63,823 bases of DNA, from IMG/VR virus record IMGVR_UViG_2860823798_000002; one strand, given 5' to 3'. Shown here in pieces: positions 1 to 63,823 of this stretch (position 1 is its first letter; each line of letters begins with the position of its first letter). Source of the stretch: an uncultured virus (IMG/VR IMGVR_UViG_2860823798_000002). Taxonomy: Duplodnaviria; Heunggongvirae; Uroviricota; Caudoviricetes. The notes below the pieces were generated by a model. That model saw only the letters and a program-made list of their open reading frames with translations, was not told the origin of the DNA and ran no database searches. The translations under genes were made by a program, and so were the position numbers.

Positions 1-8
1 CAGATCGA

Positions 9-1352
9 ATGACTATTGCGTTGTATGAAAAAGCTAATCATTTGAAAAGACAAATGTTAAAGTATGAAAAGTTTGACGATTCAGTTAAAAAGCTAGCCTA
101 TGAGATTTATTGTGAATTAGAGCAAAAACCTGATTATAGTAAGTCAAATAATCAAAAGGTTAAACGAGCTGAAGATGAAGAAATTAATTTAAATTTCTTT
201 TCAAATAGAGAGCGAGTAGATTTTTTAATTGAATGGACATTAGATTTATCGCCGATCCTCAATATCATTAATGAGCACTGTGTTTTTCCTTTAGAACAGA
301 CTTGTGATAATGACTTTGATACTTTTATAAGGAATGTTTATAATGATTATTTCTCAGAACTTCGCAAGCTGCCAGTTACAAGTACGTTTGATTCATCAAT
401 AATTAATCAAATGGAGAAATTCGGACAAAGTATTGTTAATACAATTGAGTTGTATTTAGACGGCTCCCCCAGTGATGCATTTGGCAAGTTTAAAGAAGCG
501 ATGAAAATACTTTCAGAAACTGTTGACATAGAAAAAGTACTTTTGCATGAAAATGATGCAATTCGTGTCCCGGAAACATTTTATAGGATGAGGATTGGCA
601 AAAACGAATTCTTTACTAGAAAAGAGATGTTCTACATTCCATTTGAAAAAAGAGGAATTATACAAACAAATCGATATAGCATTCCAGGATTCCCCTGTCT
701 TTATTTAGGGAGCTCGTCTCTTGTTTGCTGGGAAGAATTAGGAAGGCCTGATTTAAACACAGTCCAAACATCAGCTCTCAATTTAAAAGATTCAAAAATA
801 AAAATAATGGATTTAAGCATATCTCCTAAAGAAGTAGCAGACCGTGTGAAAGAATTCTATGAACTAACCTATGGCGGCAAGACTAAATTTAACTTTAACG
901 ATTTCTTTATGACTTGGGTTTTAATTGCTGCTTGTTCTGTTAAAGTGAGGCATCCAAAGAATGTATTTAAACCAGAATATATTATCCCACAGTTTTTGCT
1001 TGAGTGGATTAGGCAAAGCTCTGACTTCCGAGGAATTTGTTACTTGTCAACAAAATATAAAAGCAACTCATCAAATGACTACACTATTTATAAAAATTAT
1101 GCTTTTCCTGTTCAAACAAGAAAAAAGAAGGGGCATTGTCAAATTCTTCGAGAAGTATTTGAAATATCTGAACCTGTTCCATGGCAGACATTTCAAATTT
1201 ATAGAGGACGACCAGAAACAACTTCTTTGGGTATTTCATTTTATATTGATGAAAGTGTTCAATTGATCGACGATATTGACATTCCTTATAAAGATACAGA
1301 CTTCGGAAGTCTAGAAGAGCTTTTAAAAAGAAAATCCAAAACAATCATCTAA
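9..1352 (+). CDS. RES-domain protein (putative NAD-consuming toxin/defence effector); may start upstream of the window
   Basis: FYRMR...NRYSIPGFPCLYLGSSSLVCWEE...EYIIPQFL...GICYLS matches the RES R/E/S pattern; no in-frame stop before ATG 9. Confidence 0.7.
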   Translation: MTIALYEKANHLKRQMLKYEKFDDSVKKLAYEIYCELEQKPDYSKSNNQKVKRAEDEEINLNFFSNRERVDFLIEWTLDLSPILNIINEHCVFPLEQTCDNDFDTFIRNVYNDYFSELRKLPVTSTFDSSIINQMEKFGQSIVNTIELYLDGSPSDAFGKFKEAMKILSETVDIEKVLLHENDAIRVPETFYRMRIGKNEFFTRKEMFYIPFEKRGIIQTNRYSIPGFPCLYLGSSSLVCWEELGRPDLNTVQTSALNLKDSKIKIMDLSISPKEVADRVKEFYELTYGGKTKFNFNDFFMTWVLIAACSVKVRHPKNVFKPEYIIPQFLLEWIRQSSDFRGICYLSTKYKSNSSNDYTIYKNYAFPVQTRKKKGHCQILREVFEISEPVPWQTFQIYRGRPETTSLGISFYIDESVQLIDDIDIPYKDTDFGSLEELLKRKSKTII

Positions 1353-1380
1353 GTTTAAAATAAAATGACAATTTTAAAGG

Positions 1381-1659
1381 GTGTTAACTATGAGAGTTAA
1401 TCGAAATCCGTTAAGGGAAATAATAGGAACAATACAGGTTAAATTTTCACCTGGCGGTATTTCAATACCAATGGAAGTTTATGAATGTGGACATTATGCT
1501 CCTCCAAAACAAGACATAATAGGCGAATACAATGCGGTAAGAAGAAGATGCGCGAAATGTGGAAGTGGGAAACCTCGAAGTGGGAAACCTCCTCAACTAA
1601 CAAATTTCGAAATAAAACAAATTAAGAACGGTAAACGATTGTTGAAGATAGAAGGATAG
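1381..1659 (+). CDS. small Cys/His-containing hypothetical protein
   Basis: ECGH...RCAKC; contains a 15-bp tandem duplication at 1562-1591. Confidence 0.6.
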   Translation: MLTMRVNRNPLREIIGTIQVKFSPGGISIPMEVYECGHYAPPKQDIIGEYNAVRRRCAKCGSGKPRSGKPPQLTNFEIKQIKNGKRLLKIEG

Positions 1660-1861
1660 ACCGAATTTTAATATGTGATGTTACGAGTAATTTTGTATGA
1701 TGGTGAGACGCTTTTAAACTCTCCTTCAATTGGGTGGAATCTCAACTCGATAGACGCTATCAATGAAACTCTAAATGATACAGGTGATTTGCATACAAAG
1801 GAAAACGGGTGGCAGCGTCTTTCTACTAATGATATTAAGACATTTCGAGAGGGGATACCTT

Positions 1862-2791
1862 ATGTTCAAACATAACGAGATTAATAAAATCAAAGAAAGT
1901 TTTGATGACTTAAAAAATTCAGATTATATACCTATTCCATTTATCGATAAACAATTAAACGAAGTAAGAAGAAAAGACGAGAATGACTTCGAAACGTTCA
2001 GACCTGATTTTTCTAATTTTGATTATAATGCAGTTATTGGTTGGGAAGGTCAATCATATTATTATGGTTATAAAGAAGGTTTCTTTAATATTGCCCATAT
2101 GGCAATAATGTATGCCAAGCATCAGTCTGACACGTTGGTTTATCCGATTATTTTTAATTACAGGCATTATTTAGAGCTCGTGTTAAAGGAGAATATATTA
2201 AGGTTCGAAATTTTTTTTCGTCTTCCTATATCTGTGAATATAAACCATGATTTGAATTATTTATTAAATCAACTAATCGAAATATTAGAGACGTATAAAC
2301 TTGGTTTTTTAATTAGTCCAATGCAAAAAAAAGTTATTCAGGATTTTCATCACATTGATAGTAATAACGATGCTTTTCGATTCGTTTATAATTTACAAGG
2401 GAATCTTAACCACAAGTACGATCACAACACAATTAACCTATTGAGTTTACATTATACAATGAATGAAGTATACAATGATTTTAAAGCCATTGATTATCTT
2501 TTTGAGGGCTTCTTCTATGATAGTTATTTGGAGCCTGAATACGAAGGATTAATTGTAGCATTACGTCATTATTTAGAAGATAAAAAAAATAAAAAAGGTA
2601 TTAATTCTTTTAATAAACTTAGCGGAATAGTGTTAAGATTTGAATACAAGTTTGCTGATGACAAAATCTTTAAATTTGATAGTGTAAACCTACTAAGTGA
2701 TAATGAATATAAAGTAGAATGTAAGATCTTTCCCTTAACTATCATCATAACTGTCAAAGACCAAAAAATCGAATCCATGAGATTAAAATGA
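1862..2791 (+). CDS. hypothetical helical protein, possibly HEPN-like
   Basis: Start moved to ATG 1862 (SD GAGGGG upstream); motifs YPIIFNYRHYLELVLK, HDL and DAFRF. Confidence 0.5.
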   Translation: MFKHNEINKIKESFDDLKNSDYIPIPFIDKQLNEVRRKDENDFETFRPDFSNFDYNAVIGWEGQSYYYGYKEGFFNIAHMAIMYAKHQSDTLVYPIIFNYRHYLELVLKENILRFEIFFRLPISVNINHDLNYLLNQLIEILETYKLGFLISPMQKKVIQDFHHIDSNNDAFRFVYNLQGNLNHKYDHNTINLLSLHYTMNEVYNDFKAIDYLFEGFFYDSYLEPEYEGLIVALRHYLEDKKNKKGINSFNKLSGIVLRFEYKFADDKIFKFDSVNLLSDNEYKVECKIFPLTIIITVKDQKIESMRLK

Positions 2792-2928
2792 TTCAACTAC
2801 CTTTAGATATTCGTGTAAATAGGGTATATAACTCGTTAAAAGAAGCATTTTAATCAGTTTAGTGCAACCTTTCCTATTTCGATCCGTAAGATAGGTAAAT
2901 GTGTTAAACCAAATATAAGGGGGATACT

Positions 2929-3867
2929 TTGCCAATGGGGAGAGGTAACGCTAATTTTGAAAAAGCACTTTATGAAGCTTCAAACGGCAAAATGTTGGAG
3001 ATGCAAGCGGAAAATGTAACTGAAGAAATGAAAGCAAGGAGGCAGATTTTTTATTGTCCAACTCCAAAATGTGAAGCGAAACTAAGCCATAATAAAGGTC
3101 GTGGTAAAAATCCAAAGCCATATTTTTTTCTTCGAAAATTGCCCAACGGTGAAAAAAATACACATGCAAAAGGCTGTAAATTTTATATATTAGATGAATA
3201 TGTTGATATAGAAGAAACTGTTAAGATCAGAAATAAATATGATGGAGTGAAATGGGAAGTGCCCTTGGAAGATGGTGATTATCCTCAATCCAATACCAAT
3301 AAAAGTAAAACAAATGTTCCTACTATACAACCCAGCCGCAACAAAAATATTTCATATTCAAGGTCTATTAAACCCAATATCATGAGAATAAATAATACGC
3401 GCGCGTGTCTTGCTTTACGTAATGAACTAATTCATGAAGAAGCAGAAATAAGGCAGAAAATAAATCAGGAATTAAAAGACCAGGGGATTTTGTATAACAC
3501 GTACTTGTATGACAAGTTGTTGATGGACATTAAAAATATGTCATATAAAAAAGCATTTTATGTACTGGGTTACCTTTGGATATCCGAATGGAAACATTTC
3601 AAGAATTCAGAAAATCCACATTTTTTATTGAGAGGTGCAAATAAACAAATTGCAAAGTGCCATTTTGCCAAAGATGATGTTCAATATGATGTAAGTGATT
3701 TGACATGGGATATGCAGAAAAATATTAAGACGGATTCAAAAGCAAGAAGGTCTACTTTTGTAGCTGTTAAAGCAGCTGTTAGAGGCACAGAAGTTCTAAA
3801 TGTAAATGGGAAAGAAATAGAAGTGTCCTCATTAACAATATATGAAATAGGAACGGAGGATGATTAA
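2929..3867 (+). CDS. hypothetical protein with N-terminal Zn-ribbon (CoiA-N-like)
   Basis: FYCPTPKC...PYFF...HAKGC; SD AAGGGGG. Confidence 0.6.
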   Translation: MPMGRGNANFEKALYEASNGKMLEMQAENVTEEMKARRQIFYCPTPKCEAKLSHNKGRGKNPKPYFFLRKLPNGEKNTHAKGCKFYILDEYVDIEETVKIRNKYDGVKWEVPLEDGDYPQSNTNKSKTNVPTIQPSRNKNISYSRSIKPNIMRINNTRACLALRNELIHEEAEIRQKINQELKDQGILYNTYLYDKLLMDIKNMSYKKAFYVLGYLWISEWKHFKNSENPHFLLRGANKQIAKCHFAKDDVQYDVSDLTWDMQKNIKTDSKARRSTFVAVKAAVRGTEVLNVNGKEIEVSSLTIYEIGTEDD

Positions 3868-3872
3868 TGATA

Positions 3873-3898
3873 AAGAAGAGCCATCAAATGCTCTTCTT
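3873..3898. terminator. hairpin between convergent genes
   Basis: AAGAAGAGC-catcaaat-GCTCTTCTT. Confidence 0.6.
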
Positions 3899-4063
3899 CA
3901 TCCCGCACCGACGACATTCACGTAAAAACACTCCATCTTTAACTGAACTTTTGAAAAGGGTGTAGTCACAATTGTCACAGCGGCCATAATGTGCGTCTGG
4001 ATACTCCTTGTAATCATAGACAATTGAAGTATCATAACCCTTTGTTTCAAACTCTTTCTCCAT
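3884..4063 (-). CDS. 59-aa Zn-ribbon protein (not in ORF track)
   Basis: MEKEFETKGYDTSIVYDY...CDNC...ECRRCGMKKSI; SD GAAGGTG. Confidence 0.75.
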   Translation of the reverse strand: MEKEFETKGYDTSIVYDYKEYPDAHYGRCDNCDYTLFKSSVKDGVFLRECRRCGMKKSI

Positions 4064-4232
4064 GAAATCACCTTCATAAAATAAAGTCAGCTTTATAAGA
4101 ATAACAAACCTTGATACTCAAATATAGATCTATTTTAAAGAAATGGGGAGACCAAATGAAATTACCTAAGTTAAAATTGATATCGAATGGAATGAATTTA
4201 GCAGTGGTAAAAGGATTGAAGGTATTGAAGGC

Positions 4233-4571
4233 TTGATGGAAGCCAACAAATTAAACAACAATGATTTTAACTACTTTTTTGAATTGCATGAAGATGAAAA
4301 TGCTGTAGTTTTTGTGAACGTTGCAGGTTATGAGCTTGAGAAAGAAGATATTGAAAGTGGTGTTGGACGAGTTTTTCAAACTGAAACTGCAATAATTATC
4401 AAAAATGCGAACAATGTAAAGCTAATCAATGAACTGCGTTTTGGTGGTGATTATAATGGAGACATGCTTGATGAATTGAATAACTTGTTAAAAGATAAAC
4501 CTGTTTGGACATTGGATAACGGCTATGATCCTTTCGGATATTCTTGGTACAACTACATCGATGAAAAATAA
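4233..4571 (+). CDS. hypothetical protein
   Basis: 112-aa ORF; start uncertain. Confidence 0.5.
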   Translation: MMEANKLNNNDFNYFFELHEDENAVVFVNVAGYELEKEDIESGVGRVFQTETAIIIKNANNVKLINELRFGGDYNGDMLDELNNLLKDKPVWTLDNGYDPFGYSWYNYIDEK

Positions 4572-4866
4572 AGCATTATCGCTCAAAATACTAATTAAAA
4601 GAATAAATTAAATATTAATCAGACATAACAGCCGCCGACAATGTAAGCGGCCAATTTAATCAAATTAAAACAAATTAAAAGTGTAAACGAGGAGTGATTG
4701 AGTTGACTATTGAAAATTGGAGAGACAGTTTAATCTTTATTGGTGTTATGAGTTTGGGGTTGACTGCGCTTATATTATCTCTTGCACATTTCGGCCAATA
4801 ATTCTTTACTTTGTTGTATAATGGTAATCAGATAAAATAATCATTTTACGTAGAGAAGGGTTAATT

Positions 4867-5243
4867 TTGGTACTCAAAGAAAGAGGGCAAATAGATCAAG
4901 AATTTGGTGCTGAAGAAATCGCTGATTATTTAAGATTAAGAGGCTTTAAGCCGAAAGTAGATGTAATGCATTTTGGAGACCATTTCGGGGGAAGCATACC
5001 TTTTGGCACAGACTCAGAAGATATTATATAGCTCTTGTTCAGTTTGATAAACCAGGAGATAAAGATCCATTAAGCAGCAAAAGTGGTTTTACTCAATTAG
5101 GAATGGATTCTAAAGGACGAGCGGAAGAGATAATGATGCATTTGGTAGCATACTTTAATGGATGGTATCGTACAAATAAGGAGCCATTCCCTGAGGAAGA
5201 AGAATGGCTTAACTTATATCTTGAATACAATGAAAATGAATAA
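4867..5243 (+). pseudogene. frameshifted hypothetical gene bracketed by palindromes 4833 and 5241
   Basis: SD GAGAAGGG + TTG 4867; frame stops at ~5030, and a shifted frame from ~5020 stays open to TAA 5241-5243. Confidence 0.55.
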
Positions 5244-5296
5244 AAACATCGTTTTATTAAGTTTTAAACAAGGCATAATGCAAAAGGGGAAGCAAT

Positions 5297-6727
5297 ATGG
5301 TAAAAACACTGAAATGTGAGTCTTTAGACACTTTTGAAGTTATGGGATTATGGTGGACAGATGAGTACCCTGAGAAATTAACAGGGACTCTAAAATATTC
5401 ACCTAGAAACATCACTTTAGAATTAATAGGTGTAATAGGGGATGATGATTTTTTCGGTTCCGAAAATAAAATACCGGAAACAATTTATGGCTTGTCTGTT
5501 AAAGGTGAAAAGTTTAAAGTTGATGTTCTAGTAAGAGTAAAAGTCGAAACGAATATTCCGGGAATTCCTACAGAAATTTATAGAATTAAAAGCTTTATTG
5601 CAGGAAATTATATAGAAGAGTTTCCACAAGACTTTGATTATGCAGAATTACTCACTGATGAATTGACGAGATGGATAGGTAAACGAGGATTCAAAGAGTC
5701 TGATGAAAGAGAAAAAAAATCAGTTGAATATTATACTCCAACTGTCTATAAATATAATATTCCTTGTATTGATGCGTCTATATCTGAAATTCACACTTTA
5801 AATACTAAACGAAATTACAAGTACAGTGATCAAGTTTCACTTTCTCATACGTCGAGCTTTAGAATTAGACCTACTACAGAAAAGGATCTCAATTGGTTTT
5901 TAGATAAAATTCAATCAATTGTTCAATTTTTAAATCTCATACTTCATCAGCCACTCTCAAATATAAATATAAAATTAATAAAAAGTGGTGAATCTTTCCC
6001 TTATACTTTTAAATATTTTACAATCCCGGATAATACAAGTATAGGTAGTAGCAATCTTAAAAAAAGATTTTTCTTTAAATACAATGAAATTCAAGGACAG
6101 TTCGAGAATATTCTTAATAAATGGTTTGAGAAAAAGGAAAGCTTAAATACTATTATCAGTTTATACCTAAGTAGCTTTAAAGATGAATATATTGAGTCTA
6201 AGTTCATTAAAGCTGTTCAAGCTTTAGAGATATTTCATAGAAGGTTCCGGGAAGACACCCAGATTAACGAACAGGTTTACACTGAAAATGTAGATAAAAT
6301 CAGAGAGTTCATTGAAGTAAATATTGAAAATGTAGAAGCTAAAAAGTTATTCTTAGATAAATTCAAACATGGGAACGAATATAATTTAGGCAAACGATTG
6401 AGAAGTTTATTGAAAGAATTATTAGAAGAAACGAATAGATATATTATTGGAAACAGCAGGAATAAGACTAGGTTTATCCAACAAGTAGTCGAAACACGAA
6501 ACTATTTAACACATTATGATCAGTCTCAAAAAATACAGATATTGCATGACCCTCATGAAAAATACTATGCATCATTCAGGTTAACATTAATTCTTGCAAT
6601 AATAATACTGAAAGAGCTTGGAATTGATGAAAAGCGAATTTTAACTAATTTACAAGACCCACATTCAGAATTTGAATTTATTTTGAATTCCGCAAAGAAA
6701 TTTTTGAACAAAGAAACTAAAGTTTAA
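5297..6727 (+). CDS. ApeA-like protein (ApeA N-terminal domain + HEPN RNase), putative anti-phage
   Basis: N-terminal GLWW...LTGTLKY...LELIG; C-terminal QALEIFHR and HEPN Rx4H motif RNYLTH. Confidence 0.75.
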   Translation: MVKTLKCESLDTFEVMGLWWTDEYPEKLTGTLKYSPRNITLELIGVIGDDDFFGSENKIPETIYGLSVKGEKFKVDVLVRVKVETNIPGIPTEIYRIKSFIAGNYIEEFPQDFDYAELLTDELTRWIGKRGFKESDEREKKSVEYYTPTVYKYNIPCIDASISEIHTLNTKRNYKYSDQVSLSHTSSFRIRPTTEKDLNWFLDKIQSIVQFLNLILHQPLSNINIKLIKSGESFPYTFKYFTIPDNTSIGSSNLKKRFFFKYNEIQGQFENILNKWFEKKESLNTIISLYLSSFKDEYIESKFIKAVQALEIFHRRFREDTQINEQVYTENVDKIREFIEVNIENVEAKKLFLDKFKHGNEYNLGKRLRSLLKELLEETNRYIIGNSRNKTRFIQQVVETRNYLTHYDQSQKIQILHDPHEKYYASFRLTLILAIIILKELGIDEKRILTNLQDPHSEFEFILNSAKKFLNKETKV

Positions 6728-6856
6728 ATAAAATAATTGTTTCATTGAAGGAATGAAAATGAAGCTAAATCAATCCTAGAAGAGATTGAAGCAAAAGGTG
6801 CAGAAACAAAGGTTTTTTGTGAACAGAACTGTGGACTTAAATCGGAGTGAAAGCTA

Positions 6857-7408
6857 TTGACAGACACTATATTAGCAGGAATAATCGGTGCAACAGTTGC
6901 AGGAATTGTTCCGTTCATTATTTATTTACTAACAGAGACTAAGAAAAAGCAAGAGAGAAGATTAGAAGCTTTATACGATATTCACAAGGAGCTTGAATCA
7001 TTTGTATTTAAAAGTGATGATCTTAAGTTTGAATTAGAGCGAGCTTCTACTTTTGAAAATTTAATTGAAAAAATTAAAGAGATCAATGAATTCTTTACAA
7101 CTCATTTTTTTGACAAAAAAAGAAAAATGACTCATTCAGCATTATTTATAGATTCCGAGGTATATAATCAAACTTTAGATTTTTTTGAAGAAACTTTTAA
7201 AGAACTCAAACAAATGCAAACGGAATTTGCTTATAAAAAAACTTCCTCAGAACAACCTTCTGAGAAAATTGAACAATATAATAAATTGTATCTATTTGGA
7301 TTAAGCGCAATTGGGGACAATGGGGAAAAACTTAATGACTTAATTAAAAATAAAACAAATTATTATTATCAGAAACATTATCCAGCATGGAAGTTTTGGT
7401 TAAAATAA
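6857..7408 (+). CDS. hypothetical protein with N-terminal TM helix
   Basis: ILAGIIGATVAGIVPFIIYLL followed by a helical domain. Confidence 0.7.
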   Translation: MTDTILAGIIGATVAGIVPFIIYLLTETKKKQERRLEALYDIHKELESFVFKSDDLKFELERASTFENLIEKIKEINEFFTTHFFDKKRKMTHSALFIDSEVYNQTLDFFEETFKELKQMQTEFAYKKTSSEQPSEKIEQYNKLYLFGLSAIGDNGEKLNDLIKNKTNYYYQKHYPAWKFWLK

Positions 7409-7435
7409 ATATTTCTAATCATTTGGAGGTGTTTC

Positions 7436-7651
7436 ATGAGAGACGATGAGCGAATTAACAGAATTGCAGGGGTGATTACTCAAATATGGGAGCAGCAGCA
7501 CGACAAAAGCTTTTTGCAACTCATTGAGACTTTGAAAAGTGACTACATTATGCGGCAGACTGGATATGTAGAGAAAGAAGTCTTTATTAGGGATGATGAG
7601 TTTGAGATGTTCCTAAAAGAGCATCTTAATAACGTAATAGGAGAGAGGTAG
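7436..7651 (+). CDS. small phage protein
   Basis: MRDDERINRI...W; SD GGAGGTG. Confidence 0.7.
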   Translation: MRDDERINRIAGVITQIWEQQHDKSFLQLIETLKSDYIMRQTGYVEKEVFIRDDEFEMFLKEHLNNVIGER

Positions 7652-7839
7652 ACTTAACAATAAAATTGTTCCTTTTATACATGAAAGGAAATACATTGAT
7701 AAAAATGATTATATTGTAACAAAAGGTGTTTACATACATTATACTATAGGTTAATATAATCTTGTGTTTTAGTGAGAAGGGGGGGGAATGAGGTTATTTA
7801 TTTGAATTTTTAAATATTGTTTGTGAGAAGGAAGCCTGA

Positions 7840-8772
7840 ATGAAAAGATCGAAGATTGTGTTTCTATTTGTTTCTTGCTTATTTGTGATTTTTGCAGTTG
7901 GCTTATATTTGATGTGTATTGGTGATATTTCTAAAGATAGGAGTGCTACATCTAGTACAAATAAGAAAGAAGACCTGATGTGGGGGTATGAAATTATTGG
8001 CCAAGAAGCGCGCAATAATGATACAGAGCCTGTCAAAATAGCTATTCTTGATAGTGGCATTAATAAGTCACATAAAGAGTTTAATAATATAACCTTTTAT
8101 GAATACAATGCTATTGCCCCTAGTAAATCCGTTAAAGATGAGTATGGTCACGGTACAGCAATTGCTGGAATAATAGCTGCAGGCGGTGAAGAGATAAAAG
8201 GGATTTCACAGAATGCTACTTTATATGATGTTAAAGTACTAGATAGTAGTGGCAAAGGCAAAGTTAAGGATGTTGTTAGGGGAATCAATTGGTGTATTGA
8301 ACAAAAAATAGACATTATTAATATAAGCTTTGGATTTGAAAAAGACTACGATGACTTGCGTAATGCTATTAACAATGCTTTACATAACAACATAATTATT
8401 ACTGCTGCCTCTGGAAATACTTTAGGCCTTACTGTTGAATACCCAGCGAAATATAGAGGAGTCTTATCTATTTCCTCTTTTGATGAAAAATTGAAAATTG
8501 ATCCGGTATCAGCAAAAGGCAAAATTGATTTTTCAGCTCCAGGAGTAAATATAAAATCAATAAATAAAGACGGAAGTTATATAAAGTTAGGAGGCACATC
8601 CTTTGCAACTGCGTTTGCAACTGGTGCTATTGGCTGTTTAATTTCAAAAAAGAAAATATCTAAAGAAAATTTTCATCAAACACTCAAGAAGTATGCGGTT
8701 GATTTAGGTAGTTCCGGGTATGACAAAGAGTTTGGTCATGGAATGATTATTTGTAACAAAGGAGAGAAGTAG
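7840..8772 (+). CDS. S8 subtilisin-family serine protease with N-terminal signal/anchor
   Basis: Catalytic triad AILDSG, HGTAIAG, GTSFAT; oxyanion AASGN. Confidence 0.95.
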   Translation: MKRSKIVFLFVSCLFVIFAVGLYLMCIGDISKDRSATSSTNKKEDLMWGYEIIGQEARNNDTEPVKIAILDSGINKSHKEFNNITFYEYNAIAPSKSVKDEYGHGTAIAGIIAAGGEEIKGISQNATLYDVKVLDSSGKGKVKDVVRGINWCIEQKIDIINISFGFEKDYDDLRNAINNALHNNIIITAASGNTLGLTVEYPAKYRGVLSISSFDEKLKIDPVSAKGKIDFSAPGVNIKSINKDGSYIKLGGTSFATAFATGAIGCLISKKKISKENFHQTLKKYAVDLGSSGYDKEFGHGMIICNKGEK

Positions 8773-8773
8773 T

Positions 8774-9634
8774 GTGAAAAAGACTTTAATAAGAATTCTT
8801 ATATTTACGTTAGTTTTATCTGGGGTTTTACCTGGGTTTGCAAGCGCAGAAACAATTGAAAATAAAATTGAGAACGATACCAAAACTGTAGGTATTGAAG
8901 AAAATACAAATAAAGCGTATGAAGTAAATGTTGAAAAAGAGTTTGGGGTTGCTCTTGAAAAAGATATTGAGATGGCTGTTGAAGAAAATTCAGATGAAGT
9001 GAATGTTACTACTAAGCTTGAAGCTGAGAATGCTAATATTCAAACTGATATGAATATTAATCAGGAAACCGGTGAAATCACAGTTACTGGTATTAGAGAA
9101 TTAGAAAACGGTAAAAAAGAAATTAACCATTACAATGTATTGATTGAAGAGATTGAGGGGACTGATTTTAAAGCTACGTTTGTGGATCAAAAAACGGGCG
9201 AACATTATAAAATTAGCACCTTAGAAGCTCAAGCTTCCATCGTTCCTGCAATAATAGTTGGAGTTGTTGCTAAGTTTGGTATAAAGTGGGCTATTAAAAA
9301 ATACGGGAAAAAACTTATTATAAAAACATTTAAAAAAACAGCAATTAAGCAGGCTATAAAAAAAGTTTCAAAGTTTTCTGTTAGCAATAAACATCTCAGT
9401 AATGCCGGAGGTAGATACAGAAAATTTAATACTACAAGTAAAAGCACAGTGAATAAATGGATAAAGGAGGCTTTACAATCCAAGAATCTTTCCTTTACTA
9501 TAAATGATAATAAAAAATTATCATTTGTCATCACTGCAAATTTAAAAAAGAAAATCGGAACAAAAGGTGAGACAAAAATAAAAATAGTAATAGGATGGGA
9601 TGGTAAGATATGGACGGCGTATCCAATCAAGTAG
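8774..9634 (+). CDS. secreted polymorphic toxin (SAR2788-like) with putative C-terminal RNase domain
   Basis: Signal peptide ending ASA; acidic pro-region; cationic amphipathic helix; basic C-terminus KH...WTAYP. Confidence 0.7.
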   Translation: MKKTLIRILIFTLVLSGVLPGFASAETIENKIENDTKTVGIEENTNKAYEVNVEKEFGVALEKDIEMAVEENSDEVNVTTKLEAENANIQTDMNINQETGEITVTGIRELENGKKEINHYNVLIEEIEGTDFKATFVDQKTGEHYKISTLEAQASIVPAIIVGVVAKFGIKWAIKKYGKKLIIKTFKKTAIKQAIKKVSKFSVSNKHLSNAGGRYRKFNTTSKSTVNKWIKEALQSKNLSFTINDNKKLSFVITANLKKKIGTKGETKIKIVIGWDGKIWTAYPIK

Positions 9635-10080
9635 AATTTATTTATAAGTTCACATCCGAAGAAGCAGATATCCCAAAAAAAATGAAAAAAGACCCTTCAG
9701 CAGCGATGAGAGTTGAGGGGGAATTTAAAATAAAAATAAATGGAATTGTGTATTTCGAAGAAAATATTGCCCTACTAGAGTTTTACGCTTCTTTGAATGA
9801 GTGGATTAAAAAGATCAAGAAAAAAAACAAAGTTGTAGAGTATAGATATTACACCATGGAGTATGAGGAGGACGAGCCCATTATTTCATTGATACCATTT
9901 GACAATAAGGCTCGACTAACGACTATTTGGGAAACTCAACAATTATATAATGTATTTGGCCTTAATTACATTATTGAACAAATGGAAATGCTTCATGAAA
10001 GACTTGGACGAGACATTGAGCACCATTATAAAATTTCATTGAAAAACTTTATTGGAAAGATCCCATTAAGAAAATATTGA
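9610..10080 (+). CDS. putative immunity protein
   Basis: Cytoplasmic 156-aa ORF overlapping the toxin 3' end, followed by a terminator. Confidence 0.65.
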   Translation: MDGVSNQVEFIYKFTSEEADIPKKMKKDPSAAMRVEGEFKIKINGIVYFEENIALLEFYASLNEWIKKIKKKNKVVEYRYYTMEYEEDEPIISLIPFDNKARLTTIWETQQLYNVFGLNYIIEQMEMLHERLGRDIEHHYKISLKNFIGKIPLRKY

Positions 10081-10126
10081 TTGAAGAAAAGAAGCCTTTG
10101 TTTTTTAGGGCTTCTTTTCTTCAATC
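10079..10126. terminator. long hairpin terminator after the toxin operon
   Basis: GATTGAAGAAAAGAAGCC...GGCTTCTTTTCTTCAATC (18-bp inverted repeat). Confidence 0.8.
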
Positions 10127-10200
10127 ATCAGTTATAGTGAAAAGAACTATGTAACGCTTATAAAATACGAATTTTATTAAAACTAATTAAAAGAAATATA

Positions 10201-10229
10201 TTGACCGTTTTGATTTAGAATGCTATTAT
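10201..10229 (+). promoter_or_regulatory. sigA promoter of aimR
   Basis: TTGACC-17-TATTAT with TG extension. Confidence 0.7.
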
Positions 10230-10252
10230 AAACATATATTCTAAGGGGAAAC

Positions 10253-11422
10253 GTGGTGAAAGAATTGGAGTTGAAAAATTTTTTAAAGAATAAATGTGAA
10301 GAAGAACGCGGACTCGAAAAGGAGCTTGCACGAATAGCAGGATACTCTAACTCGTCAGGCTTTCATCATTTCATTTACAATGAAAAGAAAGAAATGGATA
10401 ATATTCAAGGTATCATTGACGTGATTCAGAAGATTTCCCCGGAATATGAGTTTGATTTAATGAGTGAATACATATTGACATTAGACATAAATAAATCTGC
10501 AGCAAGGCAAGGCTTAGAATACCTTAGTGTAAATCAGCTCTATGGCACTCTAGATAAGCATATTAAGAAAATGATGTCCGCAAAGAATTCAGTTAGCAAA
10601 GAATGGGGAAAAGTCTATGCAGCGCAAAGGGAGTTAGACAAAGGCAACATTGGTATTGAAGAGTGCATTAGGCTGTTGGCTGAAATACACCCCAAATCAT
10701 CTGAAATGAAGGTTTACTCTAGGATTATCCCCATGTATGCCATACTACCTTTAAAGCAATTTGGTAGATTAAAAGATATGAGTGATATTGTCTTGATTGA
10801 CACAATCAGTAATCAGAATTATGTTTATCATTCGTTTAAGAGTCGCTATATGCTATTACTGGCAAATTGCTTCTTTGGAAACAATGAGATTGAGAAAGCA
10901 CAAGAATACGCAAGACATGGGATAGAGAATTCAAATGTGAAGAGGATCATTTTTTTCTCATATCTCACGCATGGAAGTTCTTTAATGTTAGATGATTACG
11001 AGAAATCAAAAAGCAGCTTTTTGAAAGGGTTAGAAGTTGGCAAAGGAAACAAAATTTATGAGCAACATGCGATTAGAAATCTTTGTTTTTTAGAAAATCT
11101 ATGGGGGAAAGAGAATAAATATTTGAATATACAATCTAATGAAATAATGGACAGGCAAGAAGTTGTTCATTATCTTATAAGAAAAGGTTCTAAGCAACAG
11201 GCCAAAAAAATGCTTGACCAGTTAGATCTCATGGAGCACGATGATAACGATCTGGGATTACATTATTATTTAAAGGGACTTTTGGAAAGCTCTCGCGAAT
11301 ATTTTTTAGAATCAGTCAAATATTTTAAATTAAGTGGTGATAAGTTTTCCTGCACCCTTCCAATAATTGAACTCGAAAAGTTAGGTGTTGAAAAACAAAT
11401 TTTAGAGATAATATCAATTTGA
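10253..11422 (+). CDS. aimR: arbitrium receptor AimR (HTH + TPR, RRNPP family)
   Basis: 389 aa; LARIAGYSNSSGF HTH; ARQGLEYLSVN; SVKYFKLSGDKF; followed by a peptide gene. Confidence 0.93.
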   Translation: MVKELELKNFLKNKCEEERGLEKELARIAGYSNSSGFHHFIYNEKKEMDNIQGIIDVIQKISPEYEFDLMSEYILTLDINKSAARQGLEYLSVNQLYGTLDKHIKKMMSAKNSVSKEWGKVYAAQRELDKGNIGIEECIRLLAEIHPKSSEMKVYSRIIPMYAILPLKQFGRLKDMSDIVLIDTISNQNYVYHSFKSRYMLLLANCFFGNNEIEKAQEYARHGIENSNVKRIIFFSYLTHGSSLMLDDYEKSKSSFLKGLEVGKGNKIYEQHAIRNLCFLENLWGKENKYLNIQSNEIMDRQEVVHYLIRKGSKQQAKKMLDQLDLMEHDDNDLGLHYYLKGLLESSREYFLESVKYFKLSGDKFSCTLPIIELEKLGVEKQILEIISI

Positions 11423-11453
11423 TTCTAGACTGCATTGAAAGGAGGTGAAGAAT

Positions 11454-11567
11454 ATGAAAAAGTTGTTCGTTGGAATTGTTGTATCCGTTTCTCTTTTAGC
11501 TGTCGGTATTGCTGCAGCTCAAGTTAACAGTGGATTCTCTGTTGCAGGGTTTACTGTAGGGGCGTAA
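11454..11567 (+). CDS. aimP: arbitrium pro-peptide AimP, mature hexapeptide GFTVGA (not in ORF track)
   Basis: SD AAAGGAGGTG; MKKLFVGIVVSVSLLAVGIAAAQVNSGFSVAGFTVGA*. Confidence 0.92.
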   Translation: MKKLFVGIVVSVSLLAVGIAAAQVNSGFSVAGFTVGA

Positions 11568-11604
11568 TACATAACAATTAAAAGTTTAGTTTCACTACAT
11601 AATT

Positions 11605-11638
11605 AGACGTTTGACTCTTTTGAGTTAAGCGTCTTTTC
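11605..11638 (+). terminator. terminator downstream of aimP
   Basis: AGACGTTTGACTC-TTTT-GAGTTAAGCGTCT followed by Ts. Confidence 0.75.
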
Positions 11639-11763
11639 CATTTTAAAGAGTTTTTTATCAAAATTGCAATTATTCTTTTCAGTAAATTTTCATAGTTCAG
11701 TTAACACATTCAAAAAAATAATAAAGAATGTGTTATTTGTCGTGGAAAAATAAACTAAAAGGG

Positions 11764-11792
11764 TTTACAAAGCACATGACATCAATTAAAAT
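11764..11792 (+). promoter_or_regulatory. putative sigA promoter of the sro operon
   Basis: TTTACA-17-TAAAAT. Confidence 0.55.
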
Positions 11793-11837
11793 GAGAATAT
11801 AACATTATTAATTAGTTTAGTAGAAAGGAGTTAACCT

Positions 11838-12041
11838 ATGATTCCGTGCGGCAAACAAAGCGAAAGTAATGTTGAGTATTTCAAGTTGGCTTATGAAAGT
11901 AAAATGAAGAAGTATGGGGAAGAGTGGATTTTCGCCATTGAAAATAAACAAAAACAAGTTATGCGTGAAAAGAAAGAGAAAATTAGAAGAGAGCTTACAA
12001 AAGGATATATGGCGCTACTAAGTGCACAATTAGGAGAATAA
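11838..12041 (+). CDS. sroA: SroA/YopM-like protein with MazE-like C-terminal motif
   Basis: Position after aimP and size; KIRRELTKGYM resembles MazE QIRESMRRGYM. Confidence 0.55.
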   Translation: MIPCGKQSESNVEYFKLAYESKMKKYGEEWIFAIENKQKQVMREKKEKIRRELTKGYMALLSAQLGE

Positions 12042-12044
12042 ATA

Positions 12045-12374
12045 ATGAAAATTTTTGAAAACAAATTAAAAATAGAAGATGATTATATAATTGACGCGAT
12101 TGACACATTTCAAAAAGGTAAGTTACATATTAGAGAACAAATCATTCATTCAAATAGTGCTGTTGATCTTTATTATGCTAAATTGCAAATAGATGAATTT
12201 TTTAAACAGATCAATGATTCAATAAAATTAATTAAAATTACCTGCAGTGATCTGTTTGAGAAGAAAGAAATGAATATGGCTGCCTTAGAGATACTAATTA
12301 ATATTAGAGAAGAAGCAAAAAACGAATTTAGCATATTTATTTCTGATAACAATAAACGAATTAAAAGTGTATAA
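12045..12374 (+). CDS. sroB: SroB/YopN-like protein
   Basis: Synteny and size (109 aa) only. Confidence 0.5.
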   Translation: MKIFENKLKIEDDYIIDAIDTFQKGKLHIREQIIHSNSAVDLYYAKLQIDEFFKQINDSIKLIKITCSDLFEKKEMNMAALEILINIREEAKNEFSIFISDNNKRIKSV

Positions 12375-12412
12375 ATACATAATTCATAATATAAACCAAG
12401 GAGGGAAAACAG

Positions 12413-13507
12413 TTGGGGGCTGTAGTTCAATCGATAAGAAAATACAGGGTGTTCGATGATATTTTAGCTTTTCTAAAGGAAAAAGACACAGATAGCTCAG
12501 CTGGAAACATTAAGGGGTATAACAAAAACAAGAAGAAAAAATCGAAATACGGATTGCACTCTAATACAGCAGTTAACTATTTAAGCGACATTAAGCAGTT
12601 TTTTTGGTTTTACTGTAAGACTGAAATTGAATTTTTAAAAGAAGAACATCTGTCTTTTAAAAGGTCAGATGTTTTGGCATTTAAACATTATCTTGAGCAT
12701 AACAAAGGTGCAGCTAACACAACTATCAATCGAAAGATCGCAGCACTTAAATCATTACATGGTGAACTGAAAAGGCTTTATCCTGACTATGTTGAAGATG
12801 ATCCTTTTTATAACGTTAAAAGGAGCAAAGAAATAAGAAGGATAAGAGCCAATACTTCACAGATCCAAGCAGAAATGATTTGTGACAACATGTTCATTTA
12901 TGAAAAACAGAAACCACTTCTGAAAAAATTATTTGGGTACTTCCTTTTGAGAAGTTCTTTTAGAATATCCGCGGCTCTTGACGTTAGATGGTGTGATATT
13001 GAAGTATCTAATGAGAACCCAGATTGGTTTAGAGTCACTGTCATTGATAAAGGGGCAAAGCTGTGCACTACAGGAATTCACAGAGTGTTTTATGACCAGT
13101 TGCTTGAATTAAGAAGTGGTAACACAAAAGACACAGATAGGGTATTCGAGGGACTTACTGAAGATGCATTTAGAGCTTCTCTCAAACGCTCATTAAAAAG
13201 TCTGGGCATTCCAGAAGAAAGCGGGATATCTCCTCACTCATTTAAAGGAGTAGGGATAACGGAAGTATTCGAAGCCACAGGAAATGATTATAGAGCAGCC
13301 ATGAAACAAGGTAATCATAGTAACTTTGATACAACCTTGAGATACTTGAACAGCGAAACAGACATCTCCCAAACGGCGGGGATAATAATGGATGAAGAAT
13401 TAGACATATCTATTCTACAGCAAGTTACTAAAGAAGAGTTCTTAGATTTTTTTGAACAATGTGATAAACAAACATTAAGAAAGGCTTTACAGTTTTTCAA
13501 TCGTTAA
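12413..13507 (+). CDS. sroD: tyrosine recombinase-fold protein SroD/YopP
   Basis: TINRKIAALKS; FRISAAL; PHSFK; GNHSNFDTTLRY; synteny. Confidence 0.8.
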   Translation: MGAVVQSIRKYRVFDDILAFLKEKDTDSSAGNIKGYNKNKKKKSKYGLHSNTAVNYLSDIKQFFWFYCKTEIEFLKEEHLSFKRSDVLAFKHYLEHNKGAANTTINRKIAALKSLHGELKRLYPDYVEDDPFYNVKRSKEIRRIRANTSQIQAEMICDNMFIYEKQKPLLKKLFGYFLLRSSFRISAALDVRWCDIEVSNENPDWFRVTVIDKGAKLCTTGIHRVFYDQLLELRSGNTKDTDRVFEGLTEDAFRASLKRSLKSLGIPEESGISPHSFKGVGITEVFEATGNDYRAAMKQGNHSNFDTTLRYLNSETDISQTAGIIMDEELDISILQQVTKEEFLDFFEQCDKQTLRKALQFFNR

Positions 13508-13574
13508 TTCCTATAACCTTGATTAAAGTGAGGTGATCTGCTACATTTAACATAGTATTAGGTGAGGTGATATC

Positions 13575-14951
13575 ATGGAATCTCCTGTGATTTTTGATAT
13601 GGAAGCAGATAAAAAGTTGATGGAAGAATTAATTGAGACTAAATTAAAAATACAACATGATAATAAATTAATGACAGCATATAGACAAGCTATGATGAAG
13701 GATAAATTCCCTCCAGGGAAAGCGCAAGAACTTTTCAATAAGCTTAGCAGTCCAAGTGCAAGATTAACGACCGGCGAGAAATATTTTCTCGCGAAAAACT
13801 TACACAGGATCACAAAAGAGGAAAGGATTTCTCCTGAAAACTACTTCCCACCCAACGGGATCAAAGATATAGAACTTAACTGGGAAGGCTACAAAACGGA
13901 CGACGTATCGTTCCCTTACACATTTACAGATGTTACAAAGGTTGCTTCAGACAATTATTTCTTCAAGGTGAAAGCAAGCGAATTATTTAAGCTTTATGAA
14001 TCACAATTGCTTCGCTACAATCCAAAGGCTCAACGAACTGATAGGACAATTCATTTAAAAGAAGTAGATGATGAAATACCTGTTCCTGAGTTGGTTGAGT
14101 CTTCAGTTGAAGCCATAGCACAATTAACCGAAAAGAATGACTTGATAAAGTCAGTATTGACATTTAACGCACTATTAGGAAGCTCAGAAGAAGGAATCGA
14201 GCTTTTGTTCGATGAGGAAGAAAGAAAAATAACTGTTACCAAAGGTACTCGTTTAGATGTGATTGATGGTTGGCACAGACTAGCTGGTATAAGCAGAGCT
14301 TTTAGAAGGAACCCAAACATTAAAGATTTCTATTTGAAGGTTGATTTGTACAACTACACAATGAAAAAAGCCAGAAAACACTTCGGGCAACAAAATACCA
14401 TTAATCCAGTGGCCAAATCGAAGATCGCGGAAATGAGTGAGAATGATTATCTTTCTGTTATCATTAACTTTATTAAAGACAACAGTGACATTGGAGAATT
14501 AATTAAAGTGAATGAGGACAGTATACGCAAGGGAGAGCCTTATATCACTACTTTTGAAAGATGTCTCAAAGGGCTAAAAAGGGCTTTAAATACATTTGAT
14601 TATACAGTTGAAAGCTTAGCCGAAGCTAGAAAGCTTGGCATGTACTTGACGGAAGTGTTTAATACTGTTTTTAATTCTTATATAGATGATTTTACAAACC
14701 ATTCCTTTGGGGAAAGTAAAAGTGCTATAACAACTTCACCAGTTATTTTAGGAGTTTTAGCATTGGGAGTTAAAATGAAGTTAGAATCAAAATCTGCAGA
14801 TAGTGTAGAGGATGTACTATCTAGCTTAGATTTTTCCCTAGATAATAAACTGTGGCGAGAGCTTAAATTAGTAAGCGAGGATACAAAACTAAATAATAAT
14901 GCGATTAAAGACACATTCGAATTTTTTAGTCGGTTGACAACAGAGGTGTAA
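13575..14951 (+). CDS. sroE: SroE/YopQ, ParB/DndB-like (DGQHR-type) protein
   Basis: VIDGWHRL motif; 458 aa; synteny. Confidence 0.8.
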   Translation: MESPVIFDMEADKKLMEELIETKLKIQHDNKLMTAYRQAMMKDKFPPGKAQELFNKLSSPSARLTTGEKYFLAKNLHRITKEERISPENYFPPNGIKDIELNWEGYKTDDVSFPYTFTDVTKVASDNYFFKVKASELFKLYESQLLRYNPKAQRTDRTIHLKEVDDEIPVPELVESSVEAIAQLTEKNDLIKSVLTFNALLGSSEEGIELLFDEEERKITVTKGTRLDVIDGWHRLAGISRAFRRNPNIKDFYLKVDLYNYTMKKARKHFGQQNTINPVAKSKIAEMSENDYLSVIINFIKDNSDIGELIKVNEDSIRKGEPYITTFERCLKGLKRALNTFDYTVESLAEARKLGMYLTEVFNTVFNSYIDDFTNHSFGESKSAITTSPVILGVLALGVKMKLESKSADSVEDVLSSLDFSLDNKLWRELKLVSEDTKLNNNAIKDTFEFFSRLTTEV

Positions 14952-14954
14952 ATA

Positions 14955-15956
14955 ATGGAACTGTATAATGATTCGGTAAAGAAAAAGTTTATAGAACAAG
15001 TCAAAAAGGAAGAGCAGCCCCAGTTATTATCAATATTCCGAAAAGGTGCAGAACTTGAAGAATATTTGAAAAAAGACATTTATGATTTTAATTCTAAAGA
15101 GATTCTTGAGTTTTTAACTCTGTTGAATAGATCCACGCTTTCTTCTATAATGAGCTGCTGGTCTCACATCACAAGATACATTGATTGGGCAATTTATCAA
15201 AGTCTCACCAAAGGTACTACAAATTTGTCTAGAGACTTAACTATCGATGATGTTAAGAACTGCGTAGATGAAGGGAAGAAGCTCTATATTACTTTAAATG
15301 AGCTCAAAGAGATTTTAGATACCTTAGTGAATCCCAGAGATAGAGCCATGTTAATTCTGCTATTTGAAGGGGTTCAAGGCTTCAAATGCAGTGAAATTTT
15401 AAATCTTGAAAAATCAGATATTGAAAAAGCCCTACAGAATGACAACATTTTAACCGTAACTGATGATAAGCATGGGCAGAGAGATATCAAAGTGAGTGAT
15501 GAATGTCTTAAAATTTGTCTTGAAGCTGCAAATGAACCAGTGTATCAAAAGAAAAATGGATATTCTGAAGCATTTAATAAAGAAACAATATTAGCTGATA
15601 ATAATTTTGTTATTAGAAACCGAAGAACCAATTCAGATAAAGATCAAGAAAGATCTTCGTTTTTTGTCATAATTAACACGATGAGATATATTTTCTCACC
15701 AGAGTTTTTTGATTATCCATATGTTAACCCAACGAGAATAAATAGGTCTGGTGTTTTATATGAAGGATTTAAAGTGTATAAAGAAAAAGGGAAATTAGAA
15801 ACAGAAGATTATATTAATATAATTCAAAAGAGAAGCGAAAGATATGAAGACATTCATAAAAAGGTTTACAAGGTTAAAGAATATATGAATGAAGAAGAGA
15901 TTAAAAAATATTATGCGAAAGAGCTTGGGATTGAGGGTACTATTAGAATGCGTTAA
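14955..15956 (+). CDS. sroF: master repressor SroF/YopR (MrpR), degenerate integrase fold
   Basis: NPRDRAMLILLFEG...SEILNL...RSG; catalytic Arg absent; synteny. Confidence 0.82.
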   Translation: MELYNDSVKKKFIEQVKKEEQPQLLSIFRKGAELEEYLKKDIYDFNSKEILEFLTLLNRSTLSSIMSCWSHITRYIDWAIYQSLTKGTTNLSRDLTIDDVKNCVDEGKKLYITLNELKEILDTLVNPRDRAMLILLFEGVQGFKCSEILNLEKSDIEKALQNDNILTVTDDKHGQRDIKVSDECLKICLEAANEPVYQKKNGYSEAFNKETILADNNFVIRNRRTNSDKDQERSSFFVIINTMRYIFSPEFFDYPYVNPTRINRSGVLYEGFKVYKEKGKLETEDYINIIQKRSERYEDIHKKVYKVKEYMNEEEIKKYYAKELGIEGTIRMR

Positions 15957-15959
15957 AGC

Positions 15960-15985
15960 AGCGTCCGGAATCGGGCGCTTTTTTT
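15960..15985 (+). terminator. intrinsic terminator after sroF
   Basis: AGCGTCCG-gaat-CGGGCGCT followed by a T run. Confidence 0.8.
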
Positions 15986-16249
15986 ACTGAAATAAAAATC
16001 TTCATTTTTAATAAAATAAACACAAAAAATATCGGAAAAATCGGATTATACGTGTTTGTTCGACATGATAAGACAAAAGTAGCTATTCTCATGATAAATA
16101 ATATGTAGTAATATAGGCATATGTTAACAGAAGTCAATTGAAACGAATAAGTCTAAAGTCCTTTTTGTAAGTGAGCTATTATTGAACAACCTCTGACTAG
16201 GGATATCTAGAGCATAAAAATATCTCTGGATATGCTTAGAAAAAAGAGG

Positions 16250-16287
16250 TATAATAAACTCACGAACAAAAACAGAACACACGTTCT
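16250..16287 (+). promoter_or_regulatory. -10 box plus LexA (SOS) box
   Basis: TATAAT 16250-16255; AGAAC-ACAC-GTTCT 16274-16287 fits the Bacillus GAAC-N4-GTTC box. Confidence 0.75.
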
Positions 16288-16317
16288 TATTTAAATTCAT
16301 TATAGGATATAGGGGAA

Positions 16318-16578
16318 ATGAGAATGAAAAAACAAAAGTATTTAAACAATTGTTCTTTGCAAATTGATACAGTCATTGAAAACGCAGCAAGTTCAACTGA
16401 GTATTCAAAAAATAAAGCGGAGTTTATTCTTGAAAAACTTATGGAGGCATATAAGGTTGTTTTTGTGAAAGTCGACGGAGAAACTGAGGAGTTTGAGATC
16501 TGTAACTTGGAATATGAAATTGAGAATACTGAAGAAGATGAATGTGGCCAACCACTGGCCTTAGCTATGGCTAAATAA
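16318..16578 (+). CDS. hypothetical protein, probably SOS-regulated
   Basis: Directly downstream of the LexA box; SD AGGGG. Confidence 0.65.
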   Translation: MRMKKQKYLNNCSLQIDTVIENAASSTEYSKNKAEFILEKLMEAYKVVFVKVDGETEEFEICNLEYEIENTEEDECGQPLALAMAK

Positions 16579-16590
16579 AAGGGAAAAAGT

Positions 16591-16785
16591 ATGGATATCT
16601 CAATAAATGTTGCTCTAGAGAGCGTAGACATCAAATTAAAAAGCAAAAGTCTTTCATCAAATCAGTTCTCGGCCGTTATGATTCTAAGTGATACAAGTAA
16701 CAACAATTTAAAATTAATTATGCCAATTGAGGATATTGTGAAATTGAGGGATGAAATCAATGAGTTTCTATTCAAAGTGAGATGA
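16591..16785 (+). CDS. hypothetical protein
   Basis: 64-aa ORF with SD AAGGG. Confidence 0.6.
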   Translation: MDISINVALESVDIKLKSKSLSSNQFSAVMILSDTSNNNLKLIMPIEDIVKLRDEINEFLFKVR

Positions 16786-16852
16786 TGCCACCGGGGTCTC
16801 AGTCAATAGGGTTAAAAAGTAATCAAATTTTATTACTTTTTGAAAATCCCTA

Positions 16853-16881
16853 TTGACTAAACTTTTCCTGCGTTATACAAT
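16853..16881 (+). promoter_or_regulatory. sigA promoter for the early operon
   Basis: TTGACT-17-TACAAT, followed by the AATTAAAAG motif. Confidence 0.7.
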
Positions 16882-17088
16882 TTAAATACAAATTAAAAGG
16901 AGTGATTGAATTAGAACTTATTTTTAAAAAAATGGGTAAGATACTTGATTCACACACTAGAGCCTCAAAAAATTTGAAACAGAGTGATTACAGAAGGGTC
17001 ATTGGTGATTTGCACTTTGTTATTGAGAATGCACAAGAGATTGTATACATATTAAATGAATTGATTAGAGAAAAGGAAGAGGGGTAAC

Positions 17089-17312
17089 ATGATCGCTGCA
17101 TATCCAACAAGAATTGAAATTAAAGACTACAGTAAAGTAGGTTTAGTAAAGAGAATAAGAGAAAAGGAGGCAGCTGGATGGGAATGTATTCAACCTATCT
17201 CAAAAAGATGTAAAGAGGAGTTATTACCAACTGTGTCGATAGTGGGCTAAAGTACAAACGAGCGTATGTTAGGCGTTTTGAGCATTATGTTGTTATGAAA
17301 AAGACCAAATAA
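17089..17312 (+). pseudogene. probably frameshifted small gene
   Basis: Frame 1 stops at ~17250; a shifted frame from ~17220 continues to TAA 17310-17312. Confidence 0.4.
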
Positions 17313-17383
17313 GCAAATTAAAAGTAAATAAAAGAATATTTTTATACAAATTAAAAGGGGGAATACATATAACTTCAATTACA

Positions 17384-18547
17384 TTGTCAACAATGCAGCA
17401 ACAAGCCGTGGAAAGTATTGAAGATTGGTTTAAAGGGGAGGGTAAAGCACCCTACTTCTTAGCAGGGTATGCTGGGACAGGGAAAACCACACTTGTTAAT
17501 TACGTAATTGATAAGTTGAAGATCAAGCTTTCTGAAGTAGCATTTGCATGTTATACGGGGAAAGCGGCACTGGTAGTAACACAGAAAGCTCAAGGAAAGT
17601 ATAAAGCAAGCACGATACACAGTTTGATTTACGACACCTACGTGGATAAAAAAACTGGAGATCTAACTGTAAAGAAAAAATCAAAAGATATGTTGTCACA
17701 CCTTAAATTAATTGTAGTTGATGAGGCCTCAATGGTAGACGGGCAGATTATGAGTGATCTGAGGTCTTTTGGAGTAAAGATTCTTTTTATTGGAGATACA
17801 GGGCAATTGCCGCCAGTCTCACAAAACAAAAATGAGGAATTTCTTCAGATGTTCAATAACCCTGATTTCACATTGACAGAAATTCACCGACAAGCTGCAG
17901 AAAATCCAATCATATACCTGTCAATGCTTGCGCGAACTAAACAAAAAATTGAACCTGGCACGTATGGGAAAAATGGCGAAGCGGTAGTGATTACTCATTC
18001 GACCTGGGAAACAATGAAAGAGCATTTTTACGAGAAAGCAGATCAGATTATTTGTGGTTATAACAGGACAAGAAAGCATTTGAATTCTGAGATAAGAAAG
18101 TTTTTAGGATATGAAAGTGACTTTCCTCTTGAAGGCGATAAGATGATCTGTTTAAAGAATGACTGGAATAAAAATCTTGATGATATAAGTCTGGTTAATG
18201 GTATGACTGGATATGTAAGCAAAGTTTATCAAGAAGATGCTGTTAGTGAACAGCTTAAATACGATTCGACCGTTATTGATTTTCAACCAGATTTTACTGG
18301 CGATTATTTCGAAAAACTTGTTATTCCAAATGACTCGTTAACTGATGATGCATTTAAGCTGCAGCCGCATGAACATAAAATTTATAACTCTTTTGATTAT
18401 GGTTATGTAATCACTTGCCACAAATCACAAGGATCGCAATGGGAAAAGGTTGTAGTCATTGATGAAGTTCTAGATAGGAACATGCACCACAGATGGCTCT
18501 ATACCGCAATAACACGTAGCACAGAAAAGTTAGTGTTGGTTGTGTAA
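17384..18547 (+). CDS. SF1B RecD/Dda-like ATP-dependent helicase
   Basis: GYAGTGKT; VVDEASM; GDTGQLPPV; TEIHRQ; TCHKSQGSQW; YTAITR. Confidence 0.92.
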   Translation: MSTMQQQAVESIEDWFKGEGKAPYFLAGYAGTGKTTLVNYVIDKLKIKLSEVAFACYTGKAALVVTQKAQGKYKASTIHSLIYDTYVDKKTGDLTVKKKSKDMLSHLKLIVVDEASMVDGQIMSDLRSFGVKILFIGDTGQLPPVSQNKNEEFLQMFNNPDFTLTEIHRQAAENPIIYLSMLARTKQKIEPGTYGKNGEAVVITHSTWETMKEHFYEKADQIICGYNRTRKHLNSEIRKFLGYESDFPLEGDKMICLKNDWNKNLDDISLVNGMTGYVSKVYQEDAVSEQLKYDSTVIDFQPDFTGDYFEKLVIPNDSLTDDAFKLQPHEHKIYNSFDYGYVITCHKSQGSQWEKVVVIDEVLDRNMHHRWLYTAITRSTEKLVLVV

Positions 18548-18595
18548 CTTTTAAATAAAATTGAAGTTTTACATAAATTAAAAGGAGGAGTTTTT

Positions 18596-18812
18596 ATGGG
18601 AATTGATATTAAATTATACTCTAATTTCGATTTATGGAAAATGGCAGAACAGCAGAAGGTTGTAAGTGGTGATGTGTTTGAAGATCAATAATCAAGTTGT
18701 TTACACTGGAACGTCTTTTCAAGTGTATTTTACCGATGCCGACACAGATAAGCAGTATGTGGGGTTATGCGTAGGGGATAGGTGGAAATTCCAGGGTAAT
18801 GAGAGTGATTGA
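18596..18812 (+). pseudogene. frameshifted small gene
   Basis: SD AGGAGGAG + ATG; stops at ~18690, with an adjacent frame open to TGA 18810-18812. Confidence 0.45.
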
Positions 18813-18834
18813 GATTTAACGGAAAGGAGTAGCT

Positions 18835-19506
18835 TTGATGGTCGATTTCAAAAAACTAAGCGATCCTGATTGGATTAAGCAGTGGAGAAAAGAAAAAAGA
18901 GAACGTGAGCGGCTTTATGAAGAAAATGAGGCGTTGAGGCAAAAAACTGCATGTTTTACTGGTCACAGACCGGACAAGCTTGGAGGGTATGATATGAAAA
19001 ACCCCACAATGCTGAAATTAAAGGACAAGCTGCTTGAAGTCATTGAAGACCTGATTACACGAGAAAATAAAAGTCGATTCATTTCAGGAGGAGCGCTCGG
19101 AACTGACATAGCTGCATTCTGGTGTGTACATATGCTGAAGAAGAAGCATCCCTTTATTGAAAACATTGTCGCGATTCCATTCAGGAATCAAGATAAGGTT
19201 TGGTCAGATGAACAGAAGTATTGGTATCAGAGAATGCTTGAGTCGGCTGATGAAATCGTGAACGTTGAGGAAGTCGATAAGTATAAAACTGATGACGATA
19301 ATCCAGGTGAATTTTCATTCGCTAAGATGCAGAAACGTAATGAATATATGGTTGACCACAGTCAAGCAATAGTGGCCGTCTATGATGGGGGTAAAGGCGG
19401 TACAGCGAACTGCTTAAATTATGCAAGGAGATGCTATTTAGGACATCAAATATGGAGGTTGTATCCTAAATATGACTTTGAGTTAGAGATTTCATATGCG
19501 CATTAA
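18835..19506 (+). CDS. SLOG-family (YspA/DUF1273-like) protein
   Basis: CFTGHRP; SGGALGTD; KRNEYMVD; VYDGGKGGT. Confidence 0.85.
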   Translation: MMVDFKKLSDPDWIKQWRKEKRERERLYEENEALRQKTACFTGHRPDKLGGYDMKNPTMLKLKDKLLEVIEDLITRENKSRFISGGALGTDIAAFWCVHMLKKKHPFIENIVAIPFRNQDKVWSDEQKYWYQRMLESADEIVNVEEVDKYKTDDDNPGEFSFAKMQKRNEYMVDHSQAIVAVYDGGKGGTANCLNYARRCYLGHQIWRLYPKYDFELEISYAH

Positions 19507-20482
19507 AAGGAAGGGAAAACTGCAAATGAGAATCCTTCAGAAGTGCTTTTATGAAGAGGCGGTTTATGTGTATTCTGATGAATTTGAAGCAAATAAACAT
19601 TTCATTGAAACGTTGGAGCCAAAAGGTTGGGAAATTGATGCTTGCTGGGTAGGAACTGAAGCTGGCCGATTAAAACAGTTTTATCGATATAAAAAGAAAA
19701 CGAAATAAAAGTATGGAGTGTTTAATATGAAAGAATCCTTTAAAAAAGAGATTCAAGATTTCTGGTTTATCACAAAGAATTTCCTTGTAGTCTCCGGTGC
19801 TTTATTTTGGCTTTTTATAATCTTTCTTTGTGTTTGGAGAGGGAAGAGTCATTAAAAAAGTTAAGGTTCAGGCTTCTTGTGGCTTTTATGCAGGTGAACC
19901 AAAGTGGAGATCATTTGCGAATGACTGGTGTTTCGTACTAGATGAATGTTGCTGGGAGGGAACAGTTGAAATAGATGAAGAAAATTGGAGTGACGGAGCT
20001 GGTTCTATGACCTGTCCTCAATGTGGTTCATTACTAACTCAAGATATGGATCACTTTGAATTGCTTTAAAAGGATTATTTTATCCAAAGAGGGGATGAAA
20101 GTATCGGTTACATCAAATACATATTGGAAACAGCATGGTTTAACTTAGTATGGTTTAAATGGCATTTAGGAGCAGATATAAAAGTGCTTGAGAATTGCAG
20201 CTGGAAAGACTATATAGATTTCAAAAGGAGGGGCAATGATGAATTACAATCTTAATGATAAGACCCTTAAAGAGATTTTTGATTTTTATTTTGAGTCCCA
20301 TGGTCAGAAAGTGGAAGAAGTACAGTTTCTTGAAAACCGTGTCCTTGTAAGAACTAAATCAAAAGTCAATAAGCGTATTGATATTCCTGAATTCATACAT
20401 AAAAGACCGCACAAATCAAAATATGCTATTGGATAAAACATAAATCAATTAAAAGTATAATATCGAAAAGGTTTATAAGGAG

Positions 20483-20827
20483 ATGAGGAAACTGGATAAA
20501 ACAGCAGAATTATTAAATATATTGAGCATGTATCCAGAAAGAGAACTTATTTTTATGTATCCAAATGAAGGATCTGACCACCCTTACACGCTTGGTTATC
20601 CATCTAGAATTTTAATTGATTCTTATATTACATTGAATGATCGAGTATGGCTATTTAATGAAGAGAAAGACGAATTGTTTGAGGAGATTGCTGATAGTGT
20701 CGCGGAGGATTTATATACGGAATTTCCATTAACTAATGATCAATTAGCTTTTGTAGAGAAGCAAGCTAAGAAAAAAATAGAGAGTCTAGCGTGGAAAAAA
20801 GCAATAGTGGTTTATATAAAATATTGA
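20483..20827 (+). CDS. hypothetical phage protein
   Basis: 114-aa ORF with SD AAGGAG. Confidence 0.65.
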   Translation: MRKLDKTAELLNILSMYPERELIFMYPNEGSDHPYTLGYPSRILIDSYITLNDRVWLFNEEKDELFEEIADSVAEDLYTEFPLTNDQLAFVEKQAKKKIESLAWKKAIVVYIKY

Positions 20828-21761
20828 GGTAGTGACTGAGAAAGGATGAGGAAATGAGCGGCATTAACACTAAATTTTCATACAAACAGCTGTACACATT
20901 AAAACACGCTTTTTTGGAGTATGTGCAACGTAAAGGTATAACAGATGATGACTTTAAAAGCGAACAGGATTTGTTATTAAAAATTAACTGCCAAATTGAA
21001 GAAATGAAGGAACGTTACAATATTTAGTTTTTTGTAATGAACTGAAAGTTCGGGCGTAAATCGGAAAGTGAAGGCACTGTTAGCTGTTAAATGATAAAGC
21101 GAAATAAGGAAAGGATGAAAAGAATGGATTTAGCTGTCTTTAAAAGAGATGTTTTCTTTGAGGATGAACACAGTAATCCAATTTTTAAAAAGGGTAAGGA
21201 GTATGAAATATTAAGCGAGGATAAAGAGTTCATATACGTCAATTCTAAGCCGAAAACAAACGAATGTTCACAAGTTCCAAAAGAAGAAGAGGGATTTATT
21301 TTTGAATACAAGTAATGCAGCCTCGCCATAACAACGAAACAGACAAGAAGAAAAGAACATTAAAGTTAAATGTGATATGTGTAACCGTATAGGGGATAAA
21401 GACAAAATGAAAATAGAAATGTCAGAGTTTAGTTGCTTTTATTTTCTTAAAAAATGCCATAAAAGCTTAATCAAAACAGCATATTGATTAATTCACACTT
21501 ACACAAATCAGCGGCCGAAGCCGGGAAGGTAGGAAATGGACAAAATAAGCGAAATCAAAGAACGTTTTAATGAAGATGAAATCGAGCGCGATGATATGGA
21601 ATGGCTTATCGAACAGGTTGAAAAGGCTGCACAATACAAGATCGCATTGAAAAACATAAGTGATATCTTAGAAGGGCAAAACGTTACTGAATTGATTGAA
21701 AGAATAGCATATGAACTTGCACACTCTGGGATTTATGATAAGGAATAGAGAGGACGAATAA

Positions 21762-22572
21762 ATGACGAAAACTAACGAAAAAATCCACGTATTGGCTGAC
21801 GAATCACTTGGCGGAATCAAACGCGAATATGTAGAGGTCAATAGGAAGGCGAAACTGGGTGAGAAGATCGTAATTGTCGATGCTGACCCAGGTTATGGAG
21901 ATCATTATTCAAATGGGGATTTTTTTACCGTCGAGCTCTACACGGGTTATGGTAGTGGTGTAGCAACAAAATGCGGTCATCATGTTGGTAATAACGAATA
22001 CTGTACACTCGAACCGACCAACGTCGTCCACATTGACGGGGAGCGCTACGAAATGGTCGAACGCAAGGCGGAAGTATGCGAGAAGGTTATTCATCTGAAT
22101 AACGATAAATCGGGAGGAAGGGTAAGGGAGGTTACTAATGTGGGCGTTGGCACGATCGATGTAATCGAATACGAACATCCAGACGGAGACATCACGTGCG
22201 GATTTTCACATGGATGCTATCGTGTCCTTGTTCCATTGTCTAAAGAAAATGAATATCAAGAATTCGAAGATAAGAAAAGGGGATACAAAGAAGTAAAAAA
22301 CTTTTATACATAATGAATTAGGTATAACGAAAGATGCCATTCAAGAAATGATTCGTATTGCAGTATCAAATGAAGTTAAAAAAGCAACAGAGTCAGGGGA
22401 ATTTCAGTCATTTATAAATTCAAAAATTGACTCACTTATAGAAGAGGGATTTGGAGATGGAGGAAGGTTGCTCTACGGCTTTAAAGAAAGAGTGTCTCAA
22501 ACAGTATCTAATGAAGTAGGCAAACGAATTGCCAATAACCTCAACATAAGTGTGGAGCTGAAAAGTCGATAA
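21762..22572 (+). pseudogene. phage protein with repeated RKAKxGE modules, probably one gene split by a +1 T at ~22302-22305
   Basis: Removing one T from AACTTTTATACAT joins 21762..22313 to 22348..22572 (…KNFIHNELGITKDAIQEMIR…). Confidence 0.5.
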
Positions 22573-22603
22573 AATAGTTATTTTATTATGAAGGAGGAAT
22601 TGT

Positions 22604-22852
22604 GTGTTTATCATTCAAAACATCGAAACGGAATTCTATTTGAAACATAATGGGAGCGAGTCATTAGAACACCCCTATATCGAAGTGGCCTGTCCGGGAG
22701 ATGCAGAAGCTTTCAGTTCATTGAAACACGCAAAATATGCAGTTACATGGTATTGCGATATGTTTAAAAAATGGAGAATTATCGATGTATACGAAGGTAA
22801 ATCGTATGTGAAGAATAAAATTTTTGAATTTGTTTTAGAAGAAGCTATGTAA
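22604..22852 (+). CDS. hypothetical protein
   Basis: SD AAGGAGG; follows palindrome 22570. Confidence 0.7.
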   Translation: MFIIQNIETEFYLKHNGSESLEHPYIEVACPGDAEAFSSLKHAKYAVTWYCDMFKKWRIIDVYEGKSYVKNKIFEFVLEEAM

Positions 22853-22861
22853 CGGAGAGTA

Positions 22862-23674
22862 TTAATCTCTCCAGGAATTAAATGAGGGGATACGAAGTTT
22901 GCCATTTTTAGTCTTAAAACGGTGCTTCACATTACATAATAAAGGCTTAATGAATACATAATCGTCATTTTCATATTCTATTTGTTTGATAGAGTGGAAG
23001 TATTTGCGTTCATCGAATGGCATAAATTCCATGAACCCGGCAGATAAACCGTCAGGGTAACTGAGAAGAAACTTGATATCTTCCTTAGTGTATCCAGTAA
23101 TGAGCACGTCAGTGTACTGATAATTTATAACCTTGATCCAGTTTTCCGATCTCTTGTTGATCTCGTAAGGGGAGTTTGCTTTCTTAAGCACGATTCCTTC
23201 AAGGTTCTTTTCTTTAGCCATTTCAAAATAGGCTTTTCCTTTGCCTTGTACTCCTTCAATCACAAAGATATTTGGATGGTTAAGATTTAGTGATCTAAGG
23301 AATTCCTTGCGTTTAAAAAGTGGATTTGAAGCTATTGATATTTCATTTAATCTTATGACATCGAACACGCAATAAACAATTTGATGAGAAGATTTGCTTG
23401 ATTGAAAACGTTCCATAACAGATTCAAAATCGGGCAACCCATCAGAATTGGTAACGATAATTTCCCCATCTAAGACTGTCCCTTCGGGAATATCAATATC
23501 ATGCAGCTCAGGGAATTTATTGGTGACTTCATTATTATGGCGCGTGTAGAGCTTAATCTTACCATCTTGCTTAGATAGAATGATTCGTATTCCATCAAAT
23601 TTAAGCTCAGCAATATAGTTTTCATCATCAAATGGCTCTTTGGCTGAATCAAGCAGCATTGGAGCTATAAACAA
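22862..23674 (-). CDS. ligB: ATP-dependent DNA ligase (SPbeta YoqV/LigB-like)
   Basis: ELKFDGIR; LDGEI; FDV; EGIVLK; WIKV; 270 aa. Confidence 0.93.
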   Translation of the reverse strand: MFIAPMLLDSAKEPFDDENYIAELKFDGIRIILSKQDGKIKLYTRHNNEVTNKFPELHDIDIPEGTVLDGEIIVTNSDGLPDFESVMERFQSSKSSHQIVYCVFDVIRLNEISIASNPLFKRKEFLRSLNLNHPNIFVIEGVQGKGKAYFEMAKEKNLEGIVLKKANSPYEINKRSENWIKVINYQYTDVLITGYTKEDIKFLLSYPDGLSAGFMEFMPFDERKYFHSIKQIEYENDDYVFIKPLLCNVKHRFKTKNGKLRIPSFNSWRD

Positions 23675-23766
23675 AAAACCACCTCCATTTAAACATCTTA
23701 TCTAAGGAGAGATGTTATTTAAAGCAAAATGCTGATGGTACTTAATGGATTAAAAGGAGGGATGTA

Positions 23767-23991
23767 ATGTACCAAACATCAGTGCAGCTTAAAGATGTGA
23801 AAGTATTGATTAGGGGAATCTGGACAAAGAAGAAATTCACTGAAATAGAACGTGGCGAGACGTTTATGATCGAGGAAGATGGAGTTTTAAAAAAGTACAT
23901 AGCAAGAACAAAACCATATTGGGATAAGGAATTTGAAGCTTTTGTTGTTGATGTGATGGATAAAAACAAATTGAGAAGAGGGATTAGATGA
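23767..23991 (+). CDS. hypothetical protein
   Basis: SD AAGGAGG. Confidence 0.7.
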
Positions 23992-24350
23992 GAAGTAATG
24001 TTGAAATTAATGAATTGATTCAAGACCGATTATTCAACGGTTACAAGAAGAGGAAAATCACTCCAGATGAATGCTTTGAGCTTTTAGGGGATATTGTGGC
24101 CGATGAATTGGCTTTTGATAATGATGGGAAAGTGGTTAATCTTAAAAACTTTGCGGGAGAAATGAGTTTAGCATTGCAGGTAGTTGAGAAGCTACAAAAA
24201 GGTTATGGACTAAATTTTTATTTATCAAGAGAACACGATTTTATCGGTCTGGAAGATTGGTGTGCTGCTTTTGACGAGTATGAAGCTTGGGCAGAAAAAC
24301 CAGAGAAAGCAACATGCTTAGCGGCATTAAAAGCACTGAAAATTAGATAA
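23988..24350 (+). CDS. phage ABA-sandwich-like protein
   Basis: ALQVVEKL...WCAAF...ATCLAALKA. Confidence 0.6.
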
Positions 24351-24486
24351 AACAGAAATTTTATATAAATTAAAAGAACCTATTGATACACACGACAGAA
24401 ATCAAAGCAGCTCCGGCGCTGCTGTCGATCCTGCTACAGGCCGGATACAGGGAAAAACAGATCGAACAATGGTTACAAGATGACGG

Positions 24487-24888
24487 GTGGTAAGGGGAAT
24501 GAGAGAGATTAAATTCCGGGCGTGGAATGCTCCACTTAAAAAAATGGATTACAGCCCTTTAAATGCAGTTGGTTTTGATGGAAAAGTATATTACGGGAAT
24601 GCGGATATAACGGGATTTTTCGAAAATATTATGCAATACACCGGATTGAAGGACAAAAACGGACGGGAGATTTACGAAAAAGACATCGCTGAGGAATCCT
24701 ATATAAATCCTATGACCGGTAAAAAAGTGGTTGATCGTTATGTGATCGAATGGGAAAACGGTATCCACAAAATGAAATACATTGGCGATCAAAAAGGGAT
24801 GGATAGATACCTTTGGATGCGACTTGACGAAATCGAAGTCATCGGCGACGTATACCGAAATCCTGATCTATTGGAGGAGGCGGAATAA
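24487..24888 (+). CDS. YopX-family protein
   Basis: REIKFRAW; MQYTGLKDKNGREIYEKDI; EVIGDVYRNPDLL. Confidence 0.9.
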   Translation: MVRGMREIKFRAWNAPLKKMDYSPLNAVGFDGKVYYGNADITGFFENIMQYTGLKDKNGREIYEKDIAEESYINPMTGKKVVDRYVIEWENGIHKMKYIGDQKGMDRYLWMRLDEIEVIGDVYRNPDLLEEAE

Positions 24889-26067
24889 TGGGAAGAAACC
24901 TAGTCATGTACGAATACAAATGCGGAGAATGCGAGGAACTGATTTTGTTAGAGCACGAAAAATATCCAATTTATTGCCCTTATTGCGGAGACTCCGAAAT
25001 TGATTTTGCGCCCTGAAGAATTGAGCCGTCTTTAATCTACAGACCAAGGGAGGCGGCGGAATGAGCGGATATTCGAAAAAACAAATTTGTCCTTACTGCG
25101 AACATGAAGCGGATTTTAAAAATTTTGATCAGGACAGCGACGGCATAGTTACTTGTTATTGGTGCAACAACGATTATTATGCTATGCCCTAATATGAATT
25201 TTTAGGATTCGAGATTGAAAAAGTTTGTGAGGAATGCTATCAACAAGAAAGTGAATGTTATTGCGAGGTGGAGGTGAAATTATCACACAACTTTTGAATA
25301 AAAACAATCTTTTATTTGAAAGTAAGTGGCTATTGTTTAGTTTATTTAAACCAAATACCTGTGAGCAGTGCAAATTCTATTCAGAATACAAGACTGCAGA
25401 TGTGCTTCAAAAAGACAAGACAGTAACAAGAGGGAAGATGAGATATTGCAAAAAGAAGAAAGATGAACTCCGAGATATGGAGAAATGCGAGCTTTTTCAA
25501 TTGAGAGGGGGGAAAAATAACTTTTACTGATGCAGCCGATCATTATTTTAAAAGAAAAGGAGAAAATTAATCGAATCGTAATTTGCACTTAGCCCTATAC
25601 GCAAAGAGAAAATTTGAGAATAAAATACTAATTAAAATGATAAGGAGTGTTTAATGTGTCGGTTGAACAACTATGCGGAGGACAATGTACAGAAGAAACA
25701 ATTGAATTGGTTAGAAAGAAATTACTGCAGCAGCAAAGAGGCTTACTTACTAAAAAGGCAAACATTGAAGCTAAGATTAGACGTCTAACAGATTTACTGC
25801 AATTAGAAAATGACAAGCTTGAAAAAGTTAAATGTGAGCTAGGAAAGATTCAGTGTGAGCTAGAGGAACTGGGTTGCTTGGAGAAAGCATGGCATGAAGA
25901 GGGCTTTTGAAGCAATACTTTATAAGCTGATAAAAAAGGATGTCTTAAATATAGGCATCCTTGTTTTTATTTTCAAAATCTGCGATATTTGGTTGAAAAT
26001 TAAAAAACAAGAAATATGGTAAAGTTGTATGTTAATTTATACTAGTAATGTAAAGGGAGGGGATTTT

Positions 26068-27393
26068 TTGAATAAAAAGGTACTAGTAGGATTGACATCT
26101 ATGGCACTTGTTTTCTCGGCTCAAACAGCTTTTGCAAAAGGGGGAGAATTGGAGACAGAGATTATATCAAATGAAAACACAATTACTTTAGATTGGAATG
26201 ACACTGGCGATAAGTATGAAGTGTATTCAGATGGGAAGCTACTATGGAAAGGTACGGATTCTAAGTATGTACATAAGAATTTAAAGCCCAGAAGTCCACA
26301 GGAATATGATATTGTATCGTATGAAAATGGAAAAAGAAAAGATATGGTTAGTGTTGATACAACGACCCTACCAGAGCAACGTATATCAACACAAGACGTC
26401 TCAGACGAGGATATGCCTGACCCGTTAAAAGCTGAGGAGCACATTGATAGTACTATTAATGATAATGTATTAACTTTAAACTTAAGAGGAAAAATCCAAG
26501 ATGATTTTGATGGGAAGATTGAAGTTTATAAAGATGATGAATTAATAGACAATAATGCAGGAACGACTTTTGTAGATGATAAAGTTGAATCTGGCAAAAC
26601 CTATGTCTATAAATTTGTTGTATTGAAGAAGTTAAGCCCGGCTGAAATCGAAAAGGTAAATGAAGAATTCGAAAAAAGAAATCAAAAGTTAAGTTTTGAC
26701 CAGTTCAAAGATTATTATTATCGTCCTTACGAATATATAAAGGCCATTAAAGTGCCGGAACAAAAAGAGAATCTGAACAGTTTGGCTTGGGAGCCACCAG
26801 TAGGGCCGCACCCAAACCAAATGGGTATTAAATATCGCACATTCATTCCAACTAAGTATGCACCTGCTGCATCCATTTTTAGTGGCTGGATTGGCGGAGA
26901 TAAATTTGGTGGAGACAATAGATCCTTTAGTTTTTCTGGGGGATCACATCGAACTCAAACTGAGGCAGTTGCGAGATTTACCAGCAGTGGATCAAGTACT
27001 TATTTCAGAAAAGACGTAAACTATACTAGATTATACGACAAGGATGGTAATTTCAAAAAGCAACAAAAGCCAACGGATAAAAATATTACTTTCACCCAAG
27101 GGAAAAAAGATAAAAGCATGAATTACTTTGTTATTAAACATGCTGCTACAGTTGGCTTTAACGACTTTGGCTGGACAACTCCTGCAATAGATTATACGGC
27201 CGGAGTAGTTATATATAAGAGCGGTCGTATTACGGTAAGTGGAACAAGAGACCAAGCACCTAGTCATGAAATGTATGCATATATCCCATATTCTGATGCG
27301 ATGATTACGCTTTTTAAGGCAAGTAACAAGGGGTTCGAATATCTATTCCCACCAATGCCTTCAGCTAAAATGAACATTGATATTAAACCATAA
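26068..27393 (+). CDS. secreted protein with FN3-like repeats and a DUF3238-like C-terminal domain
   Basis: TTG 26068 with SD GGGAGG; signal peptide ending AFA; LDW...YEVY and YVYKF FN3 patterns; YRTFIP...FGGDNRSF. Confidence 0.65.
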   Translation: MNKKVLVGLTSMALVFSAQTAFAKGGELETEIISNENTITLDWNDTGDKYEVYSDGKLLWKGTDSKYVHKNLKPRSPQEYDIVSYENGKRKDMVSVDTTTLPEQRISTQDVSDEDMPDPLKAEEHIDSTINDNVLTLNLRGKIQDDFDGKIEVYKDDELIDNNAGTTFVDDKVESGKTYVYKFVVLKKLSPAEIEKVNEEFEKRNQKLSFDQFKDYYYRPYEYIKAIKVPEQKENLNSLAWEPPVGPHPNQMGIKYRTFIPTKYAPAASIFSGWIGGDKFGGDNRSFSFSGGSHRTQTEAVARFTSSGSSTYFRKDVNYTRLYDKDGNFKKQQKPTDKNITFTQGKKDKSMNYFVIKHAATVGFNDFGWTTPAIDYTAGVVIYKSGRITVSGTRDQAPSHEMYAYIPYSDAMITLFKASNKGFEYLFPPMPSAKMNIDIKP

Positions 27394-27418
27394 AAAATTA
27401 AAGCGCACTGATATATAT

Positions 27419-27790
27419 TCAGCGCGCTTCTTTTTTTTCCATAAAAGACAGAAAAGAACTCATTATTAATGTGCTTATAGCAGTAATGATAGTCATATAG
27501 ATTTCATTAGATTGAAAATAAACGAAAATGCTGTTGACTAATGCAGTTAAAAAAGAAACCAATGCGGCGAAAAAAATAAAATTAAAATTTAAACGCCGAA
27601 TTATATAGCTAAGTGTAAAATATTCGATTAATGCCATTGCTGGAATGTAGGAAAAGATAATTGCTGCATAGATAAAAGTATTATTCCAATCATCAAATGC
27701 TCCAATAATATAAAGGTTGAAGTACAACAAGGTTAACAAAATTACATGGCAAAGCAAAAAGCCAATAATGATTTTTTTAAAAACACCCAT
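27419..27790 (-). CDS. four-TM membrane protein
   Basis: Four hydrophobic segments. Confidence 0.7.
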   Translation of the reverse strand: MGVFKKIIIGFLLCHVILLTLLYFNLYIIGAFDDWNNTFIYAAIIFSYIPAMALIEYFTLSYIIRRLNFNFIFFAALVSFLTALVNSIFVYFQSNEIYMTIITAISTLIMSSFLSFMEKKEAR

Positions 27791-27941
27791 GAAATACCCT
27801 TTCTTACTTTTTTTATAATTATAAATTAAGCTTCAAGATTTATAAAGATTCAAAAGTCTTATTAGAAAATGCCCCGAAAATAAAGATATTTAGGATTTGA
27901 TTAAAACTAACCTTTTATTAAAAAAATGTTTGAAATAACAA

Positions 27942-27970
27942 TAGACAAAAACAAATTAAAAGTATATAAT
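27942..27970 (+). promoter_or_regulatory. repeated early promoter/operator (SPBRE-like), copy 1
   Basis: TAGACA-aaaac-AAATTAAAAGTA-TATAAT with 17-bp spacing. Confidence 0.8.
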
Positions 27971-28001
27971 TAAAACATATTGATGAGAAAGAGGTGATTA
28001 T

Positions 28002-28334
28002 ATGAAAATGCTGAAGGTGTCAGAAGACGCTTTAAATTATTACAGGGAGTGCGTCAAGGGGAACAAAAACATAAGTGAAGATCAGGCAAGAGCAAAGCTC
28101 ACTCGGAATGTTAACTTAGTACTAGCTGAGGCTCCAGAGAGGGTATTGAGTAGCGGGCTCTTTTCTAAGGTTTACATGTATCATGATCTTCATATCACTG
28201 TTAGAAATGGCAAGGTGACTAAAATTGTAAACCATAAGAGACCAAGATTTTCGAAGAAAAGATACATAGAATTATCAAAAGCTTTAGGTATCAAAGACAT
28301 AAAGTATTACAGAAAGCATTCCGCTACAAGGTAG
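28002..28334 (+). CDS. basic phage protein (YorD-like by synteny)
   Basis: First gene after the promoter; SD GAGGTG. Confidence 0.6.
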   Translation: MKMLKVSEDALNYYRECVKGNKNISEDQARAKLTRNVNLVLAEAPERVLSSGLFSKVYMYHDLHITVRNGKVTKIVNHKRPRFSKKRYIELSKALGIKDIKYYRKHSATR

Positions 28335-28417
28335 TACATACATATGAGATCTGAATAACCTTGCGTCTATTGATTCAATTATACATCAATTAAAAGAACA
28401 AAAAGGAGTGTTGTGAA

Positions 28418-29332
28418 ATGTCAGAAAATCAAACAGTATTGCGTGAAGCAGAAAACAAAGTAGTTTTAGAGGGATTGCTTCTAGAAGTTCGTCACAACGA
28501 ATGGAAAAGTGGAGAAGGGCTAAATATTGAACTAGATATCGAAACAGCTCCAAACGAAGTACATACTGTCACTGGAATGTCAAAGTATAAAAAAGAAGAC
28601 GGCTCAGAAAATGGGATTGCTAAGGGTTATAAAACAATAATTAATGACTATAAGTCTGTAGCTACTCATGGCAAAGAAGAAGCTGACAAAGTAAGAATAA
28701 CACAAGGGAAAATTGGACTGAATGAATATTATGTCCAAGACAATTTAAAGTCATACCCGCAATTATCCACTAACTTTGTTAACCGCTTAAAATCAGATGA
28801 AGAATACAATCCGAGAGCAAAGTTTGAAGTTGAATTATTTGTAAAAGGGGTTAAAGAAGAAAAGGTGAAAGGGGAGGAAACGGGAAGAGTTCTATTGGAA
28901 GGATACATTCCTTTATATGGAGGAAAAATTATCCCCTTTACATTTGCGGTAACAAAAGAGGGCTCTGATTACGTAGAAAAGAATTACGAAAAGGGGAACA
29001 CCGTTAAAGTATTCGGGGATATCATTAATTTTAAAGAAGTGAAAGTGACCGTTCAAGAATCAGCATTTGGAATAGACAAAGAAAACATTACATATAACAC
29101 AAAGCGTGAATTCTTAATTACAGGTGGCTTTGAACCATATGACGAAGACGATAAAGCAGCTTTTGACGAAGCAGCAGTTAAAGCAGCATTGACTGAGAGA
29201 GAGCTTAAACTAGAGGAAATGAAGAATGACACTAAGAAAAGCAATAAAAATGAGAAGAAAACTGGATTCGGAGGGAAAGCAGTCACAGGTTCTTCTCAAT
29301 CGATCTTTGAAGATGGTGGTTTGCCATTTTAA
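28418..29332 (+). CDS. yorF: YorF-like putative ssDNA-binding protein
   Basis: 304 aa; acidic tail ending EDGGLPF; synteny. Confidence 0.75.
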
Positions 29333-29385
29333 TAATTAATGGATATTAAGAAAGCAATATAAAAATAATTAAAAGGAGAATATAA

Positions 29386-30357
29386 ATGACAATAGACATT
29401 TTTAACCCTCAGATTTCTGTAGTAGCAAAAGGACTTGAAGGAAAAGTTATTACGATATATGGATCTAACAACTTAGGAAAAACAAAACAAAGTACCAGAA
29501 TGAAAAAGCCACTCTATCTTCCATTTGAAAAAGGATTGAATGCAATTGCTGGAGTCCCTTTCATGCCGATTAATAGCTGGGGAGATTTCAAAAAAGTGAA
29601 CAAGCAGCTCACAAAAAATCCCGAAAAGGCTAAAGAAGCTTATCAAACCATAATTGTTGATGAAGTTGATGCTTTCTCAAAATATGCTACGAGATATGTA
29701 TGTGACCAATATGATGTTGATCGAATTAAGGATGGAAACGATGGATTTGGCTTATGGAAAGAGTATGAAACCGAAATCTGGGAGGAAATTAACAAACTCT
29801 TAAATGTAGGATTTACTGTTGTCTTTATTGCTCACGCAACCGAAGATAAGGATGGAAAAATCATTCCTAAAGGGGATAAGCGAGTGCTCGCACCAGTAAT
29901 CGATAATAGCGATATAGTCTTATTCCTTAGCTCAAATGGTGTGGATGAAGATAATAGGGTAATTAAATCTAGCGCTTGGTTAGCTGAAACAAAGAAATTT
30001 TTTGCTCGTAGCCGTTTTGATTATATCGATACATACATTGAGGAGTTTACTGCTGAGAACCTTGAAAAGGCTGTTATCGAAGCAATTAAACGACAAGAAG
30101 AAGCAGAAGGAATTCAGGCCGTTACATATGAAGAACAGAAGCAAAAGAACTCATCAGAGAAATTGGACTATGACCAATTAATGGAGCAGATAATCGAAAT
30201 CGGCACAAAGCTAAGTGAAGAAGGCAGACTTGAGGAAGTAAATGAGGTAACCGAAAAGCATCTCGGTCAAGGGGCGAGGGTAACAGAATGTACGAAAAAA
30301 CAGACAGATGTAATGTCAGTTATTTTAGACGATCTTAAAGACCTTCTTGAAAATTAA
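29386..30357 (+). CDS. yorG: AAA_24/Sak4-like ATPase
   Basis: YGSNNLGKT; TIIVDEVD; VFIAH. Confidence 0.8.
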   Translation: MTIDIFNPQISVVAKGLEGKVITIYGSNNLGKTKQSTRMKKPLYLPFEKGLNAIAGVPFMPINSWGDFKKVNKQLTKNPEKAKEAYQTIIVDEVDAFSKYATRYVCDQYDVDRIKDGNDGFGLWKEYETEIWEEINKLLNVGFTVVFIAHATEDKDGKIIPKGDKRVLAPVIDNSDIVLFLSSNGVDEDNRVIKSSAWLAETKKFFARSRFDYIDTYIEEFTAENLEKAVIEAIKRQEEAEGIQAVTYEEQKQKNSSEKLDYDQLMEQIIEIGTKLSEEGRLEEVNEVTEKHLGQGARVTECTKKQTDVMSVILDDLKDLLEN

Positions 30358-30403
30358 GGCGCGAGGGAGTCTATCTCCCTCATTATTTTAAAGAGGTGGG
30401 TAT

Positions 30404-30874
30404 ATGGCACGTCGAGTTAAATGTCCATACTGCGAAACTTATTTAGACAAAGATGATGCAATCCCTTATAAAAAAAGATATTATCACCAGCATTGTTTTG
30501 ATACTTGGAAGATGGAAGCAGAACATCGAAAAGAGTTAATTAAATACATATGTGAACTATATAAGATTGATGCACCAACTGGAATGATGTTAAAGCAGAT
30601 TAAAGAATTCCAGGAAGAATACAAATACAAATTAAAAGGTATAGAATTAGCTTTAAGGTACTTTCATGAAACGCTGGGGAATCCTGTCCGTGAAGGAGAT
30701 GGATTGGGAATAGTCCCATTCATTTATGAAGAAGCAAAAGCGGATTATCTTCAGAAAAAGGCGATTAAAGAATCAGTTGAAAAAGCAAAAAAACATAAAC
30801 CAAAAGAAAGAATTGTTGTGATAAAAAAACAAAATAGAAAAAATATAAAGATTGTTGATATATCTACTTTGTAG
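30404..30874 (+). CDS. yorH: YorH-like Zn-finger protein
   Basis: CPYC...HQHC; synteny. Confidence 0.7.
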   Translation: MARRVKCPYCETYLDKDDAIPYKKRYYHQHCFDTWKMEAEHRKELIKYICELYKIDAPTGMMLKQIKEFQEEYKYKLKGIELALRYFHETLGNPVREGDGLGIVPFIYEEAKADYLQKKAIKESVEKAKKHKPKERIVVIKKQNRKNIKIVDISTL

Positions 30875-30888
30875 AAGGGGGAGTTCAA

Positions 30889-32403
30889 TTGCTACAAGAT
30901 AAGAAAGCAATTATTCAAGTGTTAGGCAGTATATTAAAGGAGCCCTCTCTTTTATCAGACAGCAACAAATATCAAATTACAGCAAACGATTTCCCTGAAC
31001 GCTTTCATTCAATTCTTTTTTTTGCGATGTATAACTTATTTCACCAGGGAACAGAAGTTATTAATGAAATTGAAATTGATGGCTATCTTAGAGATTTCGA
31101 TATACAATACAAAATTTTCAATGAAAACAACGGACATGATTATGTCGAGCAAATTCAAAAGTTAGCTGTAGTCGAAAACTTTGATTATTATTACACAAGG
31201 CTGAAAAAATTTAGCCTTTTGAGAGAGATGGTCGGCTTAGGCTTTAATATTGATGAAATATACGATGAGTCCATAATTGATCCCAAAGAACAAGAAGCCA
31301 TGAAAGAGAGATTCGACAAAACATCTATCGAAGATATTCTTTCCTTTTATGAAATGAAAATTGTTGATATTAAAGAGAAGTTTAGCACAAACCCTGAAAG
31401 CATTGGAATTCAAGGCGGAGAGGGAGTAGAGGAGCTACTCAAACGACTTGAAGATTCACCGGACATTGGAGTTCCTATGAACAGTGAGATGTTAACATCT
31501 ATTTTTCGCGGTTCTAGGAAAAAGAAATTTTATTTGAGGTCAAGCATGACTGGTGGAGGAAAAACCCGTAATATGGTGGCTGATGCTTGCAGGCTTAGCG
31601 CAACTGAATTATATGATTTAAAGCAGAACAAATGGGTTAAAAACGATTTTCAAGAAAAGTCGGTAGTTATTTCTACTGAAATGATTTCTGAAGAACTGCA
31701 AAGTTTAGCTTTGGCATATATCAGTGGAGTTGAAGAAAAAAAAATACTTAGAAACACCACTACAGAAGATGAAAAAACGCGTGTAAAAAAAGCTGCCAAG
31801 GTGTTGAAGGAGTCGCCTATTTGGTTTGAGCATTTACCAGATTTCAATATTAAAGAGATAGAGAGAACAATTGAAAAAAACGTAATCAGAAATGAAGTCG
31901 AATACGTTTATTTTGATTATATTCATTCCTCAGTAACGATTTTTGCTGAAATGAGTAAGAAAAGCGGGGTTAATTTAAGAGAAGATCAAATATTATTACT
32001 TATGTCGGATAAGCTTAAGGGACTTTGCAACAAGTACGACATCTATATGATGAGCGCAACACAGTTAAATGGTGATTGGAAAGATGCATGGCTAAGAGGG
32101 CTTCAAATTGATGCTACATATTTAAGAGGGAGTAAAGCGATTGCCGATAAAACTGATGCTGCAATGATTGTTTTGCCATTAAGTAAAAAAGAAAAAGATG
32201 CTATTGGCGCCATCTTAGAATCTGGCTTCTATCCGGAGCCTAACTTCGTTACTCATGTGTTTAAAAACAGAGGGAATGAACACGATAAAGTCAAAGTCTT
32301 TTCACATATTAATATGGGTACCATGAGAATAAAAGATTGCTTTGTCACAGATGTGGACAATAAATTAATCCAAATCGAGAAATTAATTATAAAAGCAGGG
32401 TAG
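30889..32403 (+). CDS. yorI: DnaB-like replicative helicase
   Basis: SMTGGGKT; ISTEM; FDYIH; ATQLN; KNR. Confidence 0.9.
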   Translation: MLQDKKAIIQVLGSILKEPSLLSDSNKYQITANDFPERFHSILFFAMYNLFHQGTEVINEIEIDGYLRDFDIQYKIFNENNGHDYVEQIQKLAVVENFDYYYTRLKKFSLLREMVGLGFNIDEIYDESIIDPKEQEAMKERFDKTSIEDILSFYEMKIVDIKEKFSTNPESIGIQGGEGVEELLKRLEDSPDIGVPMNSEMLTSIFRGSRKKKFYLRSSMTGGGKTRNMVADACRLSATELYDLKQNKWVKNDFQEKSVVISTEMISEELQSLALAYISGVEEKKILRNTTTEDEKTRVKKAAKVLKESPIWFEHLPDFNIKEIERTIEKNVIRNEVEYVYFDYIHSSVTIFAEMSKKSGVNLREDQILLLMSDKLKGLCNKYDIYMMSATQLNGDWKDAWLRGLQIDATYLRGSKAIADKTDAAMIVLPLSKKEKDAIGAILESGFYPEPNFVTHVFKNRGNEHDKVKVFSHINMGTMRIKDCFVTDVDNKLIQIEKLIIKAG

Positions 32404-32419
32404 TGGGGTGTAAAGCCCT

Positions 32420-33553
32420 TTGAGATATGACAAAGATAAATTAAAAGAAAGTTTATCAATTAAAGACATACATAAGATTTTGCAAGAACTTGGCAGTGAG
32501 ACATATAAAATAGATAACAGCGGAAATCCAATCTACAGAACAGTCTGCCACAATAAAACAAAGGGGAGTTTTAAGCTTTATTACTACCATGAAAAACAGC
32601 TGTTTCACTGTTATACAGAATGTGGGGACACTTTTGATATTTATGAGCTGGTAATCAGGGCTAAAAAGCAGCAAGGGATTTCTTTCACATTTATACAAGC
32701 GATTGAATTTGTGGTTAATGTGTCAGGCAAAACTTTTGGACTGGGCTTTACTTCTTCAACTAAAAATGAACATATTGTTGACGATTGGGATTGGATTTCC
32801 AAGTTCAAAAAACGAAAGAAAATTGAAACAAGGCTGCCAGCATACAGTGAAAATGTCTTGGATGTTTTTATGAAATATCTCCATGAGGCCTGGCTTAATG
32901 AAGGGATTAGCCATGAAACTATTACAGATTTCGAAATCGGGTACTATTTTCGAAATCGGGAGGAAGGAATTGTTATTCCTCATAGAGATATCGCTGGAAG
33001 GCTAATCGGCATAAGAAGACGCTCAATGATTCAAGAAGACATAGACAATGGACGAAAATATATGCCTTTAACCGTTGGGAATATGATGTACAATCATCAA
33101 ACAGTAATGAACCTGTATGGACTACATAAAACACAAAAAGCAATTAAACGCTTGAAAAAAGCAATGATTTTTGAATCGGAAAAATCAGTTTTAAAATGTC
33201 AGGATTTCTATGGGGATTTGAATTTTACCTGCGCTGTTTGTTCAAACAATATTTCAAACTTCCATAGAGACATTCTTCTTTCGTTAGATGTAGACGAAGT
33301 GTTTATTGCCTTAGATAAATTTAGGGGGATTAAGGAAGGAGAAAGCAACGATAAGTACAAAGAAAAGCTAAAAAACTATGAAGAAAAAATTTTGAAATTA
33401 GCAGCAAAATTTACGCCATTTATGCGTGTATATGTTCTCTGGGATACAAAAGGGTTACTTGATTATAAAGACAGCCCAGCCGACAAAGGGAAGGAAGTTC
33501 TTGAGGAGTTGATGAGTAATAAAATTGAAATTGGAACAAGAGAAGGTGAATAG
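32420..33553 (+). CDS. yorJ: DNA primase (Zn-finger + TOPRIM)
   Basis: CHN...CYTEC; FESEKS; IALD. Confidence 0.85.
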   Translation: MRYDKDKLKESLSIKDIHKILQELGSETYKIDNSGNPIYRTVCHNKTKGSFKLYYYHEKQLFHCYTECGDTFDIYELVIRAKKQQGISFTFIQAIEFVVNVSGKTFGLGFTSSTKNEHIVDDWDWISKFKKRKKIETRLPAYSENVLDVFMKYLHEAWLNEGISHETITDFEIGYYFRNREEGIVIPHRDIAGRLIGIRRRSMIQEDIDNGRKYMPLTVGNMMYNHQTVMNLYGLHKTQKAIKRLKKAMIFESEKSVLKCQDFYGDLNFTCAVCSNNISNFHRDILLSLDVDEVFIALDKFRGIKEGESNDKYKEKLKNYEEKILKLAAKFTPFMRVYVLWDTKGLLDYKDSPADKGKEVLEELMSNKIEIGTREGE

Positions 33554-33556
33554 TTT

Positions 33557-35278
33557 TTGAAATATAAATTAATTGGCAATAATGATTTTTGTTTTTCTCC
33601 TTTAAAAACCATACTTAAGAACAGAGGAATTGAAGATATTGAAGGTTTTTTAAGTTTATCTGAGGACGCAGTAAATCATTATTCTAACCTAATTAATATT
33701 GATGAAGCAGCAGAATGTTTAATAAAGCATCTCAGAAAAAAGGCTAGAATTTTTATTCAGGTAGACAGTGACGTTGATGGAGTTACTTCAAGCTCTATTA
33801 TTATTAACTATATAAAGAGAGTGTTCCCTGAGGCCAATATTGAATGGAGAATGCATGAAGGAAAGCAACACGGGATAATTTTAGAAACTATACCTGAAGG
33901 CGTGGATCTTGTCTTAATACCCGATGCAGGCTCTAATCAATTTGAAGAACATCTCGTCCTTAGGCAAAAAGGGATCGATGTAATAGTAATTGATCACCAC
34001 GAGTGTGATAAGGAGTCCAAAAATGCAATTGTGGTAAATAATCAGCTCTCACCGAAGTATAAAAATAAAGCTTTGACTGGTGCGGGTATGGCATATAAGC
34101 TCTGCCAAGCTTTAGATGATAAACTCGGAAAAAATGAAGCAAAACGATTTATAGATCTTGTGTCTGTCGGGAACATTGCGGATTCGGCAGATTCAAGGGA
34201 GCCAGAGACGCGATACTACATGAATCAAGGTCTCAAAAAGGTAAGAAATCCTTTGATTAAAGAGCTTTTCATAAAACAAGCGTACTCAACCAAAGGGAAA
34301 AAGAACATACAGAACACACAGTTCTATATCAACCCACTAATTAATGCAGCAATTCGTATAGGCTCCCAAGATGAGAAAGATCAGATGATGAGATCGCTGC
34401 TCGAATCTAATGAAGAGATATATTACAAAAAACGTGGAAAAGATGAGGGTGAACTGGTATCGATTCATTGGGATACAGCTAGAGTATTGGGGAATATTAA
34501 ACAGCGCCAAAAGAAAATGGTTGACAGTGCGGTATTGGAAATCGAGAAGCGGATTGAAGAAAAAGGACTGTTAAAAAATAAGATTTTAATAGTTTATATT
34601 GAAGGAATTTTAAACAAGAACTTAACAGGGCTTGTTGCGAATCAGTTAGCAGCTGAATACAAAAGACCAGTTTTATTGGCTAGGGAACTTGAAGATAGAA
34701 CTCTAGGAGGATCAGGAAGGGGATACGACAAAGGGGCAGTTAAAAATTTCAAGCAGCTCTTAGAGGAAACAGGTAAATTCGAGTTTGTCGAAGGACATGC
34801 TGAAGCATTTGGATTCAGCATAACACCAGAAAATTTAATTCAGGTCAATGATATTCTTAATCACAAATTGAAAGATATTGTGATTAATCAAAATGAGTAT
34901 GAGGTTGATTTTGAGATTGCTGCGGACAACCTCACTGAACGATTTATTAAGCTAATCAATAGTTACCAAGACTATTGGGGATACAAAGTAGAGGAACCGT
35001 TGCTCGCTATTACTGATATTGAAATAAACAAAGAAGATATCAGTCATATTGGGAAAAAAACAAAGAATACTGTAAAGTTCAAGGTTGGCGGAATTGAATA
35101 CATGAAATTTAAAAGTGATGAGGAATTCTATGAATCTCTCATCAATAGAGGAGATCGATTGGTACTTACTGTAATCGGAAGAGCTAAAGTAAATGAATAT
35201 AAGGGTAAAGAAACACCTCAGATCGAAATCGAAGAGATGGAGGTGGTGAAAGCAAAGAAAAAAGTGCTTGTTTTTTAA
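33557..35278 (+). CDS. yorK: RecJ-like DHH ssDNA exonuclease
   Basis: DSDVDG; IDHH; GSGR; GHAEAFG. Confidence 0.92.
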   Translation: MKYKLIGNNDFCFSPLKTILKNRGIEDIEGFLSLSEDAVNHYSNLINIDEAAECLIKHLRKKARIFIQVDSDVDGVTSSSIIINYIKRVFPEANIEWRMHEGKQHGIILETIPEGVDLVLIPDAGSNQFEEHLVLRQKGIDVIVIDHHECDKESKNAIVVNNQLSPKYKNKALTGAGMAYKLCQALDDKLGKNEAKRFIDLVSVGNIADSADSREPETRYYMNQGLKKVRNPLIKELFIKQAYSTKGKKNIQNTQFYINPLINAAIRIGSQDEKDQMMRSLLESNEEIYYKKRGKDEGELVSIHWDTARVLGNIKQRQKKMVDSAVLEIEKRIEEKGLLKNKILIVYIEGILNKNLTGLVANQLAAEYKRPVLLARELEDRTLGGSGRGYDKGAVKNFKQLLEETGKFEFVEGHAEAFGFSITPENLIQVNDILNHKLKDIVINQNEYEVDFEIAADNLTERFIKLINSYQDYWGYKVEEPLLAITDIEINKEDISHIGKKTKNTVKFKVGGIEYMKFKSDEEFYESLINRGDRLVLTVIGRAKVNEYKGKETPQIEIEEMEVVKAKKKVLVF

Positions 35279-35293
35279 ATGGGAGGGAATGCT

Positions 35294-38200
35294 GTGATTG
35301 GATGTCATTGTCATACGTGTAAAAGCAACATCAGGCTGCTGGATTCCACCAATTCAGTAAAAGGGTTGCTTGAAACAGCGTTAGAAATGAATTATAAAGG
35401 ACTAGCTATAACAGATCATGAAGTTCTGTCAGCGCATCTGGAAGCAATTCAGACTGTCCGAAGCATGAAAAAAGAGGGGGAAATGCCTCAAGATTTTAAG
35501 CTTATCCTTGGCAATGAAGCATATCTGGTTGATTCTTTAGAAGAAGTAAGAGACAACTACCAGCCTGGTAAAACAAAATTTCCCCACTTCTTAATGCTGG
35601 CTGTTGATGAAAAAGGACATGAACAGCTAAGGATTTTATCATCTAAAGCATGGGAAAATTCTTTCTACACTGGAACTATGGAAAGAGTACCTACAGTGAA
35701 AAAAGACGTGGAAGATCTTCTCAAGAAAGATCCTGGCCACATTATTGCAACCACGGCATGTCTAGGGTCGGAAGTGAATATTTACTTACAGAAGATCATG
35801 GAAGTTGAAAAGAACGATGGAGATCCTGAACTAATTAAAGAATACAAATTAAAAATACATCAGTTTATTACATGGTGTATTGATGTATTTGGAAAAGACA
35901 AATTTTTTATTGAGCTGCAACCTGCTTTGAGTGAGGAGCAGATTTATTGTAATAAAAAGTTGGTTCAGATAGCGGATGGCTATGGCTTAAAAAGAATAGT
36001 AGCCACTGATGCTCACTATTTAAGACCCGAAGACAGAGCAATACACCAAGCATTCTTGAATGCCAAAGACGGGGAAAGAGAAGTCGACTCATTTTATGAA
36101 GCTTGTTTTGTTCAAAATGTAGATGAGATCCATGAAAGAATGAATTATATCGATAAAGAGATTGTTGAAGAAGCAATTCAAAACACTCTTTTAATTGGTG
36201 AAATGATTGAAGATTATACGATTGAGCATGAGCCCATTATTCCTAAAATGGAACTGCCAAACTTCAAATTGAGGCATTTGTTTAAACCAGCCTACGATAA
36301 GTATGAATACATAAGAAAAATGTCAGAGTCAAAGGATGATCAAGACAGGTATTTATTAAAGCTTATTGAAGACGGGTTTGAAAATAAACTTCTAAAAAAC
36401 GATCTAACAAGAGATGAATTTCATAAAATTCTATCCAGAATTAATGTTGAATTGGGTGAGTTATGGGAGATCAGTCAAAAGCTAAATCAATCGATGGCAT
36501 CTTACTATGTAACTGTAAGGGAAATCATTAATATTATCTGGGATGATGAATGTGGGGGAGACAGTTTAGTTGGAGCCGCAAGAGGAAGTGCAGCAGGATT
36601 CTTAATCAATTACTTGCTTGATAATACACAGATTAATCCAATGCAATACGACTTGCCGCATTGGAGACATATTCATAAATCGAGGCCGGATCTTCCGGAT
36701 ATTGACATAGACACTGAAGGATCAAAAAGAGAAAAGATACTCAAAGCACTTCGCGAAAGATTTGGAGAAAAACGTGTTCTGCAGATAGCTACATTTGGGA
36801 CAGAAGGATCTAAATCGGCACTTCAAACTGCGTGTAGGGGATTGGGAATAGATAATGACATATCACAATTTCTAAGTGAAATGATTCCATTTGAAAGGGG
36901 ATCAAACTGGCCTCTCAAACACTGTTTTTATGGAGACGCGGAAACAGGTAGAAAGCCAATTAAAGAATTTATTAGGGAAGTTGAGCGCTATCCCAATCTT
37001 AAAGAAACTGCTTTAAAAATCGAAGGACTAACCAATAAACGCTCATCACATGCTGCTGGGGTAATTATTTTTAATGATAAGTATACAAAGTCTAATGCAA
37101 TGATGAAGACTCCTAATGGGGCATATATTACCCAATTCAATATGGGTGACAGTGAAGCAATGGGATCTGTAAAATTTGATCTTCTTACGATTGAAGCATT
37201 AGATAAGATCCGTGTAACTCTTGATCAATTGATCGAAAACGAAGAAATTCAATGGCAGGGCTCTTTAAAAGAGACGTATAACAAATACATTCATCCTGAT
37301 GTGCTTGAGTATGAAGACGCAAGGTTATGGGAAATGGCCGGGAATGGAGAAATAATGGATTTGTTTCAGTTTTCAACGGAGGTCGGCCATCAAGCAGTAA
37401 TAAAAGTTCAACCTAAAAATTTGCTTGAAGCTGCTGTTACAAATTCTTTAATGAGACTCATGTCAGATGGCGAAGAGCAACCCGTAGACACTTATGTGAA
37501 ATATAAAAACAATTTGTCACTGTGGTACGAGGAAATGCGTAAATACGGCCTAAGTGATGATGCAATAAAGGTAGTTGAGAAGCATTTAAAAGACATCTAT
37601 GGGGTTGCTGACACGCAAGAAGTTGTCATGCAAATGGTAATGGATAAAGAAATAGCAGGGTTCGATATTAAGGAATCAAACTATTTAAGAAAATCCATAG
37701 CTAAGAAAAAAGAGGACGTATTAAAAGAGGTTCAGAAATTATTCTTCAAAAAGGGGAAGGAAATTGGAGCGTCAGATAACCTTTTGAATTATGTATGGAA
37801 TGTTCAATTTAAAAGACAGTTTGGGTTAAATGATAGCCCGTATGTGGTGAACCTGTAAAAGCAGGGTGTGTCCTCTTCTAAGGATGCTAACGGTGGAACT
37901 CTAAGGGAGGAATCCTATGACAATACCGTGCCAAGCCTAGGTTACTAGGAAGGTGTAACGACTATCCCATTTGGGAGTAGTTAGTAGGTGAAATCCCTAC
38001 TTACGAAGCGCCACACATCTACGCTTAAGGAGGTGATAAAGATGGAAGAATGGAAAAGAATTTATATAAATGGGACAGAAACAGTTTATGAAATATCAAA
38101 CACTGGCAGATGCAGAAACATAACAAAAAAATCATGGAAAACAAAGGGGGTTTTAAGGCCGAGAGTAAACAATAAAAGTGGATATGTTCAATACTGTATT

Positions 38201-40235
38201 GTTCATCAAAGTAAGAAATATTATATGTATGCACATAGATTAGTTGCAACGTACTTCCTCGAAGAAAATAAGAATTTACAAGTTAATCATAAAGATGGTG
38301 ACAAACAAAATAATCACAAAAATAACTTAGAATGGGTAACAGGGAAAGAGAATATGCGTCATTGTTTTGACACTGGCTTATCTAATATTCCAAAGCCGAT
38401 AGTTCAATATACACTAACAGGACAAAAAATTGCTGAATATAAGTCAGAAAGCGAAGCAGCACGAGCACTTAACATTGATGTAAGAACAATTTGTAATGGA
38501 CTGATTAACAAAGAAGGAAGTCAGGCTTGTGGTTATCAATGGAGATATACAAATGACAAACGAAAAGTCAGCAATATCTCGAAGAGCGTAAAGTTTTACT
38601 CCAGAGGGGTAATACAATTAACAATAGAAGGAGACTTTGTAAACTATTTTAGTAGTATTACTGATGCTTATAAAGTATTGAATAAAACAGACAATGGTGC
38701 AATTTCTCAGGTGTGTAAAGGAAATAGAAATTCGTTTGCGGGTTATAAATGGGTTTATGAGCAAGACTACAAAAAAAGCGTAGATGAAGATATAGTCTAT
38801 TCCCCTACTTAAATATCGGGAAACCGAGGGTGTAAAAGATTCTTTTAGTTTACTTCATACTTTGGCATATTCAATCATTGCTCTACAGGAATTGAACTTA
38901 AACTATCGATATAACCCTTTATACTGGAATACAGCCTGTCTAACTGTGAACAGCGGAGGAGTCGAAAATGAAGAAGAATCTGATGACCTAGACAAAAAGA
39001 AGAAGACACAAAAAACAGATTACGGTAAAGTTGCTTCAGCAATAGGGAATATACGACGCCGGGGAATTAAAGTTGATTTACCTGATATCAACAAGGCCGG
39101 ATTTGGCTTTAAAGCTGATATTGAAAATAACTCAATTATTTTTGGCATGAAGGGGATGAACGGTATCGGCGACGAGGTTGTTCATCAAATTATCAGCAAT
39201 AGACCTTATACTGATTTTGAGGACTTTCTAGAGAGAATGTACTATAGCGGTATCATAAAGAAAGGACAGGTCATTCAATTAATAAAGGGAGGCTGCTTTG
39301 ATTCATTTGGAGAGAGAAAAGATTTAATGAAATCGTTTATTTCTTTAATCTCCGAACCTAAAAGTAAGCTAACCATGTCCAATTTGAAGATGCTTATTGA
39401 AAATGATTTAGTTCCAGGGGATTTTGCATTAGAAATACGGTTCTTTCGTTTCAAAGATTATATTAGCAAGAGAGTTTTTAAAAAGGTCGATTCACCAAAA
39501 GACAAATTATTGCTGCTTGATGATATAGCATCTACTTTCTATAATGAACACTTTGATGAAAGTGGCATAGTTGATGTACATAACGGTAATCTTGTGATAT
39601 CTGAAAAGGCATTTAAAAAGGAATACGACAGAAAAATGCTGAAATTGAAAAATTGGATTGGAACCCAAGAGCCTTTAAAAAAGCTAAATGATTGTCTATT
39701 TAGACAAGAATGGGAAAAGTACGCAAACGGCTCATATGGAAAATGGGAGATGGACTCACTTAGTTATTATTATCACGATCATGAGTTAAGCAATGTGAAT
39801 TTTTCAAAGTACAGCATCGTTGATTTTCATAAACTGCCCGATGAACCAGTAAAAGGTCGACCATACAAGTGGAGAGGAAAAGAGCTTTATGAATATGAAA
39901 CTCATAGAATTATAGGTACAGCTCTTGATCGAGATAAAAACAAACACACAATTACATTGTTAACACCAACAGGAGTTGTTACAGTCAAACAGTGGGCTGG
40001 GAGCTTCAGTCATTACAATAAACAAATTTCACGAAACATAAACGGAAAGAAAGAAGTTGTTGAAAAGTCCTGGTATACAAGAGGCACACTGTTAATGTTT
40101 ACTGGCTTTAGAAGAGGAAACAATTTTATCCCTAAGACATATAAGAATAGTGTCTATCAGCATACGGTGTGTAAAATCGAAGGTGTAGACGCGGAAGGAA
40201 ATTTAATCTTAACCTCAGAAAGAAAGCAATTATAA
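35294..40235 (+). CDS. dnaE: DNA polymerase III alpha (DnaE), exons 35294-37826 and 38839-40235
   Basis: PHP HCHT/TDH; RGSAAG; PDIDID; splicing restores QFG-Y-SFSLLHTLAY. Confidence 0.95.
37827..38838 (+). ncRNA. group I intron in dnaE (1012 nt) carrying an HNH gene
   Basis: 5' exon ends in U paired with G (GGGU/GCCC P1); intron ends in G; P7 halves GACTA (~37960) and TAGTC (~38793); reading frame restored. Confidence 0.93.
38042..38812 (+). CDS. intron-encoded NUMOD4-HNH homing endonuclease with NUMOD1-like repeats
   Basis: MEEWK...YEISNTGR; HRLVA; VNHKDGDKQNN...NLEWVT...N; two repeats ending GYQW/GYKW; SD AGGAGGTG. Confidence 0.92.
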   Translation: MEEWKRIYINGTETVYEISNTGRCRNITKKSWKTKGVLRPRVNNKSGYVQYCIVHQSKKYYMYAHRLVATYFLEENKNLQVNHKDGDKQNNHKNNLEWVTGKENMRHCFDTGLSNIPKPIVQYTLTGQKIAEYKSESEAARALNIDVRTICNGLINKEGSQACGYQWRYTNDKRKVSNISKSVKFYSRGVIQLTIEGDFVNYFSSITDAYKVLNKTDNGAISQVCKGNRNSFAGYKWVYEQDYKKSVDEDIVYSPT

Positions 40236-40242
40236 TACGGAT

Positions 40243-40962
40243 GTGATGGAAATTTTCAAAAAACTGATAGACTCAAACAAATTAAAAGTATATAATAAAT
40301 ACAAAGAGTTGCAGATCTATTCTGTAATCTTTCTATTGGGGGTGGGATCAACATTAGGCTATAAGATGATAGAGGAACACATCCAGCAGCAAAAGAAAGT
40401 TTCAATAAAAGAGCTATTTTATAAAAAGCCAGACTTCATTCGTGAAGTGAAGTTTGAAAGGCAGGTGCTGCCTCATTTAGAGACTCGCCAAGAGATTATT
40501 GAAAAGGCACAAGATAAGTATTTACATGTTAAAGTAGAAGAAGTTAAAAAAAATAAACCAAAAAGCAAATTAAAAGAAAATACAAAGAGGAAAATTTCTT
40601 TCAAACCCAAGCAAAAGACTCAAAAGAGGCCTCACGAACAAAATCAAGCCATTAAAATGGAGGCCACGGCTTATGTTCCATTTTGCGATACTGGCTGTAT
40701 AGGGACAACTAAAACAGGCTATGACGTGTCAAATACAATTTACTATAAAGGGAAAAGAGTGATTGCAGTTGATCCATCTGTAATTCCTCTGCACTCTTTA
40801 GTGAAGGTATCTTATAATAACGATTCGTTTGAGGCTTATGCTATAGATACAGGAGGTGATATTAAAGGGAATCGAATCGATCTTCTTGTTCAATCAGAAT
40901 CAATCGCAAGAGACTTTGGTCGAAGAAATGTTGATGTGAGTATCATTACAAAAGGGAGCTGA
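40243..40962 (+). CDS. yorM: 3D-domain cell-wall protein
   Basis: ATAY; IAVDPSVIPL; DTGGDIKGNRIDL. Confidence 0.85.
   Translation: MMEIFKKLIDSNKLKVYNKYKELQIYSVIFLLGVGSTLGYKMIEEHIQQQKKVSIKELFYKKPDFIREVKFERQVLPHLETRQEIIEKAQDKYLHVKVEEVKKNKPKSKLKENTKRKISFKPKQKTQKRPHEQNQAIKMEATAYVPFCDTGCIGTTKTGYDVSNTIYYKGKRVIAVDPSVIPLHSLVKVSYNNDSFEAYAIDTGGDIKGNRIDLLVQSESIARDFGRRNVDVSIITKGS
40268..40296 (+). promoter_or_regulatory. SPBRE-like promoter, copy 2 (inside the annotated yorM 5' end)
   Basis: TAGACT-caaac-AAATTAAAAGTA-TATAAT. Confidence 0.75.
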
Positions 40963-40966
40963 TTGA

Positions 40967-41182
40967 TTGCCAAAGTATTGGACTTACAATCTGAACGATG
41001 AAGTAGAGATTAATAGTAACGCAAAGTATGGGATGCCTTCATTTGTAGGACTTAAGGGCGTTATTATTGATAAAGTAAACAGCTGGCAATATGATTATGA
41101 TGTGCTTCATTACAACGGTGAGATTGGGAGATACAAAGAATCAGAATTGAATTTAATACATAAAGTGAGTGATACATATTGA
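40967..41182 (+). CDS. yorP: YorP-family SH3/KOW-like protein
   Basis: MPKYW...VEIN.NA.YG...YDY.V. Confidence 0.8.
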   Translation: MPKYWTYNLNDEVEINSNAKYGMPSFVGLKGVIIDKVNSWQYDYDVLHYNGEIGRYKESELNLIHKVSDTY

Positions 41183-41331
41183 GATTGAATCAAAAGGCTT
41201 TTGTAGATGAAATGGGGACAGGCATTGTTTCTTACATAGATTATGAGAATAAAATAGTGGGTATTGAGTTTGATGGTATCGGTTATGAAGAATATGATTT
41301 TGAAGATAAAGATCTTATCTTATTGCAGTAA
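41179..41331 (+). CDS. 50-aa small protein (not in track)
   Basis: MRLNQKAFVDEMGTGIV...; overlaps the yorP stop. Confidence 0.55.
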   Translation: MRLNQKAFVDEMGTGIVSYIDYENKIVGIEFDGIGYEEYDFEDKDLILLQ

Positions 41332-41350
41332 TTAAAAGGAGTTGATTGGG

Positions 41351-41512
41351 GTGTATAAAGTCGACGAGAAGGTTATTGTTAATCTCTCTGGTGAAACAGC
41401 AACTGTAAAAACAGTGGATGAACGATATCATCAAGTAGAAGTTCAATATGAAGATGGATCTTATGAAGTGTTGGGATGGCACAAAGTCAGAAGGAAGGTG
41501 GATGAATGCTGA
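41351..41512 (+). CDS. 53-aa KOW-like protein (YorQ-like, not in track)
   Basis: MYKVDEKVIVNLSGETATVK...; SD AAGGAG. Confidence 0.6.
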   Translation: MYKVDEKVIVNLSGETATVKTVDERYHQVEVQYEDGSYEVLGWHKVRRKVDEC

Positions 41513-42093
41513 TAATTTTAGAGGGAGCTAGGGGGACTGGAAAGTCTTCAGTCGCGTATAAGCTAAGGCAGCGGTTAAAGCACAGTACATTGATTAACCC
41601 AACAGGCTTTCACGAAGATGGTGATGAGGGACTTGCTAAGATATCAAATTATTACGAAGGAATATTCGACCTCTTATACAAATGGAAGGCGAGAGTGAGC
41701 GATTATACAACAATATTGGATCGTTTCTTCCCAACGGAGATGGTGTTTTCATCCCTATATAAGGAATATGATTTTCATCAAAAATTTAAGAGCCTTTGCC
41801 AACTGCTGCCCACACTGGATGATGATATTTATATTTTCTTTTTTACGGTATCTAATAAGGAAGTTTTAAAAGAAAGACTAAACAGAGATAAGATTCAGTT
41901 TGGACAAGTGGAAGAAAGTGTAGAGGAGTCATTAAAGCAACAAGATGCTTATTATAAATACATAAACAAATTAAAAGAATATATTGATTGGTTTAAAAAT
42001 GGAAGTATGAAGATCATCGAGATTGACACGGCTTATTTGTCTCAGGATGACGTTATTAACTTTGTAATTAGGCGCATAAAAAGGAGTGAATAA
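41506..42093 (+). CDS. dNMP/thymidylate kinase-like P-loop protein (YorR-like)
   Basis: IILEGARGTGKSS; LDRF. Confidence 0.8.
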   Translation: MLIILEGARGTGKSSVAYKLRQRLKHSTLINPTGFHEDGDEGLAKISNYYEGIFDLLYKWKARVSDYTTILDRFFPTEMVFSSLYKEYDFHQKFKSLCQLLPTLDDDIYIFFFTVSNKEVLKERLNRDKIQFGQVEESVEESLKQQDAYYKYINKLKEYIDWFKNGSMKIIEIDTAYLSQDDVINFVIRRIKRSE

Positions 42094-42102
42094 TCACTCC
42101 TT
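42081..42102. terminator. hairpin between convergent genes
   Basis: AAGGAGTGA-ataa-TCACTCCTT. Confidence 0.65.
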
Positions 42103-42113
42103 CTACCAAGAAT

Positions 42114-42458
42114 TTATCGAGGTTCTACAGTAATCTTATAAATCACATAGTTATCATTGATATCATAAGCATAAACCAATGCTGTACCGAGTGAAGAATG
42201 GGAAGACACAACACCACCAGGACTTATGCTGATAAGATTGCTGCCAGAAACTATTTCCCATCTTGTATAGCCATTTAACAACAAAACATTAGAATTCCTT
42301 AGCATATGAAAATCCACTGTTGCAATGGCATCGGCAGGTTTTACAACTTGTTTAATTTGTGCTGGTTCATGGGCAGATGCTTGATTTGTTAACGCTGGAA
42401 GAGCCAATGAAGAAATAGATAATGCTGAAACAATCAATCCTTTGTAAAACTTTTTCAT
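42114..42458 (-). CDS. small secreted protein (moron)
   Basis: Signal peptide ending QASA; beta-rich mature part. Confidence 0.75.
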   Translation of the reverse strand: MKKFYKGLIVSALSISSLALPALTNQASAHEPAQIKQVVKPADAIATVDFHMLRNSNVLLLNGYTRWEIVSGSNLISISPGGVVSSHSSLGTALVYAYDINDNYVIYKITVEPR

Positions 42459-42975
42459 AAGATTTACCCCCTAGGTTTTGATTGTGTTACAAGTCTAGTA
42501 TAGCATGTAAAAATTTAGTAATGTGTGAAGTGTTTGTGAAACTGAATAAAATATCAATTTTAAACAGACTATAAAAGAGAAAGGTAAGTGAATTTGGGAG
42601 AGAATTATTTTAGAGTATTGTGGAATGGAACAAGGGTTAATCTTAAGTTTCCAACTAAACAGAAAGCTATTGCATACATAAACAGAAGAAGAGCATTTAA
42701 TTGTGAGATTCAAGAGCGAACACAAGATCATAAGCTTGTGAACAGTTGGATCATCCATACATATTGATTGGGGGAGGGTACTATCAACTACTACGCTTAT
42801 AATTTCATATTAGATAACTTAGATTTGATCGAGAAAAGACTTGATGATCTTCATACATATCTAGAGAATACTTTTACATATGAGGAAAGAAAAGTGTGGA
42901 ATCGTGCTGACAAGGATTTGATTTTTGCACTTATGAAAATCGAAGAAATTAAAAACGACATTCGCTAATTTTTTA

Positions 42976-43004
42976 TAGACAGACATAAATTAAAAGTATA
43001 TAAT
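42976..43004 (+). promoter_or_regulatory. SPBRE-like promoter, copy 3
   Basis: TAGACA-gacat-AAATTAAAAGTA-TATAAT. Confidence 0.8.
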
Positions 43005-43464
43005 ATTTTCATAGTTAAGAGGTATTTATGAACTACATATGCGATATTTGCAGTGGCTATACAACTCACCCAATGTGCATAAGGATTTCTGATTTCTGAA
43101 GAGAAAGTAAGAACAGCAGAGGACAAAGTTGAAATCAACTGCTGTAAGAAATGTGGTGAGGCTCTTTTCAAAAGAGTTAAAAAAGAGTGCAAAGGGATGA
43201 CAATAAGGAAAACTGTAAACCATTTAAATCTAAATAAACTAATTAAAAGTAATTAAATGGCGTGATTGGGGTTAAGGTGGTCATTGGTTGATTGAAAATG
43301 GGACGGTAAAACACCTAAAGAAACAGGAACGAATTCAATGATTCAACTTCCACTGAATGAAAAGAAATAAGGGAAATAGGGGAGTTATTCCCCTTTGAAA
43401 ATTTCCCAGGCAAGCGCACGTAACGACAAATGTAAACAAAAAGAAAACAAAGGGAGATGAACGT

Positions 43465-43935
43465 ATGCAAACATTAGATGCACCAATTTACGAAGTTAAA
43501 CAGGAGAGCGACTGGTATAGGTCTGAGAAGAAACGAAAAGAAGACATTAACTCATTCTTTGATAAATTTGAAGAAAAGTATGGAGTCAAAGAGGGTTTTT
43601 CGTTTTATCACTCTGAGTATTTCGGAGTCTACGAAGGAACAGAAGCGTATGACGTATTTAAAAACGACATTGTTAAAAATCCAGTAGACGGATTCTATGC
43701 TTTCAAAAAACGATCTAAGTTCTTCAAAGAAATAAAAACTATGATTGAGCAAATTGAAGAAGTGAATCCATTTAGGTCTCATGATGAACTAGGGTTAAAC
43801 AACATGACTGGTCGTCAATGGATAGATGACAGATGGTTCTTTGGAGTTAAAAGTGAAGAACTTGTTAAAGGAGGCAGTGTAGTTGCTATTGATTATAAAG
43901 ATTATCTGAAAATTGTAATGGAGCATTTAGATTAA
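43465..43935 (+). CDS. hypothetical phage protein
   Basis: 156 aa; SD AGGGAG; its stop codon starts palindrome 43933. Confidence 0.75.
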   Translation: MQTLDAPIYEVKQESDWYRSEKKRKEDINSFFDKFEEKYGVKEGFSFYHSEYFGVYEGTEAYDVFKNDIVKNPVDGFYAFKKRSKFFKEIKTMIEQIEEVNPFRSHDELGLNNMTGRQWIDDRWFFGVKSEELVKGGSVVAIDYKDYLKIVMEHLD

Positions 43936-44086
43936 AATTCAAATTTTATTGAGAAGGGAAGAGGGAGTATGAAAGATAAATTAAAAATTGCTGTGCACCA
44001 TATTGAAGTAAATAGAGAGACAATGAGTGATAAGGCAGCACTTGACTTGTTCATTAAAGCAATCAAGAAAATCATAGCAGAAGCGG

Positions 44087-44476
44087 ATGTTTGATTTTAA
44101 GGAGGTGAGATTTTTGAATTTATTCAGTAGAGGTAAAACAAGCACATTCATTAGCGGTAACGGTAAGGTCAATATTAATGGGGTTACATATGAAGGAAAT
44201 AGCATTACGATAACCAATAACGAAGTTCTTATTGATGGGAAGGTTGTAAAGAACTCTGTATCTGGAGTGGTTAAGATTAAAATTGAAGGAAATCCCGCAA
44301 AAGTTTATTCTGATGCTTCTGTTGAAGTAAAGGGTGATGTTTTAGGTGACGTTGATTCTGGAGGAAGTGTAAATTGCGGCAATGTTAAAGGGAATGTAGA
44401 TGCTGGGGGAAGTGTCCGTTGTGGAACTGTAGGCGGAAGTGTAGACGCGGGTGGCAGTGTAAGCATGAGAAGGTGA
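44087..44476 (+). CDS. Gly/Val-rich beta-solenoid-like phage protein
   Basis: Repeated GxVDAGGSVxCG units. Confidence 0.7.
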   Translation: MFDFKEVRFLNLFSRGKTSTFISGNGKVNINGVTYEGNSITITNNEVLIDGKVVKNSVSGVVKIKIEGNPAKVYSDASVEVKGDVLGDVDSGGSVNCGNVKGNVDAGGSVRCGTVGGSVDAGGSVSMRR

Positions 44477-44634
44477 AAGGAGCTGAATAAATGTCGAATG
44501 TGAATATAAAAGATTCTGCTACGATTATTTTTAAAAAGAGTCCATCTGGAGAAACAGTGGATGAAATAAAGGTGGTTACTATGCCGTCGAAGATAGCTGG
44601 TCAAAAGTTTTATTTTAACTAAAAAACAAAAAGG

Positions 44635-45321
44635 GTGATGAAAATGGATTTAAATTTAATTATAAATGACACTCTTACAGAATTAAAAGATCAAGGATAC
44701 ATTGAGAAAATTGTAAGGAAGCAACTTGAAGAAACCATTCAAGATATTATTAAAGATTCTTTTAAAAGTTGGAGTGACTTTGGGAAAGAATTGAAGCAGC
44801 AAGTTCAAGATCAGATACAATTTAATTTAGAAAGTTTGGATATTCCATCTTACAACCAAGTTATTGTAAATATCATAAGAGATGAATTAGAGCGATCTGT
44901 CCATGAGGAAGGGTGAAGACGTATTCAAGAAAGTATCCGGGATATTTTGGGTACTGCAAAAGAAGAATACAAGCTGTCTGAACTTATCAATGAAATCGTA
45001 GAGCAAGATTGTGAACTGAATGAACTGCACTATGATGATTACAAAGAGATCACTGTAATTGTTGAAAATAAATATGGTGGTAAATACATTTATATCGATC
45101 CAGAAGAAGACCAAGACTGGTACAGATGCAAATATCGATTAACACTTGACAACGATTTAACAGTCACACGAGCAGAAATTAATGATAGGGCTTTTGATAA
45201 TAAGACAATCATGGGCGGATTATATGGCGCAGATGCAACTATTTTCAAAATGTGGACTCGTAAATCAAAGTTGATTATCGATAATTATCAGACGAGCTTT
45301 ACCAACCCAGAATATGAGTGA
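44635..45321 (+). pseudogene. gene interrupted by a single in-frame TGA (44914-44916)
   Basis: 44635..44916 and 44947..45321 are in the same frame with only this stop between them. Confidence 0.7.
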
Positions 45322-45585
45322 TTGGTGCCCTACATAGTTTAAATAAAAGGATGATTTTAAAGAAAGAGGAGGAAAGCCCGTGGCTTATGATGAGATTAAT
45401 GGCAAGTTAATTAACCCAAAAGTAAGTGATGTAATTAAAGCATTACAAGATCAACTTGATTTTTACGGCGACACACCAGTTAACTTCAGGATTGATGGTG
45501 AAGAAGCTAGGGATGAGATTCAATTAGATCCATATAAAAATGTTCTTGTGTTGCATTTAGAGGAAGTTTAAGGAGGAAAGCTACA

Positions 45586-45798
45586 ATAGACACATTTGAT
45601 TTTATCGGATGTCATTTTAAACACTATAAAGGTGGCATTTACAAGGTTATTGGAGAGGTTATTCACACTGAAACAGTAGAAAAGCTGGTTACATATGAAG
45701 ACCATGACGGAGTTCTTTGGGCAAGACCTAAAGACATGTTCTTTGGAAAAGTGGTTGTTGATGGTAAAGAGATTAAGAGATTCACAAAAATAAACTAA
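45586..45798 (+). CDS. DUF1653-family protein with ATA start (not in track)
   Basis: HYKGGIYKVIG...HTET...WARP..MF...RF; SD AGGAGG. Confidence 0.75.
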   Translation: MDTFDFIGCHFKHYKGGIYKVIGEVIHTETVEKLVTYEDHDGVLWARPKDMFFGKVVVDGKEIKRFTKIN

Positions 45799-46688
45799 AA
45801 GGATGATGAAAATGAATAAAAAATTTGGTTTATATGTTATGGGATCGCTTGTTAGCACTTATGACGATGCAATTGAAGCTCATAAAGATGCTGTAGTTGC
45901 CCAGGAGGAAAGTGGAGTCCCACATGAGGTGAAAGAACTCCAATAAACCAGGAGGGATGATCATGGAACTTGAAGCTAGACTGAAAATACACAAAGACTC
46001 AGACAATACACATCTACAAGGGAAACTCATCGTAAAACCAAACGGAGAATATGTAAACCTTAAATTTGATGATTGTAGCCGCGAAGTTTCAGTACTGATA
46101 GATGAGTTAAGAACTGTGGTTAATATGGTGGAGTGAGAGGGGACTGTTTATGAGCAATCATTTCAAATTTAAACTGTCAGAAAAGATACTCTCAAATTCT
46201 GATGCTGATTTCAGTAGAACTGTTTTCGAAGCAAAAAGAAGAGGTAACTCTGATTTGTACGATGTAACTAATAACATGTATGATGAAGCGTTTATTTACA
46301 CAAAGACGAATGTAGATCAGTATATCAAAAATGGTGATTGGATTCTAATATAAATAAATTAAAAGGATGATTAGGATGGTAAACGATAAATGGGTAGTTG
46401 TAGTAAAACGTAATGGAGAGCCAAGTAGAGAAGAAGTATACAATAATTTTGTTACAGGAGAAGACATTACATTTACTGATACAGCAGCTGCAGAAGGATT
46501 TGCTAAGAAGATACAAGGAGAAGGAAGAGGCTTTCAAGCAGTAGTTGAGTCATTTGATGTTCATGTGAACACAAAAAGAATGTTTGATGATAGCTTTGTA
46601 GCAACATTAGAAGCAAATAGAGTATCACAAAGCTGAATAAAATCATAATTTTATATACTAATTAAAAGTAATATAAGGAGGAAGGATT

Positions 46689-47036
46689 ATGGGTGCTGCT
46701 AAAAAACTGTATGTGAAAAAAGATCAACTTGTGAGCATTGAAGAAGCTAAAAGTAATATGACAATACATACACCGGAAGGCTATTCTGTCCCTGTAGCAG
46801 TGGGAGAGCTTGTGGCCACCAATCCAAAAGGAGAGCAATACGTAGTACCTAAAAGCTACAGGAACAAATATGTCGAAGTCAAACAATTTAAGGATGCTTC
46901 ATTATACGAGTCAATGGCAAAAGGATATCAAGAAATGGCTGCAATTAATTTAGAAGAGGCAAGCACCGGGTTTTCTGCGGAAAATCAAGCAGAAGAAATC
47001 ACAGAGAAATTTGTTTCAGGAAGTATAAACGAATAA
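46689..47036 (+). CDS. yosL: YosL-like MazE antitoxin mimic fused to an N-terminal beta domain
   Basis: ESMAKGYQEMAAINL...AENQAEE...VSG aligns with the Bacillus MazE C-terminus; immediately upstream of nrdI. Confidence 0.8.
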   Translation: MGAAKKLYVKKDQLVSIEEAKSNMTIHTPEGYSVPVAVGELVATNPKGEQYVVPKSYRNKYVEVKQFKDASLYESMAKGYQEMAAINLEEASTGFSAENQAEEITEKFVSGSINE

Positions 47037-47437
47037 TGCTTGTTACATATGAAAGCATGACAGGTAATGTTAGAAGATTTGTAAGAAAGTTTGAGCAAAA
47101 AATGCAAATTAAAACTATGGAAATCACTGAGGATTTAAAGGTTGATGAGCCATTCATACATATTACATACACAATTAAATTCGGGCAAATTCCTGAAAAA
47201 ACTCAGAAGTTTATACATAATAATAAAGATTTTTTGTACGGGGTTTGTTCAAGTGGGAATCGAAATTGGGGAAGCTATTATGCTGCGGCTGCAGATAAAC
47301 TCTCACAACATTATCAAGTACCAGTACTTCTTAAGTTTGAATTAAGTGGATCAGATTCAGACTTGGACAAGTTAATACAGGAGGTTAAGTTTATTGACAG
47401 TAATCAATCAGGTGCCAAAGTGGGTTCAACTGAATAA
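47036..47437 (+). CDS. nrdI: flavodoxin NrdI
   Basis: SMTGNVRRF; SSGNRNWG; KFELSG. Confidence 0.95.
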   Translation: MLVTYESMTGNVRRFVRKFEQKMQIKTMEITEDLKVDEPFIHITYTIKFGQIPEKTQKFIHNNKDFLYGVCSSGNRNWGSYYAAAADKLSQHYQVPVLLKFELSGSDSDLDKLIQEVKFIDSNQSGAKVGSTE

Positions 47438-50400
47438 CGAAATTATGATTCAAAAAGACGGGAAGTTTCAATTCGAGAAGGACAGGGAAGCTGTGCACAG
47501 TTATTTTGTTGACTATGTTAATCAAAACACTGTCTTCTTTCACGATCTCAAAGAAAAACTGGACTATCTTTTAGAGAATGATTATTACGAAGAAGAGTTT
47601 TTAAGCAAGTATACCTTTGAACAGATTAAAGAAGTGTTCAAATTGGCGTATAGCTTCAAATTCAGATTCCCTTCATTCATGAGTGCATTCAAGTTTTACA
47701 ATGACTATGCCTTGAAGACAAACGATAAAACGAAAATTCTTGAACGATATGAAGATCGAGTGAGCATTGTTGCTTTGTTTTTCGCCAATGGAGATGCTGA
47801 AAAAGCAAAAGAATTCACTTCACTTATGATGAAACAGGAATATCAACCATCAACACCTACATTTCTTAACGCTGGGCGTAAAAGAAGAGGCGAGATGGTC
47901 AGTTGTTTCTTACTTGAAGTCAACGATTCATTGAATGATATTTCAAGAGCTATAGATATTTCAATGCAGCTTTCTAAACTCGGAGGCGGAGTCGCGCTTA
48001 ATTTAAGCAAGATTAGAGCAAAGGGAGAACCTATTAAAGACGTCGAAAATGCCACTAAAGGCGTTGTAGGTGTAATGAAGTTGCTTGACAACGCGTTCCG
48101 CTATGCAGATCAAATGGGTTAATTTGGCCCCTTTCGTCAGTAATGGCGATCGAAAACCTCTTTAATTGCTGGGAACTCCTTATAGGACAATCAGCAGCGA
48201 AGCCTCATTCGAGGAACGTTCAACGACTAGGCAAAAGCCGTAGGCTACAAGCGATTGGTAGTCGAAACTGGAGGCATCCCAATGGGATGAAGATATAGTC
48301 TAATCTTCGTGGTAACATGAAGCTGCCGAAAGGCGGGGCGTGTGTAGCGAACACGTCCGAATAGTCTGCAAAGACAAGGGTCAGGAGCTGCTTATCTTAA
48401 CGTATTTCACCCGGACATCAACGATTTCCTTGATACGAAAAAAATCTCAGCAGATGAGGATGTTAGGGCAAAAACATTATCAATTGGTGTAGTTATTCCA
48501 GATAAATTTATTGAGCTTGCTAGGGAAGATAAAGACTTCTACATGTTCTATCCTTATTCAGTTTATAAGGAATACGGGCAACATTTAGACGAAATGGATA
48601 TTGCAAAAATGTATGATGAACTGGTCGAAAACCCAAATGTCAGAAAGAAAAAAGCGAATGCTCGTAAACTATTAGAAAAGCTTGCAATCTTACGATCAGA
48701 ATCGGGTTATCCTTACCTGATGTTTGCCGACAATGTAAACCGATTCCACGCTAACAGTCATGTTTCGAAGGTTAAATTTTCTAACTTGTGTGTGACGGGA
48801 GATACTCTTCTTTTAACCGAAAATGGGTACGAAAAAGCCTCAGATCTTTATAAAAGTCAAAAAGATTTAAGGGTCGTTATTGACAATCGGACAAAACGGT
48901 TTGACAAGGATTGTAAAGGGACTTCAATTGTGAATGCGATACCTATGCAGCTAACTAAAAAGGACGCAGGTGTTTTTAAAGTTAAAACTAAGCAAGGATT
49001 TGAAATCAGAGCAACAGAGTGGCACAAGTTTTATGTTAAACGAAATAACGAAATACAGAAACTTCAGCTTAACCAACTTGTTCCGGGGGACAAACTACTG
49101 ATTCAGTCAGGTGAAGGGGCATATGGGAATATTCATGAACCTGATCTCGCATATATCATGGGGATTATAGCTGGGGATGGAACCATAACAGATAAGACAG
49201 CGAAGATTTATTTATATGACAATAAAAAGGTGTTGGAACAAAAGGTTAAAGAGAGTGTTCATCTTGTAATTAATAGACATAAAATTAATCGTGTTTATAA
49301 GCACAACACTTCTTTTACTCCAAAATTTAATGCTGCTGATCCAGAGAAACAAGATTTATTATTTATGTCTAGTACAGTGCTCTTTGACATTTTAAATAAA
49401 TATGGAATGACAAAAGATACAAAAACAAGAGTTCCAGAGTTCTTATATCAAGCTGACAAGGAAACACAAGCAGCTTATTTGTCTGGATTGTTTCAAACGG
49501 ATGGTTGTGTAAATGCCAATCATAAAGCGAAGGCACTAACAATTGAATTAACATCAGTTGATTTTGAGAGTTTGCAAGATGTGCAAAAGTTACTCATTAA
49601 TATGGGAGTATATACAACCATTTATACCAATAACAAACGCTCACAGGAGCTTCTCCCTGATGGCCGGGGCGGTTCCAAATTATACAAAGTTAAACCAACT
49701 CACAAGCTTAGTATTCAGGACAGAGCGTCGAGAGAATTGTTCATGAGCATTGTTAATTTGAAAGAATATGATAAGTACAAATTCAACATGTTGACTGAAA
49801 CATTGCAAGCAAAATCACGAAAGCCAAAACATGATTTCACAGCCGAAATTATCAGCATTGAAAAAGATGGGGTAGAGGATGTCTATGACACAACACAAGA
49901 AGATTATCATTCTCTAATTTTTAATGGAATTGTAACTGGTAACTGTTCAGAAGTCCTTCAGGCTTCCCAAGTATCGTCTTACACCGATTACGGAGAAGAG
50001 GACGAAATTGGCTTGGACATTTCATGTAATCTAGGCTCGATTAATATCTTCAACGTCATGAAGAACGATTCAATTAAGAATACAGTTAAATTAGCTATTG
50101 ATGCATTGACTCATGTATCGAATAAAACCAATATTACAAATGCTCCAGCAGTTGCTAAGGCAAATAAGCTTATGAGGTCAGTTGGGCTTGGAGCAATGAA
50201 TCTGCACGGTTTCTTAGCTCAAAATGGTATTGCCTACGAAAGTGAGGAAGCGAGGGACTTCGCGAACACTTTCTTTATGATGATGAACTTTTATTCTCTT
50301 GAGCGTTCAATGGAAATCGCCAAAGAAGCCGGGGAAACATATTACCAGTTTGAAGGCTCTACATACAAATCAGGTGAATATTTCAAGAAATACGAAGAAC

Positions 50401-50903
50401 AAAGCTTTAGTCCAAAGTTTGAAAAGGTAAAAAAACTGTTTGGGCAACAGCATATTCCAACAATTGAAGATTGGAAGCAGCTTAAACAAGCTGTGATGAA
50501 GTATGGCTTATATCATTCTTATAGACAAGCAATAGCTCCTACAGGAAGCATCTCATATGTTCAATCCTCAACAGCTGGTGTCATGCCGATCATGGAGCGG
50601 ATTGAAGAAAGAACATACGGCAACTCCAAGACGTATTATCCGATGCCTGGACTTGCGCCGAGCAACTGGTTCTACTATAAAGAAGCGTATGATATGGACA
50701 TGTTCAGAGTTGTCGACATGATCTCGACGATTCAGCAGCACGTTGACCAAGGCATAAGCTTTACATTGTTCCTGAAAGATACAATGACGACACGCGATCT
50801 GAACCGAATTGACTTGTACGCTCATCACAAAGGGATCAAGACGTTGTACTATGCGCGGACAAAAGACACGGGGCAGGAAGGCTGCCTATCATGTGTGGTT
50901 TAA
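47394..50903 (+). CDS. nrdE: class Ib RNR alpha subunit, exons 47394-48119 and 48369-50903, containing an intein
   Basis: TPTFLNAG; SCFLL; spliced ADQMG-QRQGSG; SNLC-SE; APTGSIS; CLSCVV. Confidence 0.96.
48120..48368 (+). ncRNA. ORF-less group I intron in nrdE (249 nt)
   Basis: Exon ends GGGU and pairs with GCCC; AATCAGCAG, GACTA/TAGTC core; terminal G; frame restored. Confidence 0.93.
48789..49943 (+). mobile_element. 385-aa intein with LAGLIDADG endonuclease in NrdE
   Basis: CVTGDT...TEWH...GIVTGN followed by Cys; motifs MGIIAGDG and LSGLFQTDG. Confidence 0.95.
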
Positions 50904-51554
50904 ATGTGAGTTATCAGATACATTGTGCGCAAGGGAGCAAGGTAAGGTGCCTATACATAGATGTGTTTAGATTTCGCATCCTTACAGTTTATAGTGACAC
51001 GGAGTGGTACACAAAAGGAAAAACAAGAAAAGTTCCAGTGTGGATCAGCGATAATGGACTCTTCTTTTACAGGTTAGCTATCCGGATAGGGATTCCAAAA
51101 ACAAAAAGGAGGTGTTTTGATGATTAATTTTACAAGCAAAGTTTTAGAAATTGCTACGCATTTTTCAGTGTTTTTAATTGTATTTTTAGGTTGTTTAACT
51201 ACCGTAATCATTCTCTTATGTCCAATTTGGCTACTGTTAAACAACATATTATACAAACGGACAAAAGCGTCTATTTATTTTGTATCTTACATTAAAAACA
51301 GACATGCGTTTATGGAGTGGAAGAAAGAGAAAAAGACCAAGGTCTATAAGCCATCAATTAAAAAATAAAGAGGTGCAGATGTGCGGAAGGTTAAAATCGA
51401 GGGCTACGTGATTTACAACGAGGACGAATTAATTCAAGGAACGTGTGTGACGCATGAAATCGATCATTGGTTATTCAACGAAGATATTCCTCGCGAATGG
51501 TCTTTCAGTGCTGTATCAGACGAGGAAGTAGATTATGACGAGGAGGACGAATAA

Positions 51555-52526
51555 TTGACGCAATATACAGCGGCCAACTGGTCGCAGCACGAAGACGGAT
51601 TCACACAAATGTTTTATGAACAGAACGTTAAGCAGTTTTGGCTCCCTGAAGAGATCGCACTTAACGGAGATTTGCTTACATGGGAATACTTAGGGAAAGA
51701 TGAACAAGATACATATATGAAAGTGTTGGCCGGATTAACCTTACTAGACACAGAACAAGGGAATACTGGTATGCCTACAATCGCTGAGCATGTGAAAGGG
51801 CATCAGCGCAAAGCCGTCCTGAATTTCATGGCGATGATGGAGAACGCAGTCCACGCTAAGTCATACAGCAATATCTTTCTCACTTTAGCTCAGATGGAAA
51901 CAATTAATGAAGTCTTTGAATGGGTTAAAAACAATAAGTATCTGCAGAAGAAAGCAAATATTATTGTTTCTGTATACAAACAAATTAAAAGTGATAATGA
52001 ATTGTTGTTGTATAAAGGAATGGTTGCATCTGTATTGCTTGAAAGCTTCCTGTTTTATTCAGGATTTTATTATCCATTGTATTTTTATGGTCAGGGGAAG
52101 TTAATGAACAGCGGAGAAATCATTAATTTGATAATTCGTGACGAGGCACTTCATGGTGTATACACAGGATTGTTGGCTCAGGAAATCTATAATAAACAAA
52201 CTGAAATCAAGAAAAAAGAATTGTATGAATGGGTTATTAACTTGCTGCTCGATCTATATGAAAATGAGCTTGAGTATACCGAAGATGTATATGATCAAGT
52301 TGGGCTAACTCATGATGTAAAAAAGTTTATACGATATAACGCAAATAAAGCCTTAAATAATTTGGGCTTCGACCATTATTTTTATGAAGAAGAAATTAAC
52401 CCAGTTGTGTTGAACGGATTGAGTACAAAAACTAAATCTATGGACTTCTTTAGTCAAAAGGGGAATTCTTACAGGAAGGCTACTGCTGAAGCCTTAAAAG
52501 ATGAGGATTTTTACTTTGGGGATTGA
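51555..52526 (+). CDS. nrdF: class Ib RNR beta subunit (intron-less)
   Basis: [32 protein letters not shown]. Confidence 0.96.
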
Positions 52527-53235
52527 AAAAGAACTAGTCGGAAGTGTGTTCTCAAATAACCATGGTCAGAAATATAAGGTTCTACGGGTAAATGGGCAAA
52601 AGAAAAACGGAACAAAATTGTTTAGAATACGATTCATAAAAACCGGATATGAACGAGATGTAGAAAAAGTTGAAATAATTCGTGGAAAAATAAAAGACCG
52701 ATATGAACGATCTGTGTTTGGAGTTGGATATCTTGGTGACGCAAAGATGTCAGATGTGAAAAATGTATACTCCGTTTGGAAGGGGATGCTAGAACGTTGT
52801 TACGATCGTAGTTGCTCACAGTATTCTAACTATGGCGGTTCAGGGATTAGAGTTTGTGAGAGATGGTATTGTTTCAAGAATTTTCTCGAAGATGTTTCAA
52901 AGATAGAAGGATATGATGAGGATCTTTTCAATAACCGAAAGCTCTTTCTCGACAAAGACATAAAACAGCAAAGAACACCGAAAAGCCAAAAGATTTATTC
53001 CCTGGAAACTTGTTGCTTTGTCACTAGGGAAGTCAATAATGCTTATCGAGATTTACCGAATACTCGTGTCCACTTTATAGCTAAATCCCCTGATGGTGAA
53101 ATTATACGAGCAGAAGGACTTCGTCCTTTCTCTGAAAAATACGGACTGCATCGCCCAATAATAAAGAAATGTTTACGAGGGGAACGCTCGAACTATAACG
53201 GATGGACTTTTAAACTGATTAAGGAATCGAATTGA
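52501..53235 (+). CDS. free-standing HNH-like homing endonuclease overlapping the nrdF stop
   Basis: [24 protein letters not shown]...YSLETCCFV...N; true start may be TTG 52516. Confidence 0.75.
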
Positions 53236-53272
53236 AAAAACAAAAGCGCTTAAAGCAAAAGGAGGTATCACT

Positions 53273-53527
53273 ATGATGAAATTAATCAAATTAGAACAGC
53301 CTTCATGCACCCCTTGTCAATTAGTCTCTAATTATCTAAAAGAAAAAGGGATTGAATTTGAGGCGATTGATGTTACTGTACGGCCAGAAGTAGCAGCAGA
53401 GTATGGAGTGATGGGAGTTCCCGTCACTATCCTACTCGATGGAGAAGGTAAAGAAGTAAAACGCAGCAGCGGTTTTAAGCCAAATGAATTAGATGAATTA
53501 ATTTTTAAAATCGAAAACTATAAATAA
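53273..53527 (+). CDS. NrdH/thioredoxin-like redoxin (YosR-like)
   Basis: CTPC motif; GVMGVPV. Confidence 0.88.
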   Translation: MMKLIKLEQPSCTPCQLVSNYLKEKGIEFEAIDVTVRPEVAAEYGVMGVPVTILLDGEGKEVKRSSGFKPNELDELIFKIENYK

Positions 53528-53564
53528 TGGGGTTTTTTTAATGAGAATTAAAAGGGGAGATTGA

Positions 53565-53951
53565 ATGTATTTCATTGAAAAACAAGAAGAATTAATCGGA
53601 AAAGAAATTGCTTATGTCTGGGCAAATCAGTTTTGTGAACAAACAACTATCATTACAAAAGATAAAGGTGTATTTATGGTTTGCCAAGAAGTTGGCTGGG
53701 ACGATGGAGATAAAGAGACAAGAGTATTTTATGCACATGAAGCCAAGGAAATATTATATCCTCTTAGAAGAGAATTGCATACAAAAGGAATCATTGACGA
53801 ATCTGAGTGGGGAGAATATGAAAAAGAATTGAAAAAGAAACAGGAAGCTGAAAGGGAAAGATTCCGTAAAAAACAAGAAGAAAGAGAACGTAAACAGTAT
53901 GAGGAGTTGAAAGCAAAGTTTGAAAATCAGGCAGAGCCAATTAAGGATTAG
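53565..53951 (+). CDS. hypothetical phage protein
   Basis: 128 aa; SD AAGGGGAG. Confidence 0.7.
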   Translation: MYFIEKQEELIGKEIAYVWANQFCEQTTIITKDKGVFMVCQEVGWDDGDKETRVFYAHEAKEILYPLRRELHTKGIIDESEWGEYEKELKKKQEAERERFRKKQEERERKQYEELKAKFENQAEPIKD

Positions 53952-54280
53952 GGGGAATAAAAAATATCTAAGTGGAAAGTTGATTTTTTTATTGAAGAAT
54001 TAACCGATCTTGATTTTTTCTATCCAACTACTGTAAGCTCGCATACGAAATTAGATTTGAATATTGTCTTTGAAAGACTTATGGAATTAACACTTGATTG
54101 CAAACTAGCATTGAAATTTGAATGGAGGACAGAGGAAGGCACTAAGATTCTTGATTTGGATAGATTCAATAATCTGTTTAAATTAGAGAGGCATGATCAA
54201 ATACCTCTACATGAATTATATCCTGTGTTTCAAGTTTCTGAAGAAAATAAAAGACACTTAAATAAAAGGAGATCGAAAAA

Positions 54281-54696
54281 ATGACACTACATATCAAAAT
54301 CAAATATGCAGACGAAACACAAACGCGCGTGATTGGATTGATCTGAGAGCTGCGGAAGATGTATCTATTCCAAAGGATGAGTTTAAACTGATTCCTCTCG
54401 GAGTGGCGATGGAATTGCCTGAAGGGTATGAAGCCCATGTCGTTCCTCGTTCAAGTACATATAAAAATTTCGGTATCATTCAGACCAATTCAATGGGCGT
54501 GATTGATGAGTCATACAAAGGGGACGATGATTTCTGGTTTTTCCCGGCTTATGCGCAGCGAGATACTGAAATTAAAAAGGGAGATCGAATTTGCCAATTC
54601 AGAATTATGGAGAAGATGCCTGCAGTTGAATTGGTCGAGGTCGATCATTTAGGCAACAAAAACCGTGGAGGGCACGGTTCAACTGGCACTAAGTAA
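54281..54696 (+). pseudogene. dut: dUTPase (YosS-like), frameshifted by a deletion after 54328
   Basis: [16 protein letters not shown], then [10 protein letters not shown]...PRSS...RGGHGSTG in another frame. Confidence 0.88.
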
Positions 54697-54767
54697 ATAA
54701 AGAACCTTGGCTGTCTTCATGATGTACAGACAGTGTGGAGTGCAGCCAAGGTTTGTCCAAACTTATC

Positions 54768-55220
54768 TTATTTTTTAATCGTAAAGCTGAGTTCCTGTGA
54801 ATCGTAATAAAACTGGTAAAGCTCTTCGTGATCCCAGCCGACAAAATCCTTTTGTTTTGGATCGTAGGCTTGGATATCAAGAAAGCTTCCTCTATTCTTG
54901 TATCCTTTTGTTAAATTATTTACTTCGGTATAGATGATGACTTTTTTGAAAGGTGAACTTGAAGATATTGTGTTCTTAATTGCTTCAACAATTTTGTTTA
55001 TCCCAGTTTTGTTTGGTTGCAGCGTTTCTTTTAACACAGCAATAATTTCTTCTACACAGTTAATTGCTGAAGTGCTGTTGTGATTCAAGGTATCATAAAT
55101 GTGAAGGATTTCTTTGTCAATTTCATATGTGTAAATGAAATTGCTTTTGTTTTCAAAGCCTACATCTTTAATTAATCCTTGAATAAATGGATGTTGAGTT
55201 GTTTCCATAAATTTAACCAC
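54768..55220 (-). CDS. hypothetical protein (reverse-oriented moron)
   Basis: 150-aa ORF. Confidence 0.65.
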   Translation of the reverse strand: MVKFMETTQHPFIQGLIKDVGFENKSNFIYTYEIDKEILHIYDTLNHNSTSAINCVEEIIAVLKETLQPNKTGINKIVEAIKNTISSSSPFKKVIIYTEVNNLTKGYKNRGSFLDIQAYDPKQKDFVGWDHEELYQFYYDSQELSFTIKK

Positions 55221-55627
55221 CTTTTGCAGAATTTATTGAACAATTTAATTTTATCAAATCTTTGAAAATACAGGTATTAATAACCTTTGAATTTTCAATA
55301 AAAGAAGACTTTTATCGTAATTGTTAAGGAGGTGCAAAATGAAGAAGATAGATGAAATAAAGCAACACTTAGAAAAAATTAATAAGCTAGAACAAACATT
55401 GGCTGTTTTTGAGGAGTCAGACGAATTACACCTTGACGTGCTTCATAAAATCCAGGGGGAATTTGATGAGATCAGTGATTTAGCTTTGAACGCTTTTCGA
55501 GAATTAACTGAAAAAATACGCAATGTAGGAAGCAAAACAATCAACAATAAAATTAAAGCTTTACCCAATACAGTACAGAAAAGTGTCAAGGAGAATATGG
55601 ATGAACTAATAAATGAATTAAAATGAG

Positions 55628-56479
55628 GTGAGTAATATAGTTAACACTGCGGATACAGTTTTAAAATCAAATTTATATAAAATACTGTCCGAAGGCAAAT
55701 CGGATAAAGGGCAAAAGATTCGACCTAAGTGGTCTGATGATACGCCAGCTTATACATTAAAATGCTTTGGAGTGTTGAATGAATATGATTTACAGAAAGA
55801 ATTCCCTATTGCTACTCTAAGGCCAACGGCTTTTAAATCAGGGTTAAAAGAAATTCTCTGGATATACCAAGATAAATCAAACGATGTTCAGTTGCTTGAA
55901 GAAAAATATGGAGTTAAATATTGGCGTAGCTGGGCTAATGAAGATGGCAATTTAGGGTTAGCTTATGGGAGACAGATGCAGTATGAGCACAAATACAAAG
56001 AAGGATACTTTAACCAGATTGACAGGTTGATTTGGGATCTGAAAAACAACCCATACAGCAGACGAATCATTACAAATTTGTATAATCATCAAGATCTTCA
56101 TGGAATGACGTTATATCCATGCGCTTTCTTGACAATGTGGGATTATGACGGAGAATTTTTAAACATGACCCTTGTCCAACGCTCGTCAGATTATCTTGTA
56201 GCAGGGAACATCAATGTAACTCAATATGCGTTATTACAGCATATGATTGCACAAGTTTGTGGTTATAAGCCAGGGAAATTTCATCATTATATTAACAACT
56301 TACATATCTATGACCGACATATCGAACAAGCCAAAGAAATTATTAACCGCGAATCCTTGGCAGCACCAAAGTTAGTAATGGATAAATCAATAAAGAATTT
56401 TTATGACTATAAACCTGAACACTTCACTCTAGAAGGATATAAGCCGCATACACAAATCAAACTTGAGGTAGCCTTATAA
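55628..56479 (+). CDS. thyA: thymidylate synthase
   Basis: YGRQ; NPYSRR; LYPC; QRSSD; HIYDRH. Confidence 0.96.
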   Translation: MSNIVNTADTVLKSNLYKILSEGKSDKGQKIRPKWSDDTPAYTLKCFGVLNEYDLQKEFPIATLRPTAFKSGLKEILWIYQDKSNDVQLLEEKYGVKYWRSWANEDGNLGLAYGRQMQYEHKYKEGYFNQIDRLIWDLKNNPYSRRIITNLYNHQDLHGMTLYPCAFLTMWDYDGEFLNMTLVQRSSDYLVAGNINVTQYALLQHMIAQVCGYKPGKFHHYINNLHIYDRHIEQAKEIINRESLAAPKLVMDKSIKNFYDYKPEHFTLEGYKPHTQIKLEVAL

Positions 56480-56495
56480 AGAATGTAGAAAACAA

Positions 56496-56524
56496 TAGAC
56501 AAACACAAATTAAAAGTATATAAT
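56496..56524 (+). promoter_or_regulatory. SPBRE-like promoter, copy 4
   Basis: TAGACA-aacac-AAATTAAAAGTA-TATAAT. Confidence 0.8.
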
Positions 56525-56525
56525 T

Positions 56526-56552
56526 AGGGTGAGGTCGTTACTCACCCTTTTT
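56526..56552 (+). terminator. terminator after thyA, straddling the start site of promoter copy 4
   Basis: AGGGTGAG-gtcgtta-CTCACCCT followed by Ts. Confidence 0.65.
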
Positions 56553-56632
56553 CTGTGGGATACCTGGCAAAGGGGATGATTCATTTAGAAAAAATAAAAC
56601 ACAAATTAAAAGTAATTTGAGGAGGTGAGGAA

Positions 56633-56995
56633 TTGAGTTCAGAAGCAAGTGACGCGCATAAGATTGATCTGGCAGCAAAAAAAGTTGAATTAGAAAAGGA
56701 AAGTGAAATACTTCAAGGGAAAATACTCGAAAAGGAACGTGACATACTACGACTCGAGACTGAACAGGATAAAGAGCAGCTTGATCTATTGCTTGAAATG
56801 AGTAAAGTTCTTCAGCAAATTGAAAATAAGAACTGGGTTAGTGCAACAATAGCTTTTAAGATTATTAGAAGTAATCCAGGCAAATATTTTGATCTATTTA
56901 AAATGAAAGACGGTAAAGCGTACATAGTAAATAAAAGATTCAAAGAATTAGATCATGAGTTTTTCATATTAAAGGGTGAATTAAATGAGATATAA
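56633..56995 (+). CDS. coiled-coil hypothetical protein
   Basis: SD GAGGAGGTG. Confidence 0.7.
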   Translation: MSSEASDAHKIDLAAKKVELEKESEILQGKILEKERDILRLETEQDKEQLDLLLEMSKVLQQIENKNWVSATIAFKIIRSNPGKYFDLFKMKDGKAYIVNKRFKELDHEFFILKGELNEI

Positions 56996-57528
56996 AGTAC
57001 ATATCAAGGATTTTTGTGCATTGGTCAGTGAAGGTCAGTTAGAAACTGAACAGATTTACTTGTGTCACGAGGGGCATTTGTTCGAGAAACCAGGTTATAA
57101 ACAAGTTAAACAAATCAATGGATTTGAAAAAGAGATTGCAGTATGCCCTATTTGTGGATGCGGCAAATCGTTTTACAGTGAATTTCAAGTTAAACAAAAC
57201 AACGGAAGTAGCTAAATGGAGGCGGTAAAATGAGCGAGCGTTATTTTAATTTCAGTCTAGCGGATACGAATAAACAACTACGAGAGGTCAACGAATTAGC
57301 AGCGAAAAAGGTTGCTGAGTTTCAAGATTTTAGTTCTAAAGTTGAAAGGGTAGTCGAATATAACGAAATTTTGCTCTGCACTATTGCTGGATTGATTGCA
57401 GAAAACGAGCGATTGAAGAAGGCATTAAAATTAATTGAATCGAAGTCAGAGCTTCCCGAAAAGCCAGTCGATTTAGTTCCGATTACTGATCTGTTCGAAA
57501 TAAATTTACACGCGAAGGAGGCGCTAAA

Positions 57529-58593
57529 ATGAGCGAAATTAAAAAGTATGTGCGGATTTTGAAGGCGGGTAAACCTTCGTACTGGTATGTGAATCAGATT
57601 GATCGGATGTTTGAGTTCGAAAGAGAAGGAAAATTCACGTACAAAATACGAGAAGAAGACGGTAGTTTAGCAGTAATACGAAAAGAAGACGCCGAACTTA
57701 TCGTCACAGAAAAGCGTCCGGCCAAAGTTGGCGAGCGAATTCTGATTGTTAATGCTGAATTGGGTACGTATAACAACGGACAAATTCACAAGGTTCATAA
57801 ATGCGTAAGTGCGTCGAGCGATAATAACGAACACATTGTAACTGACGCAGGGTTTGTATTCTGGACTTCAGAATACGAAGTCATCGTAAATAACGAAGTT
57901 AAAAACGAGGAGGATGACGAAGTGGAGATCGATTTGGACGCAATGGGATACGATGAACTAATCGAGCATGGAGAAGCGGTTATGAGGGCGATCAGACTGC
58001 GCTCTTATGGCGAAGGTTATAAGCAAGGAAAATTCGATGCGGTCATGGATGCAACACATTCTCCGGAAAAAGAAGAATTGCCATATGAATTTTCCGACGA
58101 GGATATCGAATTAGCGATTAAGGAGGCTCGAAGATATCTCGCGCAAGAACGCCGGGATGAAATCGTCGAGCAGGCGAAGGCGGACGTATCGGATTTAATC
58201 AACAGAGACATCGGACATGATCACGAATTCATCGTAAACACCGAAAAAAGAACCGTCGTGGTTTTGAGAAAGCTGAGAGGATGTACGAACATAGTCCGCA
58301 GAGGAATCGCCAAGGCCGCACCGGACGATTGCTTCAACGTCCATATCGGAGAAGCCATCGCTCTTCATCGCGCACTTGGACTCGAAGTACCTGACGAATA
58401 TCTTAACGCGCCGCAGCCGACTGAGGTTCGTGTGGGCGACATTGTAATGCACACCGTAACTTCAGAAATTGCACCAGTAATTTCTGATGATGATTGGCCG
58501 CCGCTAACAGGCGATTATGTCTATCACAAGGATGTTGAAGCCGCGCGTCGTTATGCCCTCATTATTGACGACAGTCGGACGGAGGCGATTTAG
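57529..58593 (+). CDS. multi-module phage protein (KRPAKVGE module; GIAKAAPDDCFNVHIG)
   Basis: 354 aa; GC-richer; module shared with the 21762 gene. Confidence 0.75.
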   Translation: MSEIKKYVRILKAGKPSYWYVNQIDRMFEFEREGKFTYKIREEDGSLAVIRKEDAELIVTEKRPAKVGERILIVNAELGTYNNGQIHKVHKCVSASSDNNEHIVTDAGFVFWTSEYEVIVNNEVKNEEDDEVEIDLDAMGYDELIEHGEAVMRAIRLRSYGEGYKQGKFDAVMDATHSPEKEELPYEFSDEDIELAIKEARRYLAQERRDEIVEQAKADVSDLINRDIGHDHEFIVNTEKRTVVVLRKLRGCTNIVRRGIAKAAPDDCFNVHIGEAIALHRALGLEVPDEYLNAPQPTEVRVGDIVMHTVTSEIAPVISDDDWPPLTGDYVYHKDVEAARRYALIIDDSRTEAI

Positions 58594-58696
58594 ATCGGTT
58601 TTTAGGCGCTGACATCTATCTGCTGACACAATTGATTCTGTATGAAATCTGTATTTTATTTAGATGAATAGGAGCAGCTTAAGCCACTCCTGAAAA

Positions 58697-58900
58697 TTAA
58701 TGAAATTGCCCGCCCATTTGCTGTTGAGCCATTTGGACAAGACGTTTAGTTATTTCTCCTCCAATTGAACCATTTGCTCTTGAAGTAGTCTCTGCACCTA
58801 ATTGAACACCAAACTCTTGAGCTATTTCAAGCTTCATTTGTTCAATAGCTACCTGAGCATTTGGAATAAGTAATTCATTATTATTGTTATTACGTGCCAT
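58697..58900 (-). CDS. sspC: alpha/beta-type small acid-soluble spore protein
   Basis: [36 protein letters not shown] 58900 with SD AGGAG. Confidence 0.95.
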
Positions 58901-58941
58901 GCTAATCATCTCCTATTGAGGTTAATGGTAATACATACTGT

Positions 58942-58970
58942 TATTATTTGAATTTGAAACTGTTTTATTC
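58942..58970 (-). promoter_or_regulatory. putative sigG-type promoter of sspC
   Basis: Minus strand GAATA-17-AATAATA. Confidence 0.45.
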
Positions 58971-58997
58971 ATTATTTATGAAAGGAGGAGTTATATA

Positions 58998-59342
58998 TTG
59001 AGTCAATTTCATTTATTCAAATACCCGGTGACATCTAAAGAAGGGAATGAATATGCCGTCAGTGTCTATGATGAAAGATACTCTTCAAACGCTGTAAGAG
59101 TATCACTATATAAAAAGACGCAAGGATTTTTTAGAAATGAAAAATTCAAGTGTCTTACAGGAAGCGGAAATTGGGCTCCCTGTTATGACGAAAAGGAATG
59201 GAAATACGATTATATTGCGATGGCAATAAACGAGGTAATTAGATACGAGAATTCAATCAAAGAAAAAATCGAACATGAAAATAAGCGAAAAGTAGCCTTT
59301 AAGATGTTTGAGAAGTGGAGTGGAAAAGAGGGATCTTCTTGA
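58998..59342 (+). CDS. hypothetical phage protein
   Basis: SD AAAGGAGG. Confidence 0.7.
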   Translation: MSQFHLFKYPVTSKEGNEYAVSVYDERYSSNAVRVSLYKKTQGFFRNEKFKCLTGSGNWAPCYDEKEWKYDYIAMAINEVIRYENSIKEKIEHENKRKVAFKMFEKWSGKEGSS

Positions 59343-59757
59343 GGTATGGGAGTTAAAAATAATTTATGAAGAGAGGAATGGGGATGTTTAAATATCACAC
59401 ACGACACGGAATTGTGTCAATCCAAATTGGTAAGCAAAATTTTGAAAACATGACAGTCGACGTGAACGAAGAAGATGGGAATAAATTGACTTGCGATATG
59501 TTTCACGAAGATGATGGTGATATTGGATTTGTATACAAAAATGAAACGATTTATTTTCATCACACTATATAAAATGTTGATTTCATTTAGAAAGGTGGAA
59601 AAGTATTGACCGTTACAGCTTGGATTTTGTTGATTATGTTTGGTTTATTCGCCTTATCAGATTTGAACTTTACTGAAGATGAAACAAAGCATATCAAGTT
59701 CTTCATAATAATGAAATTTGTTTCTGTCTTTATAGCTGCTATAGCTGCAGGCGTGAT

Positions 59758-60216
59758 TTGGGGAGGGCTATTTCAATGAAGACGATTAAATTATATGAAC
59801 TTGTATCAGAAGGTAAAAAACCAATTATTAAATTTAATGATAATGTGTATGAATGGATTGAAGAATCAGTCGATCCCATGATGATGGGGAAAATAATTGG
59901 AGCTTCAATTGAGTATAATGAGATTAAATTTTTATTAGATTTGAATCCTTTTGAATCATACAATCGAAGCGTTGCGCGGCATGATTGGAGAGATGATGAA
60001 GGGAATAGTGTTTTATCATGGTTTGACACTTCTTTCTATCCGAAAAACGGAATTGCAGCTATTTACTTACCTATTAGTGAAGAAACAGAAATCGCATTTG
60101 ATTTTATAGAAGAGGATTCTTTATTAAATGAATATGCAAAAAACACTAAAGACACTAAAGACATCTCGTATGTTGAATGGCTTGAAAATGAAGTTAAGCA
60201 ATTAAGAATTAAATAA
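59758..60216 (+). CDS. hypothetical phage protein
   Basis: Its stop codon starts palindrome 60214. Confidence 0.7.
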
Positions 60217-60257
60217 AATCGGTCTTTTATATAAACCAATTAAAAGGAGTTTATTAA

Positions 60258-60707
60258 ATGGATGTAATTGATGAATTTAAAGGTAAGTATTATTTCTTAA
60301 GCAATTTTTATTCAGCGCCAGTAATGTATCAAGGAATCACATTTCAGAATAATGAAGCTGCTTTTCAAGCAATGAAAGTGACAGACAAATCAATTCACTT
60401 GAAGTTTTCAGATTTGCCTCCTAATCTTGCAAAAAGGAAAGGACGTAGAGTTAAACTGAGACCGGATTGGGAAGAAGTCAAAGAAACGTTTATGTATGAG
60501 ATCGTGAAAGCTAAATTTGAACAAAATGATCAGCTCAAGAATCGGCTTTTACAAACTGGGGAATCAACGTTAATTGAAGGGAACACTTGGGGTGACAGAA
60601 TTTGGGGAGTTTGTAACGAAATTGGAGAAAACAAACTTGGAAAAATTCTAATGAGAGTCCGAAATGAACTGAAGGAGGTTTCACATGGAGGAAAGCAATC
60701 AACTTGA
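60258..60707 (+). CDS. NADAR (YbiA-like) family protein
   Basis: FLSNFY; EAAFQAMK; AKFEQN; LIEGNTWGDRIWG; GENKLGKILMRVR. Confidence 0.92.
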   Translation: MDVIDEFKGKYYFLSNFYSAPVMYQGITFQNNEAAFQAMKVTDKSIHLKFSDLPPNLAKRKGRRVKLRPDWEEVKETFMYEIVKAKFEQNDQLKNRLLQTGESTLIEGNTWGDRIWGVCNEIGENKLGKILMRVRNELKEVSHGGKQST

Positions 60708-60907
60708 ATCGCTTTTAAGTAAGATTCAGAGAAAACTAGATACCGTGAAAGAAGCTATAGCGGTCAATGATTATCCAAGAGCCAACAGAAACCTAATTAA
60801 CCTTGCAAATGACAATGAGGAGCTAATGTATCAATGTAGGTTGGCCATGAAAAAGAATGGACTAAATAAAAAGACGAATTAAAAGAACTTAATCGGAGAG
60901 TGATTAA

Positions 60908-61510
60908 TTGGCAGCAACCAATCAAGGGAAAGTATTTGAAGCGAATGTTGAAAAATCAGCAAAAGATCAGAGTATATTCTTTTACAGAATTAAAGATGTT
61001 AATCCAATGTTTTTAAAGAGAGGGACTGCAGTATCCAAAAATAAATACGATTGTTTCATTCATTATAAGGGGTACTTGTTCCCTGTTGAGATGAAGTCGA
61101 CAAAGAATAAGTCATTCTCGTTCAGCGAGAAAATTATAAAGCCTCAGCAAATCAAATATCTTGCTGAAGCAGCCAAATACCCATACATAATCCCAGGTTT
61201 TTTGTTTCAATTCAGGGAACCAGAAAATAAAGTGTATTTCGTACACATTGATGAATTCCTTACATATAAACATATAGCTGAAAATCAGTTAGAACATACA
61301 TACGAGAATAAAGTTAATAAATCAAGTATTCCGATCAACATCTGTGAAGAGATTGGAACTGAAGTCAGATGGATGAAGAAGAAAATCAATTATACATATT
61401 ACTTAAACAAGCTCTGTGATGAGCTTATACATAAACATATGTCATTGGACAATCCTCCAACAACATACATTGATGTCACTAAGTCAACTTCAGAGGTGAT
61501 ACATCAATGA
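60908..61510 (+). CDS. recU: RecU-like Holliday junction resolvase
   Basis: NQGKVFE; YDC; EMKST; PQQIKYL. Confidence 0.85.
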   Translation: MAATNQGKVFEANVEKSAKDQSIFFYRIKDVNPMFLKRGTAVSKNKYDCFIHYKGYLFPVEMKSTKNKSFSFSEKIIKPQQIKYLAEAAKYPYIIPGFLFQFREPENKVYFVHIDEFLTYKHIAENQLEHTYENKVNKSSIPINICEEIGTEVRWMKKKINYTYYLNKLCDELIHKHMSLDNPPTTYIDVTKSTSEVIHQ

Positions 61511-61653
61511 GCAGACGGAGAGAATGCCCGGAGAAGTACAAAATAACAACAGAAATACATGAGGAGGTTACAGAATGGATTAGGGAGGTGATGAGAAGCA
61601 AGGAATTTTATGACTTTGCAGCGGCACTTATGTATAAATATAAAAAAGCTTAA
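61507..61653 (+). CDS. 48-aa protein, candidate recombination directionality factor (not in track)
   Basis: SD GAGGTG; MSRRRECPEK...YKKA; lies between recU and the integrase. Confidence 0.5.
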   Translation: MSRRRECPEKYKITTEIHEEVTEWIREVMRSKEFYDFAAALMYKYKKA

Positions 61654-61719
61654 GATTCCAAGTATACTGTCTCCGGATGGTATACTTGTTGATGCATATA
61701 GACATAAAAGATAAAGCAA

Positions 61720-63426
61720 TTGGAGGCAGATAAATTGCTTATACTCAAAGGTGATGAGAGATTAACGACAGAGCAAATAATGGGGCTGATTGGGAAGATA
61801 AATGCGATCATTTATGTAAGGGTATCTACAACAGACCAGGCTGAAAAAGGCTATTCACTTGAATCTCAGATTGAAAGGTGTAAAGAGCGAGCATTAACGA
61901 AATTTAAATATAAAGAAAGTGAATTAATCGCTTTAGTGGAACCGGGGGGAATGGGCGATGATCCAAACAGACCTGCCCTCAACCACGCTCTGTACTTATT
62001 AGAAAAAGGTTTGGGGAAAAAGTTTATAGTTCTTCACCCGGATCGGTTAACAAGGGATAATACATTGCAAGGTATAGTTTCACGAAAAATTTGGGGCATG
62101 GGAGTGGATATCGAGTTTATTGAGTTTGAAGTAGATCCAACTAACCCAGAGTCAATGCTTATGTATAATATACAAGGTTCTATAGCTCAATATAACAAAG
62201 CCAAAATCAACGCAAACTCGAAACGAGGAAGAGTGGCCAAAGCTAAGAAGGGTGAGTTCCCATCGTTCAAAAGACTGTTTGGTTATAAGTTTAACAAAGA
62301 GACAGACCTTCCAGAATATGATGAAGAGGAACGGCAGGTTTTATTAGAAATGAAGGACATGTTACTTAATCGTGATATGTCATCTAATGAAATAGCCAAA
62401 GAACTTTCAAAGCGGGGGGTACCTGCACCTGATGGAGATACGTGGTATCAAGCTACAGTAAGTCGAATACTGAAAAACGAAGATTATACAGGTGATTTTT
62501 ATTATGGAAAGAGCAAAGTTGTTCAAATTAATGGTGAAGCAAAGCAGGTTCCAACACCAGAAGAAGAATGGATTTTAATCAAAATACCCCCGATATGGGA
62601 TCATGAGACAAGAGATCAAATTCTAAACAAACTTAAAGAGAATTACAAAGGGAGAAGTCGAAAAACAAGGGATTATTTATTAAAGGGGAAAGCTAAATGT
62701 GGTCGTTGCGGAAGTGCATGTGGCTCAGGTTTTACCTCTAAAACTAAATCAGGTGTTTATAAATATTACTCATGCAGAAGAAAGAATGCAAAAGCTTATC
62801 AAAATGGAAAGAAAATAATTGATTGTCCAGGGAAGAACTGGCGAGTCGATATTGTAGATGATGTGTTTTGGAAATGGTTCAAGAAGTTATTGAAAAATCC
62901 AACGGATTTTTTAGAGCAATTTTTGAGTGAAACATCAAATGAGAAGAAAATTGAGGAGCTGCAACATAAAGTAAATAATTTAACAAAGCAGATTGAGGAG
63001 ATTGATTCTGAAGTTTCGAACTATGTGATCCTGTTTGGGAAAGGGAAAATTAACGAAGATATGTTTGATAAGTTAACTCAGCCGTTAGAACAGAAAAAGG
63101 AATACATCGAAACTGAATTAGAAATAATAAATTCTCAAATTAATGCGAACAAAGATGTTGAAGATAAAAACCAAAAATTAAAGGAATATGTGAGCTCTTT
63201 TTCCGAAATGGTTGATAAAGACCTTTCAATGGATGAAAAAAGAAAGTTCATTGATTTCTTCATTGAGAAAGTGACACTATTTGATGATGATCATATGGAG
63301 ATTGTTTGGAAAGGCGATGGACTTAACAATAACGATGATAAAGTAAGTCTTTACAATGAAGGGGGTGCAATGAAGCTCAACAACTCACATAAAAGATTAA
63401 ACTATGGTCAAACATATGGAGGATAA
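61720..63426 (+). CDS. large serine recombinase (prophage integrase)
   Basis: YVRVSTTDQ; RPAL; DRLTR; Zn-ribbon CGRCG...YYSC...C; coiled coil; start may be TTG 61735. Confidence 0.96.
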   Translation: MEADKLLILKGDERLTTEQIMGLIGKINAIIYVRVSTTDQAEKGYSLESQIERCKERALTKFKYKESELIALVEPGGMGDDPNRPALNHALYLLEKGLGKKFIVLHPDRLTRDNTLQGIVSRKIWGMGVDIEFIEFEVDPTNPESMLMYNIQGSIAQYNKAKINANSKRGRVAKAKKGEFPSFKRLFGYKFNKETDLPEYDEEERQVLLEMKDMLLNRDMSSNEIAKELSKRGVPAPDGDTWYQATVSRILKNEDYTGDFYYGKSKVVQINGEAKQVPTPEEEWILIKIPPIWDHETRDQILNKLKENYKGRSRKTRDYLLKGKAKCGRCGSACGSGFTSKTKSGVYKYYSCRRKNAKAYQNGKKIIDCPGKNWRVDIVDDVFWKWFKKLLKNPTDFLEQFLSETSNEKKIEELQHKVNNLTKQIEEIDSEVSNYVILFGKGKINEDMFDKLTQPLEQKKEYIETELEIINSQINANKDVEDKNQKLKEYVSSFSEMVDKDLSMDEKRKFIDFFIEKVTLFDDDHMEIVWKGDGLNNNDDKVSLYNEGGAMKLNNSHKRLNYGQTYGG

Positions 63427-63430
63427 GCGC
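63385..63430. other. approximate attR junction
   Basis: SpoVK similarity begins at VKHMEDK (~63407); GC content rises abruptly. Confidence 0.7.
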
Positions 63431-63823
63431 AACGAATTCATTTTAATCCTCGCCGGATATTCGCGGGAAATGGATCATTTTCTTTCATTAAACCCGGGCC
63501 TTCAGTCAAGGTTTCCGATCAGCATCGATTTTCCCGATTACTCAGTCAGCCAGCTGATGGACATTGCAAAACGGATGATGGCGGAAAGGGAATATCAGTT
63601 CAGCCCTGAGGCTGAATGGAAGCTGAAAGACCATCTGATGGCCGTCAAAAGTACGGTCAGCCCCGCGAAGTTCAGCAATGGCCGTTTCGTCCGCAACCTG
63701 ATCGAAAAATCCATCCGGTCGCAGGCGATGAGACTGCTGATGGGAGACTGCTACTTAAAGAATGACTTGATAACCATCAAAAGCCAGGATCTCGACTTGA
63801 AGGAAGACGCGCCGCACGTATAA
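63404..63823 (+). pseudogene. spoVK: 3' part of spoVK (AAA+ sporulation ATPase), split by the prophage
   Basis: VKHMEDK..FILILAGY..EMDHFLSLNPGLQSRFP..FSNGRFVRN; the N-terminal Walker region is absent. Confidence 0.93.

What the first reader, a model, noticed from the sequence alone, without database searches (positions are those of the whole stretch)
1361..60229. Candidate integron-like cassette system: a TAAAA-N6-TTTTA palindrome marks accessory-gene boundaries
Seen: 17 exact copies (1361, 2837, 4833, 5241, 10161, 17329, 18556, 20067, 22570, 24348, 27902, 42547, 43933, 45344, 46638, 55299, 60214) plus near copies (6729, 7661, 44602, 58643, 59570). All lie at gene boundaries, and every 6-bp spacer is different (TGACAA, GAAGCA, TAATCA, ACATCG, TACGAA...). 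In 7 cases the leading TAA is the upstream gene's stop codon (5241, 20067, 22570, 24348, 43933, 59570, 60214); most others lie within ~25 nt of a stop and are followed by an SD and the next gene. I noticed none in the gaps of the core replisome (28-42 kb) or the nrd block, though I did not scan exhaustively. A rough composition estimate predicts only a few chance copies. Established: inverted arms around a 6-8 bp spacer are the layout of tyrosine-recombinase core sites, integron cassettes end at a recombination site near the stop codon, and Tn916-type integrases tolerate mismatched 6-bp overlaps. Inference: these are junctions or scars of a gene-capture/shuffling mechanism that builds the accessory genome, or operators for a dimeric phage protein.
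Basis: partly seen in the sequence, partly recalled or inferred. Interest (0 to 1): 0.88.

Follow-up and report, generated by a model that had tools for sequence, protein, structure and literature searches.

The report
Addressed gene-swap sites in SPbeta-like phage
A 28-base mirror-image DNA site sits between many accessory genes of this SPbeta-like Bacillus phage; related phages keep each copy's own six-base centre in the same order while the genes on either side are replaced, so the sites most likely let related phages trade gene blocks in register, probably through a phage recombinase whose role is not yet shown.

Summary
Real. TAAAA-N6-TTTTA occurs 19 times in this SPbeta-like prophage arm (about 1 expected; other spacings 0-4). 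It is the core of a symmetric 11-6-11 site. The 6-bp centres act as addresses: 180 centres shared with 20 related sequences keep their order (0 of 922 pairs discordant) and orientation, often with both flanks unrelated, and look-alike or self-complementary centres are depleted within a genome. Relatives break at 20 of 21 site-bearing junctions against 36 of 61 other accessory junctions, but 122 of 151 breakpoints lie elsewhere. This is not an integron and not the SroF/MrpR operator. It works like pdif modules or heterospecific lox sites: crossover between matching addresses of two phage genomes. The best enzyme candidate is the tail-module tyrosine recombinase YomM, outside the window. Arrays occur in YomM-bearing phages without SroD, and a gut clade with TGAAA arms has Ala for Gln at a predicted base-reading position (one clade only). 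No binding or reaction is shown; laboratory hybrids were uninformative; five YomM-bearing phages lack a clear array. The scan reported this motif before on many other genomes; I found no description of the array in print.

The parts
1355..1382 (.). 28-bp site, address TGACAA
   Evidence: same address with unrelated flanks in a relative
2831..2858 (.). site, address GAAGCA
   Evidence: 3 left, 3 right flank families
4827..4854 (.). site, address TAATCA
5235..5262 (.). site, address ACATCG; TAA is the stop of ORF 5103-5243
5297..6727 (+). ApeA-family (HEPN) anti-phage gene, bracketed exactly by sites ACATCG and TAATTG: a single-gene module
   Evidence: Pfam ApeA_NTD1 and HEPN_Apea; PADLOC ApeA/PDC-S58
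6723..6750 (.). near site, address TAATTG, right arm TTTCA (this arm variant travels with its downstream flank)
   Evidence: 7 left families
10155..10182 (.). site, address TACGAA, upstream of aimR-like gene 10253-11422
12413..13507 (+). SroD/YopP-like tyrosine recombinase fold, catalytic set present with HxxK; second-choice enzyme candidate
14955..15956 (+). SroF/MrpR repressor (integrase fold); binds a different box, not part of this system
   Evidence: Pfam MrpR domains
17323..17350 (.). site, address GAATAT (a drifting address: GATGGA, GATTAA, GATGAA, GATGTA, GATGCA in relatives)
17384..18547 (+). Dda/RecD-like helicase gene bracketed by sites GAATAT and TTGAAG
18550..18577 (.). site, address TTGAAG, shared with SPbeta with unrelated flanks
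   Evidence: joint 18571->20065 in contigs of two other studies
20061..20088 (.). site, address GGATTA; TAA stop of ORF 19830-20069
   Evidence: 5 left families
22564..22591 (.). site, address TAGTTA; joins the left flank that carries TCGTCA in relatives to the TAGTTA spacer (0.8-1.4 kb missing)
24342..24369 (.). site, address CAGAAA; all four left/right flank combinations occur, exact shared block 16 bp
27896..27923 (.). site, address CTAACC, at the left edge of the replisome block
29386..30357 (+). Sak4-like ssDNA annealing protein (enzyme of the rival micro-homology explanation)
   Evidence: PHROG 124
42541..42568 (.). site, address TATCAA
43927..43954 (.). site, address TTCAAA; TAA stop of ORF 43465-43935
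44596..44623 (.). near site, address GTTTTA, shared with SPbeta and phi3Ts
45338..45365 (.). site, address GGATGA, shared with SPbeta
46632..46659 (.). site, address TCATAA, upstream of the yosL-nrd block
55293..55320 (.). site, address GAAGAC (9 left, 6 right flank families)
58637..58664 (.). near site, address TCTGTA, left arm TGAAA; shared with phi3Ts
59564..59591 (.). near site, address TGTTGA, right arm TTTCA; shared with SPbeta and phi3Ts
60208..60235 (.). site, address TCGGTC; shared with SPbeta and phi3Ts; four combinations occur

Best explanation
Each copy is a 28-bp core site for one homodimeric tyrosine recombinase: two symmetric 11-bp arms around a 6-bp overlap. Strand exchange needs matching overlaps (established for Xer/Cre-type enzymes; inferred here), so sites within one genome, which all differ, rarely react with each other, while the same address in two related genomes present in one cell (prophage and superinfecting phage, or concatemers of a mixed infection) reacts. 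One crossover makes a hybrid; crossovers at two addresses swap the block between them. The left arm stays with the upstream gene and the right arm with the downstream gene, so order is kept and genes stay whole. The most likely enzyme is YomM, the conserved Xer-like gene beside the tape-measure gene, which lies outside this window. Shown: anatomy, address conservation, breakpoints, co-occurrence. Inferred: protein binding, cleavage, enzyme identity, timing in the late lytic cycle.
For: 11-6-11 dyad with sharp edges. 180 shared centres, 0 of 922 pairs out of order, none inverted; 5 shared with SPbeta (0.74 expected) with both flanks at 7-17 of 40 identity. 29 of 151 breakpoint clusters at sites (2.6 expected); 20 of 21 site junctions broken against 36 of 61 other accessory junctions, p=0.002. 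8 of 10 ends of the five SPbeta/phi3Ts tracts of 99.3% identity or more lie at sites. With unrelated left flanks the left outer arm is at background identity (381 pairs); outer arms follow their own flank (0.69 against 0.34; 0.65 against 0.38); median exact shared block 17 bp in 752 pairs; all four flank combinations at 6 of 42 addresses. Among 208 sites of 9 genomes: 19 near-identical spacer pairs against 42 expected (0 of 2000 shuffles as low), 0 self-complementary spacers against 4.6 (p=0.008). Independent replicate in a gut-phage pair with TGAAA arms: 16 shared addresses, 15 in order, 11 with both flanks unrelated; 9 of 42 ends at sites against 0.5. YomM: Xer/Cre fold, R, K, H, H, Y kept in all 20 TMP-clade rows, 86% identical between window relatives and SPbeta while SroD is 30-43%, a site directly after its stop codon in relatives and Goe11. 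Arrays without SroD: six gut genomes and G035. Gln52 in 11 of 11 TAAAA-type and Ala in 7 of 7 TGAAA-type enzymes; the position aligns with SroF L25, a base-reading residue.
Against: No binding, cleavage or recombination product was observed. 122 of 151 breakpoints are not at sites; the phi3T/phi3Ts 's' swap is not. Of 10 main crossovers in five laboratory hybrids, 9 lie in long identical tracts (uninformative) and 1 in a 39-bp stretch without a site. phiL47, nattely, SEP9, Ldl1 and G037 have a YomM-like gene but no clear array. Array genomes were found through YomM homology, so 'YomM is always present' is circular. The Gln/Ala switch is one clade, with three other columns switching too, and G037 has Ala without a strong array. 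The second catalytic Arg is Lys in all 7 SPbeta-clade YomM. On the right side identity decays over about 10 bp past the arm rather than at once. Site 22570 joins unlike addresses. Exact duplicate spacers alone are not significantly depleted (0 against 2.6, p=0.07). yomM is not in the window and G001, a 42% complete record, lacks it.
Confidence: 0.6

Rival explanations
1. Micro-homology joints: the palindrome is bound by a protein for another reason, and the 16-20 shared bases serve as crossover points for the phage Sak4/RecJ or host annealing machinery; no site-specific enzyme is involved.
For: Sak4-like and RecJ-like genes are in the window; other indels use short RBS-like homologies (e.g. 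44108); one laboratory crossover lies in a 39-bp site-free stretch; the join at 22570 could use 7 shared bases; PeSL cassettes of T4-type phages shuffle modules this way (PMC2839356, abstract).
Against: Median exact block only 17 bp, down to 12 at four-combination addresses; strict 6-bp spacing and dyad symmetry are not needed for annealing; depletion of self-complementary and look-alike centres; arm sequence switches with a recombinase clade.
Confidence: 0.13
2. Same enzyme and sites, other purpose: the array serves to circularise or resolve the phage's own headful-packaged, permuted or concatemeric DNA (Cre/lox-like); unique centres make sure that only the two copies of one site pair. Gene swapping is a by-product.
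For: SPbeta-like phages package by headful from concatemers (10.1101/2021.11.22.469490, passages); sites also occur every 5-15 kb in structural arms and inside genes; yomM lies in the late module.
Against: Kirov has fixed 284-bp terminal repeats (PMC10454425) and 25 sites, the first at 20.4 kb; gaps reach 17-30 kb; sites crowd in accessory regions and are absent from the window's core blocks.
Confidence: 0.12
3. Integron-like or Tn916-like cassette system: single genes excise as circles between neighbouring sites despite mismatched centres and re-insert at any site.
For: Single genes are bracketed by sites (5297-6727, 17384-18547); site 22570 joins unlike addresses; one address of 16 is out of order in the gut pair.
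Against: 0 of 922 address pairs out of order in window relatives; one left flank family nearly always carries one address; no hairpin; no back-joint between sites in four contig sets (contigs drop rare forms).
Confidence: 0.08
4. Operator or nucleoid-organising site of a dimeric phage protein (for example the HU-like YonN), with breakpoints coinciding because both lie between genes.
For: The same consensus is a predicted operator of an archaeal regulator (PMC5397151, passage); HU-like genes in 9 of 9 fetched array genomes and 0 of 5 without array; many sites precede a ribosome-binding site.
Against: An operator does not explain centres conserved between unrelated flanks; site junctions break more often than other accessory junctions; HU-like gene not found in G035 and G036 (arrays) and present in SIOphi, K and AR9 (no array); only 4 of 10 MrpR peak regions hold a site and they share another word; -35 matches are at most 4 of 6.
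Confidence: 0.07

Closest known systems
pdif (xrs) modules of Acinetobacter plasmids, host XerC/XerD (PMC11705084, passages read)
   Same: Several Xer-type sites per replicon flanking accessory genes; divergent central regions block deletion within a molecule; matching central regions recombine between co-resident molecules.
   Different: Here a phage; arms are symmetric (one enzyme) and read AAAA-centre-TTTT, not the Xer ATAA-centre-TTAT; 20-50 sites in fixed order; candidate enzyme is phage-encoded.
Single-recombinase core sites: XerA, XerH/difH, Cre/loxP; heterospecific lox pairs in cassette exchange (own knowledge; structural matches)
   Same: Dyad arms around a short asymmetric overlap; YomM has this fold.
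   Different: Natural systems use one or two sites for resolution; a natural genome-wide set of mutually incompatible sites is not part of them.
Putative attP beside Tyrovirus gp50 (PMC9703825, section 12 read)
   Same: 11-6-11 dyad next to the YomM orthologue; the authors note its odd place in the structural module.
   Different: One copy only, with other arms (GAAGATTAAGA in Kirov); the 25-33 TAAAA copies of Kirov and FADO are not mentioned in that section.
PeSL cassettes of T4-type phages (PMC2839356, abstract)
   Same: Repeated intergenic element marking modular shuffling in accessory regions.
   Different: PeSLs are promoter-terminator elements recombining by homology and forming mini-circles; these sites have no promoter or hairpin signal and keep order.
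Integrons (IntI/attC/attI; own knowledge)
   Same: Genes bracketed by sites near stop codons; tyrosine recombinase fold.
   Different: No folded attC, no reordering, no array under one promoter, no IntI.
SPBRE / SroF (MrpR) operator (PMC10516654 passages; 10.1101/2025.11.27.690993 section 5)
   Same: Repeated intergenic word in SPbeta bound by an integrase-fold protein.
   Different: Non-palindromic CAAATACAAAAAATATG-type word, monomeric binding, at promoters.

Membership tests
Integron | attC sites folding into a single-strand hairpin | tested here: not met
   28-mers fold at -0.1 to -4.0 kcal/mol; site ends at 28 bp
Integron | IntI-family integrase | tested here: not met
   NCBIfam lists only XerC, XerD, XerA, XerS-type models, all below cut-off
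Integron | cassette order is shuffled | tested here: not met
   0 of 922 address pairs discordant
Integron | excised cassette circles | tested here: inconclusive
   none in four contig sets, which drop rare forms
pdif / host Xer-dif | 28-bp site, 11-6-11 | tested here: met
pdif / host Xer-dif | distinct XerC and XerD arms with ATAA-centre-TTAT | tested here: not met
   symmetric arms with AAAA-centre-TTTT against PMC11705084 passage
pdif / host Xer-dif | exchange between matching central regions of co-resident replicons | tested here: inconclusive
   footprint fits; no reaction observed; laboratory hybrids uninformative
Tyrosine-recombinase core-site system | enzyme with fold and catalytic residues | tested here: met
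   YomM of relatives: R180, K211/K217, H281, K/R284, H309, Y319; fold matches XerA, Cre, Int; second Arg is Lys in the SPbeta clade
Tyrosine-recombinase core-site system | enzyme binds and cleaves the site at the overlap edges | not testable with these tools
   needs biochemistry
SPBRE / SroF operator | matches the MrpR/SroF box and its binding peaks | tested here: not met
PeSL | strong promoter plus terminator stem-loop | tested here: not met
Tn916-type coupling sequences | overlap mismatch tolerated as a rule | tested here: not met
   centres matched across unrelated flanks; one exception at 22570

The most novel reading that the evidence does not exclude
Large Firmicutes siphoviruses (Spbetaviruses, staphylococcal SPbeta-like phages, Tyroviruses, a gut clade) encode a dedicated recombinase, YomM, and a genome-wide code of 20-50 mutually incompatible core sites that lets related phages exchange accessory modules, defence genes included, in register: a natural, evolved cassette-exchange system that programmes phage mosaicism, with arm specificity set in part by one helix-B residue.
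Probability: 0.5. Interest if true: 0.92.

Novelty: new variant of a known kind. Interest (0 to 1): 0.8.

Why it matters
How phages swap whole genes without long homology is an old open question. Here a defined site, a named candidate enzyme and laboratory phages that share addresses (SPbeta, phi3T in Bacillus subtilis) make it directly testable. It would give a function to the unexplained 'integrase' in the tail module of many large siphoviruses, explain how defence and counter-defence genes move between them, and offer one recombinase with dozens of natural orthogonal sites.

Tried and rejected
Laboratory phi3T x SPbeta hybrids (four genomes and one fragment): uninformative or site-free; short strand flips of 7-22 k-mers in that painting were set aside as repeats. 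phi3T/phi3Ts 's' fragment ends are not at sites. Contigs of four runs: joints of relatives at sites (18571->20065 in two studies, 24364->25294 in one), no circles; no raw reads were offered, and X1 may be the source. Circularisation as the general purpose: rejected for Kirov. SroF operator, promoter and hairpin readings: rejected. HU-like YonN as the binder: neither necessary nor sufficient. Tyrovirus 'attP' as the same site: other arms. De novo palindrome scans found no N6 array in phiL47, nattely, SEP9, Ldl1, G037. Of 20 YomM-bearing records scanned for TAAAA, 2 had arrays and 18 had 0-8 copies; I fetched 6 of the 18 and 5 had GAAA-type arrays; 12 were not examined de novo. Single-sequence PDB searches with YomM and SroD gave nothing. 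No paper supporting the Cre helix-B contacts was found, so I rely on the SroF structure text. No whole genome is held for the window, so yomM in this very phage is not shown. No complex prediction was run (no DNA partner offered). Literature searches for the array; none described it. Lazarevic 1999 and the supplements of the Dragos preprint (16 recombination sites, one non-homologous near yosA) could not be seen and may bear on the claim.

Full report
Setting. The window is the right arm of an SPbeta-like prophage: aimR-like regulator, sroD, sroE, sroF, replisome, nrd block, yotM and a serine integrase. No whole genome is held. Fifteen close IMG/VR relatives were assembled from fetched loci.

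Observation. There are 19 exact TAAAA-N6-TTTTA copies against about 1 expected, and 0-4 for any other spacing from 0 to 15. Four one-mismatch copies carry centres that are addresses in relatives (6729, 44602, 58643, 59570). SPbeta has 34 copies and phi3Ts 30. Across 207 distinct contexts the information runs from -6 to +21 and then drops: consensus TYTRAATAAAA-N6-TTTTAWWSARA, a symmetric 11-6-11 site. Seventeen of 19 are intergenic; none lies in the window's three core blocks.

Addresses. Against 20 related sequences the window shares 180 centres; none of 922 pairs is out of order and none is inverted. Five are shared with SPbeta (0.74 expected, p=0.0005) with unrelated sequence on both sides. 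One address carries up to 12 left and 15 right flank families. At 6 of 42 testable addresses all four left/right combinations exist, which requires crossing over at or beside the site; the exact shared block there is 12-23 bp, median 17 bp over 752 pairs. Outer arms and arm variants travel with their own flank; on the left the edge is sharp, on the right identity decays over about 10 bp. Within a genome look-alike centres are avoided: 19 pairs within one mismatch against 42 expected, no self-complementary centre against 4.6, no exact duplicate against 2.6 (the last not significant) among 208 sites of 9 genomes, two of which share addresses.

Breakpoints. 29 of 151 breakpoint clusters fall at the 23 sites (2.6 expected). 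20 of 21 site-bearing junctions are broken in at least one of 15 relatives, against 36 of 61 other accessory junctions (p=0.002). Eight of ten ends of the five SPbeta/phi3Ts tracts of 99.3% identity or more lie at sites; the threshold was chosen after seeing the table, a 99.2% tract has neither end at a site, and one end uses a one-mismatch site. Against: 122 of 151 breakpoints are elsewhere (introns, HNH genes, RBS micro-homologies), the phi3Ts 's' swap is not at sites, and of 10 main crossovers in five laboratory hybrids 9 are unresolved within long identical tracts and 1 is site-free. The sites are one route of exchange, not the only one. Site 22570 joins two unlike addresses.

Range. Arrays with TAAAA arms: Kirov 25, FADO 33, staphylococcal SPbeta-like 17, G035 32, G036 37, and by a stricter pattern E3 17, Perkons 9, phi36 18, Goe11 16. 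A gut clade uses TGAAA-N6-TTTCA: MT835469 25, G030 25, G031 19, G024 11, G034 8, G012 7. In MT835469 and G010, 16 addresses are shared, 15 in order, 11 with both flanks unrelated, and 9 of 42 alignment ends are at sites against 0.5. Controls SIOphi, K and AR9 show 1, 4 and 9 copies, equal to their reversed-pattern controls of 1, 4 and 10.

Enzyme. SroF binds a different, non-palindromic box as a monomer. SroD keeps its catalytic set but is 30-43% identical between phages with the same arms and is missing from six gut genomes and from the complete record G035. YomM is 86% identical between window relatives and SPbeta, has the Xer/Cre fold and catalytic residues, and in relatives and Goe11 a site follows its stop codon. 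Position 52 is Gln in 11 of 11 TAAAA-type and Ala in 7 of 7 TGAAA-type enzymes and aligns weakly with SroF L25, which reads bases in the crystal structure. Limits: one clade, three other columns switch too; genomes were selected by YomM homology; five YomM-bearing phages lack a clear array; the SPbeta clade has Lys for the second Arg; an HU-like gene co-occurs partly and may be an accessory factor.

Mechanism. I infer spacer-matched, site-specific crossover between two related phage genomes in one cell, by YomM (0.6). Rivals: micro-homology annealing (0.13), resolution or circularisation of the phage's own DNA with swaps as by-product (0.12), cassette circles (0.08), operator or architectural site (0.07).

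Known systems. The logic is that shown for Acinetobacter pdif sites, where only closely related central regions recombine between plasmids (PMC11705084, passages), but the arms are not Xer arms and the enzyme appears phage-encoded. It fails the integron, PeSL and SPBRE tests. One 11-6-11 dyad beside the Tyrovirus YomM orthologue is in print as a putative attP, with other arms (PMC9703825 section 12). Searches found no description of the array; the literal consensus appears once, for an archaeal regulator (PMC5397151, passage). Papers seen: passages of PMC10516654, PMC11984713, PMC10454425, PMC11705084, PMC5397151 and 10.1101/2021.11.22.469490; passages plus one section of 10.1101/2020.05.06.055103, 10.1101/2025.11.27.690993 and PMC9703825; abstract of PMC2839356; listing only of PMC6449649. 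No supplements were seen. Statements on integrons, Cre/lox cassette exchange and Tn916 coupling sequences are recalled.

Earlier scan notes. At least twelve earlier reports on other genomes reached the 'addressed joint' reading; I reuse that wording and tested it here.

Verdict. A real, conserved feature with a strong recombination footprint; new variant of a known kind; enzyme proposed, not shown.

Noticed in passing
window 5297-6727: ApeA-family HEPN anti-phage gene as a single-gene module between two sites; relatives carry other genes there.
   Followed up: partly
window 7840-10080: Three-gene operon (subtilase, 286-aa unknown, DUF7878) just upstream of aimR; function unknown.
   Followed up: no
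window 35279-40235: DNA polymerase gene split by an intervening sequence of about 1 kb with an HNH gene (37988-38812); some relatives lack it or carry another insertion at 36691.
   Followed up: partly
window 47394-50903: nrdE split by an intervening sequence of about 255 bp and carrying a 1152-bp in-frame insertion (intein-like), both absent in one relative.
   Followed up: partly
window 40243-40962: A site lies inside the yorM-like reading frame after the hydrophobic leader, as in SPbeta and phi3T; it may allow leader/domain exchange.
   Followed up: no
window 27937-27981 and about 9927-9956: A repeated element of about 40 bp recurs elsewhere in the source run's contigs; candidate SroF box of this phage. 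The SPbeta SPBRE matrix finds nothing in the window.
   Followed up: no
window 17323-17350: This address drifts (GAATAT, GATGGA, GATTAA, GATGAA, GATGTA, GATGCA) while its left flank is fixed.
   Followed up: no
SPbeta L005:29165-30560: The mtbP methyltransferase gene lies in a 99.9% identical SPbeta/phi3Ts tract bounded by sites GATCAA and TTTGTC.
   Followed up: partly
L181-L184 (Lactobacillus phage Ldl1): A different strong spaced palindrome (GCA.GT, 3-bp gap, 20 copies against 0.3) in a YomM-bearing phage without the N6 array.
   Followed up: no
YomM and SroD alignments: The HxxR catalytic motif reads HxxK in all seven SPbeta-clade YomM and in six of seven SroD orthologues.
   Followed up: no
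window 54057-54696: dUTPase match covers only ORF 54403-54696; the gene may be split or frameshifted.
   Followed up: no
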